A DNA stretch of 63,539 nucleotides, filler included, from Reclinomonas americana ATCC 50394 (Eukaryota), in assembly GCA_048213135.1 (NCBI GenBank). It is 9 parts of 6 records of this genome, joined end to end, with 100 filler letters (N's around TTAATTAATTAA, not from the genome) between each part and the next. Parts side by side here need not be neighbours in the genome. Positions count along the whole stretch, not along the records: positions 45,267 to 53,204 come from PS015261.1; 8 more parts are not named here. One strand, given 5' to 3'. Under the pieces are notes generated by a model. That model made no database searches. It was not told the origin of the DNA and saw only the letters and a list, made by a program, of their open reading frames with translations. The translations under genes and the position numbers were made by a program. This document shows, one piece after another, positions 1 through 63,539 of this stretch. The first letter of the stretch is position 1; the number at the start of each line of letters is the position of its first letter.

Positions 1-514
1 CCATAATCGCCTCCACGCCACCAAACTGGCCCGACTCCCACGTCATGAGACTGTCGGCCGTCTGTGCAAATAGTGTGAGTGTTTGCGTCACTTTTGTGTG
101 ACATGGCGCGAAAACGCACACGCTCAACGACAACAGACAACTCGAAGTGAAGTGTGTCAGTGTGTCAGAGTGCATATGTGTGTGTGAGAGAGACAGACAG
201 AGAGAGTGCGTGTATGTACAGAGTCAAGCAACAACGTGACGCAACATAGAGGCCCGCCAGACCCTCCAAGTTCGTGTCAAACGTTCCATAGTAGAACTGC
301 AGTGGATGCGACACATGCACATATAGTCAGTCACTCACGCACGACTTGCGGTGTGCGTGGAAGAGAGAGAGAGAGCGAGAGAGACTGCGCGACATGACAT
401 GTCGCGCGCCATCATCCGCAAATAGCTCTTCACACACGCACGTTCACACACGCAAGCACACACGCGTGCTCTCACCTCGACAAACTGTTGCCCGATCGTT
501 TGGAAATCTGCCAT
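1..514 (-). CDS. NTF2: Nuclear transport factor 2, 3' end truncated by window edge
   Basis: Three GT-AG exons splice to MADFQTIGQQFVE|FYYGTFDTNLEGLAGLY|TADSLMTWESGQFGGVEAIM, the typical NTF2 N-terminus. Confidence 0.93.
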
Positions 515-1171
515 CTCGTAACCAGAAGAGTGTGTGATGTGTGTGATGGACAGATTGGCTCCTGTAGACATCCAATCTGTCCAGCGCTCAGTTTCTTGGT
601 TGTGTGCGAGAGAGTATTGACCAGCCGTTGTTGTTATTGTTGTGTGGGTGTTTACCTTTCATCGTTGCCGTTGTCAATCACCCCCCCTTTGCTTCATCGC
701 CACTGCCTGCCAGCAGATCACTTGCATTAGAAAGGTGCGTTTACAGTGTGAGCGTTTCTTCCCGCCGCGGCTCTCTCTCTTTCCTTGTCGGGTCTCCTCT
801 GCACTGCTCTCTTGTGGTGTATGTGCGTGTATTGCTGCTGCTTGCCAGTGTGCGCGCGCGTGTGTGTGTGTGTGTGAGAGAGAGAGGGCACGAGGCAGTG
901 AGCGCGCGGTGTCTGAACAAGACGCGGCCATCTCCACCCTCGCGTCCGTTCTTCAACTCCTCTCTTGCTCGGACTCTTTACTTGTCAGCACAGCAGCTCT
1001 TTTCCTTGTTCTCTCTCAAGACTGCTCTGCCACGCTGCCCTGCCTTGCTCAGTTTCACACCTTCTATATGCGTGACTTATGATTCACTGCTTTGTGAGAG
1101 GAGTTATGCCGCGAGGAAACTGACTCTCTCTCATTGTCGCATACAGTCATCTCTCTTTTCCTCACATCATC

Positions 1172-2440
1172 ATGAACGGACCCGGAACGACGATGGCGCA
1201 CTGGCGACCGGGCCACTTTGCCTACGCTGCCTCGACACCGGTGTGTGTGTGTGTGTGGCTGCGTGCGTTTTTGTGTGCGATTCGGTTGTTCGCATTGACT
1301 CACTTCCCTTTGCGGCAGATGGGCCGTGATGTGATCAACTCAAACCGACGCAAGCACCGCGAGCTGCTGCGTAACATGCGCAGCTGCATCGACACCTCAC
1401 CGCCTCGCACCATGGTCAACCTGCCGCCGGGACTGCAAAAGTGTTGCGTCCCCACCCACCCTTTCACAACGCCAATGCTCTCTCGCTCACTCTTTCTTCT
1501 CATGTCTCCCCGTGCAGCACCGACGAGACCCGAACTCAACTCCACCGCAGACCTCGGCGGCGATCGGTCGCGCAGCCCCTCTCGCAGCAGCAGCCGACCA
1601 AGGTCAGCCTCGGCCGGCCGGACACGGCCACTCTCTGCCATCTCGCGCGGTTCATTTGGTGGATCACGCGACACGGGAAGGACATTTGCCAGCACTCCCT
1701 ACGGTGCCGCGTTGGGAGAGTCGTCGTCGCCACAGTTGCGCCTCCTTGCACAACTGACACGAAAAAAAGAGAAACGACACTCATCGCTTGTGTGTCAGTT
1801 TCGATGCCTTTGACACCCCGACACCACCCTCCGGCCCCAAGCACGGCCGCATGTACTCGTCACCCTCGGCACTATCGCCCACCTTTGGTGGCGCCAAGCC
1901 GGCCACACCGGGAAGCCGACGAGCCAACATGGCCGGTCTGCGAGGGCGACCGGGAATGAGCACTGTGTCGGTGTCCATCGACACGGGCGACGGCGACGAG
2001 GAGCAGCTCAGCGTTGGTGCGTGTAGGCCTGCACAATCGTCTTGTACACTCAACTGACCCGCCCTCCCTCCACACAGGCCCTCTCACACCACAAGCGCTG
2101 TCCGAGGCCTACGGCAAGCCGCCTTCACACACTCCGCAAACCGGCCTGCAGGGCAAGAAACTGTTGCGTCTCCTTCTCCTCCGGATCCCATGAACATGCG
2201 ATGGCACTTCATGCTCACATATAAACCAGGTCCGCCAGTGCGAGTCGGCCAAGTTCAGCCGCCGGCAGCTCCGCCATGGCGTCGCCATTGTCGGCGGCCG
2301 CCATGCAATTCGACAAGGAGGAGGACCGAGATCTCTTCGAGAACTTTGTGCGCCTGCTGGCAAGACTGGACCTGCCGCGCGCCTCCGCCATGTGCAAGCT
2401 GGCATTGGTGCACTCGCAGCAGAACCAGGCCGCGGAATAG
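1172..2440 (+). CDS. Hypothetical Ser/Pro/Arg-rich protein, 6 exons, possibly ciliary
   Basis: In-phase exon chain (donors 1241, 1443, 1735, ~2017, 2163) ending at TAG 2438-2440. HRELLRNMRSCIDTSPP resembles the N-terminal motif of CFAP97D/SPATA7-type proteins (weak). Start is ATG 1172 or 1193. Confidence 0.6.
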
Positions 2441-3567
2441 CAATGAGTGAGTGAGTGAGTGGGGGTGCAGGAAATTCGAAATTGTTGTGTGCGAGAGAGG
2501 AGGGGGAGAGCGGAGCGGGGAGGGTTGGGAGGAGGCGAGTGCAAGCCATTATGACGACCGTCGAGCCGTATGCGGCGCGGCGTGTGTGGGCTTGCATGCT
2601 CCGGGGGTACATATCGACATGAAATTTGATGTATGAGTTGTTCTTTGTGTGTTTGAGAAATAGTGAAAGCTTCTTGTGAGAATGGTTACATGCGGTACAT
2701 GTGCGCCGATGCTTTGATGCACAGGGAGGGGGCACCACACCTTCACCACACGCATACTTTGTGCTTGAGTGGAAATTCGAACAAATTAATCACACCCACA
2801 CATACAAATTGTGCATGTACAAGTATGTGTGCACATAAGCAGCACCCTGAGAGTCACCATGGGCACATTGCTATGAGCGTATGCGTGGTGTTTGCAAAGC
2901 AGGTGCCGACGCCATATTGTTCCCGTATCCGCAATTGGTTACCAACGAAAGACGATGACCATGCGCTGACTCCGCGCCTCTCTCTCACTCACACTTAACA
3001 CCTGCGTGTAGTAGATGCCATCTGCAGACACACCATGACGGGGTACCCGAAAGAAGAATCGCCTCGGATCGGGAAAAAAAGGGAACTCCGACTCGCGCGC
3101 GCGCGTGGACAACTTAACACACTCTCTGTCGCCGACTCGCCGCGAGTGCACGCACACTCCTCCGCCAGTGGTGTGGTGCGTTACTTTCCCACACACACAC
3201 GCACTCCGCACACACACACAGATTCTCACTGCACTGCATCACTTGCACACACACACACACTCCGGTGACATGTCTCACTCGCACGCACTCACTGCACGCA
3301 CTTTGTGTTGCTCTCCTGTGCACACTCTGCGCATCAGTGTGCATCTCTGTCTCTCGTTCTCGCGCCCGCGCGTGTGTGTGTTTGCGTTTGCTTTTGTGTG
3401 GAAACTGAGCCATGTCGCACCCCAGTTCCACCTCCCACTCATTCACCAAAGGAGAGAAATGGAGTATGAGAGAGAGAGAGAGCGCACTCTCAGTCTCTCA
3501 CTCACACTTTTCCGACTTGTGCATTTTCCTGCTCCGATCGCATTTTCTTTGTGTTTGTGGATTGCAG

Positions 3568-6252
3568 ATGTCATCGGGAGTGCGCAAACGCGGCAGTGGT
3601 GCCTCCAATGGTGCCTCGCGACCCAATGGAGCAGCCGCTGATCATCATCACAATGGGGATTCGTCAGTGAGCAATGGAGACAGCAGTGCAGCTTCTGCAG
3701 CTGCAGAGCACAACAACAATGGAAGCATCACGGCTCCGGCATCACTGCTGGAGGACGCAGATGCAGCATGCTTGTCTCTGGCGACTCCGTCACAGGCGCG
3801 AGCGCGTGTCCAGTTGAAAGAGGTGCTGGTCTTCGCTCGTTTGCCTGTGACTCCCGGAGTCTGATGGTTTGCTAGGTGGTTGCCTCGTGGCGCAACTCGT
3901 TCATCACCAAGCTGGAGGATGTGCGATCGAGAGCGCATGCGGAGCTGGATAGGGAGGTGCAGCAGCTGTCGCATGACTTGGATTCGGTGATGATGGAGGC
4001 GATCCAGTCGGTGAGCAAGGCGCCGGCGCAGCCGCCGCGACCGCGTCGCAAGGTGTATGTGGCGTGCGAGAGCACGCTGACCAAGATGATGCGCGAGGAC
4101 TCGTACCAAGTTGCGTGGCGAGTGGGGAAAGAGTACATGTGTCTCTTCCTCTGTGATCGTTCGTACTCACTGCACAACTCCCGACATGCGCCAGACCATT
4201 TTCAATATTGCGCTGTCGGCACTGATTGCCATCTCGCTCAACCTCATCCTCACCGACTACCAGCGCACTGGCACACTCACCGACTTTTCGCTGCTGTTGT
4301 GGGGCTTTGCGGGCGCCGACAGATTCGTGTGGCGCTGGATGGCGCTGATGTTCATGTCGCTGCTTGTGCTGTTCTACGGTCATCTCGCCGTGACCGGCAG
4401 TCGACTGGCCTATCGCTTCTGGGTCGCAGTGTACGCTGCCCAGCAGGTGGGTGTCGTGGGGGTGGTGTTAGGAGAGAGAGAGATAAGAGGCAAAAGGGAG
4501 TTGGGATGGAGGAAGGTAGATTAGGTGTGTTAAGAGTAGTGGTGCTAGTTGTCTTCTTTCAGCCTTCTATCTGCAATTCGTTGCGGCACGAGCGCGATCG
4601 ATGACGCTCATGTTTATTCACTCTTTCCATTTGTCACTCGCGCAGTTTGTGATGTTTGGTCTGTCGGCGTACTGGACAACGTCGTTCAACCCACCATTGC
4701 GTGCGGCATTGCTGGCCGAGCAAGCGCGTATTTCCATGAAGGTACGTCGTGCCCAGGGCCGCTGAAGTACCGTCTCTCTTCTCTTTCCTGCACTCCACCC
4801 TCACGCTCGCTTCTCTTCTTCGCGCTTTGTCTTCTTTCTCCTCCTGGTTGCTTCCTCATTTCGTCCCCATTCCATCCTCTCCTTCCTCGTCCTCCTCTTC
4901 CCTCCCCCTTTCCTCCCTCATTCCTCGTCCTTTACTTCCCTCCTTCCTCGTCTTTCTCTTCCATCCCTTTCCTCTCACGCTCTCGTTCTCCTTATTTGTC
5001 TCCTCTGTCTTCCTCTCATGCAACACCACCGCGCTTTGCTTTCTTCTTCCTCCTGATCGTTCTGTCTTTTTGTCCCCTTCTCCCCCCCCCCCGCCTCTCT
5101 CTCCCCCATTTTTGTCTCTCTCACTTCTCTTCCTCCTCCCCTTCGCCTCCGCATTCGCTATCGCACACGCATCCCCTTCCTTGTGATTGTCTCTTCATTT
5201 GCTGTCCTTGTCTCCATGCTGCTACTTTCTGTCTCTCTCTCTCCCCTTCCACTACCTTCGTTGTCCCCTTCTTTATCTTTCTCTGTCTCTCCCCTTTTTT
5301 TCTCTGCCTCCCTTCCCCTTTCCCCCTTTCCTCACCCTTTCCTCACCCTTTCCTCCATTCCTGCGCAGATGCACGCCTACTTCCGCGAGAAACTCCTGTG
5401 GAAGACCATGGGCAACGCCACCGAACCCGTCTCCCCCATCACTCCCGAATACGTGGACTCGGAGTTCCGCTCCTTCCTCTTCTTCCTGTTCGCACCGACG
5501 CTGGTGTACCGCCGTCACTACCCGCGCACAACCTGCATCCACTGGGGTGCTGTGGTCACGCGTCTGCTGGAGGGCATTGGTGCGTGGGTCGTCTCCTTGC
5601 CCCTCATCTCTTTATTTCGGTGCTGACACGCGAACGACGGCAGGTGTGGTGTACTACACATACCTCGTGTTCCGCTGGGTGCTGCCGCAGTTCGACCGGC
5701 TCAGTGTTTTCAGCGATTATACGTCGTTCTTTGCGGCATGGGTCGGTGCGATGGGACCTGGCATGGCGCTCATGTTCCTCGGTCACTACTTGATCCTGCA
5801 CACGTGGCAGGTGCGTTATGGTTGTGGGTGAAGATTGTGTGTTCTCGTGTCTCACCGTTCATGCAGAACATGTTTGCGGAGTTGACTCGCTTCGCCGATC
5901 GCCGCTTCTACGAGGACTGGTGGAACGCGCGCACGTGGGAGGTTTGTTACTCTCTCTCTCTTTCTCGCTCGTGTCTCCCCCCTCTCTCTGTCTCCTTTCC
6001 CTATCTCTTCCTCCGTCTCTCTCTCTTTACCTCTCTTTCTCTCTGTCTTCCCTCTATTTCCCCTTTTCTCTCTTTCCCTCCGTCTCTCTGTCTCTCTCTT
6101 TACCACTTCCCTCCCTCCTCCTTTTCCCTCCCTCCCTCCCTCTCTCTTTCCCTCTCTCCCTCCCTCTCTCTTTACCACTTCCCTCTCCCCCTCCCTCTCC
6201 CTCTCCTTTTCCCATCGCTCGCACGATGCAGGTGTTCTACCGCAAGTGGAAT
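3568..6252 (+). CDS. SOAT1: Sterol O-acyltransferase (ACAT/SOAT, MBOAT family), 3' end lost in gap
   Basis: Motifs MKMHAYFRE, FLFAPTLVYRRHYPRT, NMFAELTRFADRRFYEDWWN and FYRKWN, plus several TM segments. DGAT1 is not fully excluded. Confidence 0.88.
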
Positions 6253-6869
6253 NNNNNNNNNNNNNNNNNNNNNNNNNNNNNNNNNNNNNNNNNNNNNNNN
6301 NNNNNNNNNNNNNNNNNNNNNNNNNNNNNNNNNNNNNNNNNNNNNNNNNNNNNNNNNNNNNNNNNNNNNNNNNNNNNNNNNNNNNNNNNNNNNNNNNNNN
6401 NNNNNNNNNNNNNNNNNNNNNNNNNNNNNNNNNNNNNNNNNNNNNNNNNNNNNNNNNNNNNNNNNNNNNNNNNNNNNNNNNNNNNNNNNNNNNNNNNNNN
6501 NNNNNNNNNNNNNNNNNNNNNNNNNNNNNNNNNNNNNNNNNNNNNNNNNNNNNNNNNNNNNNNNNNNNNNNNNNNNNNNNNNNNNNNNNNNNNNNNNNNN
6601 NNNNNNNNNNNNNNNNNNNNNNNNNNNNNNNNNNNNNNNNNNNNNNNNNNNAACTCCCGTCACCATACGCGAGAGAGGGGTACGTGCAATTAGCTCGACG
6701 TTCTCCGGCGCCAAGAGATGAGCCGAGGGTCAGGGGCAGATTCGGGACGAGAGAGGGGCAATGTAGTTAGCTCGACACGTTTGAAGGGTCAAGGGGGAAG
6801 GCAGAGAGGGCCTCCCTTGAGCTCCTTCTCGCCGTCCTGCATGTTCGTCCTCTCCTCACCACCCCGGCC

Positions 6870-9800
6870 ATGCGACAAGTGCGAATGCGCCCGCACGGTC
6901 TCCTCTCTGTGCCTCTCCCTGCCTCCCTCTCTCACATCCTCGCCTGGTGTCGCCACCACTGCTGTCGCCACTCCAACAACGACAGCGAGCACGCACTCAA
7001 TGAGCTCTCCAGTGTCGAAGAAGAAGATCTCCTCGAATCCCCTCAGCAAAAGCACCAACACCACCAACAGCGCCAACAACAGTGCCTGGTCATTGCAGCA
7101 GTCGCCACTGTTGCAGTGGTGTTGATTGTGTGGGCGTTGGTGTGGCGATGGCGAGCAACGCAGCGATACGAGTTGATTGAGGTGCGACGCGCGGGAAGCT
7201 CTGTGCGACCCGATCCCGACGTTATTCGCCCGCTCGCCCCCGATGCTGTGTTGGATTATCGCGAGGAGGCTGGTCAGTCTGTCTGTGTGTTGAAGTCTCT
7301 TTGGTGGAGGCAGTGACAGCTCATCTTATGTGCGTGCAAGATCTGATGTTGAATGAGAACGGTCTGACGGTGCTGGTGGGAGGCGATGTGCTGAAGCATC
7401 GTGCGTTGCTTCCGGAAGGCGCCTCAGTCGTGCGGTTACCGCAGTATGATTTGGTTTAGTCGTCGCTTGCCTGTATGCACTCGAGTTGTCCACCTTACGT
7501 GTCATGCGTCAGACGACGCCGGTGATTGTCGAGGAGCCGGTGAGGATACCGGGCAATCGCGATGTGTTGGGGCCGCCGGTGCTGCCGGTGCCTGGCGCGC
7601 CGGGCTTTGTCATGCACAAGTCTGGGCGATGGCAGTCGTGGTATGCCGTGATTCCGGGCGCGGTGCGTGCTGTGCCTGTGTTGTTATGCTGGTCGATGCT
7701 GAATGGTGCCCGTGCGCAGCTGGTCGACAATGGTGGAGTGGTGTACGACTCCAAGTTTGCGTATGTGGCCGAGCAGTGTCATCGCGATGGCAAGGCATCG
7801 TCGACGCAGTATCCGCAGGGGGCGGTGCGGCCGGCGATGGACGTGGTGGTGTTGCGCATGACGTGGGGCGACGGCTTCTTCCACTTTGTCATGGAGGAGA
7901 CCATGCGCCTGCTGCAGGTGTGGGACCTGGTGCAGAGCATGCCGAAGCTGAAGGTGGCCATCTCGGCCAGCATGTACGGCGAGAAGGATGTGGAGCTGAT
8001 GGAGTTGCTCGGCATCTCGCAGCATCGAGTTTCGTCTCACAGAACCACTCTTGCACATACACACACACACACTCGCGCCCTCACGCTCACGTGCTTTGTG
8101 GCAGCTCATTCGGCTCGACAAGAGCTTTGCCGGCCTGAATGCCGATCGCGTGTACTTCCCCGCCGGCACGTATTGCGGCCAGCCGCCCGTGACGTTGATT
8201 CGCAAATTCCGCCAGATCATCTGGAGCCTGCACGGTAGTGCGCTGAACTCGCACTGGAACTCTTTCTGGCCTGGTTCGTGGCGAGTGAGCGATGGTGTAG
8301 GTGTCTTTACAGTAGTTCACACTCTCTTGTTCGTTGGTGCAGAGGCCAGAGCACGCGCCGAGCGGACGAACGGTGGCGCCGTATCGCGTGAGATTCGTCA
8401 CGTGATCATCGTGCAACGCAAGGGCCGTTCCCGTGAGCTGCTCAGCGAGAATCAGGTGAGTGCGCTGGTCTGTGAGAGACTTGTTCGGCAGCTGACCGAC
8501 TGTGTTTTCGCAGATCGAGGCCTACATTCAGAACAACTTCCCGCACTGGGTTGTCGACAAGTTCGACGGGAAGTTGTCGTTTTACGACTCCATGTTGCTC
8601 TTCTCCACCGCCGATCTGGTCATTGCGCCTGAGGGTGCAGGTGCGTGACACGCTCACAGTCGAAAGCGACGGAGTATTTTGTTGACTGCGCGCGCACAGG
8701 CTCCGTTCACAATCTGTTTGTTCGCGAGGGGAGCTCGTACTTTGAGATCCACCCCGGCTACCAAACCNNNNNNNNNNNNNNNNNNNNNNNNNNNNNNNNN
8801 NNNNNNNNNNNNNNNNNNNNNNNNNNNNNNNNNNNNNNNNNNNNNNNNNNNNNNNNNNNNNNNNNNNNNNNNNNNNNNNNNNNNNNNNNNNNNNNNNNNN
8901 NNNNNNNNNNNNNNNNNNNNNNNNNNNNNNNNNNNNNNNNNNNNNNNNNNNNNNNNNNNNNNNNNNNNNNNNNNNNNNNNNNNNNNNNNNNNNNNNNNNN
9001 NNNNNNNNNNNNNNNNNNNNNNNNNNNNNNNNNNNNNNNNNNNNNNNNNNNNNNNNNNNNNNNNNNNNNNNNNNNNNNNNNNNNNNNNNNNNNNNNNNNN
9101 NNNNNNNNNNNNNNNNNNNNNNNNNNNNNNNNNNNNNNNNNNNNNNNNNNNNNNNNNNNNNNNNNNNNNNNNNNNNNNNNNNNNNNNNNNNNNNNNNNNN
9201 NNNNNNNNNNNNNNNNNNNNNNNNNNNNNNNNNNNNNNNNNNNNNNNNNNNNNNNNNNNNNNNNNNNNNNNNNNNNNNNNNNNNNNNNNNNNNNNNNNNN
9301 NNNNNNNNNNNNNNNNNNNNNNNNNNNNNNNNNNNNNNNNNNNNNNNNNNNNNNNNNNNNNNNNNNNNNNNNNNNNNNNNNNNNNNNNNNNNNNNNNNNN
9401 NNNNNCCCTTCTCCCTCCTCCTTCCCCCTTCCCCTTCTCCTTCCCCTCCTCATCCATCTCCTTTCCCTCCTCATCCATCTCCTTTGCCCTCCACAGACCC
9501 CCCTCGTTCGCACCACCGACGAGTGCACTGCACTGGAACGCGACTTTGTGCAGGCTCCGCGACTCGACCCTCGCTTCTTCTTCACGCACCACCACGCCAA
9601 CAGCACGTTCATTGATGTCAGTGCGCGACGACTGGCCGAGGAGTTTGTGGCCGCGGGCACTCGTGTTGTCATGTTTACGGTGGTGCGCGTGCACAGTGTC
9701 GGCTACGCCAAGTGGCTCTTCAACTGGGTGTACCACTTGCGACGGAACACGCGTTTTCAGCGACCACTGGTGGTGTGTACCGATGAGCGGACGCGCGTGA

Positions 9801-10301
9801 CGCTGGTGCAGGAGGCCAACTTTCCTGCCGATTTGCTGTACGTGGACGATAGTGGATGGGATACGCCGGCCAATCACGGTGCGTGCCGTGCCTCCTCTGT
9901 CCCTTTCCGGCAGCTTTCTTCGTCTCACCTCCATGGCTGCAGTCAACTTGAAGTGGTTGTATGGGCACGCATTCACCGTGCTCGGCTACGAGCCCATGTT
10001 CTCCGACGTGGATGTGGCATTCCAGCAGGAGCCACTGCCCTTCCTGCACAAGCATTTCGCATTTGCGGCCTTTGATACCGTGTCGGGGCACGAGGGTGGC
10101 AACACAGCAGATCGCACGCTGCTGCATCGAGTGACATGGGATCCACCGCTGCCCGACTGGCAGGCACTGACCGACAGCACCGACCCGCGCACCGAGTACT
10201 GGAGTCACGGTTACGAGAATCGAGTGCGTGCTCCGTTCCGCCACTTGCCGACCACCTGTGTGGTGTACCCGCGTTGTCCCATGTTTCCGGTCCGTGCCGA
10301 C

Positions 10302-10341
<40 letters not shown>

Positions 10342-10460
10342 NNNNNNNNNNNNNNNNNNNNCGTACGTAGAAGTACGAGTGCGTCGCTCCGTTCCGTCCC
10401 ACCTTCGTCCGACCACCTCGTGTGGTGTCCGCGTCGTCCACTGTTCCGTCCGTCGCCGAC

Positions 10461-10502
<42 letters not shown>

Positions 10503-10974
10503 CACCTCACTCACCGTCTCTCGCTGCAGTTCCTCTATTGCCTCTCCACCGGCATCTGGTTGGCACAGCCGAATGATCGCGTACGACGCCTTCTGGCGCA
10601 AGTGGTTGACATGCTCGACGTGTTTCGCGGCATCTGGGAGCAGGAGGCGTTCAATACGATTCTCGACCTGCATGTTCGAGAGGGACTCGGTGCGTACCAA
10701 TGTCTTCCGTTGTTACATCTTCTTCGTTGCACCAATTCCTCCTCCTCCAGTGATGACGGCCATGGATCCCGAACGCTTCAACAATCTGGTCGGCTACGAG
10801 GCACTGCTGGCCAATGGCTTCACGGCGGCGCGAGAGAAACGCGTGGCCAGCCACGTTGGGTACGTCAACTTGGATGCCGACAAGGTGCAGGGACTAAAGA
10901 ATGAGGGCCTGTGGGTCGGCGATGAGCTTCTGGAGCAGGGAATGCGCGAGGCCAGCAATCGGCCAGTGAGATAG
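6870..10974 (+). CDS. Type II membrane glycosyltransferase with GT61/DUF563-like domain then nucleotide-diphospho-sugar transferase (GT77-like) domain; spans a gap
   Basis: TM segment LVIAAVATVAVVLIVWALVW. GT61-like FFHFVME, DLVIAPEGAGSVHNLF and YFEIHP. GT77-like LFNWVYHL, VVCTDE, MFSDVDVAF (DxD) and WEQEAFN. Stop TAG 10972-10974; start uncertain. Confidence 0.72.
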
Positions 10975-11149
10975 CAAGCAATGAAATGCGCGCAGCGATT
11001 AATGTACATGGCTTTCTTTTTTAAACAGGATCAGAAGGAGAGTTGTAATGGCACACATACACACACAAAACAACATGGACAGGTAGGTGTAAAAGCACAA
11101 GAGAGAGAGAAAATAGGTCAAAATTGGGGTTACGAAAGTAAAGAAGAGA

Positions 11150-14100
11150 TTAAGTGCGCACACGCGGCTCAATCTTGAGCGACGCCGCAAATTGCTGATT
11201 ATCGTCCAGCACCGTCATCTGCGACGACGACAAGTGATGCAGCAGGTATTGCACCGGTCGAATGGGGTACGGCTGCTGCTGATACGTGCCAATCTCCATA
11301 ATGACCTTGGCAATGCGACGGCACTTGGCAAAGTTCACCATGGCCGTTCCGCGCCACGTATTTGGTGCACCGTCGTCGAGGAACACTAGATCCGTAAAGT
11401 ACAGACCAATGTAGGGGATGCAGGGCGGATCCACCTGCTGCAGATGCTGGCGCAGTCGGTACATGCCGTTGCGCGGCGACATGAGTTCGTCCAGCTCCTC
11501 ATGCAGCTGCACCACGCGCTTCGACATCAGCTCCTTGGTTCGCTTCAGACGATGTACAGCAGCTGAGGACAGGCCGCCCAGAATCTCGTGCACGCCGTTG
11601 AGGTTGTTCAGCGGAGTGCGGCAAAGCTGCGGGCGATATGGAAAGAGATAAGGGACATGGAGACAAAGGTGGAGAGGCACACAAGAACGATGACAACGCA
11701 CACAAACACAACATCATTTCATGTACACCCTTTTCTCACGCTCTTGCTCACATACACACAAGCTTCTCCACACTCTATCTTTCTCTCGCACACGGGCAAA
11801 CACACGGTTCTTCTTCTATGCAATCCTCTCGCTCCACGGAACACCAACTCACACGCATCCTCAAACACACACAAAAACTTCGCTCCATATCTCTTCTCCA
11901 CTTTCTCCACTTTCGCTATCGTTTCTCTCGCCCGCACACAAACACAGCACTTCACTTTGACATCCATTATCTCTCTTCCACACACAACAATTCCCTTCCC
12001 TTCAGCACACATTTCTTTTCCAATTTCAACCATGTCTTACCCTCTTCCCCATCACACCACGAACTCAGCTTTCCCTCTATCTCTACTTCAAACGCATAGT
12101 TATTCCCTCTCGCTATCATTACTCTCTCCACACACAGCTCTTCTCTGTCCATTCCCACCCTCCCCCTTTACCCCCTTCCCTTCCATTCCCCTCCCTCACC
12201 TGCGCAATCTCAATCCACTTGGACATGATCTTCTTACGACGAGCAACGTCGGGCTCGGTGACAATCGACGTCGCCACATAGCGCGACACCACGTTGAAGC
12301 GGTCAATCATGCGCATAATGTTGGGTGCCGAGTCGTACTTGTGCGACTTGGTCCAGCACTGATTCATCAACTCACGCGGCTGAATTCTTCTAAAGAGCGA
12401 ATACTCGACGAGCGTGAGCTGCCGTGCAATCTCCAATGACGGCCACTGGGACGAGACGAAACAATCAGCGCCCACCACCACAACAATACACAACAACAGA
12501 GCCATGGAACAGGAGGCGCAACTTGCAGCAGATTAAACGTCTGGTTCTGCGTGATGCGACTGCGCGGCAGCATTGGCTCCGGCGTCACCAGCTGAAGCGC
12601 CTGCTGCCAGTCCATGTCGCCACTCATGCCGCTGCCCACCAGCTGCTTGATAATCGACTTTTGCAGCTGCGCCGCGCCATTGCCGCGCAAGTGCGTGCTC
12701 ATGAACATGTCACAGAAGCGCGCGAGCCTCGCCACCAGCGTGCTGTCGAAATCGTAAAAGTGCTTGTCGACCCACGTGCGCAAGTTGTTAAACACACTGT
12801 GGCGGATGACAGGGTGATGAGTTCTTCGTCCTTCCTGCTCACGCAATGAGAATCACATCTCGCGCACGCACCGCAAACGGATTTGAGTCGTGATGCCGTC
12901 ATCGTTGCCGGACATTGCATCGGCGGCGATAAAGCGGAACAAGAGACCACGAAGCAGTTCGGCAGGCGGCGTGAACGAGCGGTACGTGAGGAAATAAACG
13001 GTGCGGTAGTTGGGATCTGCGATCCGGAAAAGAAGCCAGTCAGCAAAAATGCCTCCCTCACTCTGCTCTCTGCTTCATACTCTGCCGTCTCGACAACGTA
13101 CCCTGATTGCTCGGGCTGGTGATCATGTCAATCAGCTTCTCCACCGTGCCGGCACGGATGGAGGCGTTGGGCGAACGCGCCGCGCGCGCGACCGCAGCAG
13201 CAGGGGCGCCCGTGGGTGATCGTGGACCCGACTGCATTTTTCTCACAGGCGTGAGCATCGTAAACACGAGAGAGGGAACTCTATCTGTACGCACCTCTGC
13301 GGATGAGCTCAGCCCGTCGGCCGAGTCCGGAGTGGCATTCGGTGTCAGCGCAGATGAGTCGCTGCTCGACGCTGTGTCCACCGCTGCGCCAGCAGCCGGA
13401 GCAGCACCCTCATCGTCGCCCTCAAACAACAAGTTCTGGTCCGACTCGGGCTCGGCACTTCGAATCACTTCGCGTGCCGTCTCCACCTCCTCGTCGTACG
13501 ACTCGATGAGCACGGGTCCAGAAGCGGTACTGCAACACTTGTCGTGTGAGAAACACAACACCATCGCGACTGTGCAGATGATTCAAAACAACCGCAACTC
13601 CACCGCCGACTTGGTCACGCACTCCCAGATAAAGTCCTGCAGACAGCGCACATTGAAGCCGTCCAGTGCCGACACACTGCGCTCTGCTTGTGGCAGAATG
13701 ACGGTGCACAGCTCGGCGAACTTGGCCATCCACAAGTCGCTCGCTACCAGCGGCAAGCCCTCACCCGTCTGCAGGACACTGGAGTGTGAGTTCATGGACG
13801 GGTGAACGAATGGAGAGAAGCAAGGGGGGAACAGACCCGAATGAGAGCATGCAACACCACAGACAACTCTTGCGGCGACTCTTGCAGCGTCGGCAGCTTG
13901 CACTGGGAGAACACGGCACTGAACAGCAGCTTCCAGCTCCGTTGACCGCACTCGCGGGCCGCAGTGGCTGTTGCATTCGCACGATCATTGAGAACTCGCG
14001 CATGGGAGTCAAGGGGACGATGATGACGAAAGAGACGAAACGAGATGGACCAGCCGGAACAATGTACGGCGCGAAATGCAACAAGAAACACGGCACCGTC

Positions 14101-17100
14101 TGCGTAACAGCCCGCATCACAACGGTGCTGAGAATGTCCAACGGTGGTTGCGAGGACTCCATAGACCCGCTGCGAGAAAGGAGGGCGGAGGTCAGTCACG
14201 TGTCTCGCAGATGACATTTTGCCTTGCGTTCTCTCCCTCTCCCTCTCCCTCTCCCTCCCTCCCTCCCTCCCTCCCTCTTTCTNNNNNNNNNNNNNNNNNN
14301 NNNNNNNNNNNNNNNNNNNNNNNNNNNNNNNNNNNNNNNNNNNNNNNNNNNNNNNNNNNNNNNNNNNNNNNNNNNNNNNNNNNNNNNNNNNNNNNNNNNN
14401 NNNNNNNNNNNNNNNNNNNNNNNNNNNNNNNNNNNNNNNNNNNNNNNNNNNNNNNNNNNNNNNNNNNNNNNNNNNNNNNNNNNNNNNNNNNNNNNNNNNN
14501 NNNNNNNNNNNNNNNNNNNNNNNNNNNNNNNNNNNNNNNNNNNNNNNNNNNNNNNNNNNNNNNNNNNNNNNNNNNNNNNNNNNNNNNNNNNNNNNNNNNN
14601 NNNNNNNNNNNNNNNNNNNNNNNNNNNNNNNNNNNNNNNNNNNNNNNNNNNNNNNNNNNNNNNNNNNNNNNNNNNNNNNNNNNNNNNNNNNNNNNNNNNN
14701 NNNNNNNNNNNNNNNNNNNNNNNNNNNNNNNNNNNNNNNNNNNNNNNNNNNNNNNNNNNNNNNNNNNNNNNNNNNNNNNNNNNNNNNNNNNNNNNNNNNN
14801 NNNNNNNNNNNNNNNNNNNNNNNNNNNNNNNNNNNNNNNNNNNNNNNNNNNNNNNNNNNNNNNNNNNATCCCTCTCTCCATCCCTCTCGCTCACCTTCCG
14901 CCCGCGCTTACTCGTAGCCGATTCGTCACATTGCGCGAGGCACGTGAAGACTCGACAGGCGTGTAGAGCGCCTGATGCAACATGGCCGCAGCCTCCTCCG
15001 CCATTGCACGAATCGGGCCTGTGGCACTCGATGGCGCATCCACCGCGGCATTGGATGTCTTGGACACGAAATCGGCGACGCGAGCCGGGGCCGTCTGTTC
15101 CAGCAAGTGAGACACACAGACTTGAAGAATAACAAGTGTGATCATCAGGGCATGCGTGTAGACGCAACCGTAGCGGAATCCTCTTCGTCCGACGGCTGCA
15201 GCATCATGGCCGACACGCCCAGCGGCTTGCTGGCAGTTGTCACAATGCACACGCGCGCCAAATCCAGTGCCAGCAGACCAACAACGTCGCTAAACACCTC
15301 GTGTCTTGCAGTGTCCGGCGCCACACCACCGCGTTCGTACACGTCCTTCAGGGACACCACCTATTGCACAGAAAGGTCAGCGATGCAGAGTGAGCACACA
15401 ACAGAACGCCGAAAATGTACCTCGTCGACTTCCGCAGTGTTGGAACTGACAAAGAGCCGAATGGTGTGGTTCAGCAGGCGCAGCAGGCGACATACAAACG
15501 CGTATGGTCGACGACTCAGCCAGTCACTGCGATGCAGGCAGTCAGTCAATACATGGTTGAAAGGCGGTGTGCCAGCACGAAGAAAAACGCAACATAACAA
15601 ATTCCCGGTTCAAGCTGCGCAGCAGGTACACCGCACACAGCAGCAACTCCCGCTGGTCCTCCTCCGTGTAGAACTCGATCAGCAGGACCGAATCGATAAT
15701 CTATAGAAAGCGTGAGGTGATGGCAATGAAAAAAGACGCCAGCACCAGGCAATCAAACGCAACAGTGGACAACAGAGGCAAGTACATGGCCGCGAGACGA
15801 TGTCTTCCATCCGGCGTCTGATACTTCGAATCGAGGTCGTGCTGGCGGAAGAGTTGGCGCACAGCGGCGATTCCCTGTGGAAGGAATGAGTGCTGGGGGA
15901 ATAGAAGGAACGAGGAAGTAAACAACGAGATGCACACCAGCCGCCTCGTCTGCAACGTCGGCTCCTCCAACACCTGCACAAACACGGCGGAGAGCCACTG
16001 CGGCAGAGTCGGCAGAATCGGCTGCGGGTGCGTCGACTGCAGCGGCGCCGTCACCTGGATGCCGGACAAGTCCAGCAGGTACGGCACATCGAGCAGCACA
16101 CGCAGGAACTCCATGCGCATTGTCAGTGCGCACGCAGGCGGCGTCATCAGGGTAGCTGAGGGCAGAGGGCGCTCAGCATGTGGCGGAGGGCAGGTAGCAT
16201 TATCGAGAAGAAAAATACTCAACTCGTCACCGGGCCAATCACCGAGTTGGAGCGACCACGCGAGGCCGACGACATTGACTCGCCAGCGGCACCAGCGCTC
16301 GATGCATCGTCGACCGCGCGCTTGTCCCTGACACCGCGGCCCCACTGGAAGCCAGTGTTTTCCATAAAGGATGTCACCTGTGAAAAAGAGAGTCAGCGAG
16401 CGAAGGGGAAAGGGCTGGATTTCGAGTTGGCGGACGCACCAAATGCATGACAAACGACAGATCGACGAGGCCAATGAGATCGCGCACAAAGAGCGCCACA
16501 GCGCGCACCATCTCTGTGGCGGTGAACACGGACTTGGCGTCGTACGACTGGTTCTTCATCAAGTGGAACGCCTGGTGCGTGACACCCTCCAGGATCAACG
16601 ACACCATGTCCATCATGTCGGCCTCCAAGTCGTGTTCGTCGTCGTTCATCAATGCATCCTACGCGCACATAAACATCATCGGTTACGGATGCCTGGGTTG
16701 GAAACACCGCCGCTGCTACACATGACGCACATCATCCAGACGCAAGTCGCCAGATCCGTGACGGCTGCGGGGCGCACTTCCCGGCTGCGACTCGTTCCGC
16801 TTGAGGAACAAAATCAGGCTCTTGATGAGGATGTCCATGAAGAACCAGGTGAAGCGATTCAGGTCACCGAGAGCCTCGGTAACCAGCCGCTCCGACTCAC
16901 GGCGATCCTCTCCACGAATAATAATGGGCAATCGCGGCGTGTCGCACTGCGGAGAGCAAGAAAGAAACGCTTCAACACACAAAGAAAATAAAAGTGCGGC
17001 GATACGCACGGAAAATCACGAACCTCGGCCTCGAGCCGACGACCCACAGCCAGCATCTCAGCCTGCTGCTCCAAATCGGACGCCGTCGGCAGTGAGCGTG

Positions 17101-20100
17101 TGAATCGGTGCAGCAGCAAGGCGAACTCGATACGGCGTTGATTGGCGCGCTTGATCTCGTCGTCGTCTTCAAACTGCAGCAGCGAATGAAAGGGGAATAA
17201 GCATGTGATTTGACAACAAGGAGTCATCGAGGTATGATAATGCACGCAACGTTGACGTCTTCTGCAACCTCCTCCACGTCCTCCAACTCATCTGCATGAG
17301 TGGCCGACGACACGAGAGAACGCTCATCCTCCAGCGGCAGGTCAGCAAACGCGGAGCCAGCGGCCGGTGGCGGGCTGACCGGTGGTTCGTCGATGGCGGG
17401 AACGGCGTCGGCTTTGGTGCTGATGAGGCCACTGGAGGGACTGACCATCACGCGACTCACATCCGAGGCCAGCGATGGACTGGTGGCCGAGCGGAGTGTG
17501 GCCAGAGGCACGGAACTGGCACGACGAGCGAGGCGGGCACGCAGATCGTCAATGGCCTGCGGTGTGAACAGGTCGTCGTACGACAGCAGCTTCAGCCACT
17601 CCTCCATCAGCACCAAGTGGAACGGCCGCTCCGTGTCCATGCTGTCGAAAATGTACTGCACATACGACGACAGCAGCGTGTTCTGTCGAGTGCTGTACGA
17701 CAGCGACTGCACCACCGGATCTGCTGCGAACAGAAGAGGGGCCAGGATCAATGCAACGAGGAGAAAAAGTACGCTTCAACAATCACTGCTGCTGTTGCAC
17801 ACACACACCTGCCGACAATGACGAGGAGGACGCAGAGCCCAGCAACTGCCGGCGCGACGATGAAGTCAGCGACGCCGCAGACGGCAGAGTCGGGACCACA
17901 TTGTGCGTTGACACGCCACGCATCAGTCTGATGGACATGGCGAGGGCGCTCGAATCGTCACCACCCGAATCGGCACCTAATACACAACGCGCGCGTGAGT
18001 TCTCAGAGTCAGCAGCATCAACGCTCGAGTGGCTGCAATAACGCACCAGCCGAGGCGACAACGGTGCGACGCTCGCGCTGCATCTCGAGAGCCTTGGCCG
18101 ACTCGCGCAGCAGCGACAGCAAGGTGATGAAGCACGTGCGTTGCACATGGGAAACACTCTCCATGAACTGCGCAGTACAAATGAGAAGCCGTGGTGACGA
18201 CGACCAAAATAGACGGAGCGCACGCACCCGCTGTGATCCACGATCGGGAGGCGAGGCAGCCATGCGGGGCGCCGACAATCCAATGGCCACCGAGTGCCGT
18301 CTGGGCGACGGCTGACTCTCTCCGCCGCTGAATGAGCCGCGCGATGTGGGCGACGAGCCAAGTGCGTTGCGTGGTGAATCCGGCGATCCAGAGAGCATGC
18401 TGATCGGCGCTGCTCCCGCCGTCGGCGGCGATGCCAGTGCGTCAGACAGGCGCAATGGCGGAGTCGAGCCGGAGGGCAGAGAGTTGCGCGGCGAGTTGAG
18501 CGGCGAGTTGCGTGGCGACGACAATTTGACGGTCTCCGACAACTTCTCGGCGAGAGCATGCGTGGTGATCTTTTCCTCCACAGGCTTGGGCGCGGCCGCC
18601 GTGCCTGCGCAGAGCGAACACCAACATGGGGTGAGTGAATGACAATCGAGAAAGAATCAGCTTACGTGGCACACGAACCTTGCAACATGGACGTGAGCAG
18701 CGATGTCATTCGCTCCGGCGCCTTCTCCATCGAGACAAAGGTGGTCGATCTGCGCGATCCGCGGGGTGAAGAAGTGCCGCCAGTCGCTGCAGCAGCGGCC
18801 GCTGCCGTCGCTGCCAGCGGGTTCTGCTGCTCCGGCGTGCTCATGACAGAGTTGCTGCGCGGCGATTCCAGCGAGTCACCGGCAGTGCTGTGCGAACGCT
18901 CTCGCAGGCCGAACGAAAAACGGTGGCCCTGCACGAATCACATGAGCAACGACACATATAAAAAAGAGTGTGGCGCAGGTGAGCATGAATACTTACCGCG
19001 CTCTGGCGCGGCGATGCAGGTCCGCCTGCGCCACTGAGGCCGCGAGTCGGTCTCGGCTGCAACATCAGTGCACCGGCAGCACCGAGCGCACTCAGTGTGG
19101 GAGCATCGGTGGCCGAGCGCGGCGACGCAAGCGACGCCGAGCTGCCGCCGTTCGACTTGATCAGCGACATGGCCTTTTCCGAGGCACTGGCGGCTTGCGG
19201 AGCTGCGCACGGATGTGGAAGGGTGAGCGAAAATATACAAGCGCAGAATAATATGACACAGAGTGGACGCAACGCGAGGTCTGTTGCAGTGCCGCCAGAT
19301 TCAAGGCGGGCACGGGTGATCCCTTTTGCGAGCCGGGCGACGAGAGCGTTGGCGACGTCACTCCAGTCAGGTTGAGTGGCGGAAGGATCGGTGACCGCGA
19401 TTGCGCAGCGACGTTGGCGGGAGGTGAGAAGGCACTGGGCGATGACATGCCCAGTGGCTCCATGCCACCGCCAAAGCCACCACCGCCGCCAGAGCTGCCA
19501 CCTCCGTCGACCATCACCAGGCGAGGCACTTGCGCCATGGTTTGCAACAGCAGATTGAGAAGTACCTACGCCGCCAAGACAGCTTTGAGGAAGGAAGCAG
19601 GAGCAGGGTAGAAGTAAGTCAACATCCACGCAACGGGCAAGTATGGAAGCAGACGTGAAAAGTCGGCCTGACGCAGTCCACTCATCGTCTCGCGACATTG
19701 GCCCAGGGCGGCCTCCAGGAAACGCACATTGCGCTTGCCACGACTGAGCGGAGGAGCAAGATATGAGACGGCAATAGGAAGAGGATCGAGCACAAATCAA
19801 CGCACGTGAATTCCAGCGTGTCGAGAAGCGGAGAGCAGCCACTGTAGAACTTGTTGACCGAATCATCCTGCGGCTGAATGGTGCTGACGAGACGCGTGCG
19901 GCACGTAAACAGCTTGCGACCGCCAGCCACCACCGGACATCTGTGTGAAAGCATGTAAGAGACCACGCACAACCCCACGAGCACGCTACACACGAAACGT
20001 CGAGCGCGGTCCGTGCTCCATGTAACCGGAGAGGAGGCCGGTGTACACCTCCAACTCGTGCTCCTTGTCCGCAATGATGCCCTCCTCGAAAATGGGCATG

Positions 20101-23100
20101 ATGGAGTAACCCAGCAGCGTCTGCAAGTTCCATGAGAAACACAGGAGAAATAGGTGAAAAAAAGAGTCATTACGCGGGCAGCTGACCTTGGTGGCCGGCA
20201 CCAGCTCGTTGGTGCTCACAATGTTGCGGCGACTGCTAATGTTGTAGAACAAGAACAGGAGATGGTGCTTGCGCTGGAACGGCACCGGCAGGTTGACGCG
20301 GAATTCGTCAAAGAACTGCGGGTTGCGCACATTGTAGTGGACCTCCGACTGCGCCATCGGGCAAAACTTGGGCGAGCCGTGCTTTGTGCGGAACGCACTC
20401 AGTGTGCCAGGCAACAGCTCGTCGCCGCCACCGCCCGATGGTGACGGCGGTGCGCCACTGCCATCGCTCCCGGCCAGCGATCCAATCGGGTACGGCAGGT
20501 CATCCGTGTCGCGCAGAATGGCCTGTGCGTGCGCGCGGAAATGAGGTGTGGCGCTGAGATTGCAGCTGGTGCATGTCCGTGCACACTCACCCTCACGAGG
20601 ATGTTCCGTGCATCGCGCACACCGCCAAACCGTGCCACCAACGGGTACACAAAGAGTTCGTGCTGATACGTAAAGTACGGTGTGCGCGGGATGCTGGTGG
20701 GAATCTCCTGCACCAGTGTGTAACTGCGCAGCAGGCGCTCCTCGTACCTAATCACCGCGGAAGGTCGTGGACGATGTGAGCGCGGATGATAATTCAGAGA
20801 TCTAACAATGACGCAACAGGAAACGCTGGTACAGCATTTGCTGCTCGTCGCGGCGACTCTTCTTGGCCAGCTTTCGCAGCGCTTGCTGGGCCTGATCGCA
20901 CACTGATGTAAGACACAAGCTTGACCATGATGAGCATTCGCCGAAATGTGGAACGCACCCTGCCACGCGAGACAACGGCGCCGTCGTCCTCCGCCTCGTC
21001 CTCGGTGGCGGAATCCGAGTCGTCCGAGTCGTCTGCCGCAGCGTCGGGAATGGATGAACCGTTCGCCGACCTGGCGGTTGACTTGCGACGCTTGCGCTTC
21101 TCCTCAGCATCGAGGTCGGCCAGTGTCGCGTCATCAATGTCGGCGGCGATTGGACTGAGGGCGGAGGAGTGCGGTGAGTCCATGGAAGGGAGAAAGAAAG
21201 GAGGACGAATCATGGGGGTTCACGCAACGTGACGCTGAGTGCAATGTGGCCGGGAATCATGCGGAGGTGCATGTCGGCATTGCCCGAGTTGATGTACTCG
21301 CAAAAGTCGAACGGGCGTGATTCGTCCGAGGCCGGAACCTGAGAGGCAGTCGATTAGCAAGGAAAAGTAATCTTGCACGCATACACATTCTTCTTCGTGG
21401 ATCGGCAGTCGCGTGCGCGCGCGCGCGCTCTCTCTCTCTCCCCTCAAAGAACGCTGATTCTCACCTGATACAACGGCCGCAGACGAATGTAGCCCTTGCG
21501 CATGTGCAACCGTTCACCCGGCGACGTGCCCTCCGACGAAATGTCCATGGTGGCGAAATCACGATCCTGCGTGCGACGCGACGCCAGCTCGGCCTCGCGA
21601 TGAAAGAGCGGCAGCGCGGTCCACACAAAGGGCTCGCGGTAGTCGCCGTACTGAATGCACACCTCGCGTGCCTTCAGGCGTGCCATTCTGTTGCATGCGA
21701 GTGAGATTGGTCTTCACCCGAAGAAGCAAGACAACAACAATAACCGCCGCAACTCAGATGGCACAAAGTTCTTGTCCTCGGCTGCCAGCCGCACGGACGT
21801 GTAGGGGCGATGCGTGGTGCTCTCGGGTGCACCCTGCAGCACCTTTTCCACCCACATCACCAGCGCCACTGCGCGGAGGGGGGGGGGGGGGGGGGGGGGC
21901 AGGGAGGGGGGAGGGAGGAGGAGGTGGAGGAGGAGGGAAGGGGGAGGGAAGGGAAGGAAGGGAAAGGGAGAGAGGAAAGGGGAGGAGGAGGAGGAGGAGG
22001 GAGGAGGNNNNNNNNNNNNNNNNNNNNNNNNNNNNNNNNNNNNNNNNNNNNNNNNNNNNNNNNNNNNNNNNNNNNNNNNNNNNNNNNNNNNNNNNNNNNN
22101 NNNNNNNNNNNNNNNNNNNNNNNNNNNNNNNNNNNNNNNNNNNNNNNNNNNNNNNNNNNNNNNNNNNNNNNNNNNNNNNNNNNNNNNNNNNNNNNNNNNN
22201 NNNNNNNNNNNNNNNNNNNNNNNNNNNNNNNNNNNNNNNNNNNNNNNNNNNNNNNNNNNNNNNNNNNNNNNNNNNNNNNNNNNNNNNNNNNNNNNNNNNN
22301 NNNNNNNNNNNNNNNNNNNNNNNNNNNNNNNNNNNNNNNNNNNNNNNNNNNNNNNNNNNNNNNNNNNNNNNNNNNNNNNNNNNNNNNNNNNNNNNNNNNN
22401 NNNNNNNNNNNNNNNNNNNNNNNNNNNNNNNNNNNNNNNNNNNNNNNNNNNNNNNNNNNNNNNNNNNNNNNNNNNNNNNNNNNNNNNNNNNNNNNNNNNN
22501 NNNNNNNNNNNNNNNNNNNNNNNNNNNNNNNNNNNNNNNNNNNNNNNNNNNNNNNNNNNNNNNNNNNNNNNNNNNNNNNNNNNNNNNNNNNNNNNNNNNN
22601 NNNNNNNNNNNNNNNNNNNNNNNNNNNNNNNNNNNNNNNNNNNNNNNNNNNNNNNNNNNNNNNNNNNNNNNNNNNNNNNNNNNNNNNNNNNNNNNNNNNN
22701 NNNNNNNNNNNNNNNNNNNNNNNNNNNNNNNNNNNNNNNNNNNNNNNNNNNNNNNNNNNNNNNNNNNNNNNNNNNNNNNNNNNNNNNNNNNNNNNNNNNN
22801 NNNNNNNNNNNNNNNNNNNNNNNNNNNNNNNNNNNNNNNNNNNNNNNNNNNNNNNNNNNNNNNNNNNNNNNNNNNNNNNNNNNNNNNNNNNGGCAGGGAA
22901 GGGGGAGCAGGGTGAGTGGCAAGGGGGAAGGCGAAGGGGGGAAGACGGAAGGAAAGAAGGAAAAGGGGAAGGAGAGAAGGGGGCAGGGAGAAGGAGGAAG
23001 GGAGAAGGGGGAAGGCTAAGGCAGGAAGAACAAAGAGGAGAAGGAGAGGGCGGGATGATCAAAAAGGAGGAGACGGAAAGGGGAAGGCGAAGGGAGAAAT

Positions 23101-24246
23101 CGAAGAGGGAAGACAAGGGGAAGACAGGAGAAGAGAAAGTGGAGGTTGAGCAAGTGGCAAGAGGATAGAGAAGGCAAGCACCATGGAACGAAGACCGGAA
23201 CGAGATGAATAGAATGTGCTGCTATACGTCCTCCCGCCTCTCTCGCTCTTCATCTCCCTCTCACACACACCTGCTGGATCGGGATTGGTCAGCGAAAAAA
23301 GAGCCCGTGCCACCGACGGTGATCCCGAATCGCGACCAAACTCAAACGCCGTCTGCTGCGCCCCGCTGCTGGTCGGCAGCAAAGTGTTCAGCGAACGCGC
23401 ATTGAGTTGGAAATAAAAGGTCTCCGACAACTTGGCCCGGGTCTTGATGTTGTACAGAGCGAGTCCACAAAACATGGGCTCCAGATCACCCGCCTCGAAC
23501 CACAGTCGGTGCGCCGTGACGACAAACTTGGTGGCACTGCAGCGTCACGCGACCACCAACATTAGAAGATCTCCACGAAAAAGAAAACTCACACATGCTG
23601 ACGCGGACGCAACGCCTTGAGCGGATATGGCGGCACCAATTGGCGATGGCACAGCTCACGCTCGGCGCCACCATTCCACTCCGTGTTGCCGTCAAACAAC
23701 TCAAACACTGGTCGCGAAGAGGTGGCCTGTGGCGAGAGGAGATGAGAGGCGAAGAATGAAGAGAGAGAGAGAGAGAGAATGCTACGCAGGGAGAAACGCA
23801 CCGACTGGAGATCCACAGACTTGTACTTGTTGGTTTTTCTCCGCACGACTTTCCACTCGCCACGAAATAGCCGGAAGCTCTCACGAACGGGTGGTGGCAG
23901 CAGTTTCGGGTCGACATTCTGCAGCAGATAGAAGGGGGCGGTGAGTCTCGCAGGATGTCACAAGAGAATCGACAATGCCGACGGAACTGGAAACTGAAAG
24001 TTCTTGATGGGCATTGGCCGCTCCTCAGCCTCCACCACAATCTTCTCCAACGTGGCGCCGAGAAGGCCCTTGTCTTGAGGTCTTTCGGTGGTGGTGCGGT
24101 CACTGGACAAGTGAGAGAAGAGTGAGAGGCGAACACAATAAGAGCGCGTCTCAATCCGAGAAGAGAGAAGATTCAAGGGAAGAAAGAGGGAGAGACAGGG
24201 CGCGGGAGAGAGAGAAAAAGAGGATGGTCGCGCAAGAACCTCCAAG
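11150..24246 (-). CDS. DOCK-C/D (zizimin-like) scaffold with DHR-1/C2 and ARM region, followed by C-terminal RasGEF_N (REM) + CDC25 RasGEF domain; 5' end truncated
   Basis: DOCK motifs LEPMFCGLALYNIKTRAKLSETFYFQLN, YREPFVWTALPLF, HELFVYP..RNILVRV, SEVHYNVRNPQFFDEFRVNLP..KHHLLFLFYNIS and LFRQHDLDSKY..LAAMYLPLL. RasGEF motifs IRAGTVEKLI, FLTYRSF, EIARQLTLVE, NNLNGVHEI, PPCIPYIGLYFTDLVFLDDG and VNFAK..SLKIEPR. Confidence 0.85.
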
Positions 24247-24346
24247 NNNNNNNNNNNNNNNNNNNNNNNNNNNNNNNNNNNNNNNNNNNNTTAATTAATT
24301 AANNNNNNNNNNNNNNNNNNNNNNNNNNNNNNNNNNNNNNNNNNNN
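24247..24346. other. Artificial scaffold linker
   Basis: N44-TTAATTAATTAA-N44 with stops in all six frames. The same linker occurs at 32353, 39510, 45167, 53205, 57986, 60518 and 62301. Confidence 0.97.
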
Positions 24347-25455
24347 TCAATGTCGGCGGCCAGGCGCATGGTCGGCTTCATAAAGTCGAGATTGCCGTGC
24401 TCCTCTTGCTTCTCCAGCAACTCGGGCCGCGCGGCCCACGAGCTGCAAAAGCACAACGGCGTGCAGCAGAGGAGGAATATGGCACTGCACGGTGGTGATG
24501 AGGCAGAGGAAGGGAGAGAAGAGAGCGAGAGGCAAAAAAAAACGCACCACTGCACAAATCTTATCTGTCGCGCGAGGCTGTTTGCTCGCCGCTGCGTGCA
24601 GTCGGCGAATTGTTGGCGGATGAGCGTGTCGTCGGCCTCGGCCGTCACCGCCAGCCACAATTCGCGCTGCTCCACGCGACCCATGGCCGCCGACAGCTCA
24701 CCGCCGCGCACCTTGTCCCACAGATCGGCCACGTACTNNNNNNNNNNNNNNNNNNNNNNNNNNNNNNNNNNNNNNNNNNNNNNNNNNNNNNNNNNNNNNN
24801 NNNNNNNNNNNNNNNNNNNNNNNNNNNNNNNNNNNNNNNNNNNNNNNNNNNNNNNNNNNNNNNNNNNNNNNNNNNNNNNNNNNNNNNNNNNNNNNNNNNN
24901 NNNNNNNNNNNNNNNNNNNNNNNNNNNNNNNNNNNNNNNNNNNNNNNNNNNNNNNNNNNNNNNNNNNNNNNNNNNNNNNNNNNNNNNNNNNNNNNNNNNN
25001 NNNNNNNNNNNNNNNNNNNNNNNNNNNNNNNNNNNNNNNNNNNNNNNNNNNNNNNNNNNCCCCCGTGTCGAGGCACAGCGCCGAGTTGGACAGGTCGTAG
25101 ATCACGAATGAGGGTGTGGAGCGGTCGCGACGGTGGGCGTCGCGTTGGGCGATTGCGTTTTCGGCGATCCGGCGGAGAACTGCGGGGAGGGGGAAGGGAG
25201 GAGTAAGGGGAAGGGAGGGAGGAGTAAGGGGAAGGGAGGAGAAGGAGGAGGAGGAGGAGGAGGAGGAGGAGGAGGAGGAGGAGGAGGAGGAGGAGGAGGA
25301 GAGGGTGAGAAAGTGAGAGCAGAGCAAGAGAGGAGGTGGAGGAAGAGGAGAATGGGAAGAAAAGGAGAAGAGGAAGAAGAAGAAGAGCAACGACGACGAC
25401 AACAACGGCAGCAGCAGCAGCACAACAGGAATGCGAAAACATAACAACAACAACT

Positions 25456-25538
<83 letters not shown>

Positions 25539-26639
25539 GACAACAACAATAACAACAACGGCAGCAACAGCAGCAAGAGGGAACCGAAGAAGAAAGAGAA
25601 AGAGGAGGAAGGGAAGAAGAAGTTGATGCAGGAAAGAAGTTGATGAAGTGAAGGAGAAGAAGAAGAAGAAGACAAGGAGAATAAGAGGAATGAGGAGACG
25701 AAGAACAACAACAGCAACAACGAAGCAGGAGCAGCAGCAGCAAGAGAAAAACGGAGAAGTAAGAGACAGAGGAGGAGGAGGAGAAGACGATGACGGAGGA
25801 GAAGAAGAAGACGACGAACAACAACAACAACAACAACCACTGCAACAAGAGGAAGCTGAAGGAAAGAAGGCAGAAGAAGAAATCCAAACGAACCATGTTC
25901 AGGCAGCTGCACCGTCACGCCGTCGGCGTACCAGAACATCTGCAGTCAAGAGTTCAGCGCTGCCATCTTGCATCCCTACACAGAAACGTGCGAGCCACAC
26001 CATGCCAGTGCGAATCGTGTCGGTTGCTTGCTGCTGACCCTGCCCGGCGGTCGCCGAGAAACCGACCATCGTGGCCTCGTCCAGTCTCGCCAGCGCGGTC
26101 ATCACTCCCTACACCGAGGCGAGTCAGTGCCTGCTCAACGGCGGCAATGCGTGATACAAGGGCACGCAACAGCAGGCGGCTTGCGATAGGCGCGCGCTGT
26201 CAATTTCACACCCGTGCGCATGAGTCGCTGCGTGAGCCACTCCACCTCGCTCGTGCCGGACGGACGCTGCTCCAGACCGTCCACACGGTACTCCTCCGGC
26301 TGCATGGCTTCGACGGCGGTCGGAGTGCGTGGAGGCACCAGCATGTTGAGAATGAAACTGGTCAGGTTGTGCCACGATTGGATCTCGCGCGTGTGCGGGA
26401 TGCAGGTCGTGCGGTGTGTGCCACGCATTACGGCACGCATCTCCTCGTCTGCGGGTTCTGTGGAGCGGGAGGGTGGAGCGGTGCGGGCGGCCACTGCGGA
26501 CATCCAGTGTGCTGTGGCAGCAAGGGGAGTGAGGTGGGAAAGAGAGAGAGAGGCGGAAGAATGCGCAGATCGAACCGGTTGTGGGAGGGGGAGGGGCAGA
26601 GTCGCGGTCGCCCATACGCTGGTACACGGTGTCTGACAT
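24347..26639 (-). CDS. Hypothetical multi-exon protein, 3' end truncated
   Basis: Exon chain MSDTVYQ|PHWMSAV..RKPPA|GVMTALARLDE..|MFWYADGVTVQLPEH|VLRRIAENAIA..|YVADLWDKV..MRLAADI. No family recognised. Confidence 0.55.
25185..25880. repeat. Compound intronic microsatellite (GAG)n/(CAA)n/(GAC)n/(GAA)n
   Basis: Visible trinucleotide runs lying between two exons of the minus-strand gene. Confidence 0.9.
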
Positions 26640-27103
26640 TCTCTCTCTGCCGTTGCGATGGGTGTCGTGTCAAGAACGTGTCGAGGTGGGGTCGACTTGT
26701 GCATGCGGCGTGGTCGTATTTCGTGATCTATTTCGTTGTTGTGTTCGTTGTTGTGTCCCCTCAATGCATTCAGGGCAACGCGACGTTCAACGTGGAGAAG
26801 AGTTCTGGGCACGCGCACGGTGTGACATGGTTGGTCTGCTTGGTGGCAAGTGAATATTATCCGAACACATTTTTTATGCCATACAGACAGCGCGCGTTTA
26901 ATTAGAACAGAACCTAACCACTCCCCACCTTAAGCTTGTCACTCTACAACAGCACGGCCAGCCTGCACACCTCACATCGAACACAGCCGGCGCTGCAGAA
27001 CATGGGAGACGTGAGAATACAAACAAAAAATGAAGCGCAGTGATGTTCCCAATCGCGACGACCACGGACCTGTCTCTTTCTCAAAAAACGCTGGCTGCGT
27101 CGC

Positions 27104-28100
27104 CTAATGTGCCTCCTGGTCCCAGTGCACAGCCTTGCCCGTCGCCAGAGACCACGCTCGCACAGTTTTGTCCCTGCCACCACCTACGACGTGCTGTCCG
27201 TCGGAAGTGATGGCGACGCAGCTCACCCATTTTGTGTGTCCCTTCAGGCGTCGCACTTGCTGGCCACTTGCCAGCAACCACACACGCACTGTATTGTCGG
27301 TGCTACCAGTCACAACGTACCGACCGTCGGGGGTGACGGCGACAGAGTTCACACTCTTGCTGTGCCCCTCCAGTCGACGCACTTCCTCACCACTCTCCAG
27401 TGACCAAACTCGTGCTACGCTCTCACTACTCCCACTGATGATGTGCTGACCGTCGGGAGTGACGGCGACTGACGACACCCATTCCCGGTGTCTCTCCAAC
27501 TGTCGCATCTCCTTGCCACTCGCCAGGGACCACACTCGCAGAATGCCGTTGCTGCCACTCACAATGTGCTGACTATCGGGGGTAACGGCAACAGCGTACA
27601 CGCCGTCGGCGTGTCCCTCCAGTCGTCGCACTTCTTCTCCACTCGACAGAGACCAGATACGCACGGTGTTGTCTCCGCTGCCACTGACAAGGTGTTGGCC
27701 GTCTGGAGTGATCGCGACAGACAGCACAGGCTTGGTGTGCCCCTCCAGCCGACGCACTTCCTCTCCACTCGCCAGAGACCACACTCGTATCGTTGCGTCG
27801 TAGCTCCCGCTGACGACGTGCTGGCCATCGGGAGTGACAGCTGCACAGGTCACCCCCTAGGCGTGCTTCCCGAGTTGTCGCACATCCTCCCCAGTCGCCA
27901 ACGACCACACATGCAGAGTGCCGTTCTCACAGCCGCTCACAACGAGCCGGCTGTCGGGAGTGATGGTGACGGATTCGACTGCGACCGCGTGTGCCTTTGA
28001 GGACGACGCCCCCTGCACGAACATGGTGAAGCAAATGAGCAGCAGCAACAGCAGTGTGGAAGGAGGTGCAAGAGCGCACTTTCGATGATGATGAACCCAT
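27104..28100 (-). pseudogene. WD40-array gene (~7 repeats) with MGSSSSK N-terminus and an in-frame TAG at 27857-27859
   Basis: A 21-nt first exon (28100-28080) splices to a long exon of ~42-aa repeats GH..V.SVAVTPDGQH.VSGS.D.TVRVWSLASGEEVRRLE. The reading is GKHA*GVTCAAVTPDG. Confidence 0.72.
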
Positions 28101-28754
28101 TTGTCGCAGCGCGCGCGCGCCTGAGAGCCGAGGAGTGCATGCTGTGGGACACTTCTCGCAACAATGCGACAATATCCGGTCAGGCCTCTTGCGGCAGAGT
28201 GCAGGCGACGTCTGTGGTTGATGGCACAAGGTTGTTGCTGATGGTTTTGCGCGGAGAAAACATGCAAATGTACACTGTGCAGCAAACGGGTTGAGAATAC
28301 TGGCGGACATGAACATCTGAAGCACTCACTTGAAGCAGCGCTGCAGCGATGAACCTGCTGATCGCTACAAGCGGCGCTCAGACACCGCACCAAGGAGTCG
28401 TGCTGCCCGTCAACACTGATTGCACCATCGAAGTGCTCACGAGGCTGAAGTCAAGCCGCTGGGTATCAGCGGAGTTTGCGTCCGCCGTACAAGCATGCTG
28501 TCGCTCTCCTTCAACATGGAAAACCCCGTGCACCGAGAAGTGAGTGCCAGAAGAGCACAGACAACTCACAAGAAACTCGGGAACGTGAGCGCCAGAAGTT
28601 TGGCATCACAAGAGAGCCTGCTTCCAAAAGCAGCCCAACTTAAAGGAACGGGTCACCATCGACCCAACATGTAAGAATCATCAAGTTTAGTATTCCTCTG
28701 AATACAAACAGACAAACAAGCTAGAGCACTACCTCACTCTTTGCCGGCATAAAC

Positions 28755-31700
28755 TCATCCCACAATCAACGTAAACTGCCCACACGCCTCGCGCACCGCC
28801 CGCATCACCTCCAGCACCTCCTGCGCCACCGGCCGGTCCCGGCGCAAACTCATGCACCGCATGCCAAGCTCGAACATGGGCTCGGCGATGCGCGCCGTCC
28901 ATTCCACGCCCTCGCCGGCGTCTACCAGCTCCATTGTGTGGATAGAGGCAGGTTGCCGATCCCACGCACTCGACCACTCGCGCACACTGCTCACCGCCTT
29001 GCCGGTGACCAGTTGCAGGAGCACAATGCCCATGGAGAATACGTCGCTTTCGGGCTGCGGGCTTCGCGAGTGCATGTGCAGTGGGTCCATGTAGTCCAGT
29101 GTGCCAACGGCGGTGGTGGTCTGTGTGATGCCAGAGAAGAGAGTGAGTGGGCGAAAAACAGCAGGGAATGCCAAGCAATAACAAGACCTTGCCACCGGCG
29201 ATGGACCGCGCAANNNNNNNNNNNNNNNNNNNNNNNNNNNNNNNNNNNNNNNNNNNNNNNNNNNNNNNNNNNNNNNNNNNNNNNNNNNNNNNNNNNNNNN
29301 NNNNNNNNNNNNNNNNNNNNNNNNNNNNNNNNNNNNNNNNNNNNNNNNNNNNNNNNNNNNNNNNNNNNNNNNNNNNNNNNNNNNNNNNNNNNNNNNNNNN
29401 NNNNNNNNNNNNNNNNNNNNNNNNNNNNNNNNNNNNNNNNNNNNNNNNNNNNNNNNNNNNNNNNNNNNNNNNNNNNNNNNNNNNNNNNNNNNNNNNNNNN
29501 NNNNNNNNNNNNNNNNNNNNNNNNNNNNNNNNNNNNNNNNNNNNNNNNNNNNNNNNNNNNNNNNNNNNNNNNNNNNNNNNNNNNNNNNNNNNNNNNNNNN
29601 NNNNNNNNNNNNNNNNNNNNNNNNNNNNNNNNNNNNNNNNNNNNNNNNNNNNNNNNNNNNNNNNNNNNNNNNNNNNNNNNNNNNNNNNNNNNNNNNNNNN
29701 NNNNNNNNNNNNNNNNNNNNNNNNNNTGCCAAAGTCACCGAGGCACGGTTCCAGCCGGTGGTCCAGCAGTATGTTGGAGGGCTTGATGTCGCGGTGCACC
29801 ACGTTGTTCTGCGATGGGATGGACGAGTGGTGAAACTCAGGGGGGAGGAGGAGACAGACTGTTCCGTCTCTCACAGACCTTGTGCAAGAATGCCACAGCC
29901 TCGGCCAGTCCGAGCCCAATCTGCACGCGCTGAACGACAGAGAGTGGCGCACGGCCGGCACGCGGAAGAAGAAGCAGATCATCCAGACTTTGGGCCCTGC
30001 GTGCGCTTCGTGGATGAGCGAGGCAAGAGGACTGGAGGGAACTACTAAGACGCACTCGAGGGCCTTGTACACCAGGCAGCGCTCCTGATCGTCGCCCACT
30101 GAGTAGCCGACGAGAGGGACAATGCGACGATGTTGAAGGCGACCGAGAGTTGCGACCTTTGCGAATTCGAAGATGGGTGAGGAAACGGAAGGAGAACAGA
30201 GACAGAATGGTTGCAGACCTCGCTCTCGAACGACTCCATCGTCCACGGTGCAGCAGGATCGAGCACCTTGATGGCCACATGCATCTCGTGCAGCACGGTG
30301 ATGTAAACTGCGCCCTGACCACCCGAGCCGACCTTGAGGTGAGGAGAGAAGGCGTCGGTGGCTTGCACGATCTCGAGCCACTCGAAGCGCTGNNNNNNNN
30401 NNNNNNNNNNNNCACCGAGGTGTCGACTGTAGAATGGAGTGAGATGCATGCAGACTGAGAGACAAAGAGGAGAGGAGTCAGACCTTGGGTGAGAAGCAGC
30501 TCTTGCCGCAGTTGGGGGACAAGCCGATCGCTTGCCTCCAGTCGCGCAGCGAGGTCGTCCTTGTCTTGCAGGGCAACAGACAACTGTTGGACGACAGTGG
30601 AAAGCTGAGAAGCGATTTGGTCTCGTTCAGCTTGCAGTTGTTGTGCGTGGTGCTCCGAAATCGAAAGTTGTTGACGGGTGGTGGAGAGCTCAGTCTGGAG
30701 TTGATTCACGGTAGTGCGTTCAACTTGCAGCTGTGACTCGGTAGCAGCCAGTTGTTGACGGGTGGTAGAAAGTTGAGCGGTGACGGCATCGTGCTGCTGT
30801 CGAGCGGCCTGGAGTTGTGTGGCAAACTGGTCGCGTTCTGTTCGCAGCTGTGCGTCGAGCTCGGCAAGGCGTGCAGTTGATGACTGATCGGGGACTACGA
30901 CTGCTGCTGAAGCGGACGGCGGCGTTGACGGCCCGACGAGTGCGCGGACTGATTGCTGGCGGGGTGTCGCCGCGGTGTCGGTGCTAAGTCCGGAACTGAA
31001 AACTGCAGAGACAACGGGTGTGAGAAACCAAATCAAAATTGGAACGTAAGTGGCGTACCTACCTCGAACAGTGTAGTCGAAACTCCCACTTATTATGTGC
31101 TGACCATCGGGCGAGACGGCCACAGACCACACTTCATTGGTGTGCCCCTGTAACCGTCGCACTTTCTTGCCCGTCGCCAGTGACCACACTCGCACTGCGT
31201 TACTGCCGCTGACAATGTGCTGGCCGTCGGGAGTGACAGCGACACCAGACACTCTGTGGTTACCTTCAAACCGTCGCACNNNNNNNNNNNNNNNNNNNNN
31301 NNNNNNNNNNNNNNNNNNNNNNNNNNNNNNNNNNNNNNNNNNNNNNNNNNNNNNNNNNNNNNNNNNNNNNNNNNNNNNNNNNNNNNNNNNNNNNNNNNNN
31401 NNNNNNNNNNNNNNNNNNNNNNNNNNNNNNNNNNNNNNNNNNNNNNNNNNNNNNNNNNNNNNNNNNNNNNNNNNNNNNNNNNNNNNNNNNNNNNNNNNNN
31501 NNNNNNNNNNNNNNNNNNNNNNNNNNNNNNNNNNNNNNNNNNNNNNNNNNNNNNNNNNNNNNNNNNNNNNNNNNNNNNNNNNNNNNNNNNNNNNNNNNNN
31601 NNNNNNTTCTTCTCCACTCGCCAGTGACCACACTCGTACCGTCATGTCCCAGCTCGCACTTATTACGTGCTGGCCATCGGGAGTAATGACGACTGAGATC

Positions 31701-32331
31701 ACCTGATCGGTGTGTCCAGCTAACTGTCTAACCTGTTGCCCCGTCGCAAATGACCACACAAGCACTGGGCCATTCTGACTGCCACTGACGATGTGCTGAC
31801 CATCGGGAGTGACGGCGACACAATTCCAGGCACCAATGCCTCCCTCCAATCGTCGCACTTGCTCTCCACTTGCCAGTGAGCACACTCGCACTGTGCAATC
31901 GATACTACCACTGACGCAGTGCTGACCATCCGGGGTGACAACAATGCAAAGCACTTGGTCAGAATGTGCCTGCAGTCGCCTCACTTCCATCCCGCTTGCA
32001 ACGGACCACACTCGTATTGTCTTGTCAGCACTCCCACTCAGAACGTGCTGCCCATCGGGAGTGATGGCGACTGAAAGCACCTCATTCACTCTTTCTGGAT
32101 TCCGCAAGCAACGCACTTCTCGCCCACGGGCCAGAGACCACAGTCGCACGGTGCCGTCCAAACTCCCACTAACGATGTGCTGACAATCGGGAGTGACAGC
32201 GACAGAAGACACCCTTCCAGTGTGTCCCTCAAGTACCTGCAACATGCAAGCTGAGACGCGCAAACACACACAGAGAGAGAGAGAGAGAAGGAATGAGCGC
32301 CAAAACGCACTTTTGTCGCCGATGCACCCAT
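28755..32331 (-). CDS. MGASATK N-terminus + WD40 array + coiled coil + Pelle/IRAK/RLK-type protein kinase
   Basis: Seven visible WD40 repeats plus a 327-nt gap, then a Q-rich coiled coil. Kinase motifs: RFEWLEIVQATDAFS, VGSGGQGAVY, VAIKVL, LQHRRIVPLVGY, CLVY, RVQIGLGLAEAVAFLH, VHRDIKPSNILLD, DFG, GTLDYMDP, SDVFSMGIVLLQLVTG. Confidence 0.88.
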
Positions 32332-32882
32332 TCTCTACTGTGTAGCGCTTGCNNNNNNNNNNNNNNNNNNNNNNNNNNNNNNNNNNNNNNNNNNNNTTAA
32401 TTAATTAANNNNNNNNNNNNNNNNNNNNNNNNNNNNNNNNNNNNNNNNNNNNGTGTGTGACAAGCCAGGACTCTTATTTGCGTGAAGTTGCAAGTCCACC
32501 AACTCACGCGCATGCGACCTAACTAGCCGGACAGTAGTGATAATTGCAGATGCCACTACGAAGGCGAGAACAGGCGCACGAAAGTCGAGCATACGTTGGT
32601 TCTCTGAAGCTTGTATTTCACGAGCAGAATACAGATGCGTGAAGAGCAGAGAGGAAAGTCACAGGGTGCAACGACTGAGTCGTGGGGTGACCTGTCGAGA
32701 GTCAAACAGCAAGGACAGGAGCCTCTCCTCGAGATGAGAACCGTGATATCTCCGGCTGAATCAGCAGCCGCCACATTCGAACACCTGATGAAGAGAGCCG
32801 TCCCCTCCGCTGCTGTCCATTCCCCTCTAAGCAGAGCCCACAGAGTACCCGTTTGGAGAAAGCATAACCTATACTCCCTCAA

Positions 32883-33910
32883 CTACCGCCCCACTGACAC
32901 CGCCGGCGCCGACAAGCACGACACAATCAACTTGGCCCTCTTCCCAATGACCCGATCGTCCTTGTTCAACTTGTCCGAGCCCTCCTTCTTCGCCTTGGAA
33001 TACCGGCCTGCCGCCGCCGATGCATCCTGCAGCAACCTCTGGATACAAGCACACCCACACTCTCAATCAGCACCACGCAGCAAGCACCTCTGCACACACT
33101 CGACATGCACACAACCTGTCGAGCCACTCCCTGCATCGACGCCAGATACTCCAGCGCCACCGCAAAGTCGCTCTTGCCCAGCACATGCTTGTCATACAGA
33201 TGCTTCACCAACTCCTTCTGCTCACACGCACGCAATCGGCCAGTAAGAAAACAACGGGGGCGCCCCGACGAGTCGATGATGTGAATGTGCACATGGCGCA
33301 AGCAAGCACCTGCAGCAACTTGTTGAACTTCCACGACGCCCGTGCGGTCTTCCACTGCAGCACGTACTGCACCGAGGCCTCCACTGCATCGCCACACGAC
33401 AGTGAGCGGCATGCACGCACACACGTATGTGACAAAACGCAACATCGCTTTCGTCGTTTCTGCTCCCGCTCATCCTCATCGCCCCCCTTGTCGCCCTCGC
33501 CCTCACCCTCCTTTTCCTTCTCCTTCTCCTTTTCCTCCTCGTCCTCCCGGATCGCCTCCAGCCTCCTCCTCTCTGCACACACACACATACATCAGTCATC
33601 GCCACGCAATCAAGATCGTGGAGGAGATGACGCAACTCTTGCGCAGCTGGTCGCGCTTCTTCATAAACTCCTTCCGCATCAGCTTCTTCTCCTCTGGCGT
33701 CATGTCTGGCCTCTCCTTTGCCTGCTCCTCCTCCGCCATCTCTGCATCCTCCTCCTCCTTCTTCAGCTTCTCCAACATCTCTTCGGCCTCCAACTCGTCG
33801 TCGGCCTTTTCCTTCTTCTTGTGCTTCTTGCTCTTCTTCTTCTCCTCCTCTACTGCAGGTTCATCCTCCTGCTCCACCACCTCCTCCTTTGACTTGGACT
33901 TCTTTGGCAT
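32883..33910 (-). CDS. WKF-domain (DUF2373/C7orf50-like) protein
   Basis: K/E-rich N-terminus, then QYVLQWKTARASWKFNKLLQ, LVKHLYD, LEYLASMQGVAR and KRAKLI. Confidence 0.82.
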
Positions 33911-34175
33911 CTCTCCAACGACACAATGAAAAGTGATTGAAACGCGACAGGACAGCTTTCACGCAAGGACTCTCCTCTCTTCTTCTTCTCATCAGACATG
34001 TTTTCCCAAACCAGACCCTTCCCTTTGTCGATTTTGTCGTGCAAGGTTGTCATTTATCCACTCCACTCACGAGCGCACGCAAACCAGAGAGATAATCAGT
34101 CGAGAACGTGCAGCAGCAAAGGTGTCGCCCGCGTGCAAAGAGACGGTTAACGGATAACAGGAAGGGGTGGAGAGT

Positions 34176-35360
34176 TTAGTAGCCCTCCGGGGTGGCGGTG
34201 TCGAAACCAGCCGGGGCCTGGTACTGGCCAGCAGAGCCCTCCCAGGTGTTCGAGGCATCAGCCCAGTCGCTGCTGCCAGCGTACGCGCTAGCATCTACGT
34301 CAACATAGAGAAGTCAGACGTTTGACGACACCTTTCGAGGATGTGTAAAGAAAGACGAACCGACAAGAGCGTGAGCGTCGACCTCCTCGAAGCCGGCGGC
34401 GGCGGCGGCACCCTCGGCCTCAGCCTGAGCCTTCTCCACCTCTTCCGGATCACGGTAGAAGAAGAGATCGGCCTGCACAACACAACAATGAGAGGAGAGA
34501 AAGAAGAGGAGAAGACTCTTCATCATCATCTCGTCACCTTGACGTCCCACGGGATGGCGCGGGAGACACCGCCGCGCAGGCGGAGGACCTCACGGGTCAG
34601 GAACCAGTAGAGGATACCGACCGAGTTCTTGGCCTTGTTGTTGCACGGGATGGCCACATCGACGTACTCCATCGGCGAGTCACTGTCGCAGAAGGCAATG
34701 ACCGGGATGTTCATGTAGGCCGCCTCGAGAATGGCCTGGTGGTCCATCTTCGGGTTGGTCACAATGATCAGGCGCGGCTCCGCGAAGCGCTTCTGGATCT
34801 GGTTGGTGAAGGTACCAGGAGTGAAGCGACCAGCCAAGCTAAAGAGAGAAGAGTGATGAGAAATGGCGAGATTGCTGAATGAAGAGAGGGTGGAGTGAGA
34901 CGCACTTGCTGGCACCAGTGTAGTGCGAGAACTTGAGCACGGCGCGCTGGCCCCAAGTGCCGGCGGCAATCGCGCACACATCAGCCGGGTTCTGCGTGTG
35001 TGAGTGTGAGTGGACATGACTCGCTCGCTCTTCTCTCTCTTCATCAAACAAACCTCAATCGACACAATGATGCGGGCAGCGAGCATCAGCTTCTCCCACG
35101 TGCGGCCGAGGTGGATGATGTTGGCGCCTGCGTGGTGGAAAGGGGGAGGGAGGCGCACATGTCATGTGCATGTCGCTCACCATGTCACACACACTCTCTC
35201 ACACACAAAGCTACGCACTGTCGGCACGCTGGTTCCAGATGTAGCGGGCCATCTGCGACTCGCACTTCTTGGCACCAATGTGCACCTGGCACGCCATCAA
35301 GCGCTGAATGTCATCTTCCGTGGGCGCAAGCACACGATCTCCGTTGGACGCAAGGCTCAT
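34176..35360 (-). CDS. RPSA: 40S ribosomal protein SA (uS2)
   Basis: [48 protein letters not shown] and [10 protein letters not shown] over six coding exons. A probable 5'UTR intron lies at ~35385-35455. Confidence 0.98.
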
Positions 35361-35692
35361 CTTGTCGCAAGTGAGGGGACAACCTGAAACACACACACAA
35401 CAAACAGATAAGCCACCACAGCAGCACAAGGCAGCGACGAGAGGATCAAGTCACCTTTGGCAATGCACAAGTCCGGTAATGTGAAGGGTTACGGCGTGAA
35501 ATTGCGGCATGGAAAGTAACCCCACACGCCCTCCGTAAGCTTTCATGGACGCTGCTATTCATCATTCTGCTCTCCAGCTCTTCGCCTTCCTCAGAAGCCA
35601 TTGTAATGATCTCGGCATCGCCATGCAACCTTATTCTGGCGGGAACACCTTGCGAGCACATCTGTCCCGTTTTACTTCGGCCACACTCAATC

Positions 35693-38600
35693 ATGAGCGG
35701 AGGAGGTGCCGGTCGCACGTCTGTGCGTTATCCCAACACGGAGATGCCGTTTGTGTGGTGGCGCGGGCACTGCCACACGCGATATGTGTCGATGAATGAT
35801 CCGTTTTATCATTCGTCGTCGGCGCTCATTCTGAAGATCCCTGGTGAGCATAGAGGAGAGAGGGTGGAGGAGACAGAGGGAGAGGGGGACAGAGGGATGT
35901 TGAGGGAGAGAGATTGGGAGAGAGTGTGGATTTGTGGTGATGAGAGTGGACGGTCGTCGTTAATTTGCTCATCGATGCCGCGCTCGTTTCCGCTCTCTCT
36001 GCGAGAGTGTGTGATCTTCTTCTCGTGCTATGCATGTACTCAGTCGATGGGCGCGTTCGCGTTATCCAGTCCTCGATCGTATGCATTTTGCTTTCTTCTG
36101 TCACTCTTTCTCTCTCTGTCTCGCTCGCTTTCTCTCTCTCTGTCTGCCTTCTCTTCTTGCATCGAGGAGTCCTCGCACTCAAGCGAAGGGCGTCCTTTTT
36201 GCGCGCTGTTTGGTAACCCATGTGTGGCTTGCACATCCTCTCTCTTTGTTTCTCCAGGCGCTCACGTAATCGAGCGATGGGCGCCTGTTGCACGTCGTCT
36301 CAGTCAAACTTTGTCATCGATACGTGACTTGTTTCCCTTCACTCTTTCTCCATATCTCTCTCTCTCTCTCTGTGCTCGTCCTCCTTCCTTGCCAATCATT
36401 TGGGCGAATGGCGCTTCTCTTTGCTCACGCCTTGTCATTGATGTGTGACTTGCTCATCTGCCCCTCTCTCTCTTCACTCGCTTGCACTGTCTCCACCTCC
36501 TTGTCGGTCTTCAACGATTGTCGATGTCTTGCTTCCTCTTCATCTACTCTCTCTCTCTCCTTTCTTCGCCTTCTCCCCTTTCCCTCTCCCACACTCACTC
36601 TTCGGCCACAGATCCCTACGGGCAATACCAAACACGCCTGGTATACGAGGGCGGCGTGCGAGTGTGGGAATCCGGTGCGCGTCACGTGTGGGACACGTCG
36701 ACGGGTCGCCCGTCCACGGCAGGCACGAGTGGCGGTGCGTCGGCTGCACTGATTGATGACTCAGAGCGCGAGGGAACGTGGTTGGACTCGCTACGTGATA
36801 CGGAAGGTGTGGTTGTGGGGAAAAGACTAGGGAGGGCAGAGAATGAAGAAGGAGAGCGAGAGAGAGAGAGCAACAGCGAGCGGTACAGAGAGAGCAACAG
36901 CGAGCGGTACAGAGAGAGCAACAGCGAGCGGTACAGAGAGAGCAACAGCGAGCGGTACNNNNNNNNNNNNNNNNNNNNNNNNNNNNNNNNNNNNNNNNNN
37001 NNNNNNNNNNNNNNNNNNNNNNNNNNNNNNNNNNNNNNNNNNNNNNNNNNNNNNNNNNNNNNNNNNNNNNNNNNNNNNNNNNNNNNNNNNNNNNNNNNNN
37101 NNNNNNNNNNNNNNNNNNNNNNNNNNNNNNNNNNNNNNNNNNNNNNNNNNNNNNNNNNNNNNNNNNNNNNNNNNNNNNNNNNNNNNNNNNNNNNNNNNNN
37201 NNNNNNNNNNNNNNNNNNNNNNNNNNNNNNNNNNNNNNNNNNNNNNNNNNNNNNNNNNNNNNNNNNNNNNNNNNNNNNNNNNNNNNNNNNNNNNNNNNNN
37301 NNNNNNNNNNNNNNNNNNNNNNNNNNNNNNNNNNNNNNNNNNNNAGCGTACAGAGAGAGCAACAGCGAGCGTCAGAGAGAGCAACAGCGAGCGTCAGAGA
37401 GAGCAACAGCGAGCGTCAGAGTGAGCAACAGCGAGCGTCAGAGTGAGCAGCAGCGAGCGTCAGAGTGAGCAACAGCGAGCGTCAGAGTGAGCAACAGCGA
37501 GCGTCAGAGTGAGCAACAGCGAGCGTCAGAATGAGCAACAGCAAGCGTCAGAATGAGCAACAGCAAGCGTCAGAATGAGCAACAGCAAGCGTCAGAGAGC
37601 AACAGCGAACGTCAGGGAGAGCAGCAGCGAGCGTCAGAGAGAGCAACAGAGAGCATCAGGGAGAGCAACAGAGAGCATCAGGGAGAGCAGCAGCGAGCGT
37701 CAGAGAGAGCAGCAGCGAGCGTCAGAGAGAGCAGCAGCGAGCGTCAGGGAGAGCAGCAGCGAGCGTCAGGGAGAGCAGCAGCGAGCGTCAGGGAGAGCAG
37801 CAGCGAGCGTCACAGAGAGCAACAGCGAGCGTCAGAGAGCGCAACAGCGAAGCGTTTGAGCGCTGAATCGCTCACCCTTTCGCTTCTCGTCGCAGTTTTC
37901 CTGACGGACGGCGGTCCCGAGGGTCAAGAGAACCAGCGCCGTTACTTTTTGTGCACAATCAAGGTGCCGCACGGACAGGGCGTGCTGAAGCGCGCCGACG
38001 GAACCACCATCTACGAGGGCACATGGCGCGACGGGTACGTCTCTCCCTCTCTCGCATCTCACTCACTTTGTCCTCTTTCGCTGACCTCCGCATCATCCAC
38101 GCAGAAATCGCCACGGCACTGGCGACGGTGAGTACGAGACAGGACGGTACTATGGCGAGTGGGAAAATGGGTGGATGGAGGGCGAGGGCACATACACCAA
38201 CTCCGACGGTGACACGTTCCGCGGTGCGTGGAAAAAGGACATCATCTGGGAGGCCGAAGTTGCGTGCACACTCCCCTCCTTCCCGAGTCGCGCACATTGC
38301 TCATGCATTTCGAGCAGGGGTCCATGCTCCTCAAGAACGGTGAGGTGTGGGCCGGCACGTGGCATCACGGTCTCTTCAAGGGTCAAGTGGTGCAGCCGAA
38401 CGGCGACAAGTACGAAGGCGAGATCAGTATGGGTCGCTGGGTGTTTGGCGATCGGCCACCGGCACCCTCGGCACCCACCTCCGGCCCGTCGTCGCTAGCC
38501 GGTGCAGGCGGTGAGCATACTTCATGAGTCTCGCCATTTTATCGAGAAGAGAGAGTCTTACTCTGCCGTAGGTGTCACGGGCGTTGGTGGCGTGGCCACA

Positions 38601-39357
38601 CACATGGCGGCGATGGAGTTGCACCAGGTGGCCGTCGATGCTCTGCCGCGGGGCACTGCTGGAGGTGTTGGTGCGTTTCTTCTCCTCTCGTGTATTCTTC
38701 TTCTTCGCCTGGCCTTAACTCGTGGTCGTCACAGGCGCCGCTGGCGAAGATCCCGATTTCCTGGCTGTCAGCCTGGCGATTGCACGCAAGGACGGCGACG
38801 CCATCAATCCGCGCTTGCGATCCGTGTTTTCTCGCCAGTTTATCGCCGGCTTGCGTCAGGGCTCTGGCAAGGAGACACTGGTCACCGGCGGCACGTATGT
38901 CGGGTACTGGCAGGACGGACTGCGCCACGGCTTTGGCACGTTTACGTGGCCCGACGGACAGACCGAGCAGTTGTTCTACCAGAACGGACGATTGATGCAC
39001 AGTTGCGTCGCTGAAGTCCATGCGTTCTCTTGTGTGAATTGACGCTGACTTTGGCGTACTGAAAATGGCAGTGAGGACGTGTGGAGTCTCCACAGCGCCC
39101 GCCATGATGTCGCCACCATCCGGGGGCATGTCGGCGGCGACGCCTGGCATGGCCGATCGACATGCTCTCGGCACTGCAGAGGTGCGGTGGGGAGAGAGAG
39201 AGAGAGCGAGAGAGGGAGAGAGAAGGAGAGAGAAGGAGAGAGGAAGGAATGGAGAGAGGAGACAGTGTGGGGGGAGCGAGAGGGGGAGAGAGAGGGAAAG
39301 TGACAAGAGGAGAGAGAGAGGGGGGACAGCAAGAGGGAGGAAATGAGTAGACGGAGC

Positions 39358-39388
<31 letters not shown>

Positions 39389-39509
39389 AATGGGGCGTGT
39401 GGAAGCGAGTAGTGTGCAAGAGAAAGGCAATGAGACCATTATCTGAATCGCGACAACGCAGAATGGTGGCGCACGCAACGAGGAGATGCAGCGCGAACTG
39501 ATGGAGCTG
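35693..39509 (+). CDS. MORN-repeat protein, 3' end truncated
   Basis: PHGQGVLK..YEGTWRDG, YYGEWENGWMEGEGTY, GDKYEG and YVGYWQDGLRHGFGTF in an in-phase exon chain. Confidence 0.85.
36862..37850. repeat. Intronic minisatellite with 20-24-nt units (GAGAGAGCAACAGCGAGCGTCA and variants)
   Basis: Tandem copies are visible on both sides of the 36959-37344 gap, inside a MORN-gene intron. Confidence 0.93.
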
Positions 39510-39609
39510 NNNNNNNNNNNNNNNNNNNNNNNNNNNNNNNNNNNNNNNNNNNNTTAATTAATTAANNNNNNNNNNNNNNNNNNNNNNNNNNNNNNNNNNN
39601 NNNNNNNNN

Positions 39610-39976
39610 CACAAAAACTGCCTGGTTGGAGCACCACCACCACCACCACCACCGGCGCCGGCGTCCGGCTGCGAGCCACCATCGTCGTCGTCCGAGTCGA
39701 CTTCGTCAAACTTGCTGCGTGCGGACTCGAGACGCGATTGCAGTCTCCGGTGTTGCACCTGCTGCAGATTCTTCATCTCCTCGTCCAGCTTCTCGATGCA
39801 CTCCTCGGCCACACGGCGTCGGTATGCTTCCTTTTCACGCCGCCTCTTTTCGCCTGCGCACATGGAATGAGGGAGAGACAAGAGAGAAAAGTGGGGGAAG
39901 ATGAATGGGCGACGCAACGGGCCAACTCGGTCGACAGGCGCTCGCGCTCCATCTCCCACTTCATCTTCGATTGGTG
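39610..39976 (-). CDS. Coiled-coil protein fragment
   Basis: KMKWEMERERLSTELAR|EKRRREKEAYRRRVAEECIEKLDEEMKNLQ..; both ends lie in gaps. Confidence 0.55.
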
Positions 39977-40806
39977 NNNNNNNNNNNNNNNNNNNNNNNN
40001 NNNNNNNNNNNNNNNNNNNNNNNNNNNNNNNNNNNNNNNNNNNNNNNNNNNNNNNNNNNNNNNNNNNNNNNNNNNNNNNNNNNNNNNNNNNNNNNNNNNN
40101 NNNNNNNNNNNNNNNNNNNNNNNNNNNNNNNNNNNNNNNNNNNNNNNNAGCGGCAAGAAGGTGGGCAGGCAGGCTGGAGGTTTATTTTTTCTGTTGTACA
40201 GTACAAGTGCCAGCGTGCGTTGTGGATGTGAGACGTGAACAGGTCGGGAGGTAACCAACCTTGACCTTTTATGGTACAAGGTTGGAAAGGGCAAGGGAGG
40301 GTGGAGAGCAGGCGTTTGTCCAACGGAACGATCATGTATCATAGATGGACGGAGAAAGAGTCGACGGTGAACGGAGCGAGGGTGGACGGAGCAGGTTCTT
40401 GCAGGGCAAGAGTCAAGGTCTGGATGCAAGGGTTCGAAGATGACGGGTGCAACGTGAGGGCACAGAACACCTTGACCCCCTTGGCGTCCCTGCAAGGGTC
40501 ATGAATCATAGATGCAAGAGTCAAGAGTCTGGGATGCAAGAGTTCGAAGATGACAGGTGCACGGGTCAGAGTGAGGGAAGAACCTGAACCCTCGCCCTCC
40601 AGCTGCAGGGATCCTGTGAAGGAACAAGGGTGGACACAGAGAAGGTTTTTGCCGTCCAATGGAAGCTGTTGACGGAATCCTCAAGGATCAGGCCAAACGT
40701 AGAGACGGCACAGGGAGCCCATAGCCACCGGGCGAGGCGATCCTGACTTCACCTTCAGAACTGTCATCATCGTCCTGTCCAACTCTCATCCCCAATCACC
40801 GACGCA

Positions 40807-41862
40807 ATGGCACCACGCGTTCTTCTCCCACTCCTCGCGGCTCTCGCTCTCTCCGCCGCCCTCTGCGCACTGGCCTCACCAATCATCCCGCGCCAGTACC
40901 CCATCTACAAGCAATGCGTTGCGCAATCACTCTCTCTGCACTCTTCTCTCACACGCTCACTCACACACACTCACACTCACTCAACAGGATCCCTCGTGGG
41001 GCAACAACAAGATGGGTGGCGACTCCACCATCTGCCAAGGCACCTGCGCGCGCGACTGTCATGACTCTCTCACTCAAACTCAATCACTCACTCTTTGCCT
41101 CCCTCACACACAGAGGGTTGCGCCATGTCTGCGCTCTCCATGGGACTGCAAGGATGGAACTACACTCTGCCGGACTCTCCCTCGCTCGCTGTCAATCCAG
41201 GTTCTTTTTCTCCTTAAACTCATACGCTCTCAATGTCGATGACTGGGAATCATTGCATCTTGCTCTCTTGCAGGAACGCTGAACACGTGGTTGATCAACA
41301 ACAAGGGATACAAGGTGTGCTTCCCCTCTCCCCACCGCCTCCTCTTCTCTCATCACTGTCGTGTGCTCACTCGGAATCGCAGTGCATCGGAAGTACGTCA
41401 CAGCCTGCTTTACCCGTTCGTTACTTGCATGTCTCTCACACTGCACGCACAGACGACTGCAACAACCTGGTGCTGGACTCGCCCGAGCGCATCAACCCGC
41501 ACATCAAGTTCCTCGGTGAGAACCAGAAGCCGACGGACCCAGCGGAGGTGCTGCACGGTTTGCTGACGGGCAAGGTGTACCTGGCGCACGTGCGCAACAA
41601 TCACCACTTCGTGCTCGTCATTGGTGAGGCAGTCGTGGTCCTCGCGTTTTCTTGAAGCTCGATCCTGACTGCATGCATGGGGGCAGGCGTCGACTCGACC
41701 AATTACAAGACCGTGTACATCAACGATCCGAACTACGCGCAGCCGACGTACGACTACTCGGAGATTACCGACATGATCGTTGCGCTTTCTCACTTTCCCC
41801 CTCTCTCCTTCCCTTTCACTCACTCTTCTCCGTCTCCACAGGTGTACCAGATGAACGCTTGA
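40807..41862 (+). CDS. Secreted peptidase C39-like protein
   Basis: Signal peptide, then YKQC|DPSWG, EGCAMSALSMGL (catalytic Cys), NPGTLNTWL, HFVLVIG (His) and VYINDP (Asp). Eight exons. Confidence 0.8.
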
Positions 41863-42660
41863 GGGCTTCTTAACTGACTTTTTTCCCCTTCTCCCACCCC
41901 CTCCCACCGCGTANNNNNNNNNNNNNNNNNNNNNNNNNNNNNNNNNNNNNNNNNNNNNNNNNNNNNNNNNNNNNNNNNNNNNNNNNNNNNNNNNNNNNNN
42001 NNNNNNNNNNNNNNNNNNNNNNNNNNNNNNNNNNNNNNNNNNNNNNNNNNNNNNNNNNNNNNNNNNNNNNNNNNNNNNNNNNNNNNNNNNNNNNNNNNNN
42101 NNNNNNNNNNNNNNNNNNNNNNNNNNNNNNNNNNNNNNNNNNNNNNNNNNNNNNNNNNNNNNNNNNNNNNNNNNNNNNNNNNNNNNNNNNNNNNNNNNNN
42201 NNNNNNNNNNNNNNNNNNNNNNNNNNNNNNNNNNNNNNNNNNNNNNNNNNNNNNNNNNNNNNNNNNNNNNNNNNNNNNNNNNNNNNNNNNNNNNNNNNNN
42301 NNNNNNNNNNNNNNNNNNNNNNNNNNNNNNNNNNNNNNNNNNNNNNNNNNNNNNNNNNNNNNNNNNNNNNNNNNNNNNNNNNNNNNNNNNNNNNNNNNNN
42401 NNNNNNNNNNNNNNNNNNNNNNNNNNNNNNNNNNNNNNNNNNNNNNNNNNNNNNNNNNNNNNNNNNNNNNNNNNNNNNNNNNNNNNNNNNNNNNNNNNNN
42501 NNNNNNNNNNNNNNNNNNNNNNNNNNNNNNNNNNNNNNNNNNNNNNNNNNNNNNNNNNNNNNNNNNNNNNNNNNNNNNNNNNNNNNNNNNNNNNNNNNNN
42601 NNNNNNNNNAACCACAAACAGAAGTGAATTGATCGGGAGGAATCACTCACTTTCATGCAG

Positions 42661-42924
42661 GTGCTGCATGCCGCCAACCTCGATCCGAGTGTGGTCGGTG
42701 CCGTGACACAAAAGCTGGACGACGTGCTGGAGGAGAAGAATGCCGAAATTGGCGACCTCACCGAGCGCCTGGCGCAAGTCACCAAGGCCCACAACGACGT
42801 GATTCGTGTGTACGAGGAGAAGCTCAGGCAAAGCGGCATCCCCATCGAGGACCTCGGCTTCCGACCGCTCATCGCCCGCAATGTCCAACTGGGCGAGGGT
42901 CCGGCCGGCCTGGTCACCGGATGA
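42661..42924 (+). CDS. GAS8: GAS8/DRC4 C-terminal exon
   Basis: VLHAANLDP..KLDDVLEEKN..KAHNDVIRVYEEKL..GIPIEDLGFRP. Confidence 0.9.
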   Translation: MLHAANLDPSVVGAVTQKLDDVLEEKNAEIGDLTERLAQVTKAHNDVIRVYEEKLRQSGIPIEDLGFRPLIARNVQLGEGPAGLVTG

Positions 42925-43674
42925 GCACCTTTCTTGCCCGCACACATGTACAAGCATCACAAAGAGGGAACAGTGAAATGAGCACAAACAGGAAAACACA
43001 CACACATCGAACCCAGTGTTTCAATTTCATCATTTGTGGGNNNNNNNNNNNNNNNNNNNNNNNNNNNNNNNNNNNNNNNNNNNNNNNNNNNNNNNNNNNN
43101 NNNNNNNNNNNNNNNNNNNNNNNNNNNNNNNNNNNNNNNNNNNNNNNNNNNNNNNNNNNNNNNNNNNNNNNNNNNNNNNNNNNNNNNNNNNNNNNNNNNN
43201 NNNNNNNNNNNNNNNNNNNNNNNNNNNNNNNNNNNNNNNNNNNNNNNNNNNNNNNNNNNNNNNNNNNNNNNNNNNNNNNNNNNNNNNNNNNNNNNNNNNN
43301 NNNNNNNNNNNNNNNNNNNNNNNNNNNNNNNNNNNNNNNNNNNNNNNNNNNNNNNNNNNNNNNNNNNNNNNNNNNNNNNNNNNNNNNNNNNNNNNNNNNN
43401 NNNNNNNNNNNNNNNNNNNNNNNNNNNNNNNNNNNNNNNNNNNNNNNNNNNNNNNNNNNNNNNNNNNNNNNNNNNNNNNNNNNNNNNNNNNNNNNNNNNN
43501 NNNNNNNNNNNNNNNNNNNNNNNNNNNNNNNNNNNNNNNNNNNNNNNNNNNNNNNNNNNNNNNNNNNNNNNNNNNNNNNNNNNNNNNNNNNNNNNNNNNN
43601 NNNNNNNNNNNNNNNNNNNNNNNNNNNNNNNNNNNNNNNNNNNNNNNNNNNNNNNNNNNNNNNNNNGCACAGAC

Positions 43675-44444
43675 CTCGGTGAGTTGCACATTGCGCTTCT
43701 CCAGCTGGTCCGTCATCGTCGTCAACTTCCTCTCCAACAGAATGTTCTTGTAGCCGTTGCGCCGTTCCATTTCCGCAATGGCCGTCTCGAATCGCTCGTA
43801 CAACTCGTCGCGCTCGCGTTGCATCTGCGTGGGTGTAAGGAGTGAGACGACGGCCTCGAATCACGTGTCCTTTTTCCACACACACACACACCTCGCGGAA
43901 TCGCTGCTCCATGACATCGTGTTCCCACTGCATGTCCTTGAGCTGCTGGTCCAGCACTTTCAGGCGCACCTTGGCGTTGCGCAGCGCAATCTTGTCCTGT
44001 GTGTTGTCAACCCCTTCCGTGTCAGTTTCTTCTCGGTTCGTGGATCACATGCTCCAACCGACAGTACCTTCTCGTAGCCGGCCTTCTCCAACCGCAGCTT
44101 CTCCACCTCCTTGAGTGTGCGGGCCAGTGGCTCGCGCAGCTTCTTGTTCTCCTGAATGGTGTCGAAGAGATCCTTCTCGTTGGTGGCCTCGTCGCGCTTC
44201 ATGTCCTCCAGATCCTGCTTGAGGCTCTTGATCAACTCGATGTTGTTGGAGGTGATGTCGTTGTAGTAGTCCTTGATGTCGCGGAAGGCACGCTCGTGTT
44301 GCTCCATCAGCTCCTTGATGTGCTGGTTCTTGCGCTGCTCGATCTCAATCACCTCGTTCTTGCGCTGCTGGTTCATCTCCTCGCGCAGCTGCGACATCTT
44401 CTTCTCGTATCGCAACTGCAGCTCACGTGCCTGTCGCTCGAACT
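43675..44444 (-). CDS. GAS8: GAS8/DRC4 middle exons
   Basis: EIEQRKNQHIKELMEQHERAFRDIKDYYNDITSNNIELIKSLK..ERDELY..KNILLERKL. Confidence 0.93.
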
Positions 44445-44587
44445 CTGNNNNNNNNNNNNNNNNNNNNNNNNNNNNNNNNNNNNNNNNNNNNNNNNNNNNN
44501 NNNNNNNNNNNNNNNNNNNNNNNNNNNNNNNNNNNNNNNNNNNNNNNNNNNNNNNNNNNNNNNNNNNNNNNNNNNNNNNNNNNNNNN

Positions 44588-45108
44588 AAGACATGGTGCA
44601 AAAGCTGCAGCTGGCGCTGCGTGCGATTGCCGACAAACTCGCCGACGAGCAACGAGAACGCAACTATTTCCAACTGGAGCGCGACAAGGTGACCTCGTTC
44701 TGGGAGATCACCAAGCGCGAGAAGGAGGAGATGGCGGCCAAGCTGCGGAGTACAGAGAGGGCGCTGGAGGAGAGCGAGGAGCGGCATCAGGTCGAGTTGA
44801 AGATTTACAAACAAAAGGTGTGTGTCACTCTCCAACCCTTTCCCTCCGCTATCTCCCTTTCCACTGACGCACTCGCACACAGGTGCGCCACCTGCTGTAC
44901 GAGCACAAGTTGGCGGTGGATCAGATGAAGCTGGATGGCGAGACGGCGCTGAAGCTCACCGAGGATGCGCACCGGGCACGTGAGGGCGAACTCAAGCGCG
45001 AGAAGCGCGACAGCCGCGTGACGGTCAAGGAGCAGGAGCTGAATCACGAGCGCATGGTGCGCAAGCAGCGCCAGGATCACGACAAGGCCGTCACCAAGCT
45101 GCGAGAGG
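44588..45108 (+). CDS. GAS8: GAS8/DRC4 N-terminal exons
   Basis: ERNYFQLERDKVTSFWEIT..RHQVELKIYKQKV|RHLLYEH. Confidence 0.93.
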
Positions 45109-45266
45109 GTGAGTGAGATAGGCGTCAGGACCGCCTTCACCATTTTGGCTGATTGTGTGCGTTCGGNNNNNNNNNNNNNNNNNNNNNNNNNNNNNNNNNN
45201 NNNNNNNNNNTTAATTAATTAANNNNNNNNNNNNNNNNNNNNNNNNNNNNNNNNNNNNNNNNNNNN

Positions 45267-45784
45267 CGCCGCCGGCACCGTCTCCGCCAGCAGCTGAGAG
45301 AGAGAAGGAGTGAGAGACGGGAAAGGAAGGAAGGCAGAGGCGACGTATGGGAGAGAGAAAGAGATGGAGAGATCAAAAGGGAGGGAGGGAGTGAAGAGGA
45401 GGATTGAAAGGAGAGAGAGAAGGCCTTGCGAGAGACAAGAAAAGCAAGGAAGTGGAAAGTGATATAGGACCGTAGGGAAGAGGAAGAGGTTGGGAGGAGG
45501 AGGAGTGGGAGGAGAGGGAGAGAGAGAAGGCAGTGGAAGAGAGAGGGAGAGAATGAATGAGAGACAAGAAAAGCACGGGAAAAGAAAACTGTAGGGGAGA
45601 TGAAGAGGTAAGGAGGAGGCGCCATAGGTGGAGAGAGAAGAAAGACAAACACAAAGCAGCGGAAGAGAGAGAAGACTCAGAAAGTGCGCGCGCATGTGAG
45701 TGACAAAGCGTTACCTGCACTGGCGGCGCCTGATGACGGTCGCGATCCCTTCTTTCCTTTCTTTCCCGACTGTGCACGACGAGG
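45267..45784 (-). CDS. Two short exons of an unidentified gene flanking a CT-rich intron
   Basis: ..RDRHQAPPVQ|gtaacg...tctcag|LLAETVPAA; both ends lie in gaps. Confidence 0.35.
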
Positions 45785-46911
45785 NNNNNNNNNNNNNNNN
45801 NNNNNNNNNNNNNNNNNNNNNNNNNNNNNNNNNNNNNNNNNNNNNNNNNNNNNNNNNNNNNNNNNNNNNNNNNNNNNNNNNNNNNNNNNNNNNNNNNNNN
45901 NNNNNNNNNNNNNNNNNNNNNNNNNNNNNNNNNNNNNNNNNNNNNNNNNNNNNNNNNNNNNNNNNNNNNNNNNNNNNNNNNNNNNNNNNNNNNNNNNNNN
46001 NNNNNNNNNNNNNNNNNNNNNNNNNNNNNNNNNNNNNNNNNNNNNNNNNNNNNNNNNNNNNNNNNNNNNNNNNNNNNNNNNNNNNNNNNNNNNNNNNNNN
46101 NNNNNNNNNNNNNNNNNNNNNNNNNNNNNNNNNNNNNNNNNNNNNNNNNNNNNNNNNNNNNNNNNNNNNNNNNNNNNNNNNNNNNNNNNNNNNNNNNNNN
46201 NNNNNNNNNNNNNNNNNNNNNNNNNNNNNNNNNNNNNNNNNNNNNNNNNNNNNNNNNNNNNNNNNNNNNNNNNNNNNNNNNNNNNNNNNNNNNNNNNNNN
46301 NNNNNNNNNNNNNNNNNNNNNNNNNNNNNNNNNNNNNNNNNNNNNNNNNNNNNNNNNNNNNNNNNNNNNNNNNNNNNNNNNNNNNNNNNNNNNNNNNNNN
46401 NNNNNNNNNNNNNNNNNNNNNNNNNNNNNNNNNNNNNNNNNNNNNNNNNNNNNNNNNNNNNNNNNNNNNNNNNNNNNNNNNNNNNNNNNNNNNNNNNNNN
46501 NNNNNNNNNNNNNNNNNNNNNNNNNNNNNNNNNNNNNNNNNNNNNNNNNNNNNNNNNNNNNNNNNNNNNNNNNNNNNNNNNNNNNNNNNNNNNNNNNNNN
46601 NNNNNNNNNNNNNNNNNNNNNNNNNNNNNNNNNNNNNNNNNNNNNNNNNNNNNNNNNNNNNNNNNNNNNNNNNNNNNNNNNNNNNNNNNNNNNNNNNNNN
46701 NNNNNNNNNNNNNNNNNNNNNNNNNNNNNNNNNNNNNNNNNNNNNNNNAAGAGGAACAACAGTGAGCCATCCACTGTGAATGTATGTGAGAGACAGGGAA
46801 ACAAAACGGTCACTCACCATTGGCAAAGGAAAAGAGAAAACGCTCTGGAAACGCGCGAGTCGATTGTCTACGGTGCGGATTGTCACGCACTCAAATTGGC
46901 TCACAACAAAC

Positions 46912-48224
46912 ATGTCCAGGTGCACAGCCCGCGCCCCTCCCCCCTCTCTTCCTCTTCTCTCTTGCTATGCCTCTCTGTGTCGTGCGCATGCTGCATGTTG
47001 TCACTTTATGCATGTTGTCGTGTGAGAGGATTCATCACACTCATCTTCTTGTGCACACACACAGGTACGATCGCGCGTTGACAGTCTTCTCCCCCGACGG
47101 ACACTTGTTCCAGGTGCGTGCATCATCGCACACAAGAGCGCGTGTGTGTGTCTGAGAGAGAGAGAGAGGGAGATGGTCATGTTGGCGCGCAAAACACGCA
47201 CACACTCGCCACTCAACACTTGTCTTGTGCGTGCGCGCGTAGGTGGAGTATGCCTCTGAGGCTGTGCGGAAAGGCTCAACAGCAGTTGGAGTGCGCGGCA
47301 CTGATGTTGTGGTGAGCATTGCTCGAAAAGAGAGAGTGAGTGAGAGTGAGAATTCCCTTGTCTTACTTGTGTGTGTTTGTGTGAAGGTGTTGGCTGTGGA
47401 GCGCAAGAGCACTGCCAAGCTGCAGGAGTCGCGCACTGTGCGCAAGATCTGTGTGCTTGATGAGCATGTGGCGATTGCATTTGCTGGTTAGTTGTCTCGA
47501 GAGGGAAAAGAGGGTGTCTTTCCTCCAGAGAGTTGCTTGTCTCTCGGGAGAGGGAGAGAGAGAAGCAAGTGGTCTTCTTTTCTCATTCTTTTGTCGGAAG
47601 CTTGTTGCCTGTCTCTCAGCAGAATTATGCCTGCCTTGTTTGGCGTGTTGCCGGCACGCATATGAGAGGGAGAGGTTTCGTGCTTCTTTCTCAGAGTGAG
47701 AATGCCTGCCTTGTTTGCGTTGATGTGCTGTCGTTGGCGCTTTACCGGTCCCACATGCGAGGGAGAGGTTCTCTCTTTTGTCGCTTGTCTCGTGCTTCTT
47801 TCTCAGAGTGAGAATGCCTGCCTCGTGTGCTTTGATGTGCTGTCGCCGGAGTCAGGCAAGCGAGGGAGAGTGAGAAAGCATCTTGTCTTGCGTGCTTTCA
47901 TTCTTTGTTGTTTGTGTGTTACTTTGTCGCGAGAGTGGCACAAGACAAGTTCTCATCTTTCGTCTCCTGCATGGAGAGAGAGAGAGAGCAGGCGTTCGAC
48001 GTTTCAAGTTCGATTCCCCTGTTGTTGACACCGTGTTCGTCGCGCTAATAGATAGAGAGAAAAGTGAGAAGATGAGAACTGAGGTTCTTGCATTGCTGGT
48101 TCTGGCTTGTCAAGAGAGGACAGTGTGGAGAACAGTTTCCGTCGAGTCTCACGAGAAGCACGTAAGACGACTCGAGCTCTCGTTTTCCTTCGTGTTCTTG
48201 AATCCTTTCATGTCTTCTCTTCTC

Positions 48225-48307
<83 letters not shown>

Positions 48308-49370
48308 CACTCCTCTCTNNNNNNNNNNNNNNNNNNNNNNNNNNNNNNNNNNNNNNNNNNNNNNNNNNNNNNNNNNNNNNNNNNNNNNNNNNNNNNNNNN
48401 NNNNNNNNNNNNNNNNNNNNNNNNNNNNNNNNNNNNNNNNNNNNNNNNNNNNNNNNNNNNNNNNNNNNNNNNNNNNNNNNNNNNNNNNNNNNNNNNNNNN
48501 NNNNNNNNNNNNNNNNNNNNNNNNNNNNNNNNNNNNNNNNNNNNNNNNNNNNNNNNNNNNNNNNNNNNNNNNNNNNNNNNNNNNNNNNNNNNNNNNNNNN
48601 NNNNNNNNNNNNNNNNNNNNNNNNNNNNNNNNNNNNNNNNNNNNNNNNNNNNNNNNNNNNNNNNNNNNNNNNNNNNNNNNNNNNNNNNNNNNNNNNNNNN
48701 NNNNNNNNNNNNNNNNNNNNNNNNNNNNNNNNNNNNNNTTGAGTGCCAGTCGTTCCGCCTGACATTCGAGGACGCCGTGTCGGTCGACTACATTACTCGT
48801 CACATTGCCAAGGTGCAGCAGCGATACACGCAGAGTGGTGGTGTGCGGCCCTTTGGTGCGTTTTCAAGTGATCGATCTCTATCTCCGTCTTCTCCTTCTT
48901 TGCTGACCGCCCACCAGGTGTGTCCAATCTGGTGGCTGGCTTCGACTCGGACGGCACTCCACGATTGTACACGACGGAGCCGTCGGGTGCCTTTTCGGCG
49001 TGGAAGGTGGGCAATTGGCCCTTGTGGTGGTGTGGAGTTGGTGAGTAGGCATGCGTACTCACAACCTCTGTGCGCATAGGCGAATGCAATTGGTCGCGGC
49101 GAGAAGACGTGCCGCGAGTTTTTGGAGAAGCACTACACGGAGCCGCCATCTGGCGACGACGCAGTGATGCTGTCCATTCGCACGCTGCTCGAGGTGGTGG
49201 AGAGCGGCTCAAAGAACGTCGAGGTGGCGGTGATGTACCCGAATGCGCCGATCCGCTACCTGACGGAGGAGGAGGTGTCGCAGGCGGTGAGCCGCATCGA
49301 GGCGGAGCAGGCCGAACAGCAGGCCGCTGCCGCAGAGGGCGCAGGTGGTGCCGAAGGTGCTCGCCGCTGA
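46912..49370 (+). CDS. PSMA7: 20S proteasome subunit alpha4
   Basis: [56 protein letters not shown] and [11 protein letters not shown]. Confidence 0.97.
48220..48318. repeat. (CT)n + (TTTC)n microsatellite in PSMA7 intron
   Basis: Directly visible tandem repeat. Confidence 0.9.
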
Positions 49371-49578
49371 GACGTGGGCAAAACGAGCGTACGTGTGTGT
49401 GTCTGTGTGTGTGCGTGCGTCGCAGCGCCACTGGGTGGGGAGAAAGGAGTAGGGGTCGTTCGTAAAAAAAAAAAGAAACATGGAAAATACGAGTAACAAC
49501 AACAAAACAAGTGATTCATTTTACAGTTACAAGCACGCTCGCTGCGGCGGCGGCGGCGGCGGCGACATCGATGTTCTC

Positions 49579-52500
49579 TTATCGGCCATTCGACGCCGTT
49601 TTTTCGTCCTCCAACCTCTGTAACCGGGCCGCCATGTCGCGGATCACCACCAACAAGCTCGCCGTGTCCACGCCAGCATCGGCCGGCTGTGGTGCCGACT
49701 GATCGCTCAGTTGGCACGGTGGTGACGATTGTCGCACGAGATCCTCCAGTTCCTGGATGCGACTCTTCGAGGCGTCGAGCTCCGATTTCAGCGCCTTGAC
49801 GCTCTCAATCAGGAACGGAACGAGCTCCTGGTACGCAATGGCTTGCACCTGGCCGTCCTCCACCATGACCACCTGGCGACGCAAAAAACAGTGAGTGAGA
49901 GACAGCGTGCAAGCATGGGAGTGAGCTTGGCAACGCACCTCCGGAACAATGTTCAGCACGTCCTCGGCAATGAGACCCGTCCACCGCCGCGTGTTTGCCA
50001 CGTCCTACCGAGCACACAAACATGCAGTCGTCAGCCAAGAAACACAAGGGATACACATCCGTGCGCATGCGGTGGGCAGACGCAACAGTGCGGTCGTACT
50101 GCACACCCTGCAAGCTGAGGATGCGATCCAGCGCAATGTTGGTATCAATCGGTGTGATGTTGGTCTTGAAACGGCGAGATGACATGGTGACCTGCGACAT
50201 TTGGCACGGTGTCATTTAGTGTCGTGCAGATTGGAGTGAGGAGCAGCCAAACGGCGACGCACAATGCCTCGAACTTGCAGATTGCCATTGCTGCTCAGCG
50301 ACATGTCCATGCGAGCGACACCGGCTGCGACACGACGATGGTCAGATTGCAATTCAAAGAGGAGAACAGAGAGACGCTGCACGTGCACGCAACTTGCCCA
50401 GTCATACCACTGCAACTGCGTAGCAGTGGTGCCCATGGTCCACGTGGTTGTCGCGGTGCCAGTGTCGAATGTCATCGCATCCGTGGTGCCGTTCGGAGCG
50501 GTAACGGAGAAGGAGCTCAAAGAGCGCACTTTCTGTAAATGATGACGAATTGAGCAGAGGTTGGCGGAGTGTACTTGCAGAGGCATGAACGCAACTCCTG
50601 TGCCTGTGCCCTGCAGCGACAGGTGCGACGGTGACGATTGGATCAGCCTGCATCGATCGAGTGAGTTCACGATGAATGAACACGAGTTGTTCTTCTTGAT
50701 TACATGACACGCAACGTGGAGGTCATGCGCGTGAAGCCACCGGTGCCGTCGGAGATGGTCAGCGTGCCGGTGCTGCCGTTGATAGTCGCCAGAGTGCTCA
50801 CTTGCAGGGTGGCCGCCGAAAGGGTGGTGGTCGCTGACGCCAGTTGGATGGTGGCCGACGCCGACGGCACCGTGCCCGCACTCGCGCCCACACCGAGGGT
50901 GAAGGTGCTCTGGTCCGTCAACAGTGATCTGTGTGATGCTGCTGTTAGCTGGCGCCGAATGAACCCCACACATTCCTTCCAAAACAATGACAGACACGCA
51001 ACGATTTGGTGAGGTCGAAACGGCCGACCGAGTCGGTGAGGAAGACGCCACCACGCGCCGTGTCGGTGACAATGGATGCCGTGCCCGCCGCCATGGTGAA
51101 CACTCCAGCGGGGGCGACTGTCAGCGTGCTGGTGGGTGTGCCCGTCACACTGATTGCAAAGGAGGCGGCTGTGGAGGCGAGCGACGAGTCGGTGAGCGAG
51201 GCCGATGGACTGCCACCGGCCGCCGCCACCGTCACCGTGCCGGTACCGGACCCCGATAGCGTAACACGCTGATTAACGTCCAGCGTGTTCGAGGTGCCGG
51301 TGATGCGCACGCTGCCATTGGCTGGCGACAGAATCAAGCCCGCTCCCTGTGTAGCGCACATGTAAGCGAACTCAACAAGTCAACTCCACAAGCCGTGGTG
51401 GTGACGTACCGAAGCAGCGGGTCCAGTGGTCGACAGAGTCGGTGGCGCCGTGCCCGCCAGTCGCAGCGTGTTCGTCCCGGAAGCTTGCGTGATGACGGCC
51501 ACACCGGTTGCCGGCTGCACGGTAATGTCGCTCGAGGTCGACGCCAGCAGCAGTGTGGTTTCCGCGCGCACAGTGGTGGCACCAATGCTGCGTCGATCAC
51601 AGAGTGAGAAAAACAGGATAAGTGGGGTGTGGCGCAGTGACGCATACTCACCGAAGAATGTTGGAGCCGGGCGATACGAGAATGTCTTCGGTGCCCGTCT
51701 GAATCTGGAAGGTGGTGCCGCCTGCCCAAACACATGACAGTGAGTAGAATGCATGCCGACTGGGGTGATGTGAAAACGAAACTCTGTGGCTCGCCACGCA
51801 GCACGCCCGACACAATGCGCACTGGCTGTGCCAGGGCGGACGACGCCAAGGCCACTGAGCCACTGGCCGACGCCACCGTCAGTGTGGCGCTGCCACGGAA
51901 CGTGGAGCCAGTCAATCTGTGATACAGCGCAATGAGGAAACGAGCATTGGCTTGGAAGGGGGAAAACACAAAAGCACGGACCGCAGCACGCCGGAGAACG
52001 GTTGCAGCTCAATGTCACCGACTTGATTGCGGATGCGGAACTGCGTGGCCGTGTTTTGCGCAAACAACTCGTCGCCGACAAAGAACAGAGTGCCCGTGGA
52101 GCTGGTCAGCGTGAGTGGATTGCCCATGCTGGAGGTCAGCTGTGGGCAGTAGAGAGAGCGTTGGTGAGATGGGGGTGATGTACGTAAACAATGAGAAGGA
52201 CGTGCAAACCGAATCCGTCTGGAAGTTGCTGGCCACCAGATTCGCCACGTTGAGTGTGCCGGCAATCACCACTTCGTTGGACGGTGCAGAGGGTGTGAGT
52301 ACGAGACTGCCGTCGCCCGCGGTGCGAATCGAGCTCGTGCCTGCAATGCGGGAGAGTGAGTGAGAAGGAGACCTTGACAGTGCACGGATTGAGAAGAATC
52401 GCAACTGTTTGCAAATGCCAGCGTGGTGGCCTGCAGTGTGATTTGTCCGCTGCTGCCGGTGGTGAGCGTCAGATTGGCCGACGGGTCTCGCACACTGACC

Positions 52501-52931
52501 TGTGCGTCGCCATCATCAAGTGGTGGTGAGCACAGCAAATCAACAACATCGCAAGATAGAACAGCGACGCAACTTGGTTGGTGATCACGCTCGGCAGATC
52601 CACACCGTCCTCTGCAATCAAACGACCCTCGACCACGAGTCTACGCGATCCAGGCGCAATGTAGAATGTCGAGTTGGTCGACGTTTGCTGCATGCGGAAG
52701 TCGCCACCGCGTGTGTTCACATTCCACGTGTCGGTGACAAAGTCGAGAATGCCACTGTGGAATTCGTCAGCAAGACAGGGAAAAAAACACCCCAGCACGT
52801 GGTTGTGGCAGCACGTAACTTGCCGGGTTTGAGAGTGATGCCACCAGTGTTGGAGATGATAAAATTGTTGGTGTCGGCCGAGATGCTATTGCCGATCTTG
52901 GGCTCCAGCGACAGCGTACCGTTGCCACTCA
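49579..52931 (-). CDS. Fibre-like T/S/G/A-rich beta-repeat protein with C-terminal peptidase S74 / intramolecular chaperone domain and coiled coil; 5' end missing
   Basis: Sixteen in-phase exons. C-terminus NGNLQVRGI|VTMSSRRFKTNITPI..LDRILSLQGVQYDR..GLIAEDVLNIVPE|VV..AIAYQELVPFLIESVKALKSE. Confidence 0.85.
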
Positions 52932-53030
52932 CTTGCAAACAAGTGGGTGTCGTCTGGAAAGGGGGAAGGGAGAGGGAGAGGGAATGGGGAGAGTGAGAGG
53001 GAGAGAGGGAGGGTGGGTGGGAGGGGGAAG

Positions 53031-53074
<44 letters not shown>

Positions 53075-53451
53075 GAGGAGGAGGAGGAGGAGGAGGAGGA
53101 GGAGGTGTGCGACGCGCGACGAACGAAGAGAGTAGAGACGCACGACGACGGAACGAACGAACGACGCGGCGACGCGACCGCCGACGTACGACGACCGCCG
53201 TACCNNNNNNNNNNNNNNNNNNNNNNNNNNNNNNNNNNNNNNNNNNNNTTAATTAATTAANNNNNNNNNNNNNNNNNNNNNNNNNNNNNNNNNNNNNNNN
53301 NNNNGAGAGAGAGAGCGCGAGAGGGGGAGAGTGAGAATGGATACAGAGAGACGAGAGACAGAGAGAGAAAGAAAGAACAGTCTGCATATATCACAAAACA
53401 GATCCAAGCGAATACCGAGCGAGTGAGTCACCGCACGGAGAAGCACTCACC

Positions 53452-54313
53452 GAGAACCGCGAGCGAAGCGCACTGACAAACTCGGGGACATCCTCCTTCC
53501 TCTGCCGGATGGGTGTGCCGCCAGGCGACCGTTGCAACTAAAACAACCCAACAAGAAGAGCACTGAGCGGCAACAACAAGAGCGATACCGACATAGAAAA
53601 CCGCACACAAAACGCACCTGCCCCACAGTCTTGAGCTTCACCGGACCCGCATTGCGCAGAATGTCGGCAATGCTCATCACAGGGTCCTTGGGACCGCCAG
53701 GAACGCCCATCGGCCGGTGCGACTTGGACTGTGCGCATATGCATGAGCTTCCCGGAAGGAAAAAATCAATGGAAAAAAAGGAGAGACTCAACAATGACCA
53801 GCATGCGCTTTGGCGGTGGTGGTGGTGGGCCTCCGGGTGGAGGTGGCGGCGGAGGCGGCGGAGGTGGAGGAGGTGCGGAAGACGATCTCGGACCTGGAAA
53901 AACAGCACAAGTGAGCGAGAGAGAGAGAGAGAGAGATGAGAGAGAGAGAGTGTGCGTGTGATGAGCGAAGGGAGATGCCGGTATCTCTTTCGTGACATGA
54001 CATGATGCGACTGCGCGCGTGACTATCGCCTTTTCTCTCTCTCACTCGCTCAACGCACATGTGTGACAAAGAGAGAGAGAGAGAGAGCACGCGCGCGTGC
54101 GTCGGAAGACGAGAAAACGAACACACACACGGCACGCGCTATCACCCGTCACAGAAACCAACAGACACACACGCATGTAAAACGCACACGCTCAACAAGA
54201 CCACACAGCAGTCAAACACACACACATAACACACACAACGCACACAAACAAGCACAAAAACGCGTGCTGTGAACAACACAACATCACCACCAGTCACACC
54301 TCTCTCTCTCTTG

Positions 54314-54363
<50 letters not shown>

Positions 54364-54862
54364 TTCTCTCTCACACACACCTCCCATCGCGGCAGTGGTG
54401 GTGGAGGCAATGGTCAGTCGCGAGATCTCATCGCGCAGCATGGACAACTCTCGCTCCAGCAGCTCCAGCTTGCCCGTGCTGATTGGCCCTCCACTTGCAC
54501 CAGCAGCGCCAGCAGTAGTGCCCTGATGATCCGCAGTCACTGACTCATCACCACCACCTGCGCACTCATCATCGGGGATCTCTGCCAGCACAACGCCCAC
54601 TGTCGCAGAGGAGGCAGCAGAGGCGGCGGCCACGCGGCGGCGGATGCGTCGGATCTTCTTCTTTACTCGTCGCTTGGTGCTCTGTGTGTCACACATCAGT
54701 CCGCTTGCTCACTCATTGTGTCTCTCTCTGTTGTTACGAAACTGCGTCATTGGTGTTGCGTATGCGCTGCCACAGTGTGCGGATGTAGCGTAGCATGCGC
54801 TCGATGACGGAGCGCACAGAGGTTACAGTGCCGCGGTAGATGGAGGTGAGCACGCCCGGCAT
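53452..54862 (-). CDS. MTFR1/PRR11-like proline-rich protein, 3' end truncated
   Basis: Amphipathic N-terminus, KLELLERELSMLRDEISRL, poly-Pro, SIADILRNAGPVKLKTV, RSPGGTP and ALRSRF. Confidence 0.68.
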
Positions 54863-55082
54863 TTTTTGTTTTTCCTCTCGTCGGATGCGTGAATTGTGCC
54901 GTTGGTTCGGACATTTGGACGCGGTGGGACTGTCCACTTCGCGGAGCGCGAAGTGATTGTTTGAAGGCAGAACTGGTCGTTTGGGTGTTGCAGATGCGTT
55001 GGATAGCCACGCGCTCGAGCTCAGAAGTCTCTCTCTCTCTCTCTCTCTGGTTCCTTTTTCTGTTGTCTCGCAGACCTGATTG

Positions 55083-57060
55083 TTCCTGACCTCGACAGCC
55101 CTACGAGGCCTGTACCAATGCTCTCCCCTCTCCTTCCTGTGTTGCTCTTTCGACGATTGACGATGCACGCGCACAAAGTCCTCTCTCTCTCTCGATCTCT
55201 GTCTATCTCTCGGATCGATATCGATCGCGAAGAATTCGAAAGACCTTCCGTTCTTCGTTTTCTGTCTCGCTATTAACCTCGCACAGCCCTGTACATGGTA
55301 CGGCGCCTTCCTGTGGTGCTCATTCGACGATTGACGATGCACGCGCACAAAGTCCTCTCTCTCTCTCTCGGAACGATTGCGAAGGAAGACGTTCCGTTCT
55401 TCGTTGCCTCCTGCATCGACGACAGCCCTGCAGGCGCCATGCTCTCCTTTCTGTGGTGCTCGACAGACGATTGACGATGCATCTGCATGCATCATCATCG
55501 CTGTTCACCTTGCGTTCCTGCTGGCTGCTCCCCCTCCCATTCCCCATCTCCTCTCGTCATCGTGTTTGCTGCTCCTTCCCTTCTCCCTCTCTGCGTCCTC
55601 TTGTTGCCACCACTTCCCCTTGGCATCATCATCCTCCCACACCACCACCACCACCTCTTGTTCTCCTCACCTTTTCAGATCACATGGGGATTGCATTCGA
55701 TTCATTGTTGCAGATGCTGCTGCTGTGCTCGGCTTACATCAGTCCACCAAACCGCAGCAGACGAGACAGCTGCACCTGGTGATCCACCTCGCTGACCTCC
55801 TCGCCGTTCGCCTCCTCTTCGTTGGCCTTGACAACTGCGCCTGGCGACGTCGGGCAGATGGAGGGAATGTTGAAGGCGGCTGCGTCGGCACTCGACAAGC
55901 GCTGAATGTTGTGGGGGAAGCTCTTCTCCTTGCGGAACAGCGCCCGGTTCACATCAAACGTGTGCTCCAGCAGAACCGAGTACACGGAGCAGTCCGCATC
56001 CGACACCGTGGTGGTAAAGTTGGCGTGCACTCCGTTGATCGGGTACGAGGCAAACCACGTGGAGTACGACCCAAGACTGTCGGGCGACGCCGGGTTACCG
56101 AGGACCAGCGAACCAAGGTACGTCTCGCCAATGTTGTCGCCGTGGCATTCGCCCATGTACTTGTAGTCAGCTGGGAGCGGCGACATGGAGCATTGGTTCT
56201 CGTTGACAATGATGAACACTTGGTGCTGCGAGAAAAAACATATGAGCAAGCCAGACATCGATGGGAGAGACAGAGCCCACCAGCCTGCAGAGAGCAGCGC
56301 CGAACAAATCGTGAAAGCACAACATCATCCATCAAACACACATACAGTCTCTTCTTCCTTCGCTCTCTCTCCCCTCTCACTTGTGCGCACACCCTTCCCC
56401 CCATCAAACACCTGCTTGTAGAGCGCCAAAGTGCGCACAGTGGTGGTCACTCCTGGCTGTGCCATTGACGTGTGCTTCTCCACAAACGCGATGCGCTGGT
56501 TGGCACCATCCTTGTACACATAGCCATCGACAAAGGCGCTGCCAATGGCCGGCGGATTGCTTTGACTGCCCATGCCTTCCATGAAGCCGGCATAAGGCGC
56601 CTTCCACTCGCTCAGTGAGAAGCAGCAGCCCTTGTGTGTCTGGGCGCATGTGGTGGTGGACTGCAGGAGCGCCAGGGCGAGAGCCAGAGAGAGGCTGAGA
56701 AGGAGAACGTGTGTGCGCGACATCGATGACTGTTTGTTCGGAAGCGGGGGATCAGGACGACAGGCCGTCGCCCTTCTTCGTTTGTCTCCTGCCTCGTTTC
56801 CTGTCCTCGACAGCACCGCAGATACAATGCTCTACTTCCTGGTGCTCGCCGGACGAATGACGATGAGTCTGCATGCATCATCATCACTGTTCACATTGCA
56901 TTCCTGTTGCAATTGGCTGCTCCTCATCTCCTTTCGTCATCCTGCTGCTCCCTTCCTTCCCCTCCCTCATTCATCTCCTCAACATCACTTCACCTTCCTC
57001 TTTCTCTCTCCCCTTCGCATTGATTTTCACAGCACATCATGCATTCGCATTCACTGACTC
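55083..57060. repeat. Four diverged direct copies of a non-coding element (~55083, ~55276, ~55399, ~56775)
   Basis: Shared blocks CGACAGC, ATGCTCT, TTCCTG and GACGA(T/A)TGACGATG. The last two copies also share TCTGCATGCATCATCATC.CTGTTCAC.TTGC.TTCCTG. Confidence 0.75.
55734..56723 (-). CDS. Ependymin-related (EPDR-like) secreted/lysosomal protein, 2 exons
   Basis: Signal peptide, GCC..W, Y.DGANQRI, spaced Cys, YLGSLVLG and C-terminal AFNIPSIC. Confidence 0.75.
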
Positions 57061-57349
57061 GAACGGTGGACGACCACGCTCTCGAATGTGCTTCTACACT
57101 GCGGCTGCGGTATTAAACCAGCGGNNNNNNNNNNNNNNNNNNNNNNNNNNNNNNNNNNNNNNNNNNNNNNNNNNNNNNNNNNNNNNNNNNNNNNNNNNNN
57201 NNNNNNNNNNNNNNNNNNNNNNNNNNNNNNNNNNNNNNNNNNNNNNNNNNNNNNNNNNNNNNNNNNNNNNNNNNNNNNNNNNNNNNNNNNNNNNNNNNNN
57301 NNNNNNNNNNNNNNNNNNNNNNNNNNNNNNNNNNNNNNNNNNNNNNNNN

Positions 57350-57985
57350 CCACACAGCCGGGAACGGCGACACGTCGCAGTTGGCGCCGCTGAGCAGGGC
57401 GCAGCAGTTGCCATTGGTGCGATCGGTGGTGCCGGGCGGGCACACAGCGGTGCCGGCCTTGACCTCAGCGTAGTTGCGGCAGTTCTCCGGGCACGCTGGC
57501 GGTGGCGGTGGCGGCGGGATCGGCCACACAGCGGGGAAGGGCGACACGTCGCAGTTGGCGCCAGTCAGCAGAGCGCAGCAGTTGCCGTTGGTGCGATCGG
57601 TGGTGCCGGGCGGGCACACAGCGGTGCCGGCCTTGACCTCAGCGTAGTTCTTGCAGTTCTCCGGGCACACCGCTGGTGGTGGCGGTGGTGGCGGTGGCGG
57701 CGGTGGCGGCGGGGAAGCCGGCGGCCACACAGCGGGGAAGGGCGACACCTCGCAGTTGGCACCAGTGCGCAGAGCGCAGCAGTTGCCGTTGGTGAAGTCG
57801 GTGGTGCCGGGCGGGCACACAGCGGTGCCGGCCTTGACCTCCGAGTAGTTCTTGCAGTTCAGCGGGCACGTCGGCGCCGGTGGTGGTGGCGGCGGCGGCG
57901 GCGGCGGTGGCGGCGGGGAAGCCGGCGGCCACACAGCGGGGAAGGGAGAGACCTCGCAGTTAGCACCAGTGCGGAGGCCGCAGCA
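57350..57985 (-). CDS. Fragment with tandem 6-Cys modules separated by poly-Pro linkers
   Basis: Three full copies and one partial copy of CPENCKNYAEVKAGTAVCPPGTTDRTNGNCCALLTGANCDVSPFPAVWP in one open frame. Confidence 0.8.
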
Positions 57986-58085
57986 NNNNNNNNNNNNNNN
58001 NNNNNNNNNNNNNNNNNNNNNNNNNNNNNTTAATTAATTAANNNNNNNNNNNNNNNNNNNNNNNNNNNNNNNNNNNNNNNNNNNN

Positions 58086-58759
58086 CTCGCACTGACGGGT
58101 CCATGAAGACAATGTGCACTCCACGAAGGACAAATGGAAGCGATTACTCCTCGAAGACTGCACACGACAATGGAGTGAGCCGAGCAAATGATCAAGACAG
58201 AGACGAGAAATAAGGAACAGCGGGAGAGAGGGAGAGAGAGATGGAAGAATAGGCAGACACACCAGCTGTGGCTGAGCTCCGGCAAGGCACAACACGGCCA
58301 GTAGGTCAAGCTTCGACGATTTGAGTGAGTCGCGATGGCCCTCCCATTCTTCCAAGTCCGACGCCGAGCTAATGTCACCATCGCTCTCAGTCTTTTCGAC
58401 TGCCCAGTGTAGGTTGCAGACAATCGAACTCATGGCTCTTGCAAGCACATCGGTGCCAACAAGCGGCCGTGCAGAAGGCAGTGACAACAGAACTCGCATC
58501 CATCGAGGCGCGAGGCGCTGCTCGTTGAATACCCGAGCAAGAACTCGTGGCCACACACCACGCCTTGCAACTTCGGTGATAACTGCCCTCACGAAGGTAT
58601 CCGTAGACACTTGATGGTCGTCTGAACAGTGCGCAAGGCAAATGACAAGGTCATCCGTTGCTATGAGTGGCCGATAGCGCTCCCGCTCAAGCAGGCACAT
58701 CGCGGCCACAGGCAGTCGACTCCAGTCACGTTTCCGTCCACAATACAGCACGTGGCGAA
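58086..58759 (-). CDS. Hypothetical helical protein fragment
   Basis: Open frame of ~220 codons between a gap and a linker, with a probable intron near 58180-58263. Confidence 0.4.
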
Positions 58760-59374
58760 NNNNNNNNNNNNNNNNNNNNNNNNNNNNNNNNNNNNNNNNN
58801 NNNNNNNNNNNNNNNNNNNNNNNNNNNNNNNNNNNNNNNNNNNNNNNNNNNNNNNNNNNNNNNNNNNNNNNNNNNNNNNNNNNNNNNNNNNNNNNNNNNN
58901 NNNNNNNNNNNNNNNNNNNNNNNNNNNNNNNNNNNNNNNNNNNNNNNNNNNNNNNNNNNNNNNNNNNNNNNNNNNNNNNNNNNNNNNNNNNNNNNNNNNN
59001 NNNNNNNNNNNNNNNNNNNNNNNNNNNNNNNNNNNNNNNNNNNNNNNNNNNNNNNNNNNNNNNNNNNNNNNNNNNNNNNNNNNNNNNNNNNNNNNNNNNN
59101 NNNNNNNNNNNNNNNNNNNNNNNNNNNNNNNNNNNNNNNNNNNNNNNNNNNNNNNNNNNNNNNNNNNNNNNNNNNNNNNNNNNNNNNNNNNNNNNNNNNN
59201 NNNNNNNNNNNNNNNNNNNNNNNNNNNNNNNNNNNNNNNNNNNNNNNNNNNNNNNNNNNNNNNNNNNNNNNNNNNNNNNNNNNNNNNNNNNNNNNNNNNN
59301 NNNNNNNNNNNNNNNNNNNNNNNNNNNNNNNNNNNNNNNNNNNNNNNNNNNNNNNNNNNNNNNNNNNNNNNNNN

Positions 59375-59824
59375 TGTGCTCTCGCCTCGACCGAGTGCAT
59401 GCTCGACCATTCGTTGCCGTTCCCACTGGTGCAACTCAGTCGCGCTATTGCTCCGCCGGACTCTCGCAACTCGGCGCCTTCATTTGGAGTGCTTCGCCAC
59501 CTGATCGACGCTCTGGTCGTTGGAGATGGTGATCGCTCGTACCGTAAGAATTGTGCTCGTCGATGCCGTTCCGAGTTGCCGCTTGTTCGGATGCTGGCAC
59601 CGGGTGGCGTTTTGCGTGGCTTGTCGAGAACGACTCTGCATCGAGTGCTGCTTTACGAGATCTATCACGTTCTGCTGGCCGACAAGTTGCGGGCCAGCAT
59701 GGGTGTGGTGTTGCCATCGGACTTGTGGATGCACATCGTGCTCTTCGTTTGGTTGCCTCGGCGATGGGAGCGCACACTATTATACAAGGCACGTCGTCTC
59801 GCTGAAATGGAAAATAAATGGTGA
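59375..59824 (+). CDS. 3' part of a hypothetical protein with a near-terminal F-box-like motif
   Basis: Open frame ending ..VVLPSDLWMHIVLFVW..ENKW*. Confidence 0.45.
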   Translation, partial: CALASTECMLDHSLPFPLVQLSRAIAPPDSRNSAPSFGVLRHLIDALVVGDGDRSYRKNCARRCRSELPLVRMLAPGGVLRGLSRTTLHRVLLYEIYHVLLADKLRASMGVVLPSDLWMHIVLFVWLPRRWERTLLYKARRLAEMENKW

Positions 59825-60031
59825 TTCAGTCCACTCCTGTTGGTTCTCTCAGAGCACAGCAACACGTCGGATCCTCTATCGATAACGCCCGTGTTTGCAA
59901 CTGATGTGACGCACCCTGTCGGCTGAGCGCGCGACTTCCGTCAACTTGAGATGTCCTGTGTCGGCCTCCAACACGACCGACACACACAATAACACGGACA
60001 CGCACACTCGAGAGAGAGCTCGTCAACGAGG

Positions 60032-60517
60032 ATGTCATCTCCGCCGCGCGCACCACTCACCTTGTCGCCGACAGAGGTTTACGAGCAGCTGCTGCAGAAG
60101 GCTCGCCTGATTGGCCAGACGTGTGCCAATGTGCTGGAGAATATCGACAACAATGTGCTTGAGCGTGCAGCTCGGAGTGTGTATGTTGCGTTGTGTCGCA
60201 ACGCCGGAACGGAGCCTGTACCAGCACCAGTCACTAGCAGACAAGTGCGTCGCACGTGCGCAGGTGCTCCAGCGTCCATTGTGAGCTGACATCTTCCTCA
60301 CAATAGGTTGCTGACCGAGGAATGTATTATCGCCACGACGCAGCGCCGGCGCCGGCATCTGCGATTCTGGTGCATGCCGCGTGCGGGCGTGTTGACGACA
60401 TGATGACCGCGCTCTCGCAAGATGCGTCGGCGGCCGCCAAGTTGACTTCGCGATACGAATACTCTTTGCCGCCGCCCCCTCACGACATGATTGCCACGTT
60501 CTCGCAAGATGAGTGGG
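60032..60517 (+). CDS. Hypothetical protein, 5' part
   Basis: MSSPPRAP..TSRQ|gtgcgt..caatag|VADRGMYYRH.., in frame up to the scaffold end. Confidence 0.5.
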
Positions 60518-60672
60518 NNNNNNNNNNNNNNNNNNNNNNNNNNNNNNNNNNNNNNNNNNNNTTAATTAATTAANNNNNNNNNNNNNNNNNNNNNNNNNNN
60601 NNNNNNNNNNNNNNNNNCGCTCGCCTTTCACGACGAACTCACCCACGTGTTTGTCGCTCTCGGCGTGCACAG

Positions 60673-61563
60673 GCATCGTCGGCGGTGAGTGTGAGTGTGC
60701 AGAGAGAGAGCGTTATGTAAATCCTGTTGCGTGTGTGCGTTTCTTGGCAGCTTCTTCAACTTTTCTTTGTTTGTGTGTTGTTGTTGTTGCTGACGTGTCT
60801 CTCTGGTGACCTGTGTGGTGTGTACACACGCACAGTCGGAGGTGAGTGGTGGTGCGCTGTGTGTCGAGTGCGTGCAGTGTGTTGGATTGATAGAAATCAA
60901 CGTTGTGTGTTTTTTTGTTTGTGTGTTTGCGTGTTTGTGTTTGGTGCACAGTTGTCCGACGAGGCGGGCGACTTGAAGGTGCGTGGAGGCAGACTCTGCA
61001 CGTGTTTGCTCTCTTCGCTTTACTCACATTGTGTCGTTGTTACACTGTGGATGCGCGCAGCTGGTTAGTTGTTCTCTGCTTGTGTGTGCGCGTGTGTGTT
61101 GTGCTTTGATACCTGTATTGTTCCTGACCCCACGTTTCACGAGCAGGCGCTGGAGGAGTCGCGGATGGAGTTGCAGAAGAAGGACGGAGAGCTGCAGAAG
61201 AAGGACGGAGAGCTGCAGAAGAAGGACGGAGAGCTGCGCGAGAAAGACGGAGAGCTGCGTGAGCAGAAGCTGATCATGGTTTGTGATCGGGTGTTTCATC
61301 CTTTGTGTTTGGTCGAACTGTCGACTGATTGCCGTCTCCTCATCTTTCCCTTGTTCTTGAAACGGTAGCGCGTGTTTCTCGGCGAGCAAATGATGGAGAC
61401 GATGGCGCGCATCTCCGAGCGTCGCTTGCAGGCTGCAGTCTTGGTGTCGCGCACGGACGAGTGGGCGGCGGCTGACCTGGTCCGCGTCGAGCGGGAGCTC
61501 CAGCAGGACGAGGCCACGCTGGAGCGCTTGCGTGCTGAGCTCGACAAGCACAAGCGTGCTTGA
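60673..61563 (+). CDS. 3' part of a coiled-coil protein with micro-exons and ELQKKDG heptad repeats
   Basis: Exons ASSA|SE|LSDEAGDLK|L|ALEESRMELQKKDG..IM|RVFLGEQ..KHKRA*, with 21-nt tandem repeats at ~61168-61270. Confidence 0.65.
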
Positions 61564-62240
61564 GTTGATCTTCGGCAGCGAGGGCCATGAATGCACAAGC
61601 ACATAACTGTGCTTGTTGTCGTTATCTGTCGATGACGACGCACTCTTTTTTTGTTTTACATATTCTCCCTCTTTCATTGCGACGTTTTTTTTTCTCTCTA
61701 TTCTTATGACTTGAGTTTCAGGGACGTGCGACGGTACTCCTCTTCAGCTACGCACACGCGAGTATAACTGTTGAACCCTGCTCTCAATGTTCATCTGTGA
61801 GATTTAGAGGTAGTGGAACAATTGCGTCTTTGTGTTTGCGTTGAGGATGATTCTGAGAGCATTCGTTTGTGCACCGTCGGCCTCTTAACTGTGACCGCTG
61901 CACATTAAGTGTCTACAACAACCAACAAACAGGCAACATGTAATATACAGTTACGTGAGCGCCGAGGAGCAGCAGTAGCAATTGCAACAAGGAGGAGGTC
62001 AACAAGGAGGTCAACAAAGAGGAGGAGATGAGTCGTCGGCATTGAGAAAGACACGCACCACTCTAGATCTGCTGAGTCTGCACAAGCCAATATCAACATT
62101 TGCGGAATTTCACACCATACCTGTACCACCACCGCACAGATTGGAAGAGAGCGAGAGAGGCACATCTCCCCTCTCCCTCTCTCTATTCTCACCGCGTCAC
62201 CATCGGCAATCAACAGACCACCAGTCGATCGCGAGGAAGG

Positions 62241-62300
62241 ATGAGCGCCGAGGAGCAGCAGCAGCAGCAACAAGGAGGAGGAGGAGGTCAACAAGGAGGA
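62241..62300 (+). CDS. Probable gene start MSAEEQQQQQQGGGGGQQGG, truncated at linker
   Basis: ATG followed by a Q/G-rich frame; a degenerate copy lies upstream at ~61955. Confidence 0.35.
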
Positions 62301-62454
62301 NNNNNNNNNNNNNNNNNNNNNNNNNNNNNNNNNNNNNNNNNNNNTTAATTAATTAANNNNNNNNNNNNNNNNNNNNNNNNNNNNNNNNNNNNNNNNNNNN
62401 CAATAGCGAGAGAACGAGCGAGACAATGTGCCGTCATTCTACAGTATTCTTTCT

Positions 62455-62496
<42 letters not shown>

Positions 62497-62613
62497 TTCC
62501 ACTAAGCCTCACTCTATTCGCTTCGCAACACCTTTGCTCTCTTCTCTGTCTCTTTTCTCTCTCTTCTCACTCTTTTCTCCCCCCCCTCTCCCCCTCCCCC
62601 TCCCTCTCCTCAC

Positions 62614-63024
62614 CTGCACCTCTCCACTCTGATGACACATATCACCATCGTGCAACCCCCTGCGCCCGGTAAGCACCGTCCGCGTCGACGGCAACTGCCG
62701 CAAGTCGTGCTGCTCGATGCGCCCGCTGTCGGTGAAGATGGTCACCGCGCACTCCTGCAGCGGATCGACGCACACGCGCACAGGCTGCGAGTCGAGCACC
62801 TTCTCGACCACCAGCGTCGACGTGCTGACCTCCCACACGCACAGTCGTTTGTCCTCGCTGCCGGCAATCAGGTAGTCGCCGTTGCGCGAAAAGGCGATCG
62901 AGTTGGCCAGCGCGGGGATCTCGGCGAGCAGGTCGAGCGTGACGGCCGAGTCCTGCGACCCCGACACGCGGCTCTCGTCAATGTGGCCGACGCTGATGGT
63001 CTGGTCTGCGGCCGCCACGGCCAT
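62614..63024 (-). CDS. WD40-repeat protein exon
   Basis: ANSIAFSRNGDYLIAGSEDKRLCVWEV, ending at the donor CAG|gtgagg. Confidence 0.7.
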
Positions 63025-63539
63025 GCTGCGCAAGGAATGTGATGAGTGGAGGTGGAGAAACGGCGAAGAAGGAGAAGGGAAGGAAGCGAAACTGCAGGCG
63101 GGAGCCCGAGGATTCGGGACTCCAGGCAATGGCTTCGACGCGCGCTTGCAGGGAGAAGGAGGCCGTGAGATTGGATTCGAGGCTATGGGTGGTGCGAGTG
63201 AGGAGGCGGGGGAAAAGGGGGAAGAGAAAGTGAAGAAGGGGAATAAAGCGCAACAGGGAGGCGTCTTCGCTGCTGGTGGGCTCGACGCGGAAGGAGCCGA
63301 TGCGGGAGTCGCCGCCTGGTTGAGGGAAGGGGTGAAGGCAAAGAGTGAGTGAGTGGAGCAGTGGCCGAAGAGCAGAGAGGAGTAGCTTGTAGCAAAACGA
63401 TCCACAGTTAGCAGATCAGAAAAGACCAGAGCAGAACAGCGTCGAAACAGAGCAAAAAGGCGGAGGAGAGCAGGGTCAAAGCAGAGTCGAAGAGCAGCGA
63501 GGAGTAGAGTCAAAAGCAGAGGAGGAGGGGGCGATTCAG

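Follow-up and report, generated by a model that had tools for sequence, protein, structure and literature searches.

Predicted introns of Reclinomonas americana seem to start in two classes offset by one base

Roca and Krainer reportedly described, in 2009 in Nat Struct Mol Biol, a +1 shifted U1 register at rare human 5' splice sites, and Roca et al. are said to have described in 2012 a register in which the helix formed by U1 with the 5' splice site has a bulge at +2/+3. Human non-canonical U1 registers together account for 2.1% of 201,541 sites, according to the available part of Tan et al. 2016 (PMC4856993). Archamoebae, in the accessible text of Roy and Bowser (bioRxiv 10.1101/2022.06.08.495308), have a co-evolved U1, with GUUUGU donors and U1 ACAAAC in Entamoeba and the donor GUGCGC with U1 ACGUAC in Mastigamoeba. 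Many eukaryotes have 5' splice sites of two classes, the U5-favoured AG//GUNNN and the U6-favoured NN//GURAG, as given in the available sections of Parker, Fica and Simpson 2025 (PMC11732430).

In the window, which is the whole 63,539-nucleotide stretch of Reclinomonas americana DNA analysed here, there seems to be a second, one-base-shifted class of predicted intron starts, GTTGCGT, beside the usual G/GTGCGT (a single slash marks the exon-intron boundary). This class resembles the human shifted sites in having one more U between GU and the ordinary +2 to +6 sequence, in matching U1 poorly in the canonical register and well when slid by one base, and in dispensing with the exon-final G. It differs in that the human register is rare, whereas here roughly 20 to 33% of the donors predicted fall in the class and its top hexamer is the commonest, in carrying the core GCGU rather than AAGU, and in being known from sequence alone. 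With the bulge +2/+3 register, as set out in the available part of Tan et al. 2016 (PMC4856993), it shares a one-base insertion after GU in which either U can bulge; that register predicts a lasting benefit of -1G, whereas the shift-class donors of the window show none. Archamoebae, in the same accessible preprint text, likewise show a lineage-wide donor U at +3 (Entamoeba) or C at +4 (Mastigamoeba), but with a single near-universal donor per genome, whereas in the window two classes occur within the same genes, such as the DOCK gene. The AG//GUNNN and NN//GURAG classes, so far as the available sections describe them, also coexist and also differ in whether the exon ends in G; they trade exon against intron match in one register, whereas the window has equal cores one base apart.

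Introns were predicted with a purpose-built gene finder, self-trained on the same 63-kb window and restricted to introns with GT-AG ends and a length between 40 and 260 bases, and three parses were compared: one donor-blind (donor model 'GT' only) and two with a donor matrix, the latter not being independent of that matrix. The census covers this single window and about 107 to 163 predicted introns, 107 being the intersection set of two parses and 163 the donor-blind parse. The finder's models were validated in RPSA and GAS8, and the window is intron-rich in predicted introns, which are short GT-AG introns with a median of about 65 bases. Run on the reversed window as a control, the finder still called 74 pseudo-introns, their scores adding up to 153 where the real window reached 2484, and no hexamer occurred more than three times; the parses therefore include false introns, but the enrichment of GTTGCG is not an artefact. 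A search of the window for snRNA genes, U1 and U6 included, returned none at gathering or E<=1 thresholds, and searches for RNA-seq runs and for related genomic DNA to compare likewise found none.

The earlier note had listed 28 donors by position, reading GTTGCG or a related hexamer (GTTGAG at 16223, GTTTCG at 8029 and 51782, GTTACG at 52819). The expected hexamer is present at every one; eight are on the plus strand (1443, 1735, 2163, 4110, 8029, 38259, 40918 and 41779) and the remaining 20 on the minus strand, where the coordinate is that of the first intron base. The donor-blind parse recovers 22 of the 28 as donors, the three parses taken together 27, and nine further GTTGCG donors were found (4580, 15168, 20817, 21228, 21753, 33636, 39918, 60185 and 63254; Table 1). 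Counting both strands, the window has 64 copies of GTTGCG where its dinucleotides would predict 46, a raw excess of only 1.4-fold, so that the signal is donor use and not raw frequency: the donor-blind parse uses 26 of these 64 sites, compared with 163 of 6918 GT sites overall (odds ratio 33.5, Fisher p 2e-26). GTTGCG leads the donor hexamers of that parse (26/163 introns), with GTGCGT second (16/163); in the matrix parses GTTGCG supplies 32/149 and 27/115 donors, and U stands at +7 in 24 of 32. Donors with T at +3 are a major intron class, as had been proposed, amounting to 57/163 in the donor-blind parse and 52/107 in the intersection set, with shift-like donors at 34/163, 35/107 or 43/149 depending on the set; A at +3 is rare overall (5/107).

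Table 1. Predicted introns with shift-like donors in the window (last three exon bases in lower case, then the slash and the start of the intron)
Position	Strand	Feature	Donor	Parses	Remarks
123..245	-	candidate intron, weak	tat/GTTGCGTC	donor-matrix only	gene model score 10.9
1443..1517	+	intron	agt/GTTGCGTC	all three	frame kept if retained
1735..1798	+	intron	aca/GTTGCGCC	all three	open frame requires removal
2163..2253	+	intron	act/GTTGCGTC	two matrix, absent from donor-blind
4110..4194	+	intron	caa/GTTGCGTG	two matrix, absent from donor-blind
4580..4645	+	intron	ttc/GTTGCGGC	donor-blind, one matrix	frame kept if retained; newly added
8029..8104	+	intron	cga/GTTTCGTC	all three
12446..12522	-	intron, RasGEF gene	caa/GTTGCGCC	all three	next exon starts Pfam RasGEF profile position 1
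15095..15168	-	intron, DOCK gene	acg/GTTGCGTC	all three
15527..15593	-	intron, DOCK gene	tat/GTTGCGTT	all three	gap-free vs P0175, 1-residue gap vs P0122
15701..15763	-	intron, DOCK gene	act/GTTGCGTT	all three	junction conserved gap-free vs P0122, P0160
16156..16223	-	intron, DOCK gene	cga/GTTGAGTA	donor-blind, one matrix
17174..17250	-	intron, DOCK gene	aac/GTTGCGTG	all three
19203..19273	-	intron, DOCK gene	cgc/GTTGCGTC	all three	low-complexity flanks
19566..19634	-	intron, DOCK gene	ccc/GTTGCGTG	all three	LLPYLP/VLLNLL gap-free vs three DOCK homologues
19941..19998	-	intron, DOCK gene	gac/GTTTCGTG	all three	junction gap-free vs P0122
20748..20817	-	intron, DOCK gene	cct/GTTGCGTC	all three	F/LYEE gap-free vs P0122 FLFEE
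21155..21228	-	intron, DOCK gene	cac/GTTGCGTG	all three	P0122 alignment, 2-residue gap 3 residues past junction
21688..21753	-	intron, DOCK gene	tga/GTTGCGGC	donor-blind, one matrix	junction gap-free vs P0122
26109..26170	-	intron	gct/GTTGCGTG	all three
33384..33443	-	intron, WKF-domain gene	gat/GTTGCGTT	all three	frame kept if retained
33573..33636	-	intron, WKF-domain gene	aga/GTTGCGTC	all three
38259..38317	+	intron, MORN-repeat gene	gaa/GTTGCGTG	all three
39854..39918	-	intron	ccc/GTTGCGTC	all three
40918..40987	+	intron	tgc/GTTGCGCA	donor-blind, one matrix
41779..41841	+	intron	atc/GTTGCGCT	all three	frame kept if retained
50005..50086	-	intron within Peptidase_S74 domain	act/GTTGCGTC	two matrix	Pfam S74 1-29 exon before, 37-55 exon after
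50325..50393	-	intron, S74 gene	caa/GTTGCGTG	all three	frame kept if retained
50533..50595	-	intron, S74 gene	gga/GTTGCGTT	all three	frame kept if retained
50648..50715	-	intron, S74 gene	cac/GTTGCGTG	two matrix
50929..51002	-	intron, S74 gene	atc/GTTGCGTG	all three
51722..51782	-	intron, S74 gene	aga/GTTTCGTT	all three
52341..52405	-	intron, S74 gene	aca/GTTGCGAT	all three
52500..52573	-	intron, S74 gene	caa/GTTGCGTC	all three
52755..52819	-	intron, S74 gene	caa/GTTACGTG	all three
53729..53792	-	intron	att/GTTGAGTC	all three
54682..54742	-	intron	gca/GTTTCGTA	donor-blind, one matrix
60185..60263	+	candidate intron	tat/GTTGCGTT	one matrix only
63026..63092	-	intron	gca/GTTTCGCT	all three
63183..63254	-	intron	cct/GTTGCGCT	all three	frame kept if retained

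Protein homology confirms several of the predicted GTTGCG junctions in the DOCK gene and one in the Peptidase_S74 domain. The DOCK gene model, in which nine of 26 predicted introns begin with GTTGCG, matches the homologue P0122 (E 8e-62); one alignment takes in 10 junctions and is conserved and without gaps over the GTTGCG junctions 19634, 20817, 15763 and 21753. Homology lends no support to the DOCK intron 16156..16223, because the alignment to the homologues has gaps there. The Pfam S74 profile is colinear over 50086, its second part being weak alone (E 0.19).

Position tables and matrix-slide scores both support the proposal that most +3T donors look like common ones moved along by one base. 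Donors with G or A at +3 (R class) are marked by -1G, +3G, +4C, +5G and +6T and those with T at +3 (T class) by +4G, +5C, +6G and +7T, an offset of exactly one base, and positions +4 to +8 of the T class score +20.0 nats against the R-class matrix when slid by one and -41.2 nats unslid. Of the 107 donors, 18 have the core G(C/A)GT beginning at +3, 20 at +4 and one at +5, the rates at random GT sites being 2.5%, 1.4% and 1.7%, respectively. With the core beginning at +4, the additional base at +3 is T in 20/22 donors (donor-blind parse) or 20/20 (intersection set); at non-donor GTNG(C/A)GT the spacer is T in 16 of 68. All donor classes are alike in their branch motifs (CTCAC, CTCAT, CTGAC) and CAG acceptors, and the distance from branch site to acceptor is the same in all (medians of 17 to 25 bases).

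The statement that nearly all of these donors lack a G at -1 holds as a count, with G in 1 of 32 GTTGCG donors, but it reads as an absence of selection rather than as proven avoidance (binomial p 0.05 to 0.11), because background GTT is also seldom preceded by G (14% at non-donor GTT, 11% in predicted exons read in the sense direction); at non-donor GTTGCG, too, -1G is infrequent (3/32). That many of them follow an A is only weakly borne out, the -1 base of GTTGCG donors being A in 10, C in 10 and T in 11 of 32; over all shift-like donors A is found in 15/35, against a background of 27% (p 0.03). The dependence between -1 and +3 is real and goes with the core's register, not with the T itself, -1G occurring in 2/35 shift-like +3T donors, in 11/17 +3T donors of canonical register (e.g. 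GTTCGT, GTTTGT) and in 30/44 R-class donors. For an identical core in the donor-blind parse, -1G is present in 11/19 donors when the core starts at +3 and in 1/20 when it starts at +4 (p 4e-4), so the missing -1G is not accounted for by a strong intronic match. Within the R class, the figures are 11/18 with a perfect core and 19/26 otherwise.

There are thus two donor classes with a one-base offset, the second having lost the -1G preference. We put at about 0.5 the probability that two 5' splice-site registers are used nearly equally with the same snRNAs, the second class being paired one base further in; the pairing scheme, with U1 and U6 shifted, is one that we infer. In the first register, G/GUGCGU, the core G(C/A)GU would run from +3 behind an exon mostly ending in G, and in the second, N/GUUGCGU, the same core would run from +4 behind an inserted U, leaving the exon end free. 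Both classes would be recognised by the same snRNAs, with U1, and later the U6 ACAGA box, pairing one base deeper into the intron in the second class, where intron G+1 would take the place of the exonic -1G and U+3 that of U+2; the position of cleavage would still be fixed at GU. Against a standard U1 5' end, an 11-base motif that may differ from this organism's U1, R-class donors have a mean of 7.52 pairs in the canonical register and shift-class donors 4.26 possible pairs, fewer than the 5.64 at random GT sites; the latter reach 6.38 pairs in the shifted register and 6.53 in the bulge(+3) register. Shifted pairing would lead one to expect G at -1 of the T class about as often as at -2 of the R class (10/44), and the observed frequency is lower (1/26 to 2/35). 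GTT is seldom preceded by G anywhere in the window, which is a counterweight to the low T-class figure. The picture may also be mirrored: a U1 matching GUUGCGU would make G/GUGCGU the shifted class.

A variant snRNA, an idea raised in the earlier note, here a U1, perhaps from a second gene beside the standard one, that is complementary to GUUGCGU and pairs in the ordinary register, is an unlikely source of the second class. Precedents in the accessible text of Roy and Bowser (bioRxiv 10.1101/2022.06.08.495308) are the co-evolved U1 5' ends of Archamoebae and the standard plus modified U1 of Physarum, although the same text has a standard U1 in the +4C-preferring Thecamonas and Mamiellales, and the R class also prefers +4C. 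The GUUGCGU motif is long and sharp (the +7U above), its +3 is strictly U when the core lies at +4, the rarity of +3A would be odd under a standard U1, and a seven-base intronic match could dispense with exon pairing, consistent with the free -1; one snRNA in two registers is nevertheless a simpler account of cores identical but for a one-base offset than two snRNAs differing by chance at a single position.

Quite improbable is a bulged register, in which U1 pairs with G+1 and U+2, one U of +2/+3 bulges and GCGU pairs as usual at +3 to +6. U1 C9 would then have -1G to pair with, no differently from the main class, so that equal selection would be expected, yet for the same core it was observed in 1/20 against 11/19. 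Such a register is experimentally validated in human cells and very rare there (54 to 68 sites for +2/+3 and 36 to 51 for +3, of 201,541), according to the available part of Tan et al. 2016 (PMC4856993). Its pair count is no worse than that of the shift (6.53 versus 6.38, on a standard U1), adjacent U's would favour a degenerate bulge, consistent with the T-specificity, and the U6/catalytic stage would presumably need some one-base bulge anyway.

Very unlikely, too, is that nothing special is involved and that GTTGCG is the locally commonest variant among degenerate donors of a GC-biased genome, the -1/+3 link being ordinary 5'/3' compensation of the AG//GUNNN and NN//GURAG kind. The available sections of Parker, Fica and Simpson 2025 (PMC11732430) describe it as general that -1G is anti-correlated with a strong intronic match, and even in the background G seldom stands before GTT (11 to 14%); yet -1G varies with core position when the core is equally strong, it is no rarer among R-class donors with a perfect core than among the others, the core is confined to two offsets with a spacer that is specifically T, and in the ordinary register shift-class donors are a poorer match to a standard U1 than random GT sites are. 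We give hardly any credence to an artefact, in which hand splicing and the finder mis-called GTTGCG sites and the true junctions lie at nearby GTs or non-GT sites: the finder over-predicts, as the reversed-window pseudo-introns show, 13598 is absent from all parses (an in-frame GT six bases downstream, 13592, is used instead), 245 lies only inside a weak gene model and 2163, 4110, 50086 and 50715 are in matrix parses only, but the donor-blind parse favours GTTGCG 17-fold over GT sites as a whole, homology is codon-exact and gap-free over several junctions, no other in-frame GT lies within the heptamer, and the reversed window has no such hexamer.

Shifted U1 registers are already known as rare events in humans; new here, if the reading of two registers served by the same snRNAs is true, would be their use on a genomic scale. 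The two classes of intron start suggest that the splicing machinery of this eukaryote routinely reads two registers.

The window is a draft scaffold of 63,539 bases containing 34 N runs (8,656 N in total), with a GC content of 38 to 59%. Pfam matches place in it a RasGEF gene, a DOCK family member, WD40 proteins, a protein kinase, ribosomal protein SA (RPSA), GAS8, MORN repeats, an ependymin-like protein and a repetitive protein with a terminal Peptidase_S74 domain. On inspection by eye, introns are numerous and 60 to 90 bases long, with CTNAC or CTNAT branch motifs and YAG acceptors. Introns were predicted with a gene finder that combined a three-periodic second-order Markov coding score with models of the acceptor, the branch site and intron length. 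Seven ORFs supported by Pfam were the starting point of its iterative training, and it was confined to GT-AG introns 40 to 260 bases long, with partial genes permitted at gaps. Both strands were parsed, and the better-scoring model was retained where models overlapped. The donor model was GT only in a donor-blind parse (163 introns) and a position matrix in two further parses (149 and 115 introns); the introns common to the donor-blind parse and one matrix parse form an intersection set of 107. A previous finder that used codon usage only was dropped for over-splitting genes: of its 302 introns, 74 were not needed to keep the frame. Parsing the reversed sequence as a control gave 74 pseudo-introns, no hexamer used more than three times and a total score of 153 against 2,484 for the real window; the intron census thus contains noise, and the GTTGCG enrichment described below is nonetheless real.

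The scaffold has several features of note (coordinates in the table). Long microsatellites at gene edges produce spurious GTGTGT "donors". Three long WD40 ORFs that lack introns and match Pfam strongly served as training seeds yet are absent from all final parses, and their coding statistics may differ from those of the other genes. The RasGEF gene was split in two by the finder because an intron of ~573 bases exceeds the allowed length of 260; the two profile-bearing exons imply that the bases between them would be either this one intron or two introns around a tiny exon. Eight gaps share one structure (44 N, 12 real bases, 44 N) and appear to stem from scaffolding or masking, not to be biological.

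An earlier note had listed 28 donors spliced by hand, 24 of them GTTGCG, and all 28 coordinates bear the hexamers assigned to them (8 on the + strand, 20 on the - strand). Counted simply as a word, GTTGCG is just 1.4-fold over-represented (64 occurrences against 46 expected), so the question becomes whether the sites serve as donors. In the donor-blind parse it was the top donor hexamer (26/163), followed by GTGCGT (16/163), and 41% of GTTGCG words were chosen as donors against 2.4% of all GT sites (odds ratio 33.5, p = 2e-26); with a donor matrix its share was 32/149 and 27/115 introns. Twenty-two of the 28 sites were used as donors in the donor-blind parse and 27 in at least one parse, and nine GTTGCG donors were found in addition; site 13598 (-) was not recovered, being displaced by a GT that lies in frame six bases further downstream, and site 245 lies in a weak model. 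The displaced site and its replacement are tandem in-frame candidate donors, GTTGCG at 13598 and GTTGTT at 13592. The use of GTTGCG as a donor is confirmed and extended at the level of predicted junctions.

Homology backs a subset of the predicted junctions, and most introns outside the homology-covered genes were placed by frame logic alone. Removal of the predicted introns left a continuous protein in the RPSA, GAS, WKF, S74 and DOCK regions. The DOCK gene model has 26 introns, nine with GTTGCG donors, and a single alignment to P0122, a homologous protein of 2,100 residues, spans ten of its junctions (E 8e-62). Alignments to eight RPSA homologues gave no support to the first two predicted RPSA introns, at the N terminus. 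A search with an RPSA exon returned 2605 matches at a best identity of 76% and none belonging to this genome, the named top matches being oomycetes, diatoms, an ichthyosporean transcriptome and animals, and a metagenome scan with an RPSA exon returned 80 loci, nearly all on transcript-like contigs of ~1 kb and at no more than 71% identity. The corresponding metagenome scan with P0121, the closest relative of a DOCK exon (45% identity), found no locus, and a search for homologues of the DOCK-C2 ORF among longer proteins found nothing.

Positions of homology-checked junctions and of other features of the window
Feature	Position (strand)	Donor	Observation
RPSA junctions	35218, 34905, 34537		Gap-free alignment of model to eight homologues
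RPSA junction	35053	GTTTGT	Gap-free alignment of model to eight homologues
GAS junction	44058	GTTGGA	Pfam profile 82 then 83
GAS junction	43891		Pfam profile 116 then 118
WKF junction	33309		Pfam profile 20 then 23
S74 junction	50086	GTTGCG	Pfam profile 1-29 then 37-55; second half weak alone (E 0.19)
DOCK junction	19634	GTTGCG	LLPYLP/VLLNLL against LLPHLPVLMNML; gap-free, conserved
DOCK junctions	20817, 15763, 21753	GTTGCG	Gap-free, conserved in homologue alignment
DOCK junction	15593		Gap-free against P0175, a further homologous protein; one-residue gap against P0122
DOCK junction	16223	GTTGAG	Within gapped alignment region; unsupported by homology
RasGEF exon	12200-12445 (-)		Profile 1-78
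RasGEF exon	11153-11626 (-)		Profile 83-181
RasGEF, between exons	11627-12199 (-)		Candidate intron
WD40 ORFs	27107-27856, 30413-31279, 31607-32350 (-)		Training seeds
GAS8 gene	43669-44445 (-)		GAS profile 1-168 over three exons
GAS profile segment	42661-42921 (+)		Profile 168-200; short contig between N gaps 41914-42609 and 43041-43666
S74 gene	49627-52953 (-)		~15 introns
Microsatellites (CCT)n, (CT)n, (GT)n, (GA)n	52960-53150 (-), 840-880, 180-215		Gene edges
Gaps of 44 N, 12 bases, 44 N	24247-24346, 32353-32452, 39510-39609, 45167-45266, 53205-53304, 57986-58085, 60518-60617, 62301-62400

Two of these genes have further features. The end of the GAS profile lies on the strand opposite to the rest of the GAS8 gene, and the short contig that holds it is probably inverted in the scaffold. 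The S74 gene encodes a repetitive protein rich in Thr, Ser, Gly and Ala that closes with the Peptidase_S74 (endosialidase chaperone) domain and, after it, a coiled-coil-like tail; this arrangement is more familiar from phage tail spikes and MYRF.

The predicted donors fall into two registers of one motif. In the intersection set, 52 donors have T at intron position +3, 39 have G, 11 have C and 5 have A. Donors with G or A at +3 (the R class, n = 44) carry G at -1, the last exon base, in 30 cases, and +3G in 39, +4C in 22 (the commonest base there), +5G in 34 and +6T in 29; those with +3T (n = 52) carry +4G in 31, +5C in 35, +6G in 36 and +7T in 32, so that the two motifs are identical with an offset of one base. 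A matrix built on the R class and applied to positions +4 to +8 of the +3T class scored +20.0 nats after a one-base slide, against -41.2 without it. The core, G[CA]GT, begins at +3 in 18 donors and at +4 in 20, with a single case at +5; the registers are two and do not form a continuum. Where it starts at +4, the spacer base at +3 is T in 20/22 donors of the donor-blind parse and 20/20 of the intersection set, against 16/68 of non-donor GTNG[CA]GT sites, as in a shifted register where U at +3 replaces U+2 opposite A7 of U1. The earlier note had read the +3T donors as common donors displaced by one base, and that reading is statistically well supported.

The exon-final base follows the position of the core. 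The +3T donors were sorted by intronic positions alone, the exon-final base being excluded, into 35 shift-like donors (GTTGCG 26, GTTTCG 4, GTTGAG 2, GTTACG 1, others 2) and 17 canonical-like donors (GTTCGT, GTTTGT and similar). The -1 base is G in 2/35 shift-like donors against 11/17 canonical-like and 30/44 R-class donors (p = 1e-5 and 7e-9), in agreement with the dependence between -1 and +3 for which the earlier note had proposed a check. With the core identical, -1G occurs in 11/19 donors with the core at +3 and 1/20 with the core at +4 (donor-blind parse, p = 4e-4), the pattern of a register in which exon position -1 has no slot for G since G+1 fills it. The earlier note had also stated that nearly all such donors lack a -1 G, which holds as a count; in general G seldom precedes GTT in the window (14% of non-donor sites, 11% within predicted exons read on the sense strand, 3/32 non-donor GTTGCG), and the shift-like class is therefore described as free of selection for -1G, avoidance being unproven. 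Its further statement that many follow an A is weakly borne out (15/35 against 27%, p = 0.03).

These three properties would be explained together by a shifted register. If a shared snRNA pairing slid one base into the intron, U+3 would stand in place of U+2, giving the strict +3 U, the core would be offset by one base, and G+1 would fill the -1G slot, so that the -1G preference would be lost; at the catalytic stage, pairing of U6 with the core would likewise be one base off, or one base would loop out. The 5' end of U1 is an 11-base motif that is near-universal in eukaryotes. Counted against this standard end, which may not be the organism's own, shift-class donors could form on average 4.26 pairs in the ordinary register, below the 5.64 of random GT sites and the 7.52 of R-class donors. 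Their average rises to 6.38 when they are shifted by +1, and to 6.53 when +3 is bulged. We give a chance of roughly 0.45, a little short of even, to the reading that the spliceosome routinely takes two core positions, with about one third of introns using a one-base slipped snRNA pairing or a second, dedicated U1.

The data would also be accounted for by a variant U1 with a 5' end complementary to GUUGCGU. Such a U1 has precedent in Roy and Bowser (bioRxiv 10.1101/2022.06.08.495308), where Entamoeba combines GUUUGU donors with a U1 reading ACAAAC and the U1 of Mastigamoeba reads ACGUAC; in the same text, however, Thecamonas and Mamiellales prefer +4C with a standard U1. With +3A rare and +4C common, the main donor of the window, G/GTGCGT (the slash marks the exon end), is itself atypical for a standard U1, and it resembles the +4C donors described there for Thecamonas, Mamiellales and Mastigamoeba. 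An Rfam search of the window returned no match at the gathering threshold and no snRNA at E<=1, where two weak miRNA-like chance matches were the only ones. A bulged +2/+3 register, with -1, +1 and +2 paired canonically and one U looped out, is compatible in its pair count and would account for the strict +3 U and the one-base core offset, but it predicts that the -1G preference is kept, and the loss of that preference with the core at +4 argues indirectly against it. Compensation between exon and intron matches, described for many eukaryotes by Parker et al. 2025 (PMC11732430), differs from what is seen here: -1G varies with the position of an identical core, and R-class donors keep it when the core is perfect (11/18 against 19/26 otherwise), so ordinary compensation does not account for the pattern.

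In other respects the donor classes are alike. The introns are of U2 type, with GT and AG required by the finder; in every class the acceptor is CAG or TAG and the branch motifs CTCAC, CTCAT and CTGAC precede it by a median of 17 to 25 bases, and intron length and phase differ little. U12-type introns were rejected, as the donors read GTTGCGT, 0/107 intersection-set donors have an RTATCCTT 5' end and the branch site is CTCAC-like. Nor are the predicted introns a recently spread mobile (introner) family: all-against-all blastn of 149 predicted introns gave 78 hit rows, and the 40 inspected were short and exact (13 to 21 bases), most of them in microsatellite repeats.

Shift-like donors form a large intron class, as the earlier note had held, at 34/163, 35/107 or 43/149 of predicted donors depending on the parse, and they coexist with ordinary donors within single genes. 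In humans, by contrast, all non-canonical U1 registers combined are estimated to make up 2.1% of 201,541 sites, with 54 to 68 sites for +2/+3 bulges and 36 to 51 for +3 bulges, and the shifted register is listed among the non-canonical pairing schemes (Tan et al. 2016, PMC4856993). In open-access papers and bioRxiv we found no description of a GTTGCG/GUUGCGU donor class, and the strings GTTGCG and GUUGCG occurred in the open-access literature in unrelated uses only, such as primers.

Gene finders and splice scorers that use a single position matrix would mis-score one third of donors in such genomes, and a two-register donor model would improve their annotation. If the two-register reading is true, the organism would make genome-scale use of a mechanism that is exceptional in animals, and it would offer a natural system in which to study how the position of cleavage is set independently of the pairing of U1 and U6. 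Should the pattern hold genome-wide, it would be a natural experiment on the choice of 5' cleavage site under snRNA pairing offset by one base, and either shifted pairing would prove to be a main pathway and not just an exception that is tolerated, or a dual-U1 system would be revealed.

Follow-up and report, generated by a model that had tools for sequence, protein, structure and literature searches.

A predicted DOCK-like protein with a Ras-type exchange module in place of DHR-2 in Reclinomonas americana, and its relatives in other protists

In this study we describe a predicted gene of Reclinomonas americana ATCC 50394 that appears to join a DOCK-type scaffold to the catalytic module of a Ras-type exchange factor. 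The gene lies on the minus strand of the window (the whole stretch of 63,539 nucleotides analysed here) and runs from about 24.1 kb to 11.15 kb. We put the probability that this is one multi-exon gene encoding a DHR-1-targeted Ras-type GEF at roughly 85%, with the gene model predicted and the function read from the domain content. Pfam searches of 50 minus-strand stop-to-stop ORFs gave the domain order DOCK-C2, RasGEF_N and a complete RasGEF, all on this one strand. A Pfam scan had been proposed as a check in the initial annotation of this DNA and, run on the ORFs of the locus, it returned these three domains and none of the DHR-2 lobes.

The same combination of domains is found in other eukaryotes. 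The C2 exon has 83 matches among the 1.84 billion representatives searched, and 21 of the 83 were scanned with Pfam. Five of the 21 (P0003, P0008, P0021, P0038 and P0061) carry DOCK-C2, RasGEF_N and RasGEF without DHR-2, and they include the three best-scoring proteins longer than 1500 aa; seven others have DHR-2 lobes and the remaining nine are C2-only or truncated. A word-based search with the whole of P0003 gave 61 matches, mostly ordinary RasGEFs, with the combined architecture in P0003 and P0090 only. The region 870-1700 of P0003 gave four matches, and the best match to the scaffold outside the family is a DOCK7-like protein. With the window exon 15701-16240 a word-based search found none of 1360 candidates (sizes up to 2000 aa) at E<=0.001. 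The census of the family is small, at six proteins plus the window. All six carry DOCK-C2, RasGEF_N and RasGEF, and in none of them does Pfam detect a DHR-2 lobe at E<=10 or a PH domain. The named sources are Willaertia magna (KAL9650385.1) and Andalucia godoyi (EukProt entry ANDGO_07803); the remaining members come from other eukaryotic sources.

The window gene follows these proteins from end to end. By tblastn, residues 57-2098 of the 2100 residues of P0003 match the window colinearly from 24131 to 11162, with identities of 27-53% in the aligned pieces. In a tree of the C2 region (20 rows) the window and all five RasGEF-type proteins form one clan with a support of 95/94, which holds no DHR-2-type protein, and within it the window is sister to the A. 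godoyi protein (91/85). The RasGEF-type family forms its own branch and is not nested among the sampled canonical or PH-bearing DOCKs. On its colinearity and on the position of its C2 inside this clade, the predicted gene can be placed in a DOCK-C2-RasGEF family, and a RasGEF tail is to be expected for it because its C2 belongs to a clan whose members bear one. This bears on the question whether the DOCK and RasGEF parts belong to separate loci that were misjoined during scaffolding. The 34 runs of N in the window do indicate a poor assembly, but chance would have to recreate the strand, order and spacing seen in six independent proteins, and to have done so next to a C2 that sits specifically in the RasGEF-bearing clan, so that we regard a misjoin as very improbable. 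The initial annotation had proposed a catalytic-domain swap and an architecture search to look for it elsewhere. The search found the same build in six independent proteins; the architecture is thereby confirmed in all six relatives, but it is not peculiar to this genome. Taken together, these comparisons suggest that the DOCK-C2-RasGEF proteins are a real family, old and shared among several protists and apparently undescribed. We found no description of a protein with DOCK-C2 and RasGEF in the literature searched, which lay mostly outside subscription journals.

Strand and exon order agree along the whole locus. A canonical DOCK profile, built from eight canonical DOCKs, matches minus-strand ORFs only, its positions 101 to 1047 of 1807 falling in order on window positions 23900 to 15596, with no match past 15596. 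The colinear DOCK exon chain of N-terminal region, DHR-1/C2 and ARM repeats in the initial annotation is borne out by this profile. The profile of the six-member family continues further, from its position 88 to 1906, again in order and on minus-strand ORFs only. Neither profile matches a plus-strand ORF at i-E<1. Of 25 ORFs scanned with Pfam, 21 lie within the locus on the plus strand, and these have no match. Frame-compatible GT-AG introns can be predicted between all exons from 16135 to 11153, including across the gap in that interval; their sizes are mostly 60-125 nt and the donors GTGCGT and GTTGCG recur. The copy of the gene in the window is broken by two assembly gaps. One, of 884 N (22008-22891), falls between the matches to residues 377 and 578 of P0003, and some N-terminal exons are therefore probably missing. 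A further gap lies at 24247-24346, upstream of the N-terminal region.

The first part of the predicted protein resembles a DOCK. Its N-terminal conserved region (23790-24131, minus strand, as are all exons below) is weakly similar to the N-terminus of DOCK-C/D proteins: tblastn pairs residues 57-139 of P0003 with 24131-23814 (E 1.2e-6), family profile positions 88-126 match 23915-23790 (i-E 0.014), and canonical profile positions 101-137 match 23900-23790 weakly (i-E 0.16). Among the relatives, DOCK_C-D_N (PF11878) is sub-threshold in three of the six, with a best E of 0.03. Further N-terminal exons ahead of DHR-1 lie at 23275-23714 and match the family profile at 249-328 (i-E 2.2e-13), the canonical profile at 249-324 (i-E 2.8e-13) and residues 269-377 of P0003. 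Another exon with DOCK homology, in the interval between this region and DHR-1, lies at 21459-21680 and matches the family profile at 366-442 (i-E 9.8e-6) and the canonical one at 362-404 (i-E 5.5e-6). DHR-1 itself is spread over about four exons at 19629-20752, which give four colinear matches to family profile positions 530-809. The Pfam DOCK-C2 match (PF14429; E 1.8e-16, 61.1 bits against a cutoff of 33.6) is in ORF 19986-20747, which places the domain at about 20.4-20.0 kb, and these exons match DOCK8 DHR-1 (E 6.4e-7) and DOCK6 residues 600-649 (E 3.1e-5) in the PDB. The exons of the helical, ARM-like scaffold follow at 15581-18167, with six colinear matches to family profile positions 882-1324; canonical profile positions 751-1047 match 17694-15596 in order, and exon 15704-16240 resembles DOCK6 residues 1039-1182 (PDB, E 0.036). 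By these matches the predicted protein has the DHR-1/DOCK-C2 domain and the colinear helical scaffold of a DOCK (CZH) protein. The label DOCK-C/D, as first given, holds only as a resemblance in the best matches, to DOCK8 and DOCK6 in the PDB and to a DOCK7-like protein; in the C2 tree the family branches off by itself.

The C-terminal part, at 13.2-11.15 kb with a stop codon at 11150-11152, is a predicted REM and CDC25 module, and the earlier reading that both domains are complete and stand in the place of DHR-2 agrees with the Pfam matches and with the build of the nearest homologues. REM (RasGEF_N) comprises three exons at 12524-13231. The Pfam match (PF00618, profile 19-79) is in ORF 12853-13074 with E 2.4e-7 and 31.4 bits against a cutoff of 28.3, and a weak continuation (profile 69-101, E 0.0023, below cutoff) is found in ORF 12367-12852. 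Family profile positions 1537-1670 match this region at 13020-12523, and a motif at 13168-13106 aligns to the start of the family REM. The CDC25-homology domain occupies 11150-12445, in exons 12445-12200 and 11626-11153 separated by a predicted intron of 573 nt (GTGAGG...CAG). Between them the two exons cover nearly all of Pfam RasGEF (PF00617), with profile positions 1-78 of 181 in ORF 12119-12532 (E 9.9e-26) and 83-181 in ORF 11150-11713 (E 2.5e-27). In the PDB they match RasGRF1 (2ije) at residues 6-84 (E 1.8e-15) and 87-239 of 240 (E 1.3e-30), followed in rank by SOS, yeast Cdc25, RalGPS1, Epac2 and the RasGRPs, so that the domain is nearer to RasGRF1 and SOS than to the Rap GEFs. A complete CDC25 domain with a REM domain upstream, as in CDC25-homology Ras GEFs, is thus predicted. 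GEF activity and lipid binding are predicted from domain content, and the architecture could be intact while the CDC25 domain is a pseudo-GEF relic or DHR-1 is blind to lipids, leaving the protein a role as a scaffold only. We think this unlikely. The CDC25 domain scores strongly against Pfam over nearly the whole profile, it also matches almost the full catalytic domain of RasGRF1, and the many REM and CDC25 columns that are invariant across the six family members suggest that the module is under purifying selection.

No DHR-2 was detected in the interval between scaffold and REM. Pfam finds no DHR-2 lobe at E<=10 in the 14 ORFs at 13.0-17.8 kb, and a DHR-2 profile run against 1593 window ORFs has a best i-E of 3.6, with the 585 nt of the gap unsequenced; four of four DOCKs used as positive controls score 1e-48 to 1e-174 with the same profile. 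We read this as an absence of the DOCK (CZH) catalytic DHR-2, with its lobes A, B and C, from the sequenced part of the window. When the family is aligned to the eight canonical DOCKs with hhalign, the probability is 100% and E is 7e-97 (P0003 257-1527 against DOCK7-like 245-1365), and with default settings nothing aligns past residue ~1365 of the DOCK7-like protein. An alignment with -mact 0.1 that runs through REM and CDC25 was disregarded as over-extended without real similarity, and the default run was preferred. The last detectable DOCK homology lies about 275 residues ahead of the canonical DHR-2 start. In the window this homology stops near 15.6 kb, some 700 nt before the gap. The transition that had been placed at the start of DHR-2 is real in that DOCK homology is lost and REM and CDC25 follow, but the homology ends well upstream of that start.

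A larger true gap could in principle hide the exons of DHR-2, and the gene would in that case encode a DOCK that has DHR-2 as well as a Ras-GEF at its C-terminus. The length given to a gap in a draft scaffold is an estimate, and the sequence by itself leaves room for a larger one; if the estimate holds, a DHR-2 of about 450 residues exceeds 585 nt, in line with the earlier argument from gap size. We consider a hidden DHR-2 extremely improbable. None of the six relatives has the domain, and their interval of about 235 residues from the last DOCK match to the first REM match, equivalent to 2.6 kb of the window with the gap counted in, is already exceeded by the visible exons of the window. Both gap edges carry the same GA-rich repeat and look like intron, and DOCK homology is over at about 15.6 kb, well short of where DHR-2 would start.

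The linker between the scaffold and REM is a divergent part of our gene model. Ahead of the gap, putative exons with open frames lie at 14896-15526, and these exons connect in frame through GT-AG introns of 60-74 nt. Their codon log-odds are positive in the proposed frames alone and near zero for 15139-14900, and their sole homology is a non-significant match at 15522-15403. The gap itself, which we count as 585 N (14283-14867) and not 586 as first given, is probably intronic: it has GA-rich low-complexity sequence on both sides, donor-like GTAAGC and GTGAGC just ahead of it, and a pyrimidine tract and CAG behind. An in-frame splice over it is feasible from a donor end at 14895 to an acceptor start at 14169. 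Behind the gap, four putative exons including an acidic and Ser-rich stretch form an in-frame GT-AG chain at 13296-14169. Read in the proposed frames, they have codon log-odds of +0.18 to +0.54; the values for the other frames are negative. A pre-REM motif at 13513-13412 is the sole part of the post-gap linker that aligns to the family linker; the spliced post-gap peptide scores 2.9 bits against that linker, and 3 of 500 shuffles score as well or better. The exon after the gap had been thought to resemble the late ARM region of DOCKs, but what it shows is coding-like codon usage without detectable homology. Pfam, run at E<=10 on 14 ORFs covering 13.0-17.8 kb, has nothing for the post-gap exons. 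A family linker HMM run against the ORFs at 15.5-13.5 kb has best E values of 0.75, 6.1 and 12 and also a chance match on the plus strand at E 1.3, and the family linker aligns to canonical DOCKs with an hhalign probability of 0.4%. On the outcome of Pfam, the HMM, the shuffles and the linker-to-DOCK comparison, we rejected both a recognisably DOCK-like post-gap stretch and a vestigial DHR-2 lobe A in the linker. Compared with database relatives the window linker is longer, with acidic and Ser-rich insertions. Our model gives it about 385 residues, whereas P0003 has about 210, so that some of this sequence may be intron. Between 15.6 and 13.0 kb, splicing and continuity are those of a model in which the chain spanning the gap is feasible in frame and the content across the gap is conjectural.

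This divergence is also what could be expected if two neighbouring genes shared the minus strand here, a DHR-2-less DOCK-like gene ending in or near the gap and a RasGEF gene starting after it. No significant homology of any kind was seen at 15.5-13.5 kb, and an in-frame ATG at about 14161, directly after the gap, could start a separate RasGEF. We nevertheless find two genes quite unlikely, since each of the six homologues unites the two parts in one protein. Three of them (P0003, 2100 aa from a 6750-nt contig; P0090, 2114 aa from 6919 nt; P0085, 1784 aa from 6616 nt) must be uninterrupted ORFs because each fills a short contig. The window is colinear with the homologues on both sides of the gap, coding-like open frames with compatible GT-AG junctions run unbroken from scaffold to REM, and the pre-REM family motif lies upstream of REM within the same exon chain. 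It is the architecture, colinearity and C2-tree grouping shared with the relatives that make a second gene, a misjoin and a hidden DHR-2 all unlikely, and we continue with a single DOCK-C2-RasGEF gene.

Compared with known systems, the predicted protein shares parts with two superfamilies of exchange factors. With DOCK-C/D (zizimin-type) Rho GEFs such as DOCK6, DOCK7 and DOCK8 it shares a homologous and colinear N-terminal region, DHR-1 and scaffold over about 1100-1270 residues, but these have DHR-2 lobes A, B and C, whereas the window family has none and ends in REM and CDC25. DOCK proteins are characterised by their catalytic DHR2 domain (PMC10152721), and their core is described as DHR-1 plus catalytic DHR-2 with at most SH3 or PH added (PMC5499878, PMC10152721). 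Because DHR2 characterises the DOCKs in this description (PMC10152721), the window family would strictly not be a DOCK GEF. CDC25-family Ras GEFs (RasGRF1, SOS1/2, yeast Cdc25) likewise have a complete C-terminal REM and CDC25-homology domain, but the N-terminal regulatory part in the window is a DOCK scaffold with DHR-1. The N-terminal part of SOS is instead DH-PH with histone folds, and that of RasGRF is PH/IQ/DH. We found no combination of a DOCK scaffold with CDC25 in the GEF reviews and surveys searched. DOCK4 retains DHR-2 and has no CDC25 domain. It has been connected with Rac1/Rap1 activation (PMC6974517) and so is alike in tying a DOCK-type scaffold to a Ras-subfamily GTPase; the difference is that the Ras link of the window family would run through a bona fide CDC25 module. 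The closest likeness is with the W. magna and A. godoyi proteins and a 'son of sevenless-like protein', which have the same domain order, lack DHR-2 and are colinear throughout.

From the domain content we can suggest how such a protein may work. By analogy with DOCKs, DHR-1 and the scaffold would place it on phosphoinositide-rich membrane. There the CDC25 domain at the C-terminus, with REM stabilising it, would open the nucleotide pocket of a GTPase of the Ras subfamily. Ras would then be loaded by a lipid signal whose normal effect is the loading of Rac or Cdc42. Both the lipid targeting and the redirection to Ras/Rap are inferred. A bolder proposal, which we hold only tentatively and think doubtful, is that the family couples phosphoinositides directly to exchange on Ras and so closes a positive-feedback loop with one protein, and that it is an ancient DOCK paralogue as well. 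If this were true, DHR-1 would read PIP3 or PI(4,5)P2 while CDC25 loads Ras at the same membrane patch, giving a loop from Ras through PI3K, PIP3 and the DHR-1-RasGEF back to Ras, of the type postulated for excitable Ras/PIP3 waves during amoeboid migration. The paralogue would date at least to the common ancestor of jakobids and heteroloboseans, and the DOCK scaffold would be a portable membrane-targeting chassis independent of Rho GTPases.

The present database names, which are 'hypothetical protein' for KAL9650385.1, 'Ras guanine nucleotide exchange factor J' for ANDGO_07803 and also 'son of sevenless-like protein', mask the DOCK part of these proteins, and DOCK surveys that rely on C2 matches alone would miscount Rho GEFs. 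The predicted gene and its relatives break the fixed rule of DHR-1 plus DHR-2, with a DOCK scaffold of about 1100-1270 residues carrying the catalytic module of another GEF superfamily. The family also serves as a natural experiment in which the role of the DOCK scaffold can be seen apart from DHR-2. If its DHR-1 still reads phosphoinositides, these proteins would provide a simple coupling of lipid to Ras, and not to Rac or Cdc42, in amoeboid or flagellate protists.

In the window, a GC-rich eukaryotic draft sequence with 34 N runs, every minus-strand frame open from stop to stop within 11-24.7 kb was translated, and 50 of these ORFs were searched for Pfam domains. Meaningful domains were found in five: DOCK-C2 (19986-20747, E 1.8e-16), RasGEF_N (12853-13074, E 2.4e-7, exceeding the gathering score), a weak continuation of RasGEF_N (12367-12852), and RasGEF, which is cleanly divided between two ORFs (12119-12532, profile positions 1-78 of 181, and 11150-11713, positions 83-181) and whose frame is closed by a stop codon at 11150-11152. 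The domains named in the initial annotation are therefore real, and they lie on a single strand in the order it claimed. Pfam rows for DUF5529 and MIT_LIKE_ACTX, both scoring under their cutoffs, are taken to be chance matches, and the 21 plus-strand ORFs scanned within the locus gave no match. Beyond the 3' end there is a convergent plus-strand neighbour gene resembling nucleotide-diphospho-sugar transferases (9801-10370, E 1.6e-4).

The decisive evidence for this predicted architecture is a family of proteins that share it. A search of the C2 exon against 1.84 billion representative proteins gave 83 matches at E<=0.001, the closest with 46% identity. We scanned 21 of these with Pfam, namely every long one and the two best fragments: five combine DOCK-C2, RasGEF_N and RasGEF without DHR-2 (database proteins P0003, P0008, P0021, P0038 and P0061), seven carry DHR-2 lobes and nine are C2-only or truncated. 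All three top-scoring matches longer than 1500 aa are of the RasGEF type. The family members come from independent sources, for example P0008 (Willaertia magna, listed as 'hypothetical protein'), P0021 (Andalucia godoyi, given the automatic name 'Ras guanine nucleotide exchange factor J') and P0061 ('son of sevenless-like protein'). The ORFs of P0003 (2100 aa, contig of 6750 nt), P0090 (2114 aa, 6919 nt) and P0085 (1784 aa, 6616 nt) nearly fill their short contigs, and the frame from C2 to CDC25 is therefore necessarily unbroken, without gene-model stitching. A joint Pfam scan of six members found DOCK-C2, RasGEF_N and RasGEF in all six, DOCK_C-D_N below threshold in three, and a DHR-2 lobe in none at E<=10. 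In precomputed Pfam lists, PF28208 is common to P0003, P0090 and canonical DOCKs.

The window behaves as a member of this family. With tblastn, residues 57-2098 of P0003 map to 24131-11162 on the minus strand in strict order, and the remaining members show the same ordered behaviour; a six-member family profile gives 18 ordered matches (profile 88-1906), to minus-strand ORFs only. In an unrooted maximum-likelihood tree of the C2 region (20 rows, 375 columns), one clan with support 95/94 unites the window with all five RasGEF-type proteins and includes no DHR-2-type protein, and the A. godoyi (jakobid) protein is the sister of the window (91/85). Such a grouping fits an architecture that arose once.

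Upstream of the linker the locus is colinear with canonical DOCKs. Solved structures matching the C2 exon include DOCK8 DHR-1 (E 6.4e-7) and DOCK6 (residues 600-649); the exon at 15704-16240 likewise matches DOCK6, at residues 1039-1182 (E 0.036). Positions 101-1047 of a profile built from eight canonical DOCKs (alignment A2, 1807 positions) map in order to 23900-15596, in minus-strand ORFs only, and its final 760 positions have no match in the window ORFs. The DHR-2 domain is missing from the sequenced locus: Pfam finds no lobe at E<=10 in the 14 ORFs scanned from the 13.0-17.8 kb stretch, and a DHR-2-only profile finds nothing in all 1593 ORFs of the window (best i-E 3.6), while four canonical DOCKs outside this profile, used as a positive control, scored 1e-48 to 1e-174.

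Aligned profile to profile, the family and canonical DOCKs match (probability 100%, E 7e-97) over P0003 257-1527 and residues 245-1365 of the DOCK7-like P0150, with no second significant match beyond. In comparable DOCKs of 2087-2172 aa, lobe A of DHR-2 occupies about 1614-1690 according to Pfam; the family therefore has no recognisable similarity to any of DHR-2 or to the final ~275 residues of the scaffold. A vestigial lobe A was not seen in the family linker, which when compared alone with DOCKs (185 residues, P0003 1528-1712) reached a probability of 0.4%. Thus both late scaffold and DHR-2 are replaced, by a short divergent linker, REM and CDC25. The initial annotation, which described a DOCK scaffold with a Ras-GEF in place of DHR-2, is confirmed by Pfam, the profiles and the family, and its reading as a catalytic-domain swap is supported by relatives of the same architecture without DHR-2, with which the window is colinear and among which it groups.

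The linker of the window contains the 585-N gap (14283-14867). By tblastn, about 235 residues of the relatives fall between the last DOCK-type match (15596) and the first REM match (13017). On the minus strand, good donor-like sites (GTAAGC, GTGAGC) and then a GA-rich repeat precede the gap, and a similar GA-rich repeat, a pyrimidine tract and CAG follow it. Enumerating GT/AG pairs, we found a frame-compatible junction spanning the gap (a nominal intron of 725 nt, from donor end 14895 to acceptor start 14169); one is likewise available at each remaining step from 16135 to the terminal exon, with introns of 60-125 nt and one of 573 nt. Recurrent donors include GTGCGT and GTTGCG, which are also used at introns pinned by domain homology. 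Codon-usage log-odds, trained on 1313 homology-supported codons, give each of the four post-gap exons a positive score (+0.18 to +0.54) in its proposed frame alone; of four tested pre-gap pieces, three score +0.26 to +0.95 and the fourth (15139-14900) +0.015. No significant homology was found for the post-gap exons; the sole part that aligns to the family is a short motif directly upstream of REM, whose score 3 of 500 shuffles reached. The splice chain through linker and gap is offered as a model, not proof. The modelled linker has about 385 residues compared with about 210 in P0003, and this excess reflects either lineage-specific acidic/Ser-rich insertions or some included intron. We put the probability that the locus is one gene at about 0.85, continuity being judged from sequence and the residual doubt coming from the 585 unsequenced nucleotides.

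Of the 240 residues in the RasGRF1 catalytic domain (2ije), 6-84 (E 1.8e-15) and 87-239 (E 1.3e-30) are matched by the two CDC25 exons; this domain is followed among solved structures by SOS1/2, then yeast Cdc25, RalGPS1, Epac2 and the RasGRPs. In the six relatives, numerous alignment columns of REM and CDC25 show no variation, which argues for a working Ras-type GEF, its activity and substrate both being predictions. From the family, DHR-1 would be expected to bind lipid; a passage of PMC10152721 terms DHR1 a PI(3,4,5)P3-binding domain.

Elsewhere in the window, eight pairs of exactly 44-N runs, with 12 bases between the runs of a pair (24247-24346, 32353-32452, 39510-39609, 45167-45266, 53205-53304, 57986-58085, 60518-60617 and 62301-62400), look artefactual, produced by a scaffolder or by gap closing, and not biological. 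GA-rich microsatellite (RERERE/GEGEGE in ORF translations) borders many of the other gaps. A low-complexity stretch of roughly 0.8 kb at 25100-25950, made of codon repeats on both strands (V, L, S, T, N, E and D runs by frame), lies just upstream of the presumed 5' end of the gene and may be promoter-proximal repeat or part of another gene. A WD40 beta-propeller gene (27107-28450, minus strand; PF00400, E 9.9e-68) has six repeats in 27107-27856 and one more in 27860-28450. The ribosomal protein uS2/SA exon (34529-35161, minus strand; Pfam E 9.2e-14) best matches the solved ribosomes 7ase, 5opt and 4v8m (~1e-52, by a small margin), which are trypanosomatid. With the jakobid sister in the C2 tree, this weakly suggests a discobid protist as the source. 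An ORF at 49808-50215 (minus strand) carries Peptidase_S74, the intramolecular chaperone of endosialidase (E 3.7e-7, exceeding the cutoff), to our knowledge unusual in eukaryotic nuclear genes, MYRF-like factors excepted. Pfam also gave a WKF domain divided between two ORFs, a MORN repeat and, below threshold, Ependymin (jointly 32969-33591, minus; 38085-38495, plus; 55737-56324, minus).

The proteins themselves are not new, since public databases already contain members, whose names there are uninformative. The family as such appears not to have been described: full-text literature searches found no description of a protein with DOCK-C2 and RasGEF. In a passage of a RhoGEF survey of 175 genomes (PMC5499878), DOCKs are stated to share a conserved core of DHR1/C2 and DHR2, to which at most one SH3 or PH domain is added. 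The family is a clean, conserved exception to this textbook DOCK architecture, and its combination of DOCK-C2 and RasGEF suggests a testable lipid-to-Ras coupling.

What the first reader, a model, noticed from the sequence alone, without database searches (positions are those of the whole stretch)
28755..32331. Predicted myristoylated WD40-array / coiled-coil / Pelle-IRAK kinase: candidate intracellular sensor kinase
Seen in sequence: a 21-nt exon encoding MGASATK, then highly similar ~42-aa WD40 repeats that vary mainly at a few positions (after GH and after SGS), a Q-rich coiled coil, and a kinase with intact VAIK/HRD/DFG. The kinase carries RLK/Pelle hallmarks (F...EI..AT..FS, CLVY, R..I..G.A....FLH, GT..YMDP). 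Established: MGxxx(S/T)K is the N-myristoylation consensus; near-identical variable WD40 arrays are the recognition domains of fungal HET-E/NWD NLRs; IRAK/Pelle/RLCK kinases transduce immune signals in animals and plants. Inference: a membrane-tethered, one-chain non-self receptor with no TM or NACHT domain. I do not know this architecture from described systems.
Basis: partly seen in the sequence, partly recalled or inferred. Interest (0 to 1): 0.82.

Follow-up and report, generated by a model that had tools for sequence, protein, structure and literature searches.

The report
WD40, coiled-coil, plant-type kinase gene
A gene of an unidentified flagellate protist joins a WD40 propeller and a long coiled coil to an active kinase most like plant receptor-like cytoplasmic kinases; the layout is unusual but not unique, and nothing yet shows an immune role.

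Summary
There are nine exons separated by 57-74-nt GT-AG introns. They encode a 21-nt MGASATK start exon, seven visible WD40 repeats, a 38-residue linker, a 132-residue helix and a kinase with all catalytic motifs.

Caveats:
- The window is a chain of small draft scaffolds.
- The gene holds three assembly gaps, whose flanks are all in register.
- The start codon lies 21 nt from a scaffold end.
- No RNA data were available.

Every kinase exon finds only RLK/Pelle/IRAK chains first in the PDB. The best full-domain relatives (34-37% identity) are plant U-box kinases (PUB-VI/RLCK-IXb), which also have a long helix before the kinase. This gene has WD40 where they have UspA, and it has no U-box. Chara braunii proteins already in databases have WD40 before a kinase of that clade, so the layout is not unique.

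The repeats are 43-70% identical, not near-identical, and show no sign of concerted evolution. Their four most variable columns (7, 9, 25, 27) are the propeller's top-face positions.

A same-strand WD40-only paralogue shares the MG micro-exon, which supports that exon. A rival ATG next to exon 2 remains.

Most likely this is a cytosolic, possibly myristoylated, dimerising signalling kinase. The non-self receptor role is unsupported.

The parts
32311..32331 (-). Predicted exon 1: ATG plus 18 nt, reading MGASATK, followed by a GTGCGT donor. An in-frame TAG lies two codons upstream. The scaffold ends 21 nt upstream.
   Evidence: It is a conserved island shared with the neighbour's MGSSSSK exon. 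No RNA evidence.
32237..32310 (-). Intron 1, 74 nt, GT-AG. It holds a rival in-frame ATG 9 nt before the acceptor, which would give MLQ|VLEGH.
31063..32236 (-). Exon 2: WD40 repeats, five before and two after the assembly gap 31280-31606. The gap flanks read ..SGEE | VRRF.., in repeat register.
   Evidence: Pfam; repeat alignment; flanks.
31003..31062 (-). Intron 2, 60 nt, GT-AG, with no stop in frame. Splicing gives TVR-V-FS, which matches the repeat consensus TVRVWS. Read-through would give a 17-residue hydrophobic stretch (KD 2.02).
30484..31002 (-). Exon 3: a disordered S/T/P/A linker of about 38 residues, then one 132-residue Gln-rich helix with heptad periodicity. No Met.
   Evidence: Pfam coiled-coil families, e.g. 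Cep57_CLD_2 at 7.9e-12.
30219..30426 (-). Exon 4: 14 nt, then the 20-N gap (30393-30412), then the kinase N-lobe with the F..EI..AT..FS motif, Gly loop and VAIK.
30056..30156 (-). Exon 5: kinase alpha-C to hinge (..LVYKAL..).
29879..29996 (-). Exon 6: kinase subdomains V-VIa (R..I..G.A....FLH).
29727..29808 (-). Exon 7: HRDIKPSN and DFG. It ends one base into a codon at the edge of the 513-N gap (29214-29726).
29188..29213 (-). Exon 8 fragment after the gap: two bases that complete the split codon, then ARSIAGGK (activation segment).
28755..29120 (-). Exon 9: kinase C-lobe (TTTAVGTLDYMDP .. DRP ..) and the TGA stop at 28755-28757.
27104..28100 (-). Neighbouring paralogue, not part of the gene. 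It has a 21-nt MGSSSSK exon (28080-28100), a 67-nt intron and seven WD40 repeats (28012-27107) with an in-frame TAG at 27857-27859. It has no coiled coil and no kinase.
   Evidence: AlphaFold2 gives a seven-blade propeller, pLDDT 92.2.

Best explanation
This is one protein-coding gene of an unidentified flagellate eukaryote. Its product is about 755 residues if the three assembly gaps hold no coding sequence, and longer if the WD gap hides whole repeats.

The order of parts is:
- a short N-terminus, probably MGASATK and then probably N-myristoylated;
- a WD40 beta-propeller with seven visible blades;
- a disordered linker;
- a roughly 130-residue coiled-coil stalk;
- an active RD-type Ser/Thr kinase of the RLK/Pelle/IRAK kind. 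Its closest relatives are the plant PUB-VI/RLCK-IXb kinases.

Inferred mechanism, by analogy:
1. The protein is cytosolic, with at most weak, reversible membrane contact through the myristate.
2. The propeller's top face binds a partner protein or peptide. That face is built from the variable residues after GH and after SGS.
3. The stalk pairs two chains, as proposed for PUB33.
4. Pairing lets the kinases phosphorylate each other's activation loop (the T-T-T run before GT..YMDP) and then downstream targets.

Shown here: the domains, their order, intact catalytic motifs and the family likeness. Inferred only: dimerisation, ligand binding, lipidation and any biological role.
For: Gene model:
- The seven gap-free introns are 57-74 nt and all GT-AG. 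Exon GC is 59% against 47-59% in introns.
- Splicing restores kinase colinearity, and the spliced model has no stop (757 positions).
- All three gap flanks are in register. Across the kinase gap, DFG plus a split codon plus ARS gives the DFG-x-AR pattern also seen in plant relatives.
- No Met occurs between blade 5 and the Gly loop.

Domains:
- Pfam WD40 at 7.7e-47; Pkinase on exons 7 and 9.
- A helix over residues 39-170 at pLDDT 89-98, with heptad signal.

Kinase family, PDB searches by single exon:
- Exon 9: the first 47 of the 60 rows shown are plant RLK/RLCK or IRAK4 chains (two carry only generic names). SymRK is best at 1.3e-5; the first other family is PknB at 0.025.
- Exon 4b: the first 11 of 15 rows.
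- Exon 5: 37 of 37 rows.
- Exon 6: 1 of 1 row, IRAK1, weak.

Kinase family, other searches:
- Atlas: 30 of 30 nearest clusters are Streptophyta PK_Tyr_Ser-Thr clusters, score 0.95. The N-lobe exon behaves likewise at 0.93.
- An exhaustive HMMER search with exon 9 was re-scored with the spliced domain. The 11 best proteins and the 14th were scanned, and 12 of 12 carry a U-box after the kinase. Nine of the ten clusters looked up have named plant or green-algal members; four are named as U-box proteins (PUB51, PUB52/53, PUB33-like) or as RING-type E3 ligases, the rest only as hypothetical proteins of plants.
- Identity to these is 34-37% over 273-302 residues.
- PUB-VI/RLCK-IXb proteins have a long alpha-helical domain before the kinase that is predicted to dimerise (preprint 10.64898/2026.02.10.704836, passages read).

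Propeller: the paralogue folds as seven blades (pLDDT 92.2, pTM 0.89).

Micro-exon: conserved island, p 3.7e-5.
Against: - No transcript evidence of any kind.
- The join between coiled coil and kinase crosses a 20-N scaffold gap, and the two kinase lobes are joined across a 513-N gap. The single chain therefore rests on scaffolding plus in-register flanks.
- No relative with E below 1e-30 exists among 1.84 billion representatives, and none in metagenome contigs. No orthologue confirms the model.
- In the tree the kinase sits on a long branch (1.12) as sister to all 56 plant hits with weak support (89/73). It is not inside RLCK-IXb.
- The tree held no animal IRAK or other TKL kinases, so clade membership was not tested by phylogeny.
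- A rival start ATG is conserved in both paralogues.
- The neighbour carries an in-frame stop, so the locus may be in decay.
- Dimerisation was not tested.
Confidence: 0.6

Rival explanations
1. One reading: a membrane-tethered, single-chain intracellular non-self sensor. Hypervariable WD40 blades recognise foreign ligands, as in fungal HET-E/NWD NLRs, and signal directly through an IRAK-like kinase.
For: - The WD40 repeats belong to the consensus-like class used by STAND/NLR-type proteins. The best database relatives of the repeats include fungal NACHT-WD40 and bacterial TIR- or nSTAND-WD40 proteins.
- The four most variable columns (25, 7, 9, 27, around conserved 8 and 26) match the codons under positive selection in Podospora HNWD repeats (PMC1805685, passages), if my register is theirs.
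- There is a tandem WD40-only paralogue.
- Plant RLCK-IXb kinases are tied to immunity (PMC12803775, listing and start of abstract).
Against: - The repeats are 43-70% identical, against 'up to 100%' in HNWD.
- Identity within the gene equals identity to the paralogue, so there is no concerted evolution.
- Third codon positions are 50% identical, so the duplications are old.
- Blade-to-blade variation at top-face positions is generic to WD40 propellers.
- Only one paralogue was seen, and the genome is not held.
- The ranking favours long arrays by summed score.
- No population data and no expression data.
Confidence: 0.08
2. Assembly or annotation artefact. A WD40-coiled-coil gene and a separate kinase gene (or gene fragments) were brought together by mis-scaffolding of a draft assembly. 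Alternatively, the locus is a decaying pseudogene.
For: - There are three N gaps inside the gene, and the window as a whole is a chain of small gap-rich scaffolds.
- The neighbour has an in-frame TAG.
- No orthologue was found.
Against: - The flanks of all three gaps are on the same strand, in order and in register.
- The kinase-gap flanks complete one codon and give the canonical DFG-x-AR.
- The kinase exon after the 20-N gap starts mid-ORF with no Met.
- Plant relatives have the same helix-then-kinase order.
- No stop occurs in any of the nine exons.
Confidence: 0.12
3. Same protein, but translation starts at the ATG just before exon 2 (MLQVLEGH..). There would then be no micro-exon and no lipid anchor, and the protein would be purely soluble.
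For: - Both paralogues keep an in-frame ATG 6-9 nt upstream of the exon-2 boundary.
- The micro-exon lies 21 nt from the scaffold end, so its promoter and 5' UTR are unseen.
Against: - The micro-exon plus donor is a conserved island (21 of 27 against 29 of 89 columns, p 3.7e-5).
- The donor GTGCG recurs at intron 5, and the intron length of 74 nt fits the 57-74 range.
- An unspliced transcript that included the upstream ATG would open an 82-codon out-of-frame ORF.
Confidence: 0.15
4. Receptor kinase through retention of intron 2. Read-through inserts a 17-residue hydrophobic segment between propeller and stalk, giving WD40-TM-coiled coil-kinase.
For: The 60-nt intron is a multiple of three with no stop. 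Its translation has KD 2.02 over 17 residues.
Against: - The boundaries are canonical GT-AG, and the size matches the other six introns.
- Splicing restores the repeat consensus TVR-V-xS, while read-through breaks it.
- There is no signal peptide for a 300-residue N-terminal ectodomain.
- An open 20-codon frame of length divisible by three is expected by chance about one time in eight (my estimate).
Confidence: 0.03

Closest known systems
Plant PUB-VI / RLCK-IXb kinases (Arabidopsis PUB32-35 and PUB50-53; hits P0283, P0307, P0360 and others)
   Same: - Best full-domain kinase matches, 34-37% identity.
- Same N-lobe motif (..F.W.EIV.AT..FS..LKVG.G..) and the same DFG-I-x-R and GT..YMDP segments.
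- A long alpha-helical, coiled-coil-like stalk directly before the kinase.
   Different: - The N-terminal domain is WD40, not UspA.
- No U-box after the kinase or downstream.
- The kinase is not nested in their clade in my tree.
- The host organism is probably not a plant. RasGEF and an ependymin-like gene are in the window; that plants lack these is recalled, not tested.
Chara braunii hypothetical proteins GBG83112.1 (P0245) and GBG83357.1 (P0256)
   Same: - WD40 propeller N-terminal to an RLK-type kinase (Pfam).
- One collinear BLAST alignment covers model 165-745 against P0245 146-731, E 1e-26.
- Their kinases lie inside the U-box/RLCK-IXb clade (99/84).
   Different: - Only 22% identity.
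- Their WD40 begins with a motif that I recall as coatomer-like, not the consensus-like repeat found here.
- They have two or three kinase units per predicted protein.
- Their N-termini, MGD.. and MAG.., do not fit the myristoylation pattern.
- They are uncharacterised.
Bacterial PkwA-type Ser/Thr kinase-WD40 proteins (Thermomonospora curvata PkwA, PDB 5yzv)
   Same: - The WD40 propeller of the paralogue is closest to 5yzv: TM 0.90-0.94, 39% identity.
- In the list of WD40 relatives, 26 of 120 proteins also carry a kinase.
   Different: - The order is reversed; the kinase is N-terminal in 24 of those 26.
- Their kinases form a separate clade (100/99).
- They have no coiled-coil stalk.
Fungal HET-E / NWD NLR-like STAND proteins
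   Same: - Same class of 42-residue WD40 repeat.
- The same four variable positions, 7, 9, 25 and 27.
   Different: - No NACHT or HET domain.
- Repeats are 43-70% identical, not up to 100%, with no concerted evolution.
- The effector here is a kinase.
Animal IRAK/Pelle kinases (IRAK4, IRAK1)
   Same: The kinase exons match IRAK4 and IRAK1 chains among their first PDB hits.
   Different: - No death domain.
- Plant RLKs score as well or better.
LRRK2 / ROCO kinases (recalled, not tested)
   Same: A TKL-group kinase in one chain with a WD40 propeller.
   Different: - In those proteins WD40 is C-terminal and ROC-COR is present.
- No ROC-COR domain was found here.
- No LRRK2 chain appears among the PDB rows shown.

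Membership tests
RLK/Pelle/IRAK kinase family | Catalytic domain most similar to RLK/Pelle/IRAK members rather than to other kinase groups | tested here: met
   PDB phmmer by exon:
- Exon 9: first 47 of 60 rows shown.
- Exon 4b: first 11 of 15 rows.
- Exon 5: 37 of 37 rows.
- Exon 6: 1 of 1 row.

Atlas: 30 of 30 clusters are Streptophyta RLK-type.

The best full-domain hits are plant RLCK-IXb.
RLK/Pelle/IRAK kinase family | Falls inside the RLK/Pelle/IRAK clade in a tree that includes other TKL families and IRAKs | not tested
   No IRAK or other TKL sequences could be obtained. The tree holds only plant hits and bacterial outgroups.
RLK/Pelle/IRAK kinase family | Intact catalytic motifs (Gly loop, VAIK Lys, alpha-C Glu, HRD, DFG) | tested here: met
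   Read directly in the exon translations.
Plant PUB-VI/RLCK-IXb | Long alpha-helical domain immediately N-terminal to the kinase | tested here: met
   Helix over residues 39-170 of the exon-3 product. Family description from the preprint passages.
Plant PUB-VI/RLCK-IXb | UspA domain at the N-terminus | tested here: not met
   Pfam finds WD40 only.
Plant PUB-VI/RLCK-IXb | U-box C-terminal to the kinase (defines PUB-VI; 9 of the 20 Arabidopsis RLCK-IXb proteins have it) | tested here: not met
   A TGA stop follows the kinase. tblastn with 5 U-boxes gives a best E of 0.034, inside the coiled coil. No Pfam domain in 28100-28760.
Plant PUB-VI/RLCK-IXb | Kinase nested within the RLCK-IXb clade | tested here: inconclusive
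   The query is sister to all 56 plant hits with 89/73 support. It is excluded from the 36-row clade of other RLKs (98/96). It sits on a long branch of 1.12.
Fungal HET-E/NWD NLRs | NACHT (STAND) NTPase domain | tested here: not met
   No such Pfam hit on any exon.
Fungal HET-E/NWD NLRs | Repeats nearly identical within and between genes (concerted evolution) | tested here: not met
   Identity is 43-70% within the gene and 30-69% to the paralogue. Nucleotide identity averages 63%, and third positions 50%. In Podospora identity reaches 100%.
Fungal HET-E/NWD NLRs | Positive selection at codons 7, 9, 25 and 27 | not testable with these tools
   The same columns are the most variable. Selection cannot be measured because there are no orthologues or alleles and synonymous sites are near saturation.
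Bacterial PkwA-type STK-WD40 | Hanks-type kinase N-terminal to the WD40 domain | tested here: not met
   The order is reversed here. The bacterial kinases form a separate clade, 100/99.
N-myristoylated proteins | Mature N-terminus Gly2, with a small uncharged residue at 3 and Ser/Thr at 6 (PROSITE-type pattern, recalled) | tested here: inconclusive
   MGASATK and the paralogue's MGSSSSK both fit the pattern. Whether this is the real N-terminus is unknown, since there is no RNA evidence and a rival ATG exists.

The most novel reading that the evidence does not exclude
A non-plant protist lineage carries the plant-type RLCK-IXb stalk-plus-kinase core, fused to a STAND-style WD40 recognition propeller and lipid-anchored. 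It sits in tandem with a WD40-only copy that acts as decoy or adaptor. Together they would form a one-chain cytosolic pattern or effector sensor that needs no NLR. This would also push the origin of the RLK/Pelle stalk-kinase module back before the plant lineage.
Probability: 0.07. Interest if true: 0.8.

Novelty: new variant of a known kind. Interest (0 to 1): 0.4.

Why it matters
If the gene model holds, it shows the helix-plus-kinase core of the plant U-box kinases (RLCK-IXb) outside that family's usual frame. Here a WD40 propeller takes the place of the UspA domain and there is no U-box. The organism's other genes (RasGEF, DOCK, GAS8, ependymin-like) do not look plant-like.

Together with the Chara WD40-kinases, this suggests that the N-terminal input domain of this kinase lineage has been exchanged more than once. 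That bears on how RLK/Pelle kinases acquired their sensing domains, and on how old the lineage is.

It does not by itself reveal a new immune system. The interest lies in kinase evolution and is moderate until the organism, the transcript and the paralogue family are known.

Tried and rejected
Searches and look-ups that gave nothing:
- Whole genome: none is held, so there was no paralogue census.
- RNA runs: no RNA holder was listed.
- The search for homologous proteins with kinase exon 9, longer proteins: none at E 1e-3 or better among 316 candidates.
- Metagenome scan with exon 9: 113 pattern matches, none confirmed.
- Rfam and tRNA scans of the window: nothing.
- Complex prediction for a coiled-coil homodimer was never accepted. 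Dimerisation is therefore untested.

Taxon: a ribosomal protein SA fragment gave at most 77% identity. Named hits were scattered over oomycetes, diatoms, jakobids, an ichthyosporean and animals. The taxon remains unresolved.

Ideas considered and rejected:
- A U-box exon downstream of the stop.
- A second kinase in the window.
- TAG as a sense codon. There is one internal TAG, in the neighbour only. The neighbour also ends in TAG, and reading on adds about 50 residues with no likeness.
- The N runs being masks over real coding sequence. The flanks abut in register.

Other points:
- A first tree without an outgroup placed the query without support.
- dN/dS over the repeats was not attempted. 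There are 14 short units, no orthology, and third positions are 50% identical.
- The kinome-tree preprint 10.1101/2020.01.27.920793 (passages) gave nothing usable on IRAK.
- Two paper searches for WD40 together with RLCK or RLK-Pelle in algae or protists returned nothing pertinent. One gave 0 papers. The other gave 4 papers, none on such a fusion judging by title and abstract start.
- Supplements of the bioRxiv preprints were closed and not seen. The RLCK-IXb trees in those supplements might bear on placement.


Full report
**Setting.** The window is not one stretch of chromosome. It is nine pieces joined by eight identical 100-bp linkers (44 N, TTAATTAATTAA, 44 N), and it holds many further N runs. 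The finding lies on the 8006-bp piece 24347-32352, on the minus strand. No whole genome is held, earlier notes were closed, and no RNA run could be listed. Everything below therefore rests on the sequence and on comparison.

**Gene model.**
- Reading the minus strand gives nine exons: 32331-32311, 32236-31063, 31002-30484, 30426-30219, 30156-30056, 29996-29879, 29808-29727, 29213-29188 and 29120-28755 (TGA).
- The seven introns without N are 57-74 nt, all GT-AG. Their donors are GTGCGT, GTAGGT, GTCTGA, GTCTGC, GTGCGT, GTCTGT and GTCTTG.
- Exon GC is 59%, against 47-59% in introns.
- The spliced model, computed with X at each gap, has 757 positions and no stop.

**The three assembly gaps.** Three gaps lie inside the gene, and in each the flanks are in register.
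- The WD gap separates ..SGEE from VRRF.., the same point of the repeat that reads SGEEVRRL in the neighbour.
- The 20-N gap lies between two codon boundaries.
- The 513-N gap splits one codon between DFG and ARSIAGGK. The plant relatives read DFG-I/L-C-R at that place.
- The gaps therefore probably hide little or no coding sequence, except that the WD gap could hide whole 126-nt repeats.
- The weak point is that the coiled coil is joined to the kinase, and the N-lobe to the C-lobe, only through scaffolding.

**One chain or two.**
- The contig 31279-30413 carries two WD40 repeats, intron 2, the linker, the whole helix and the first 14 nt of exon 4. WD40 and stalk are therefore physically linked.
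- That contig has no in-frame Met. The first Met of the kinase lies after the Gly loop. An intact kinase therefore cannot be translated without the upstream exons.
- Intron 2 is 60 nt and open in frame, and its translation would be hydrophobic (KD 2.02 over 17 residues). Splicing, however, gives TVR-V-FS, which completes the repeat consensus TVRVWS. I take it to be an intron.
- The spliced model has no TM-like stretch (maximum KD over 19 residues is 1.47).

**The start.**
- ATGGGT...AAA|GTGCGT at 32331-32305 encodes MGASATK. An in-frame TAG lies two codons upstream, and the scaffold ends 21 nt upstream.
- The same-strand neighbour has ATGGGT...AAA|GTGCGC (MGSSSSK) 67 nt before its own WD40 exon.
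- Aligned, micro-exon plus donor is a conserved island: 21 of 27 columns identical against 29 of 89 in the flanks, Fisher p 3.7e-5.
- Both peptides fit the N-myristoylation pattern as I recall it (Gly2, small residue at 3, Ser/Thr at 6, not Pro at 7).
- Against this, both genes also keep an in-frame ATG 6-9 nt before the acceptor (MLQ|VLEGH; MFVQ|GASSSK), and there is no RNA evidence.
- I put the micro-exon at a little over one half.
- Even if the protein is myristoylated, there is no Cys and only one Lys nearby, so 'tethered' overstates it (recalled knowledge of myristoyl-only anchors).

**The propeller.**
- Pfam WD40 scores 7.7e-47.
- Seven 42-residue units are visible in the gene and seven in the neighbour.
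- The neighbour's exon 2, read with X at its TAG, folds as a seven-blade propeller (pLDDT 92.2, pTM 0.89). Its best solved match is the WD40 domain of the bacterial kinase PkwA (5yzv, TM 0.90-0.94, 39% identity).
- Pairwise identity between repeats is 43-70% inside the gene and 30-69% to the neighbour. Repeats group neither by gene nor by position.
- Nucleotide identity over 24 ungapped codons averages 63% (51-79%, 91 pairs). Third positions average 50%.
- The four most variable columns are 25, 7, 9 and 27, around conserved columns 8 and 26. By the secondary structure of the model they lie in the loops after GH and after SGS. By established knowledge of WD40 folds these loops form the top face.

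**Comparison with Podospora.** Paoletti et al. (PMC1805685, passages read) report positive selection at codons 7, 9, 25 and 27 around conserved 8 and 26 in the Podospora HNWD repeats. The pattern here is the same, if my register (unit starting LEGH) is theirs. In Podospora, however, the repeats are up to 100% identical and evolve in concert, which is not the case here. The step from that to diversifying selection is not supported and cannot be tested on these data.

**Relatives of the repeats.**
- The nearest database relatives are fungal NACHT-WD40 proteins and bacterial TIR-, nSTAND- and kinase-WD40 proteins, at no more than 55% identity.
- That ranking sums scores over many repeats and so favours long arrays.
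- 26 of the 120 listed proteins carry a kinase. It is N-terminal in 24 of them.

**The stalk.**
- The exon-3 product is disordered over residues 1-38 and forms one helix over 39-170 (pLDDT 89-98).
- It is 19% Gln and 15% Leu, with one Pro and no Gly.
- Hydrophobic residues recur at lags 4, 7 and 14.
- A dimer prediction could not be run because the queue stayed full.

**The kinase, family evidence.**
- All catalytic motifs are present.
- Searched exon by exon against the PDB, every exon finds RLK/Pelle/IRAK chains first:
  - Exon 9: the first 47 of the 60 rows shown, SymRK 1.3e-5, then LysM-RLK, IRAK4, BIK1, BRI1, CERK1 and BAK1. The first other family is PknB at 0.025.
  - Exon 4b: the first 11 of 15 rows.
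  - Exon 5: 37 of 37 rows.
  - Exon 6: 1 of 1 row, weak.
- The ESM Atlas gives only Streptophyta PK_Tyr_Ser-Thr clusters: 30 of 30 at score 0.95 for exon 9, and a top score of 0.93 for exon 4b.
- An exhaustive HMMER search with exon 9 found 568 proteins at E 1e-3 or better, 28 at 1e-10 or better, and none at 1e-30 or better.

**The kinase, nearest relatives.**
- The 150 listed proteins were re-scored in the box with the spliced domain. The best are proteins of 470-920 residues.
- I scanned the 11 best and the 14th, and 12 of 12 have a U-box after the kinase.
- Nine of the ten clusters looked up have named plant or green-algal members, including PUB51 of Tarenaya, PUB52/53 of Selaginella and a PUB33-like protein of Tetraselmis. 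One cluster is unnamed.
- Identity is 34-37% over 273-302 residues, and the N-lobe motifs run in parallel.
- A second paper links them to immunity (PMC12803775, listing and start of abstract only).
- The window's gene has the helix and the kinase, WD40 in place of UspA, and no U-box.

**Tree.**
- It has 67 rows: the query, the 56 of the 150 HMMER hits whose domain covers at least 230 of 288 query positions, and the 10 best of the 13 usable bacterial kinases from the list (domain covering at least 170 positions) as outgroup. The remaining 94 HMMER hits were dropped for coverage.
- The method was IQ-TREE with LG+G4.
- The query is sister to all plant hits with weak support (89/73) and sits on a long branch.
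- It is excluded from the 36-row clade of other RLKs (98/96) and is nearest by path length to the U-box proteins.
- No IRAK or other TKL sequence could be included. Membership of the RLK/Pelle clade therefore rests on best hits, not on phylogeny.

**Is the layout new?**
- Two Chara braunii proteins among the HMMER hits (GBG83112.1 and GBG83357.1) have WD40 before the kinase, in two or three units per predicted protein.
- One BLAST alignment runs collinearly from propeller to kinase (E 1e-26, 22% identity).
- Their kinases nest in the U-box clade (99/84).
- WD40 followed by an RLCK-IXb-type kinase therefore exists in databases, uncharacterised, with a different kind of WD40.
- My paper searches for such a fusion found nothing pertinent.
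- The Phytophthora infestans kinome paper (PMC3019232, passages) lists five IRAK-class TKLs, four with a TM domain and all predicted inactive. It lists one WD40 kinase, in the OTHER group. IRAK-like kinases in protists are thus known, but not this form.

**Organism.**
- The window also encodes RasGEF, DOCK-C2, ribosomal protein SA, MORN, GAS8-like and ependymin-like pieces.
- The SA fragment is at most 77% identical to anything in the protein collection, and the named hits are scattered.
- It is a flagellate eukaryote of a poorly sampled lineage, probably not a plant. That plants lack RasGEF and ependymin is recalled, not tested.

**Verdict.**
- The gene is most likely real and single-chain (about 0.75 on architecture).
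- The kinase is RLK/Pelle-like and closest to plant RLCK-IXb (about 0.85 for the broad family).
- The lipid anchor is about even odds.
- The non-self sensor reading is speculative (about 0.08).
- It is a new variant of a known kind, of moderate interest for kinase evolution.

Noticed in passing
whole window; linkers at 24247-24346, 32353-32452, 39510-39609, 45167-45266, 53205-53304, 57986-58085, 60518-60617, 62301-62400: The window is nine small scaffolds concatenated with 44N+TTAATTAATTAA+44N linkers, plus 18 further N runs of 20-964 nt. Neighbouring pieces are not neighbours in the genome.
   Followed up: yes
27104-28100 (-): A tandem WD40-only paralogue with its own MGSSSSK micro-exon and seven blades. 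It carries an in-frame TAG at 27857-27859, in blade 2. This could be a pseudogene, a sequencing error, or a truncated adaptor or decoy.
   Followed up: partly
29214-29726, 30393-30412, 31280-31606: All three assembly gaps inside the gene have flanks that continue the reading frame exactly. The stated gap sizes therefore look spurious, or in the WD array equal whole repeats.
   Followed up: partly
11153-12532 (-): RasGEF domain in two ORF pieces (Pfam 2.5e-27 and 9.9e-26).
   Followed up: no
19989-20747 (-): DOCK-type C2 (DHR-1) domain, Pfam 1.8e-16. ORFs nearby at 23062-23544 look like more of the same gene by eye.
   Followed up: no
34529-35161 (-): Exon of ribosomal protein SA (uS2). It is at most 77% identical to any protein in the collection, so the organism's lineage is poorly sampled.
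   Followed up: partly
42628-44044 (both strands listed): GAS8-like (growth-arrest-specific microtubule-binding) pieces, which suggests a flagellate organism. A MORN repeat lies at 38719-39039 (+).
   Followed up: no
55737-56324 (-): Weak ependymin-like match (Pfam 8.8e-06, below the curated cut-off).
   Followed up: no
25060-25950: About 900 nt of trinucleotide-type low complexity. It is open in several frames as runs of E, S, V, T, N, D and L.
   Followed up: no
62512-63537 (-): Another WD40-containing ORF (Pfam WD40 3.1e-06). It is not similar to the repeats studied here (no tblastn hit).
   Followed up: no
P0245 and P0256 (Chara braunii GBG83112.1, GBG83357.1): Predicted proteins with two or three successive WD40-plus-kinase units. 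They may be tandem genes fused by annotation. Their kinases nest in the U-box kinase clade.
   Followed up: partly

Follow-up and report, generated by a model that had tools for sequence, protein, structure and literature searches.

The window analysed here, a stretch of 63,539 nucleotides of Reclinomonas americana DNA, contains an intron-rich gene whose predicted product resembles a phage fibre and ends in a self-cleaving chaperone domain. The gene is probably a resident nuclear gene of the flagellate whose product is a fibre or spike protein of phage type, with a viral or phage module that was acquired long ago and has since gained host introns and host codon usage. We further propose, more tentatively, that it is a vertically inherited protist gene in which the full fibre-maturation module of a virus or phage, both the beta-rich shaft and the self-cleaving chaperone, has been retained, and that its product builds a structure of the cell's own, for instance a fibre on its surface, a hair on the flagellum or body, an extrusome filament or an adhesin for prey.

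Gene model and genomic setting

The fibre gene lies on the minus strand and runs from 52932 (probably 52953) to 49582, with a TAA stop codon at 49581-49579. A dynamic-programming gene model, later refined, predicts a product of at least 768 aa, encoded by 16 exons separated by 15 introns (Table 1). A preliminary description of this DNA had proposed at least about 750 aa with the same numbers of exons and introns, and its six beta-turn motifs and C-terminal signature are all present in the minus-strand frames between 52932 and 49582. Its interval and gene stand, with the strand corrected to minus and the start of exon 1 shifted to probably 52953. This start is placed at a CAG acceptor preceded by a pyrimidine tract some 170 nt long. 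Exon 1 has no in-frame ATG and is therefore not the first coding exon. The donor of exon 15 (GTGCGT at 49938) was chosen over the first choice of the model at 49947 because it restores a stretch conserved in the phage homologue described below.

Table 1. Features of the fibre gene and its surroundings; positions count along the window.
Feature	Position	Strand	Basis and remarks
Exon 1 (visible part)	52820..52953	-	Certain from 52932; gene model
Exon 2	52574..52754	-	181 nt; gene model; no family match
Exon 3	52406..52499	-	94 nt; gene model
Exon 4	52210..52340	-	131 nt; gene model
Exon 5	51982..52139	-	158 nt; gene model
Exon 6	51798..51916	-	119 nt; gene model
Exon 7	51652..51721	-	70 nt; gene model
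Exon 8	51410..51587	-	178 nt; gene model
Exon 9, longest, T/S/G/A-rich	51003..51346	-	344 nt, 114 aa; gene model
Exon 10	50716..50928	-	213 nt; gene model
Exon 11	50596..50647	-	52 nt; gene model
Exon 12	50394..50532	-	139 nt; gene model
Exon 13	50275..50324	-	50 nt; gene model
Exon 14, first half of Peptidase_S74	50087..50191	-	Pfam and PHROG matches
Exon 15, second half of S74 profile	49939..50004	-	Pfam match; alignment with phage L001
Exon 16, last chaperone strand and long helix, linker, second helix	49582..49872	-	PHROG, phage L001, AF2
Proteasome alpha-subunit gene, spliceosomal introns, convergent	46790..49370	+	Proteasome_A_N, E 6.5e-9
Linker N44-TTAATTAATTAA-N44	53205..53304		End of the contig/scaffold of the gene; adjacency beyond it not implied

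All 15 introns are of the GT..AG type and 63-83 nt long, with a CAG acceptor in 14 of them and TAG in one. The length of 11 introns is not a multiple of three and one more intron contains an in-frame stop; formal read-through is possible for introns 11, 12 and 15. The G+C content is 0.617 in exons and 0.522 in introns. No continuous ORF exists for the fibre gene, and coding segments of the model stay open for 114 aa at most; across the 16 exons the frame is intact.

The window is fragmented, with 34 runs of N in 63.5 kb and 8 pairs of 44-N runs, and the 5' end of the fibre gene is lost at the contig end at 53204. The last two exons of the proteasome alpha gene lie together with the fibre gene on one gap-free contig (48739-53204), where the stop codons of the two genes are 208 nt apart. 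The relative synonymous codon usage (RSCU) of the fibre gene correlates with that of 884 Pfam-supported codons of other window genes (r 0.88), compared with r 0.03 for the fibre gene of the phage L001 described below, and GC3 is 0.753 in the fibre gene model and 0.760 in the other window genes. The donor GTTGCG is used by seven of the 15 introns and also occurs at the ends of Pfam-supported MORN, WD40 and DOCK ORFs. Its frequency at ORF ends in general (21/57) is not above that of control hexamers (0.23-0.44), and the argument from this donor is limited to the individual cases at Pfam-supported ORFs.

The C-terminal chaperone domain and its phage relative

Family and fold tests were made exon by exon on unspliced translations of the window. 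Exon 14 alone matches Pfam Peptidase_S74 (PF13884) at E 6e-8 over profile positions 1-29 of 58, and its 33.3 bits pass the curated cut-off of 22 bits. Exon 15 continues the profile at positions 37-55 of 58 (12.5 bits). The motif SSRRFK, aligned from profile position 1 on, places Ser618 and Lys623 five residues apart; their codons, read by eye in exon 14, are at 50182-50180 and 50167-50165. The dyad is intact, and its spacing equals that of the S578/K583 dyad of MYRF (PMC3742443).

Among phage protein families, exon 14 matches phrog_1980 and phrog_5668 (E 1.5e-5 each). Exons 14 and 16 align in the same order with the C-terminal ends of phage tail fibres, at positions 1465-1494 and 1529-1563 of 1567 in phrog_5668 and at positions 908-936 and 961-998 of 1000 in phrog_8215, and exon 16 aligns to the last 35-45 positions of the tail-fibre PHROGs. 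An AF2 model of exon 16 predicts a long helix after the S74 profile (residues 14-48, 49833-49729), in a block with pLDDT 71-96, followed by a low-confidence linker and a second predicted helix (49665-49591). The protein ends 151 aa after Ser618, comprising a chaperone domain of some 90 aa followed by a helical tail of 61 aa.

The closest sequence found comes from a viral contig, L001, which carries a tail-fibre ORF that is 1411 aa or more in length. Spliced residues 617-707 share 41.5% amino acid identity over 94 aa with the last 90 residues of this ORF (pairwise E 1.9e-16). The alignment spans introns 14 and 15, brings Ser618 and Lys623 into register with their counterparts in the phage protein, and includes the exact 10-residue word LVPFLIESVK. 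A tail sheath gene (phrog_11196, E 4.8e-88) identifies L001 as a tailed phage (myovirus). Against solved structures, the chaperone domain of L001 gives E 1.2e-4 with a phage tail fibre (6f45) and only E 0.13 with MYRF (7dc3). With L001 as intermediary, this suggests that the chaperone domain of the flagellate gene has its closer relatives in phages and not in MYRF.

Judged from these matches, the gene ends in a complete Peptidase_S74/ICA chaperone domain that is C-terminal to a long body. The preliminary description had recognised such a domain from a Ser and a Lys five residues apart, and had placed it C-terminally on a long fibre body, together with a coiled coil. The Peptidase_S74 profile search that it recommended and the L001 alignment agree with the first point, and the collinearity with PHROGs and the AF2 helix agree with the second.

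The arrangement is that of the C-terminal intramolecular chaperone domain (CIMCD; Peptidase_S74, PF13884) of phage tail fibres and tailspikes, which likewise ends a long beta-rich protein and has its Ser and Lys five residues apart. Also shared with the fibre gene are the conserved stretch in the middle of CIMCD and its amphipathic helix at the end. Solved examples of CIMCD are 6f45 ('Long tail fiber distal subunit') and 8jov ('Putative tail fiber protein'); endosialidase is a further carrier of a C-terminal intramolecular chaperone domain. Unlike phage fibres, the gene described here is nuclear and has host codon usage, and two of its introns split the chaperone domain. It also encodes 61 extra residues, with the second predicted helix, past the end of the L001 fibre, and its body has no detectable similarity to phage proteins.

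Other searches with this region gave no relatives. Word-index homologue searches with exons 14 and 16 gave no match; in the PDB sequence search exon 14 had no match and exon 16 had chance-level helical matches only (E 0.68 or more). With the model as query, phmmer found nothing but its own exons among 1315 ORF fragments of the window, and a composition scan of the window found this gene only. Thus, neither an orthologue nor a paralogue was found in the word-index, HMMER and JGI metagenome searches or in the in-window scans. Rfam had no match in the whole window.

The body and a possible maturation route

The 617 aa upstream of Ser618 contain eight occurrences of the pattern [ILV]x[ILV]xP, compared with 1.0 +/- 0.96 expected from 5000 shuffles, none of which reached eight. 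Hydrophobic residues in the body are autocorrelated at lags of 2, 9, 16 and 25 (z 2.5-3.2). The body is probably solenoid-like and rich in beta-strands. Because no homologue of the body was detected, its fibre fold is read from composition and periodicity only.

Exons 2 and 9 were used in most searches for relatives of the body. Exon 9 has a weak match to TIGR04393, a T5SS/PEP-CTERM-associated beta-helix repeat (E 0.011; 15.7 bits against a cut-off of 23), and the ESM Atlas gives S-layer and haemagglutinin-repeat leads for it (0.80-0.89); its AF2 model is unreliable (pLDDT 44.5). Bacterial beta-helical passengers and adhesins, such as those with TIGR04393 or filamentous haemagglutinin repeats, have a similar composition and short strands about 9 and 25 residues apart. 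The fibre gene reaches no curated cut-off for these repeats, which are a lead on fold and not on membership. Exon 2 has no Pfam match at E up to 10. Its scores in the ESM Atlas are 0.93 for a viral cluster that has no name and 0.91 for a Phage_T4_gp36 cluster, but only about 100 of 256 features are shared, and these too are leads only.

Close-relative scans found nothing in JGI metagenome contigs with exons 2 and 9, nor in prokaryote genomes and viral contigs with exon 2. A tblastn search of phage records gave one match for exon 2 (E 0.2) and none for exon 9. Two kinds of candidate were rejected. A full HMMER search of 1.84 billion representatives with exon 9 returned two matches, to SprB-repeat and Ig-domain proteins, that were judged compositional, and a match to exon 9 in the scan of viral contigs (L002) lay outside every listed ORF of at least 150 aa.

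By analogy with the chaperones of endosialidases and tail fibres, the C-terminal domain most likely joins the chains into a trimer, makes a beta-solenoid-like shaft fold and cleaves itself off. Three chains would associate via the C-terminal domain and its helix, and the joined domains would nucleate shaft folding. When correct folding of the trimer is complete, Ser618/Lys623 would cut the chain directly before Ser618, releasing a C-terminal fragment of about 151 aa from a stable homotrimeric fibre. Since the N-terminus is missing, the destination is a guess; it would most likely be the cell surface or a secreted structure, with the product serving as an adhesion or structural fibre.

Alternative origins and significance

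Most likely, the fibre module came from a virus or phage long ago, although the transfer itself is inferred. S74 fibres have been described in polinton-like viruses (PLVs) and giant viruses, so a viral source is the obvious origin and an endogenous element has to be weighed as a rival. Under that explanation an endogenous viral element (a PLV, virophage or giant-virus insertion) would have supplied the gene as its fibre gene, which would be a part or a decaying relic of it and without a host function; we consider this unlikely. In the available text of PMC12220804, large modular fibres that end in Peptidase_S74 are reported to be ubiquitous among PLVs from most groups of eukaryotes, those integrated in protist genomes included, and giant-virus genomic islands are enriched in S74 fibre proteins according to the available text of PMC13620141. 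MYRF/MrfA, which the preliminary description had named as the characterised eukaryotic carriers of the domain, are indeed such carriers, and these viral fibres have to be added to them. The viral fibres resemble the product described here in that they are eukaryote-associated, large, presumed trimeric attachment fibres with a single C-terminal S74 domain (PMC12220804, PMC13620141). Moreover, the contig end leaves room for viral neighbours upstream of the fibre gene, and no orthologue was found that would show its conservation.

Several features of the gene argue against this explanation. It is densely split, with 15 spliceosomal-type introns within 2.3 kb of coding sequence, whereas the PLV introns mentioned in the available text of PMC12220804 are group I only. 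Its codon usage is indistinguishable from that of host genes, and the intact frame and catalytic dyad argue against a viral relic. The viral fibre genes treated in the available text of PMC12220804 and PMC13620141 lie beside capsid and packaging genes and carry laminin_G_3, collagen, adenovirus fibre or BppL_N domains. None of these domains was detected in the fibre gene, the sole linked neighbour of which is a housekeeping gene, and the 150 longest ORFs of the window, most of which lie on other scaffolds, gave no match to a viral hallmark family.

A second alternative, which appears distinctly improbable, is regulated release as in MYRF, in which an N-terminal functional domain, DNA-binding or other, would be trimerised and released by the ICA domain and no fibre would be built. 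MYRF/MrfA are cellular eukaryotic genes, as is the case here, and carry an ICA domain with an identical catalytic dyad. Self-cleavage of the MYRF domain depends on trimerisation (PMC3742443, available text), and a beta-helical stalk lies upstream of ICA in MYRF (PMC8326128, available text). The truncated 5' end of the fibre gene would leave room for another domain. In MYRF/MrfA, however, the ICA domain is internal and is accompanied by Ndt80, a transmembrane segment and MRF_C1/C2. Ndt80, MRF_C1 and MRF_C2 gave no matches in the 14 exons of at least 20 aa (Pfam, E up to 1-10; exons 11 and 13 are too short), and the position of the DNA-binding domain of MYRF, directly before the cleavage Ser, is occupied by the T/S/G/A-rich 617 aa. 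The terminal ICA domain is followed by a stop after 151 aa, and a hydrophobic segment is absent, the maximal 19-residue Kyte-Doolittle mean being 1.54 and falling in the body. The structure matches of L001 also favour a phage fibre over MYRF. On sequence grounds, the visible part of the fibre gene is not a MYRF orthologue, as it lacks Ndt80, a transmembrane segment and MRF_C domains. The preliminary description had likewise seen no Ndt80 domain, the presence of which upstream would make the gene a MYRF orthologue, and this holds for the 14 scannable exons of the visible 768 aa; the 5' end is, however, cut by the contig end and not merely out of view.

Contamination by bacterial or phage DNA, or a chimera in the assembly, is highly improbable: a tailed phage does provide the closest sequence match to the C-terminal domain and the assembly is very fragmented, but the coding sequence emerges only after removal of 15 GT..AG introns, the codon usage is that of the host, and the gap-free contig is shared with two eukaryotic proteasome exons. 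Host codon usage and linkage to the proteasome alpha gene thus indicate a resident eukaryotic gene, and the introns, codon usage, individual donor cases and proteasome linkage all agree with the earlier argument that host-type introns speak against contamination.

The settings of ICA in eukaryotes have so far been MYRF and the fibres of viruses that infect or integrate in protists. S74 fibres of protist viruses have already been described, and the new point here is a cellular copy that is intron-rich and host-adapted. If our reading is true, it would represent a third setting of ICA, in which the whole 'fold, trimerise, cut' module is a cellular gene. If domestication is true, this would be the first eukaryotic use of ICA that is neither MYRF nor viral, a virion part having become a cell part. 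Even if the gene marks the border of an old insertion of viral DNA, it would illustrate how far such a gene can be assimilated, in introns and codon usage, with the frame and catalytic residues kept. As a resident gene, it would offer a tractable domesticated virion part in a protist and a candidate for one of the many surface or extrusive filaments of protists that still lack an identified protein.

Gene model and scaffold edges

The minus-strand fibre gene was traced through stop-to-stop frames from 52932 to 49582, with its motifs distributed across all three frames, and every motif quoted in the preliminary description is present there. The gene was modelled by dynamic programming, with codon usage learnt from five stop-free stretches and introns restricted to GT..AG and 40-200 nt. 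The model contains 16 exons and 15 introns and, with an alternative GTGCGT donor for intron 15, encodes a product of 768 aa terminating at TAA. The introns range from 63 to 83 nt, ending in CAG in 14 of 15 cases and in TAG in one, and have a G+C content of 0.522 (exons, 0.617; exon GC3, 0.753). In 11 introns the length is not divisible by three, and one further intron has an in-frame stop. Read-through of introns 11, 12 and 15 is formally possible; their splice signals are the same as those of the other introns, and reading through intron 15 would break up the conserved core of the S74 domain.

GTTGCG, an unusual 5' splice-site hexamer, is the donor of seven of the 15 introns, and GTTACG of one. 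Three other genes (MORN, WD40 and DOCK) also have GTTGCG where Pfam-supported ORFs end. A global enrichment test of this hexamer was not discriminating. None of four donors read in the neighbouring proteasome alpha gene is GTTGCG; they are GTGCGT, GTGAGC, GTTAGT and GTGGGC. The GTTGCG donor may mean that this organism has atypical U1 pairing or a second class of intron.

Exon 1 contains no in-frame ATG and probably extends to 52953 via a CAG acceptor. A (CCT)n and (CT)n pyrimidine tract of approximately 170 nt, unusually long for the 3' end of an intron, directly precedes this acceptor. The contig terminates at 53204, and the gene's own scaffold comprises only 45267-53204. The window has eight pairs of 44-N runs, with 12 nt between the two runs of each pair; between those at 53205-53304 lies TTAATTAATTAA, with a stop in all six frames. 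We take these pairs to mark points where scaffolds were joined artificially. The window resembles a string of small scaffolds, and gene order across the linkers probably has no biological meaning. Since the contig ends at such a linker, the 5' end of the fibre gene is missing. For the same reason, the proline-rich gene past the linker is not to be counted as a neighbour. That gene's introns measure about 70-77 nt; one exon encodes a coiled coil, another poly-proline, and further exons resemble, by eye, a WH2 motif plus central region, a WASP-family VCA-like tail. Elsewhere in the window, a probable secreted protein with a signal-peptide-like start is represented by two ORFs, with an Ependymin match below threshold (E 8.8e-6; 26.3 bits, cut-off 32.3).

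Coordinates of features in the window
Feature	Position	Strand
Fibre gene stop codon	49581-49579	-
Ser618 codon (catalytic pair)	50182-50180	-
Lys623 codon (catalytic pair)	50167-50165	-
Fibre gene exons 5-7	52139-51652	-
Probable exon 1 acceptor	52956-52954	-
Pyrimidine tract	53130-52957	-
GTTGCG donors, fibre gene	52573, 52405, 51002, 50715, 50595, 50393, 50086	-
GTTGCG, other genes	39002	+
GTTGCG, other genes	62529, 20817, 21228	-
44-N pairs	24247-24346, 32353-32452, 39510-39609, 45167-45266, 53205-53304, 57986-58085, 60518-60617, 62301-62400	
Proline-rich, WH2-like gene	54700-53450	-
Two ORFs, probable secreted protein	56831-55737	-
GAS8-like fragment	42628-42921	+
MORN-repeat fragment	38085-39039	+
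DOCK-C2 fragment	18844-21209	-
RasGEF fragment	11153-12532	-

The C-terminal domain and the fibre body

The phage-fibre-like gene with an S74/ICA chaperone proposed from sequence inspection was confirmed by the spliced gene model and a Pfam Peptidase_S74 match. Exon 14 (35 aa) alone exceeds the Pfam cut-off of 22 bits (E 6e-8; 33.3 bits), covering positions 1-29 of the 58-position profile, and exon 15 carries on at 37-55 (12.5 bits). Exons 14 and 16 are collinear with the C-termini of PHROG tail-fibre families, at 1465-1494 and 1529-1563 of 1567 in phrog_5668 and at 908-936 and 961-998 of 1000 in phrog_8215. A scan of viral contigs identified a tailed phage (L001; tail sheath match, E 4.8e-88) with an open frame spanning at least 1411 aa, rich in T/G/A/S/N and ending in an S74 domain. 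Spliced residues 617-707 align with the final 90 residues of this frame (41.5% identity over 94 aa; pairwise E 1.9e-16), with Ser and Lys in register and the exact word LVPFLIESVK common to both. The alignment spans introns 14 and 15 and therefore supports both splices independently. For the phage chaperone domain, E is 1.2e-4 with the solved phage fibre 6f45 and only 0.13 with MYRF 7dc3. The last 61 residues of the fibre gene product have no counterpart in the phage protein. AF2 predicts for exon 16 a long helix (residues 14-48; block pLDDT 71-96), followed by a low-confidence linker and another helix (residues 70-94). Against 50,697 phage records, tblastn gave only weak matches to the C-terminal domain (best E 0.05 and 0.01), nearly all within annotated tail fibres.

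Thr makes up 17%, Ser 13%, and Gly and Ala 10% each of the 617-residue body before Ser618, which lacks Cys and has seven N-x-S/T sites. It contains eight copies of the strand-Pro-turn motif [ILV]x[ILV]xP, where shuffling predicts 1.0 (none of 5000 shuffled sequences reached eight). Hydrophobic positions are autocorrelated at lags 2, 9, 16 and 25 (z 2.5-3.2), a periodicity suggestive of a solenoid of short strands with coils of about 25 residues. The three consecutive exons 5-7 all terminate at, or inside, the Arg codon of a [VI]-L-R triplet after the strand-Pro-turn motif, with varying intron phases (2, 1, 2). This arrangement may point to a recurring structural unit in which introns favour one position. 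The body exons have no match in Pfam or PHROGs, and a single sub-threshold one in NCBIfam (beta-helix repeat of autotransporters, E 0.011). Relatives of the body were not detectable among 1.84 billion representatives, where both matches were compositional, nor in phage records, viral contigs, metagenomes or prokaryote genomes.

Host context and origin

Among eukaryotic carriers of the ICA domain, the literature, in the passages available, includes the transcription factor MYRF (PMC3742443). As the preliminary description had noted for Ndt80, the visible protein contains no Ndt80, MRF_C or transmembrane feature, and it ends 151 aa after the cleavage Ser. In these features it does not match MYRF, the unseen N-terminus being the sole reservation.

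Eukaryotic genes in the window include RasGEF, DOCK, WD40, ribosomal protein SA, MORN, GAS8-like and proteasome alpha, and the DNA comes from a flagellate eukaryote. The final two proteasome alpha exons share a gap-free contig with the fibre gene; the two genes are convergent, with stop codons 208 nt apart, and the proteasome alpha introns with both ends visible are about 73-130 nt. RSCU of the fibre gene correlates with that of 884 Pfam-supported codons from eight other window ORFs (r 0.88), compared with r 0.31 in the wrong frame and r 0.03 for the phage L001 fibre versus host. The eukaryotic genes of the window, the shared contig, the introns and the codon usage make a recent viral insertion unlikely. 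Contamination, against which the introns had already been cited, is likewise unlikely, as host codon usage and the linked, spliced proteasome alpha gene bear out.

In the portions of the sources available, fibres of polinton-like viruses with C-terminal S74 are called ubiquitous in such viruses of most eukaryotic groups (PMC12220804), and the S74 domain is enriched in giant-virus genomic islands (PMC13620141). No cellular S74 copy rich in spliceosomal introns is described in the available parts of the full-text literature searched. The identification of the product, a phage-type fibre carrying an ICA domain, is sound. Because that domain is intact, we infer maturation through trimerisation and self-cleavage. 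The most plausible reading of the gene is an old acquisition from a virus or phage, fully assimilated.
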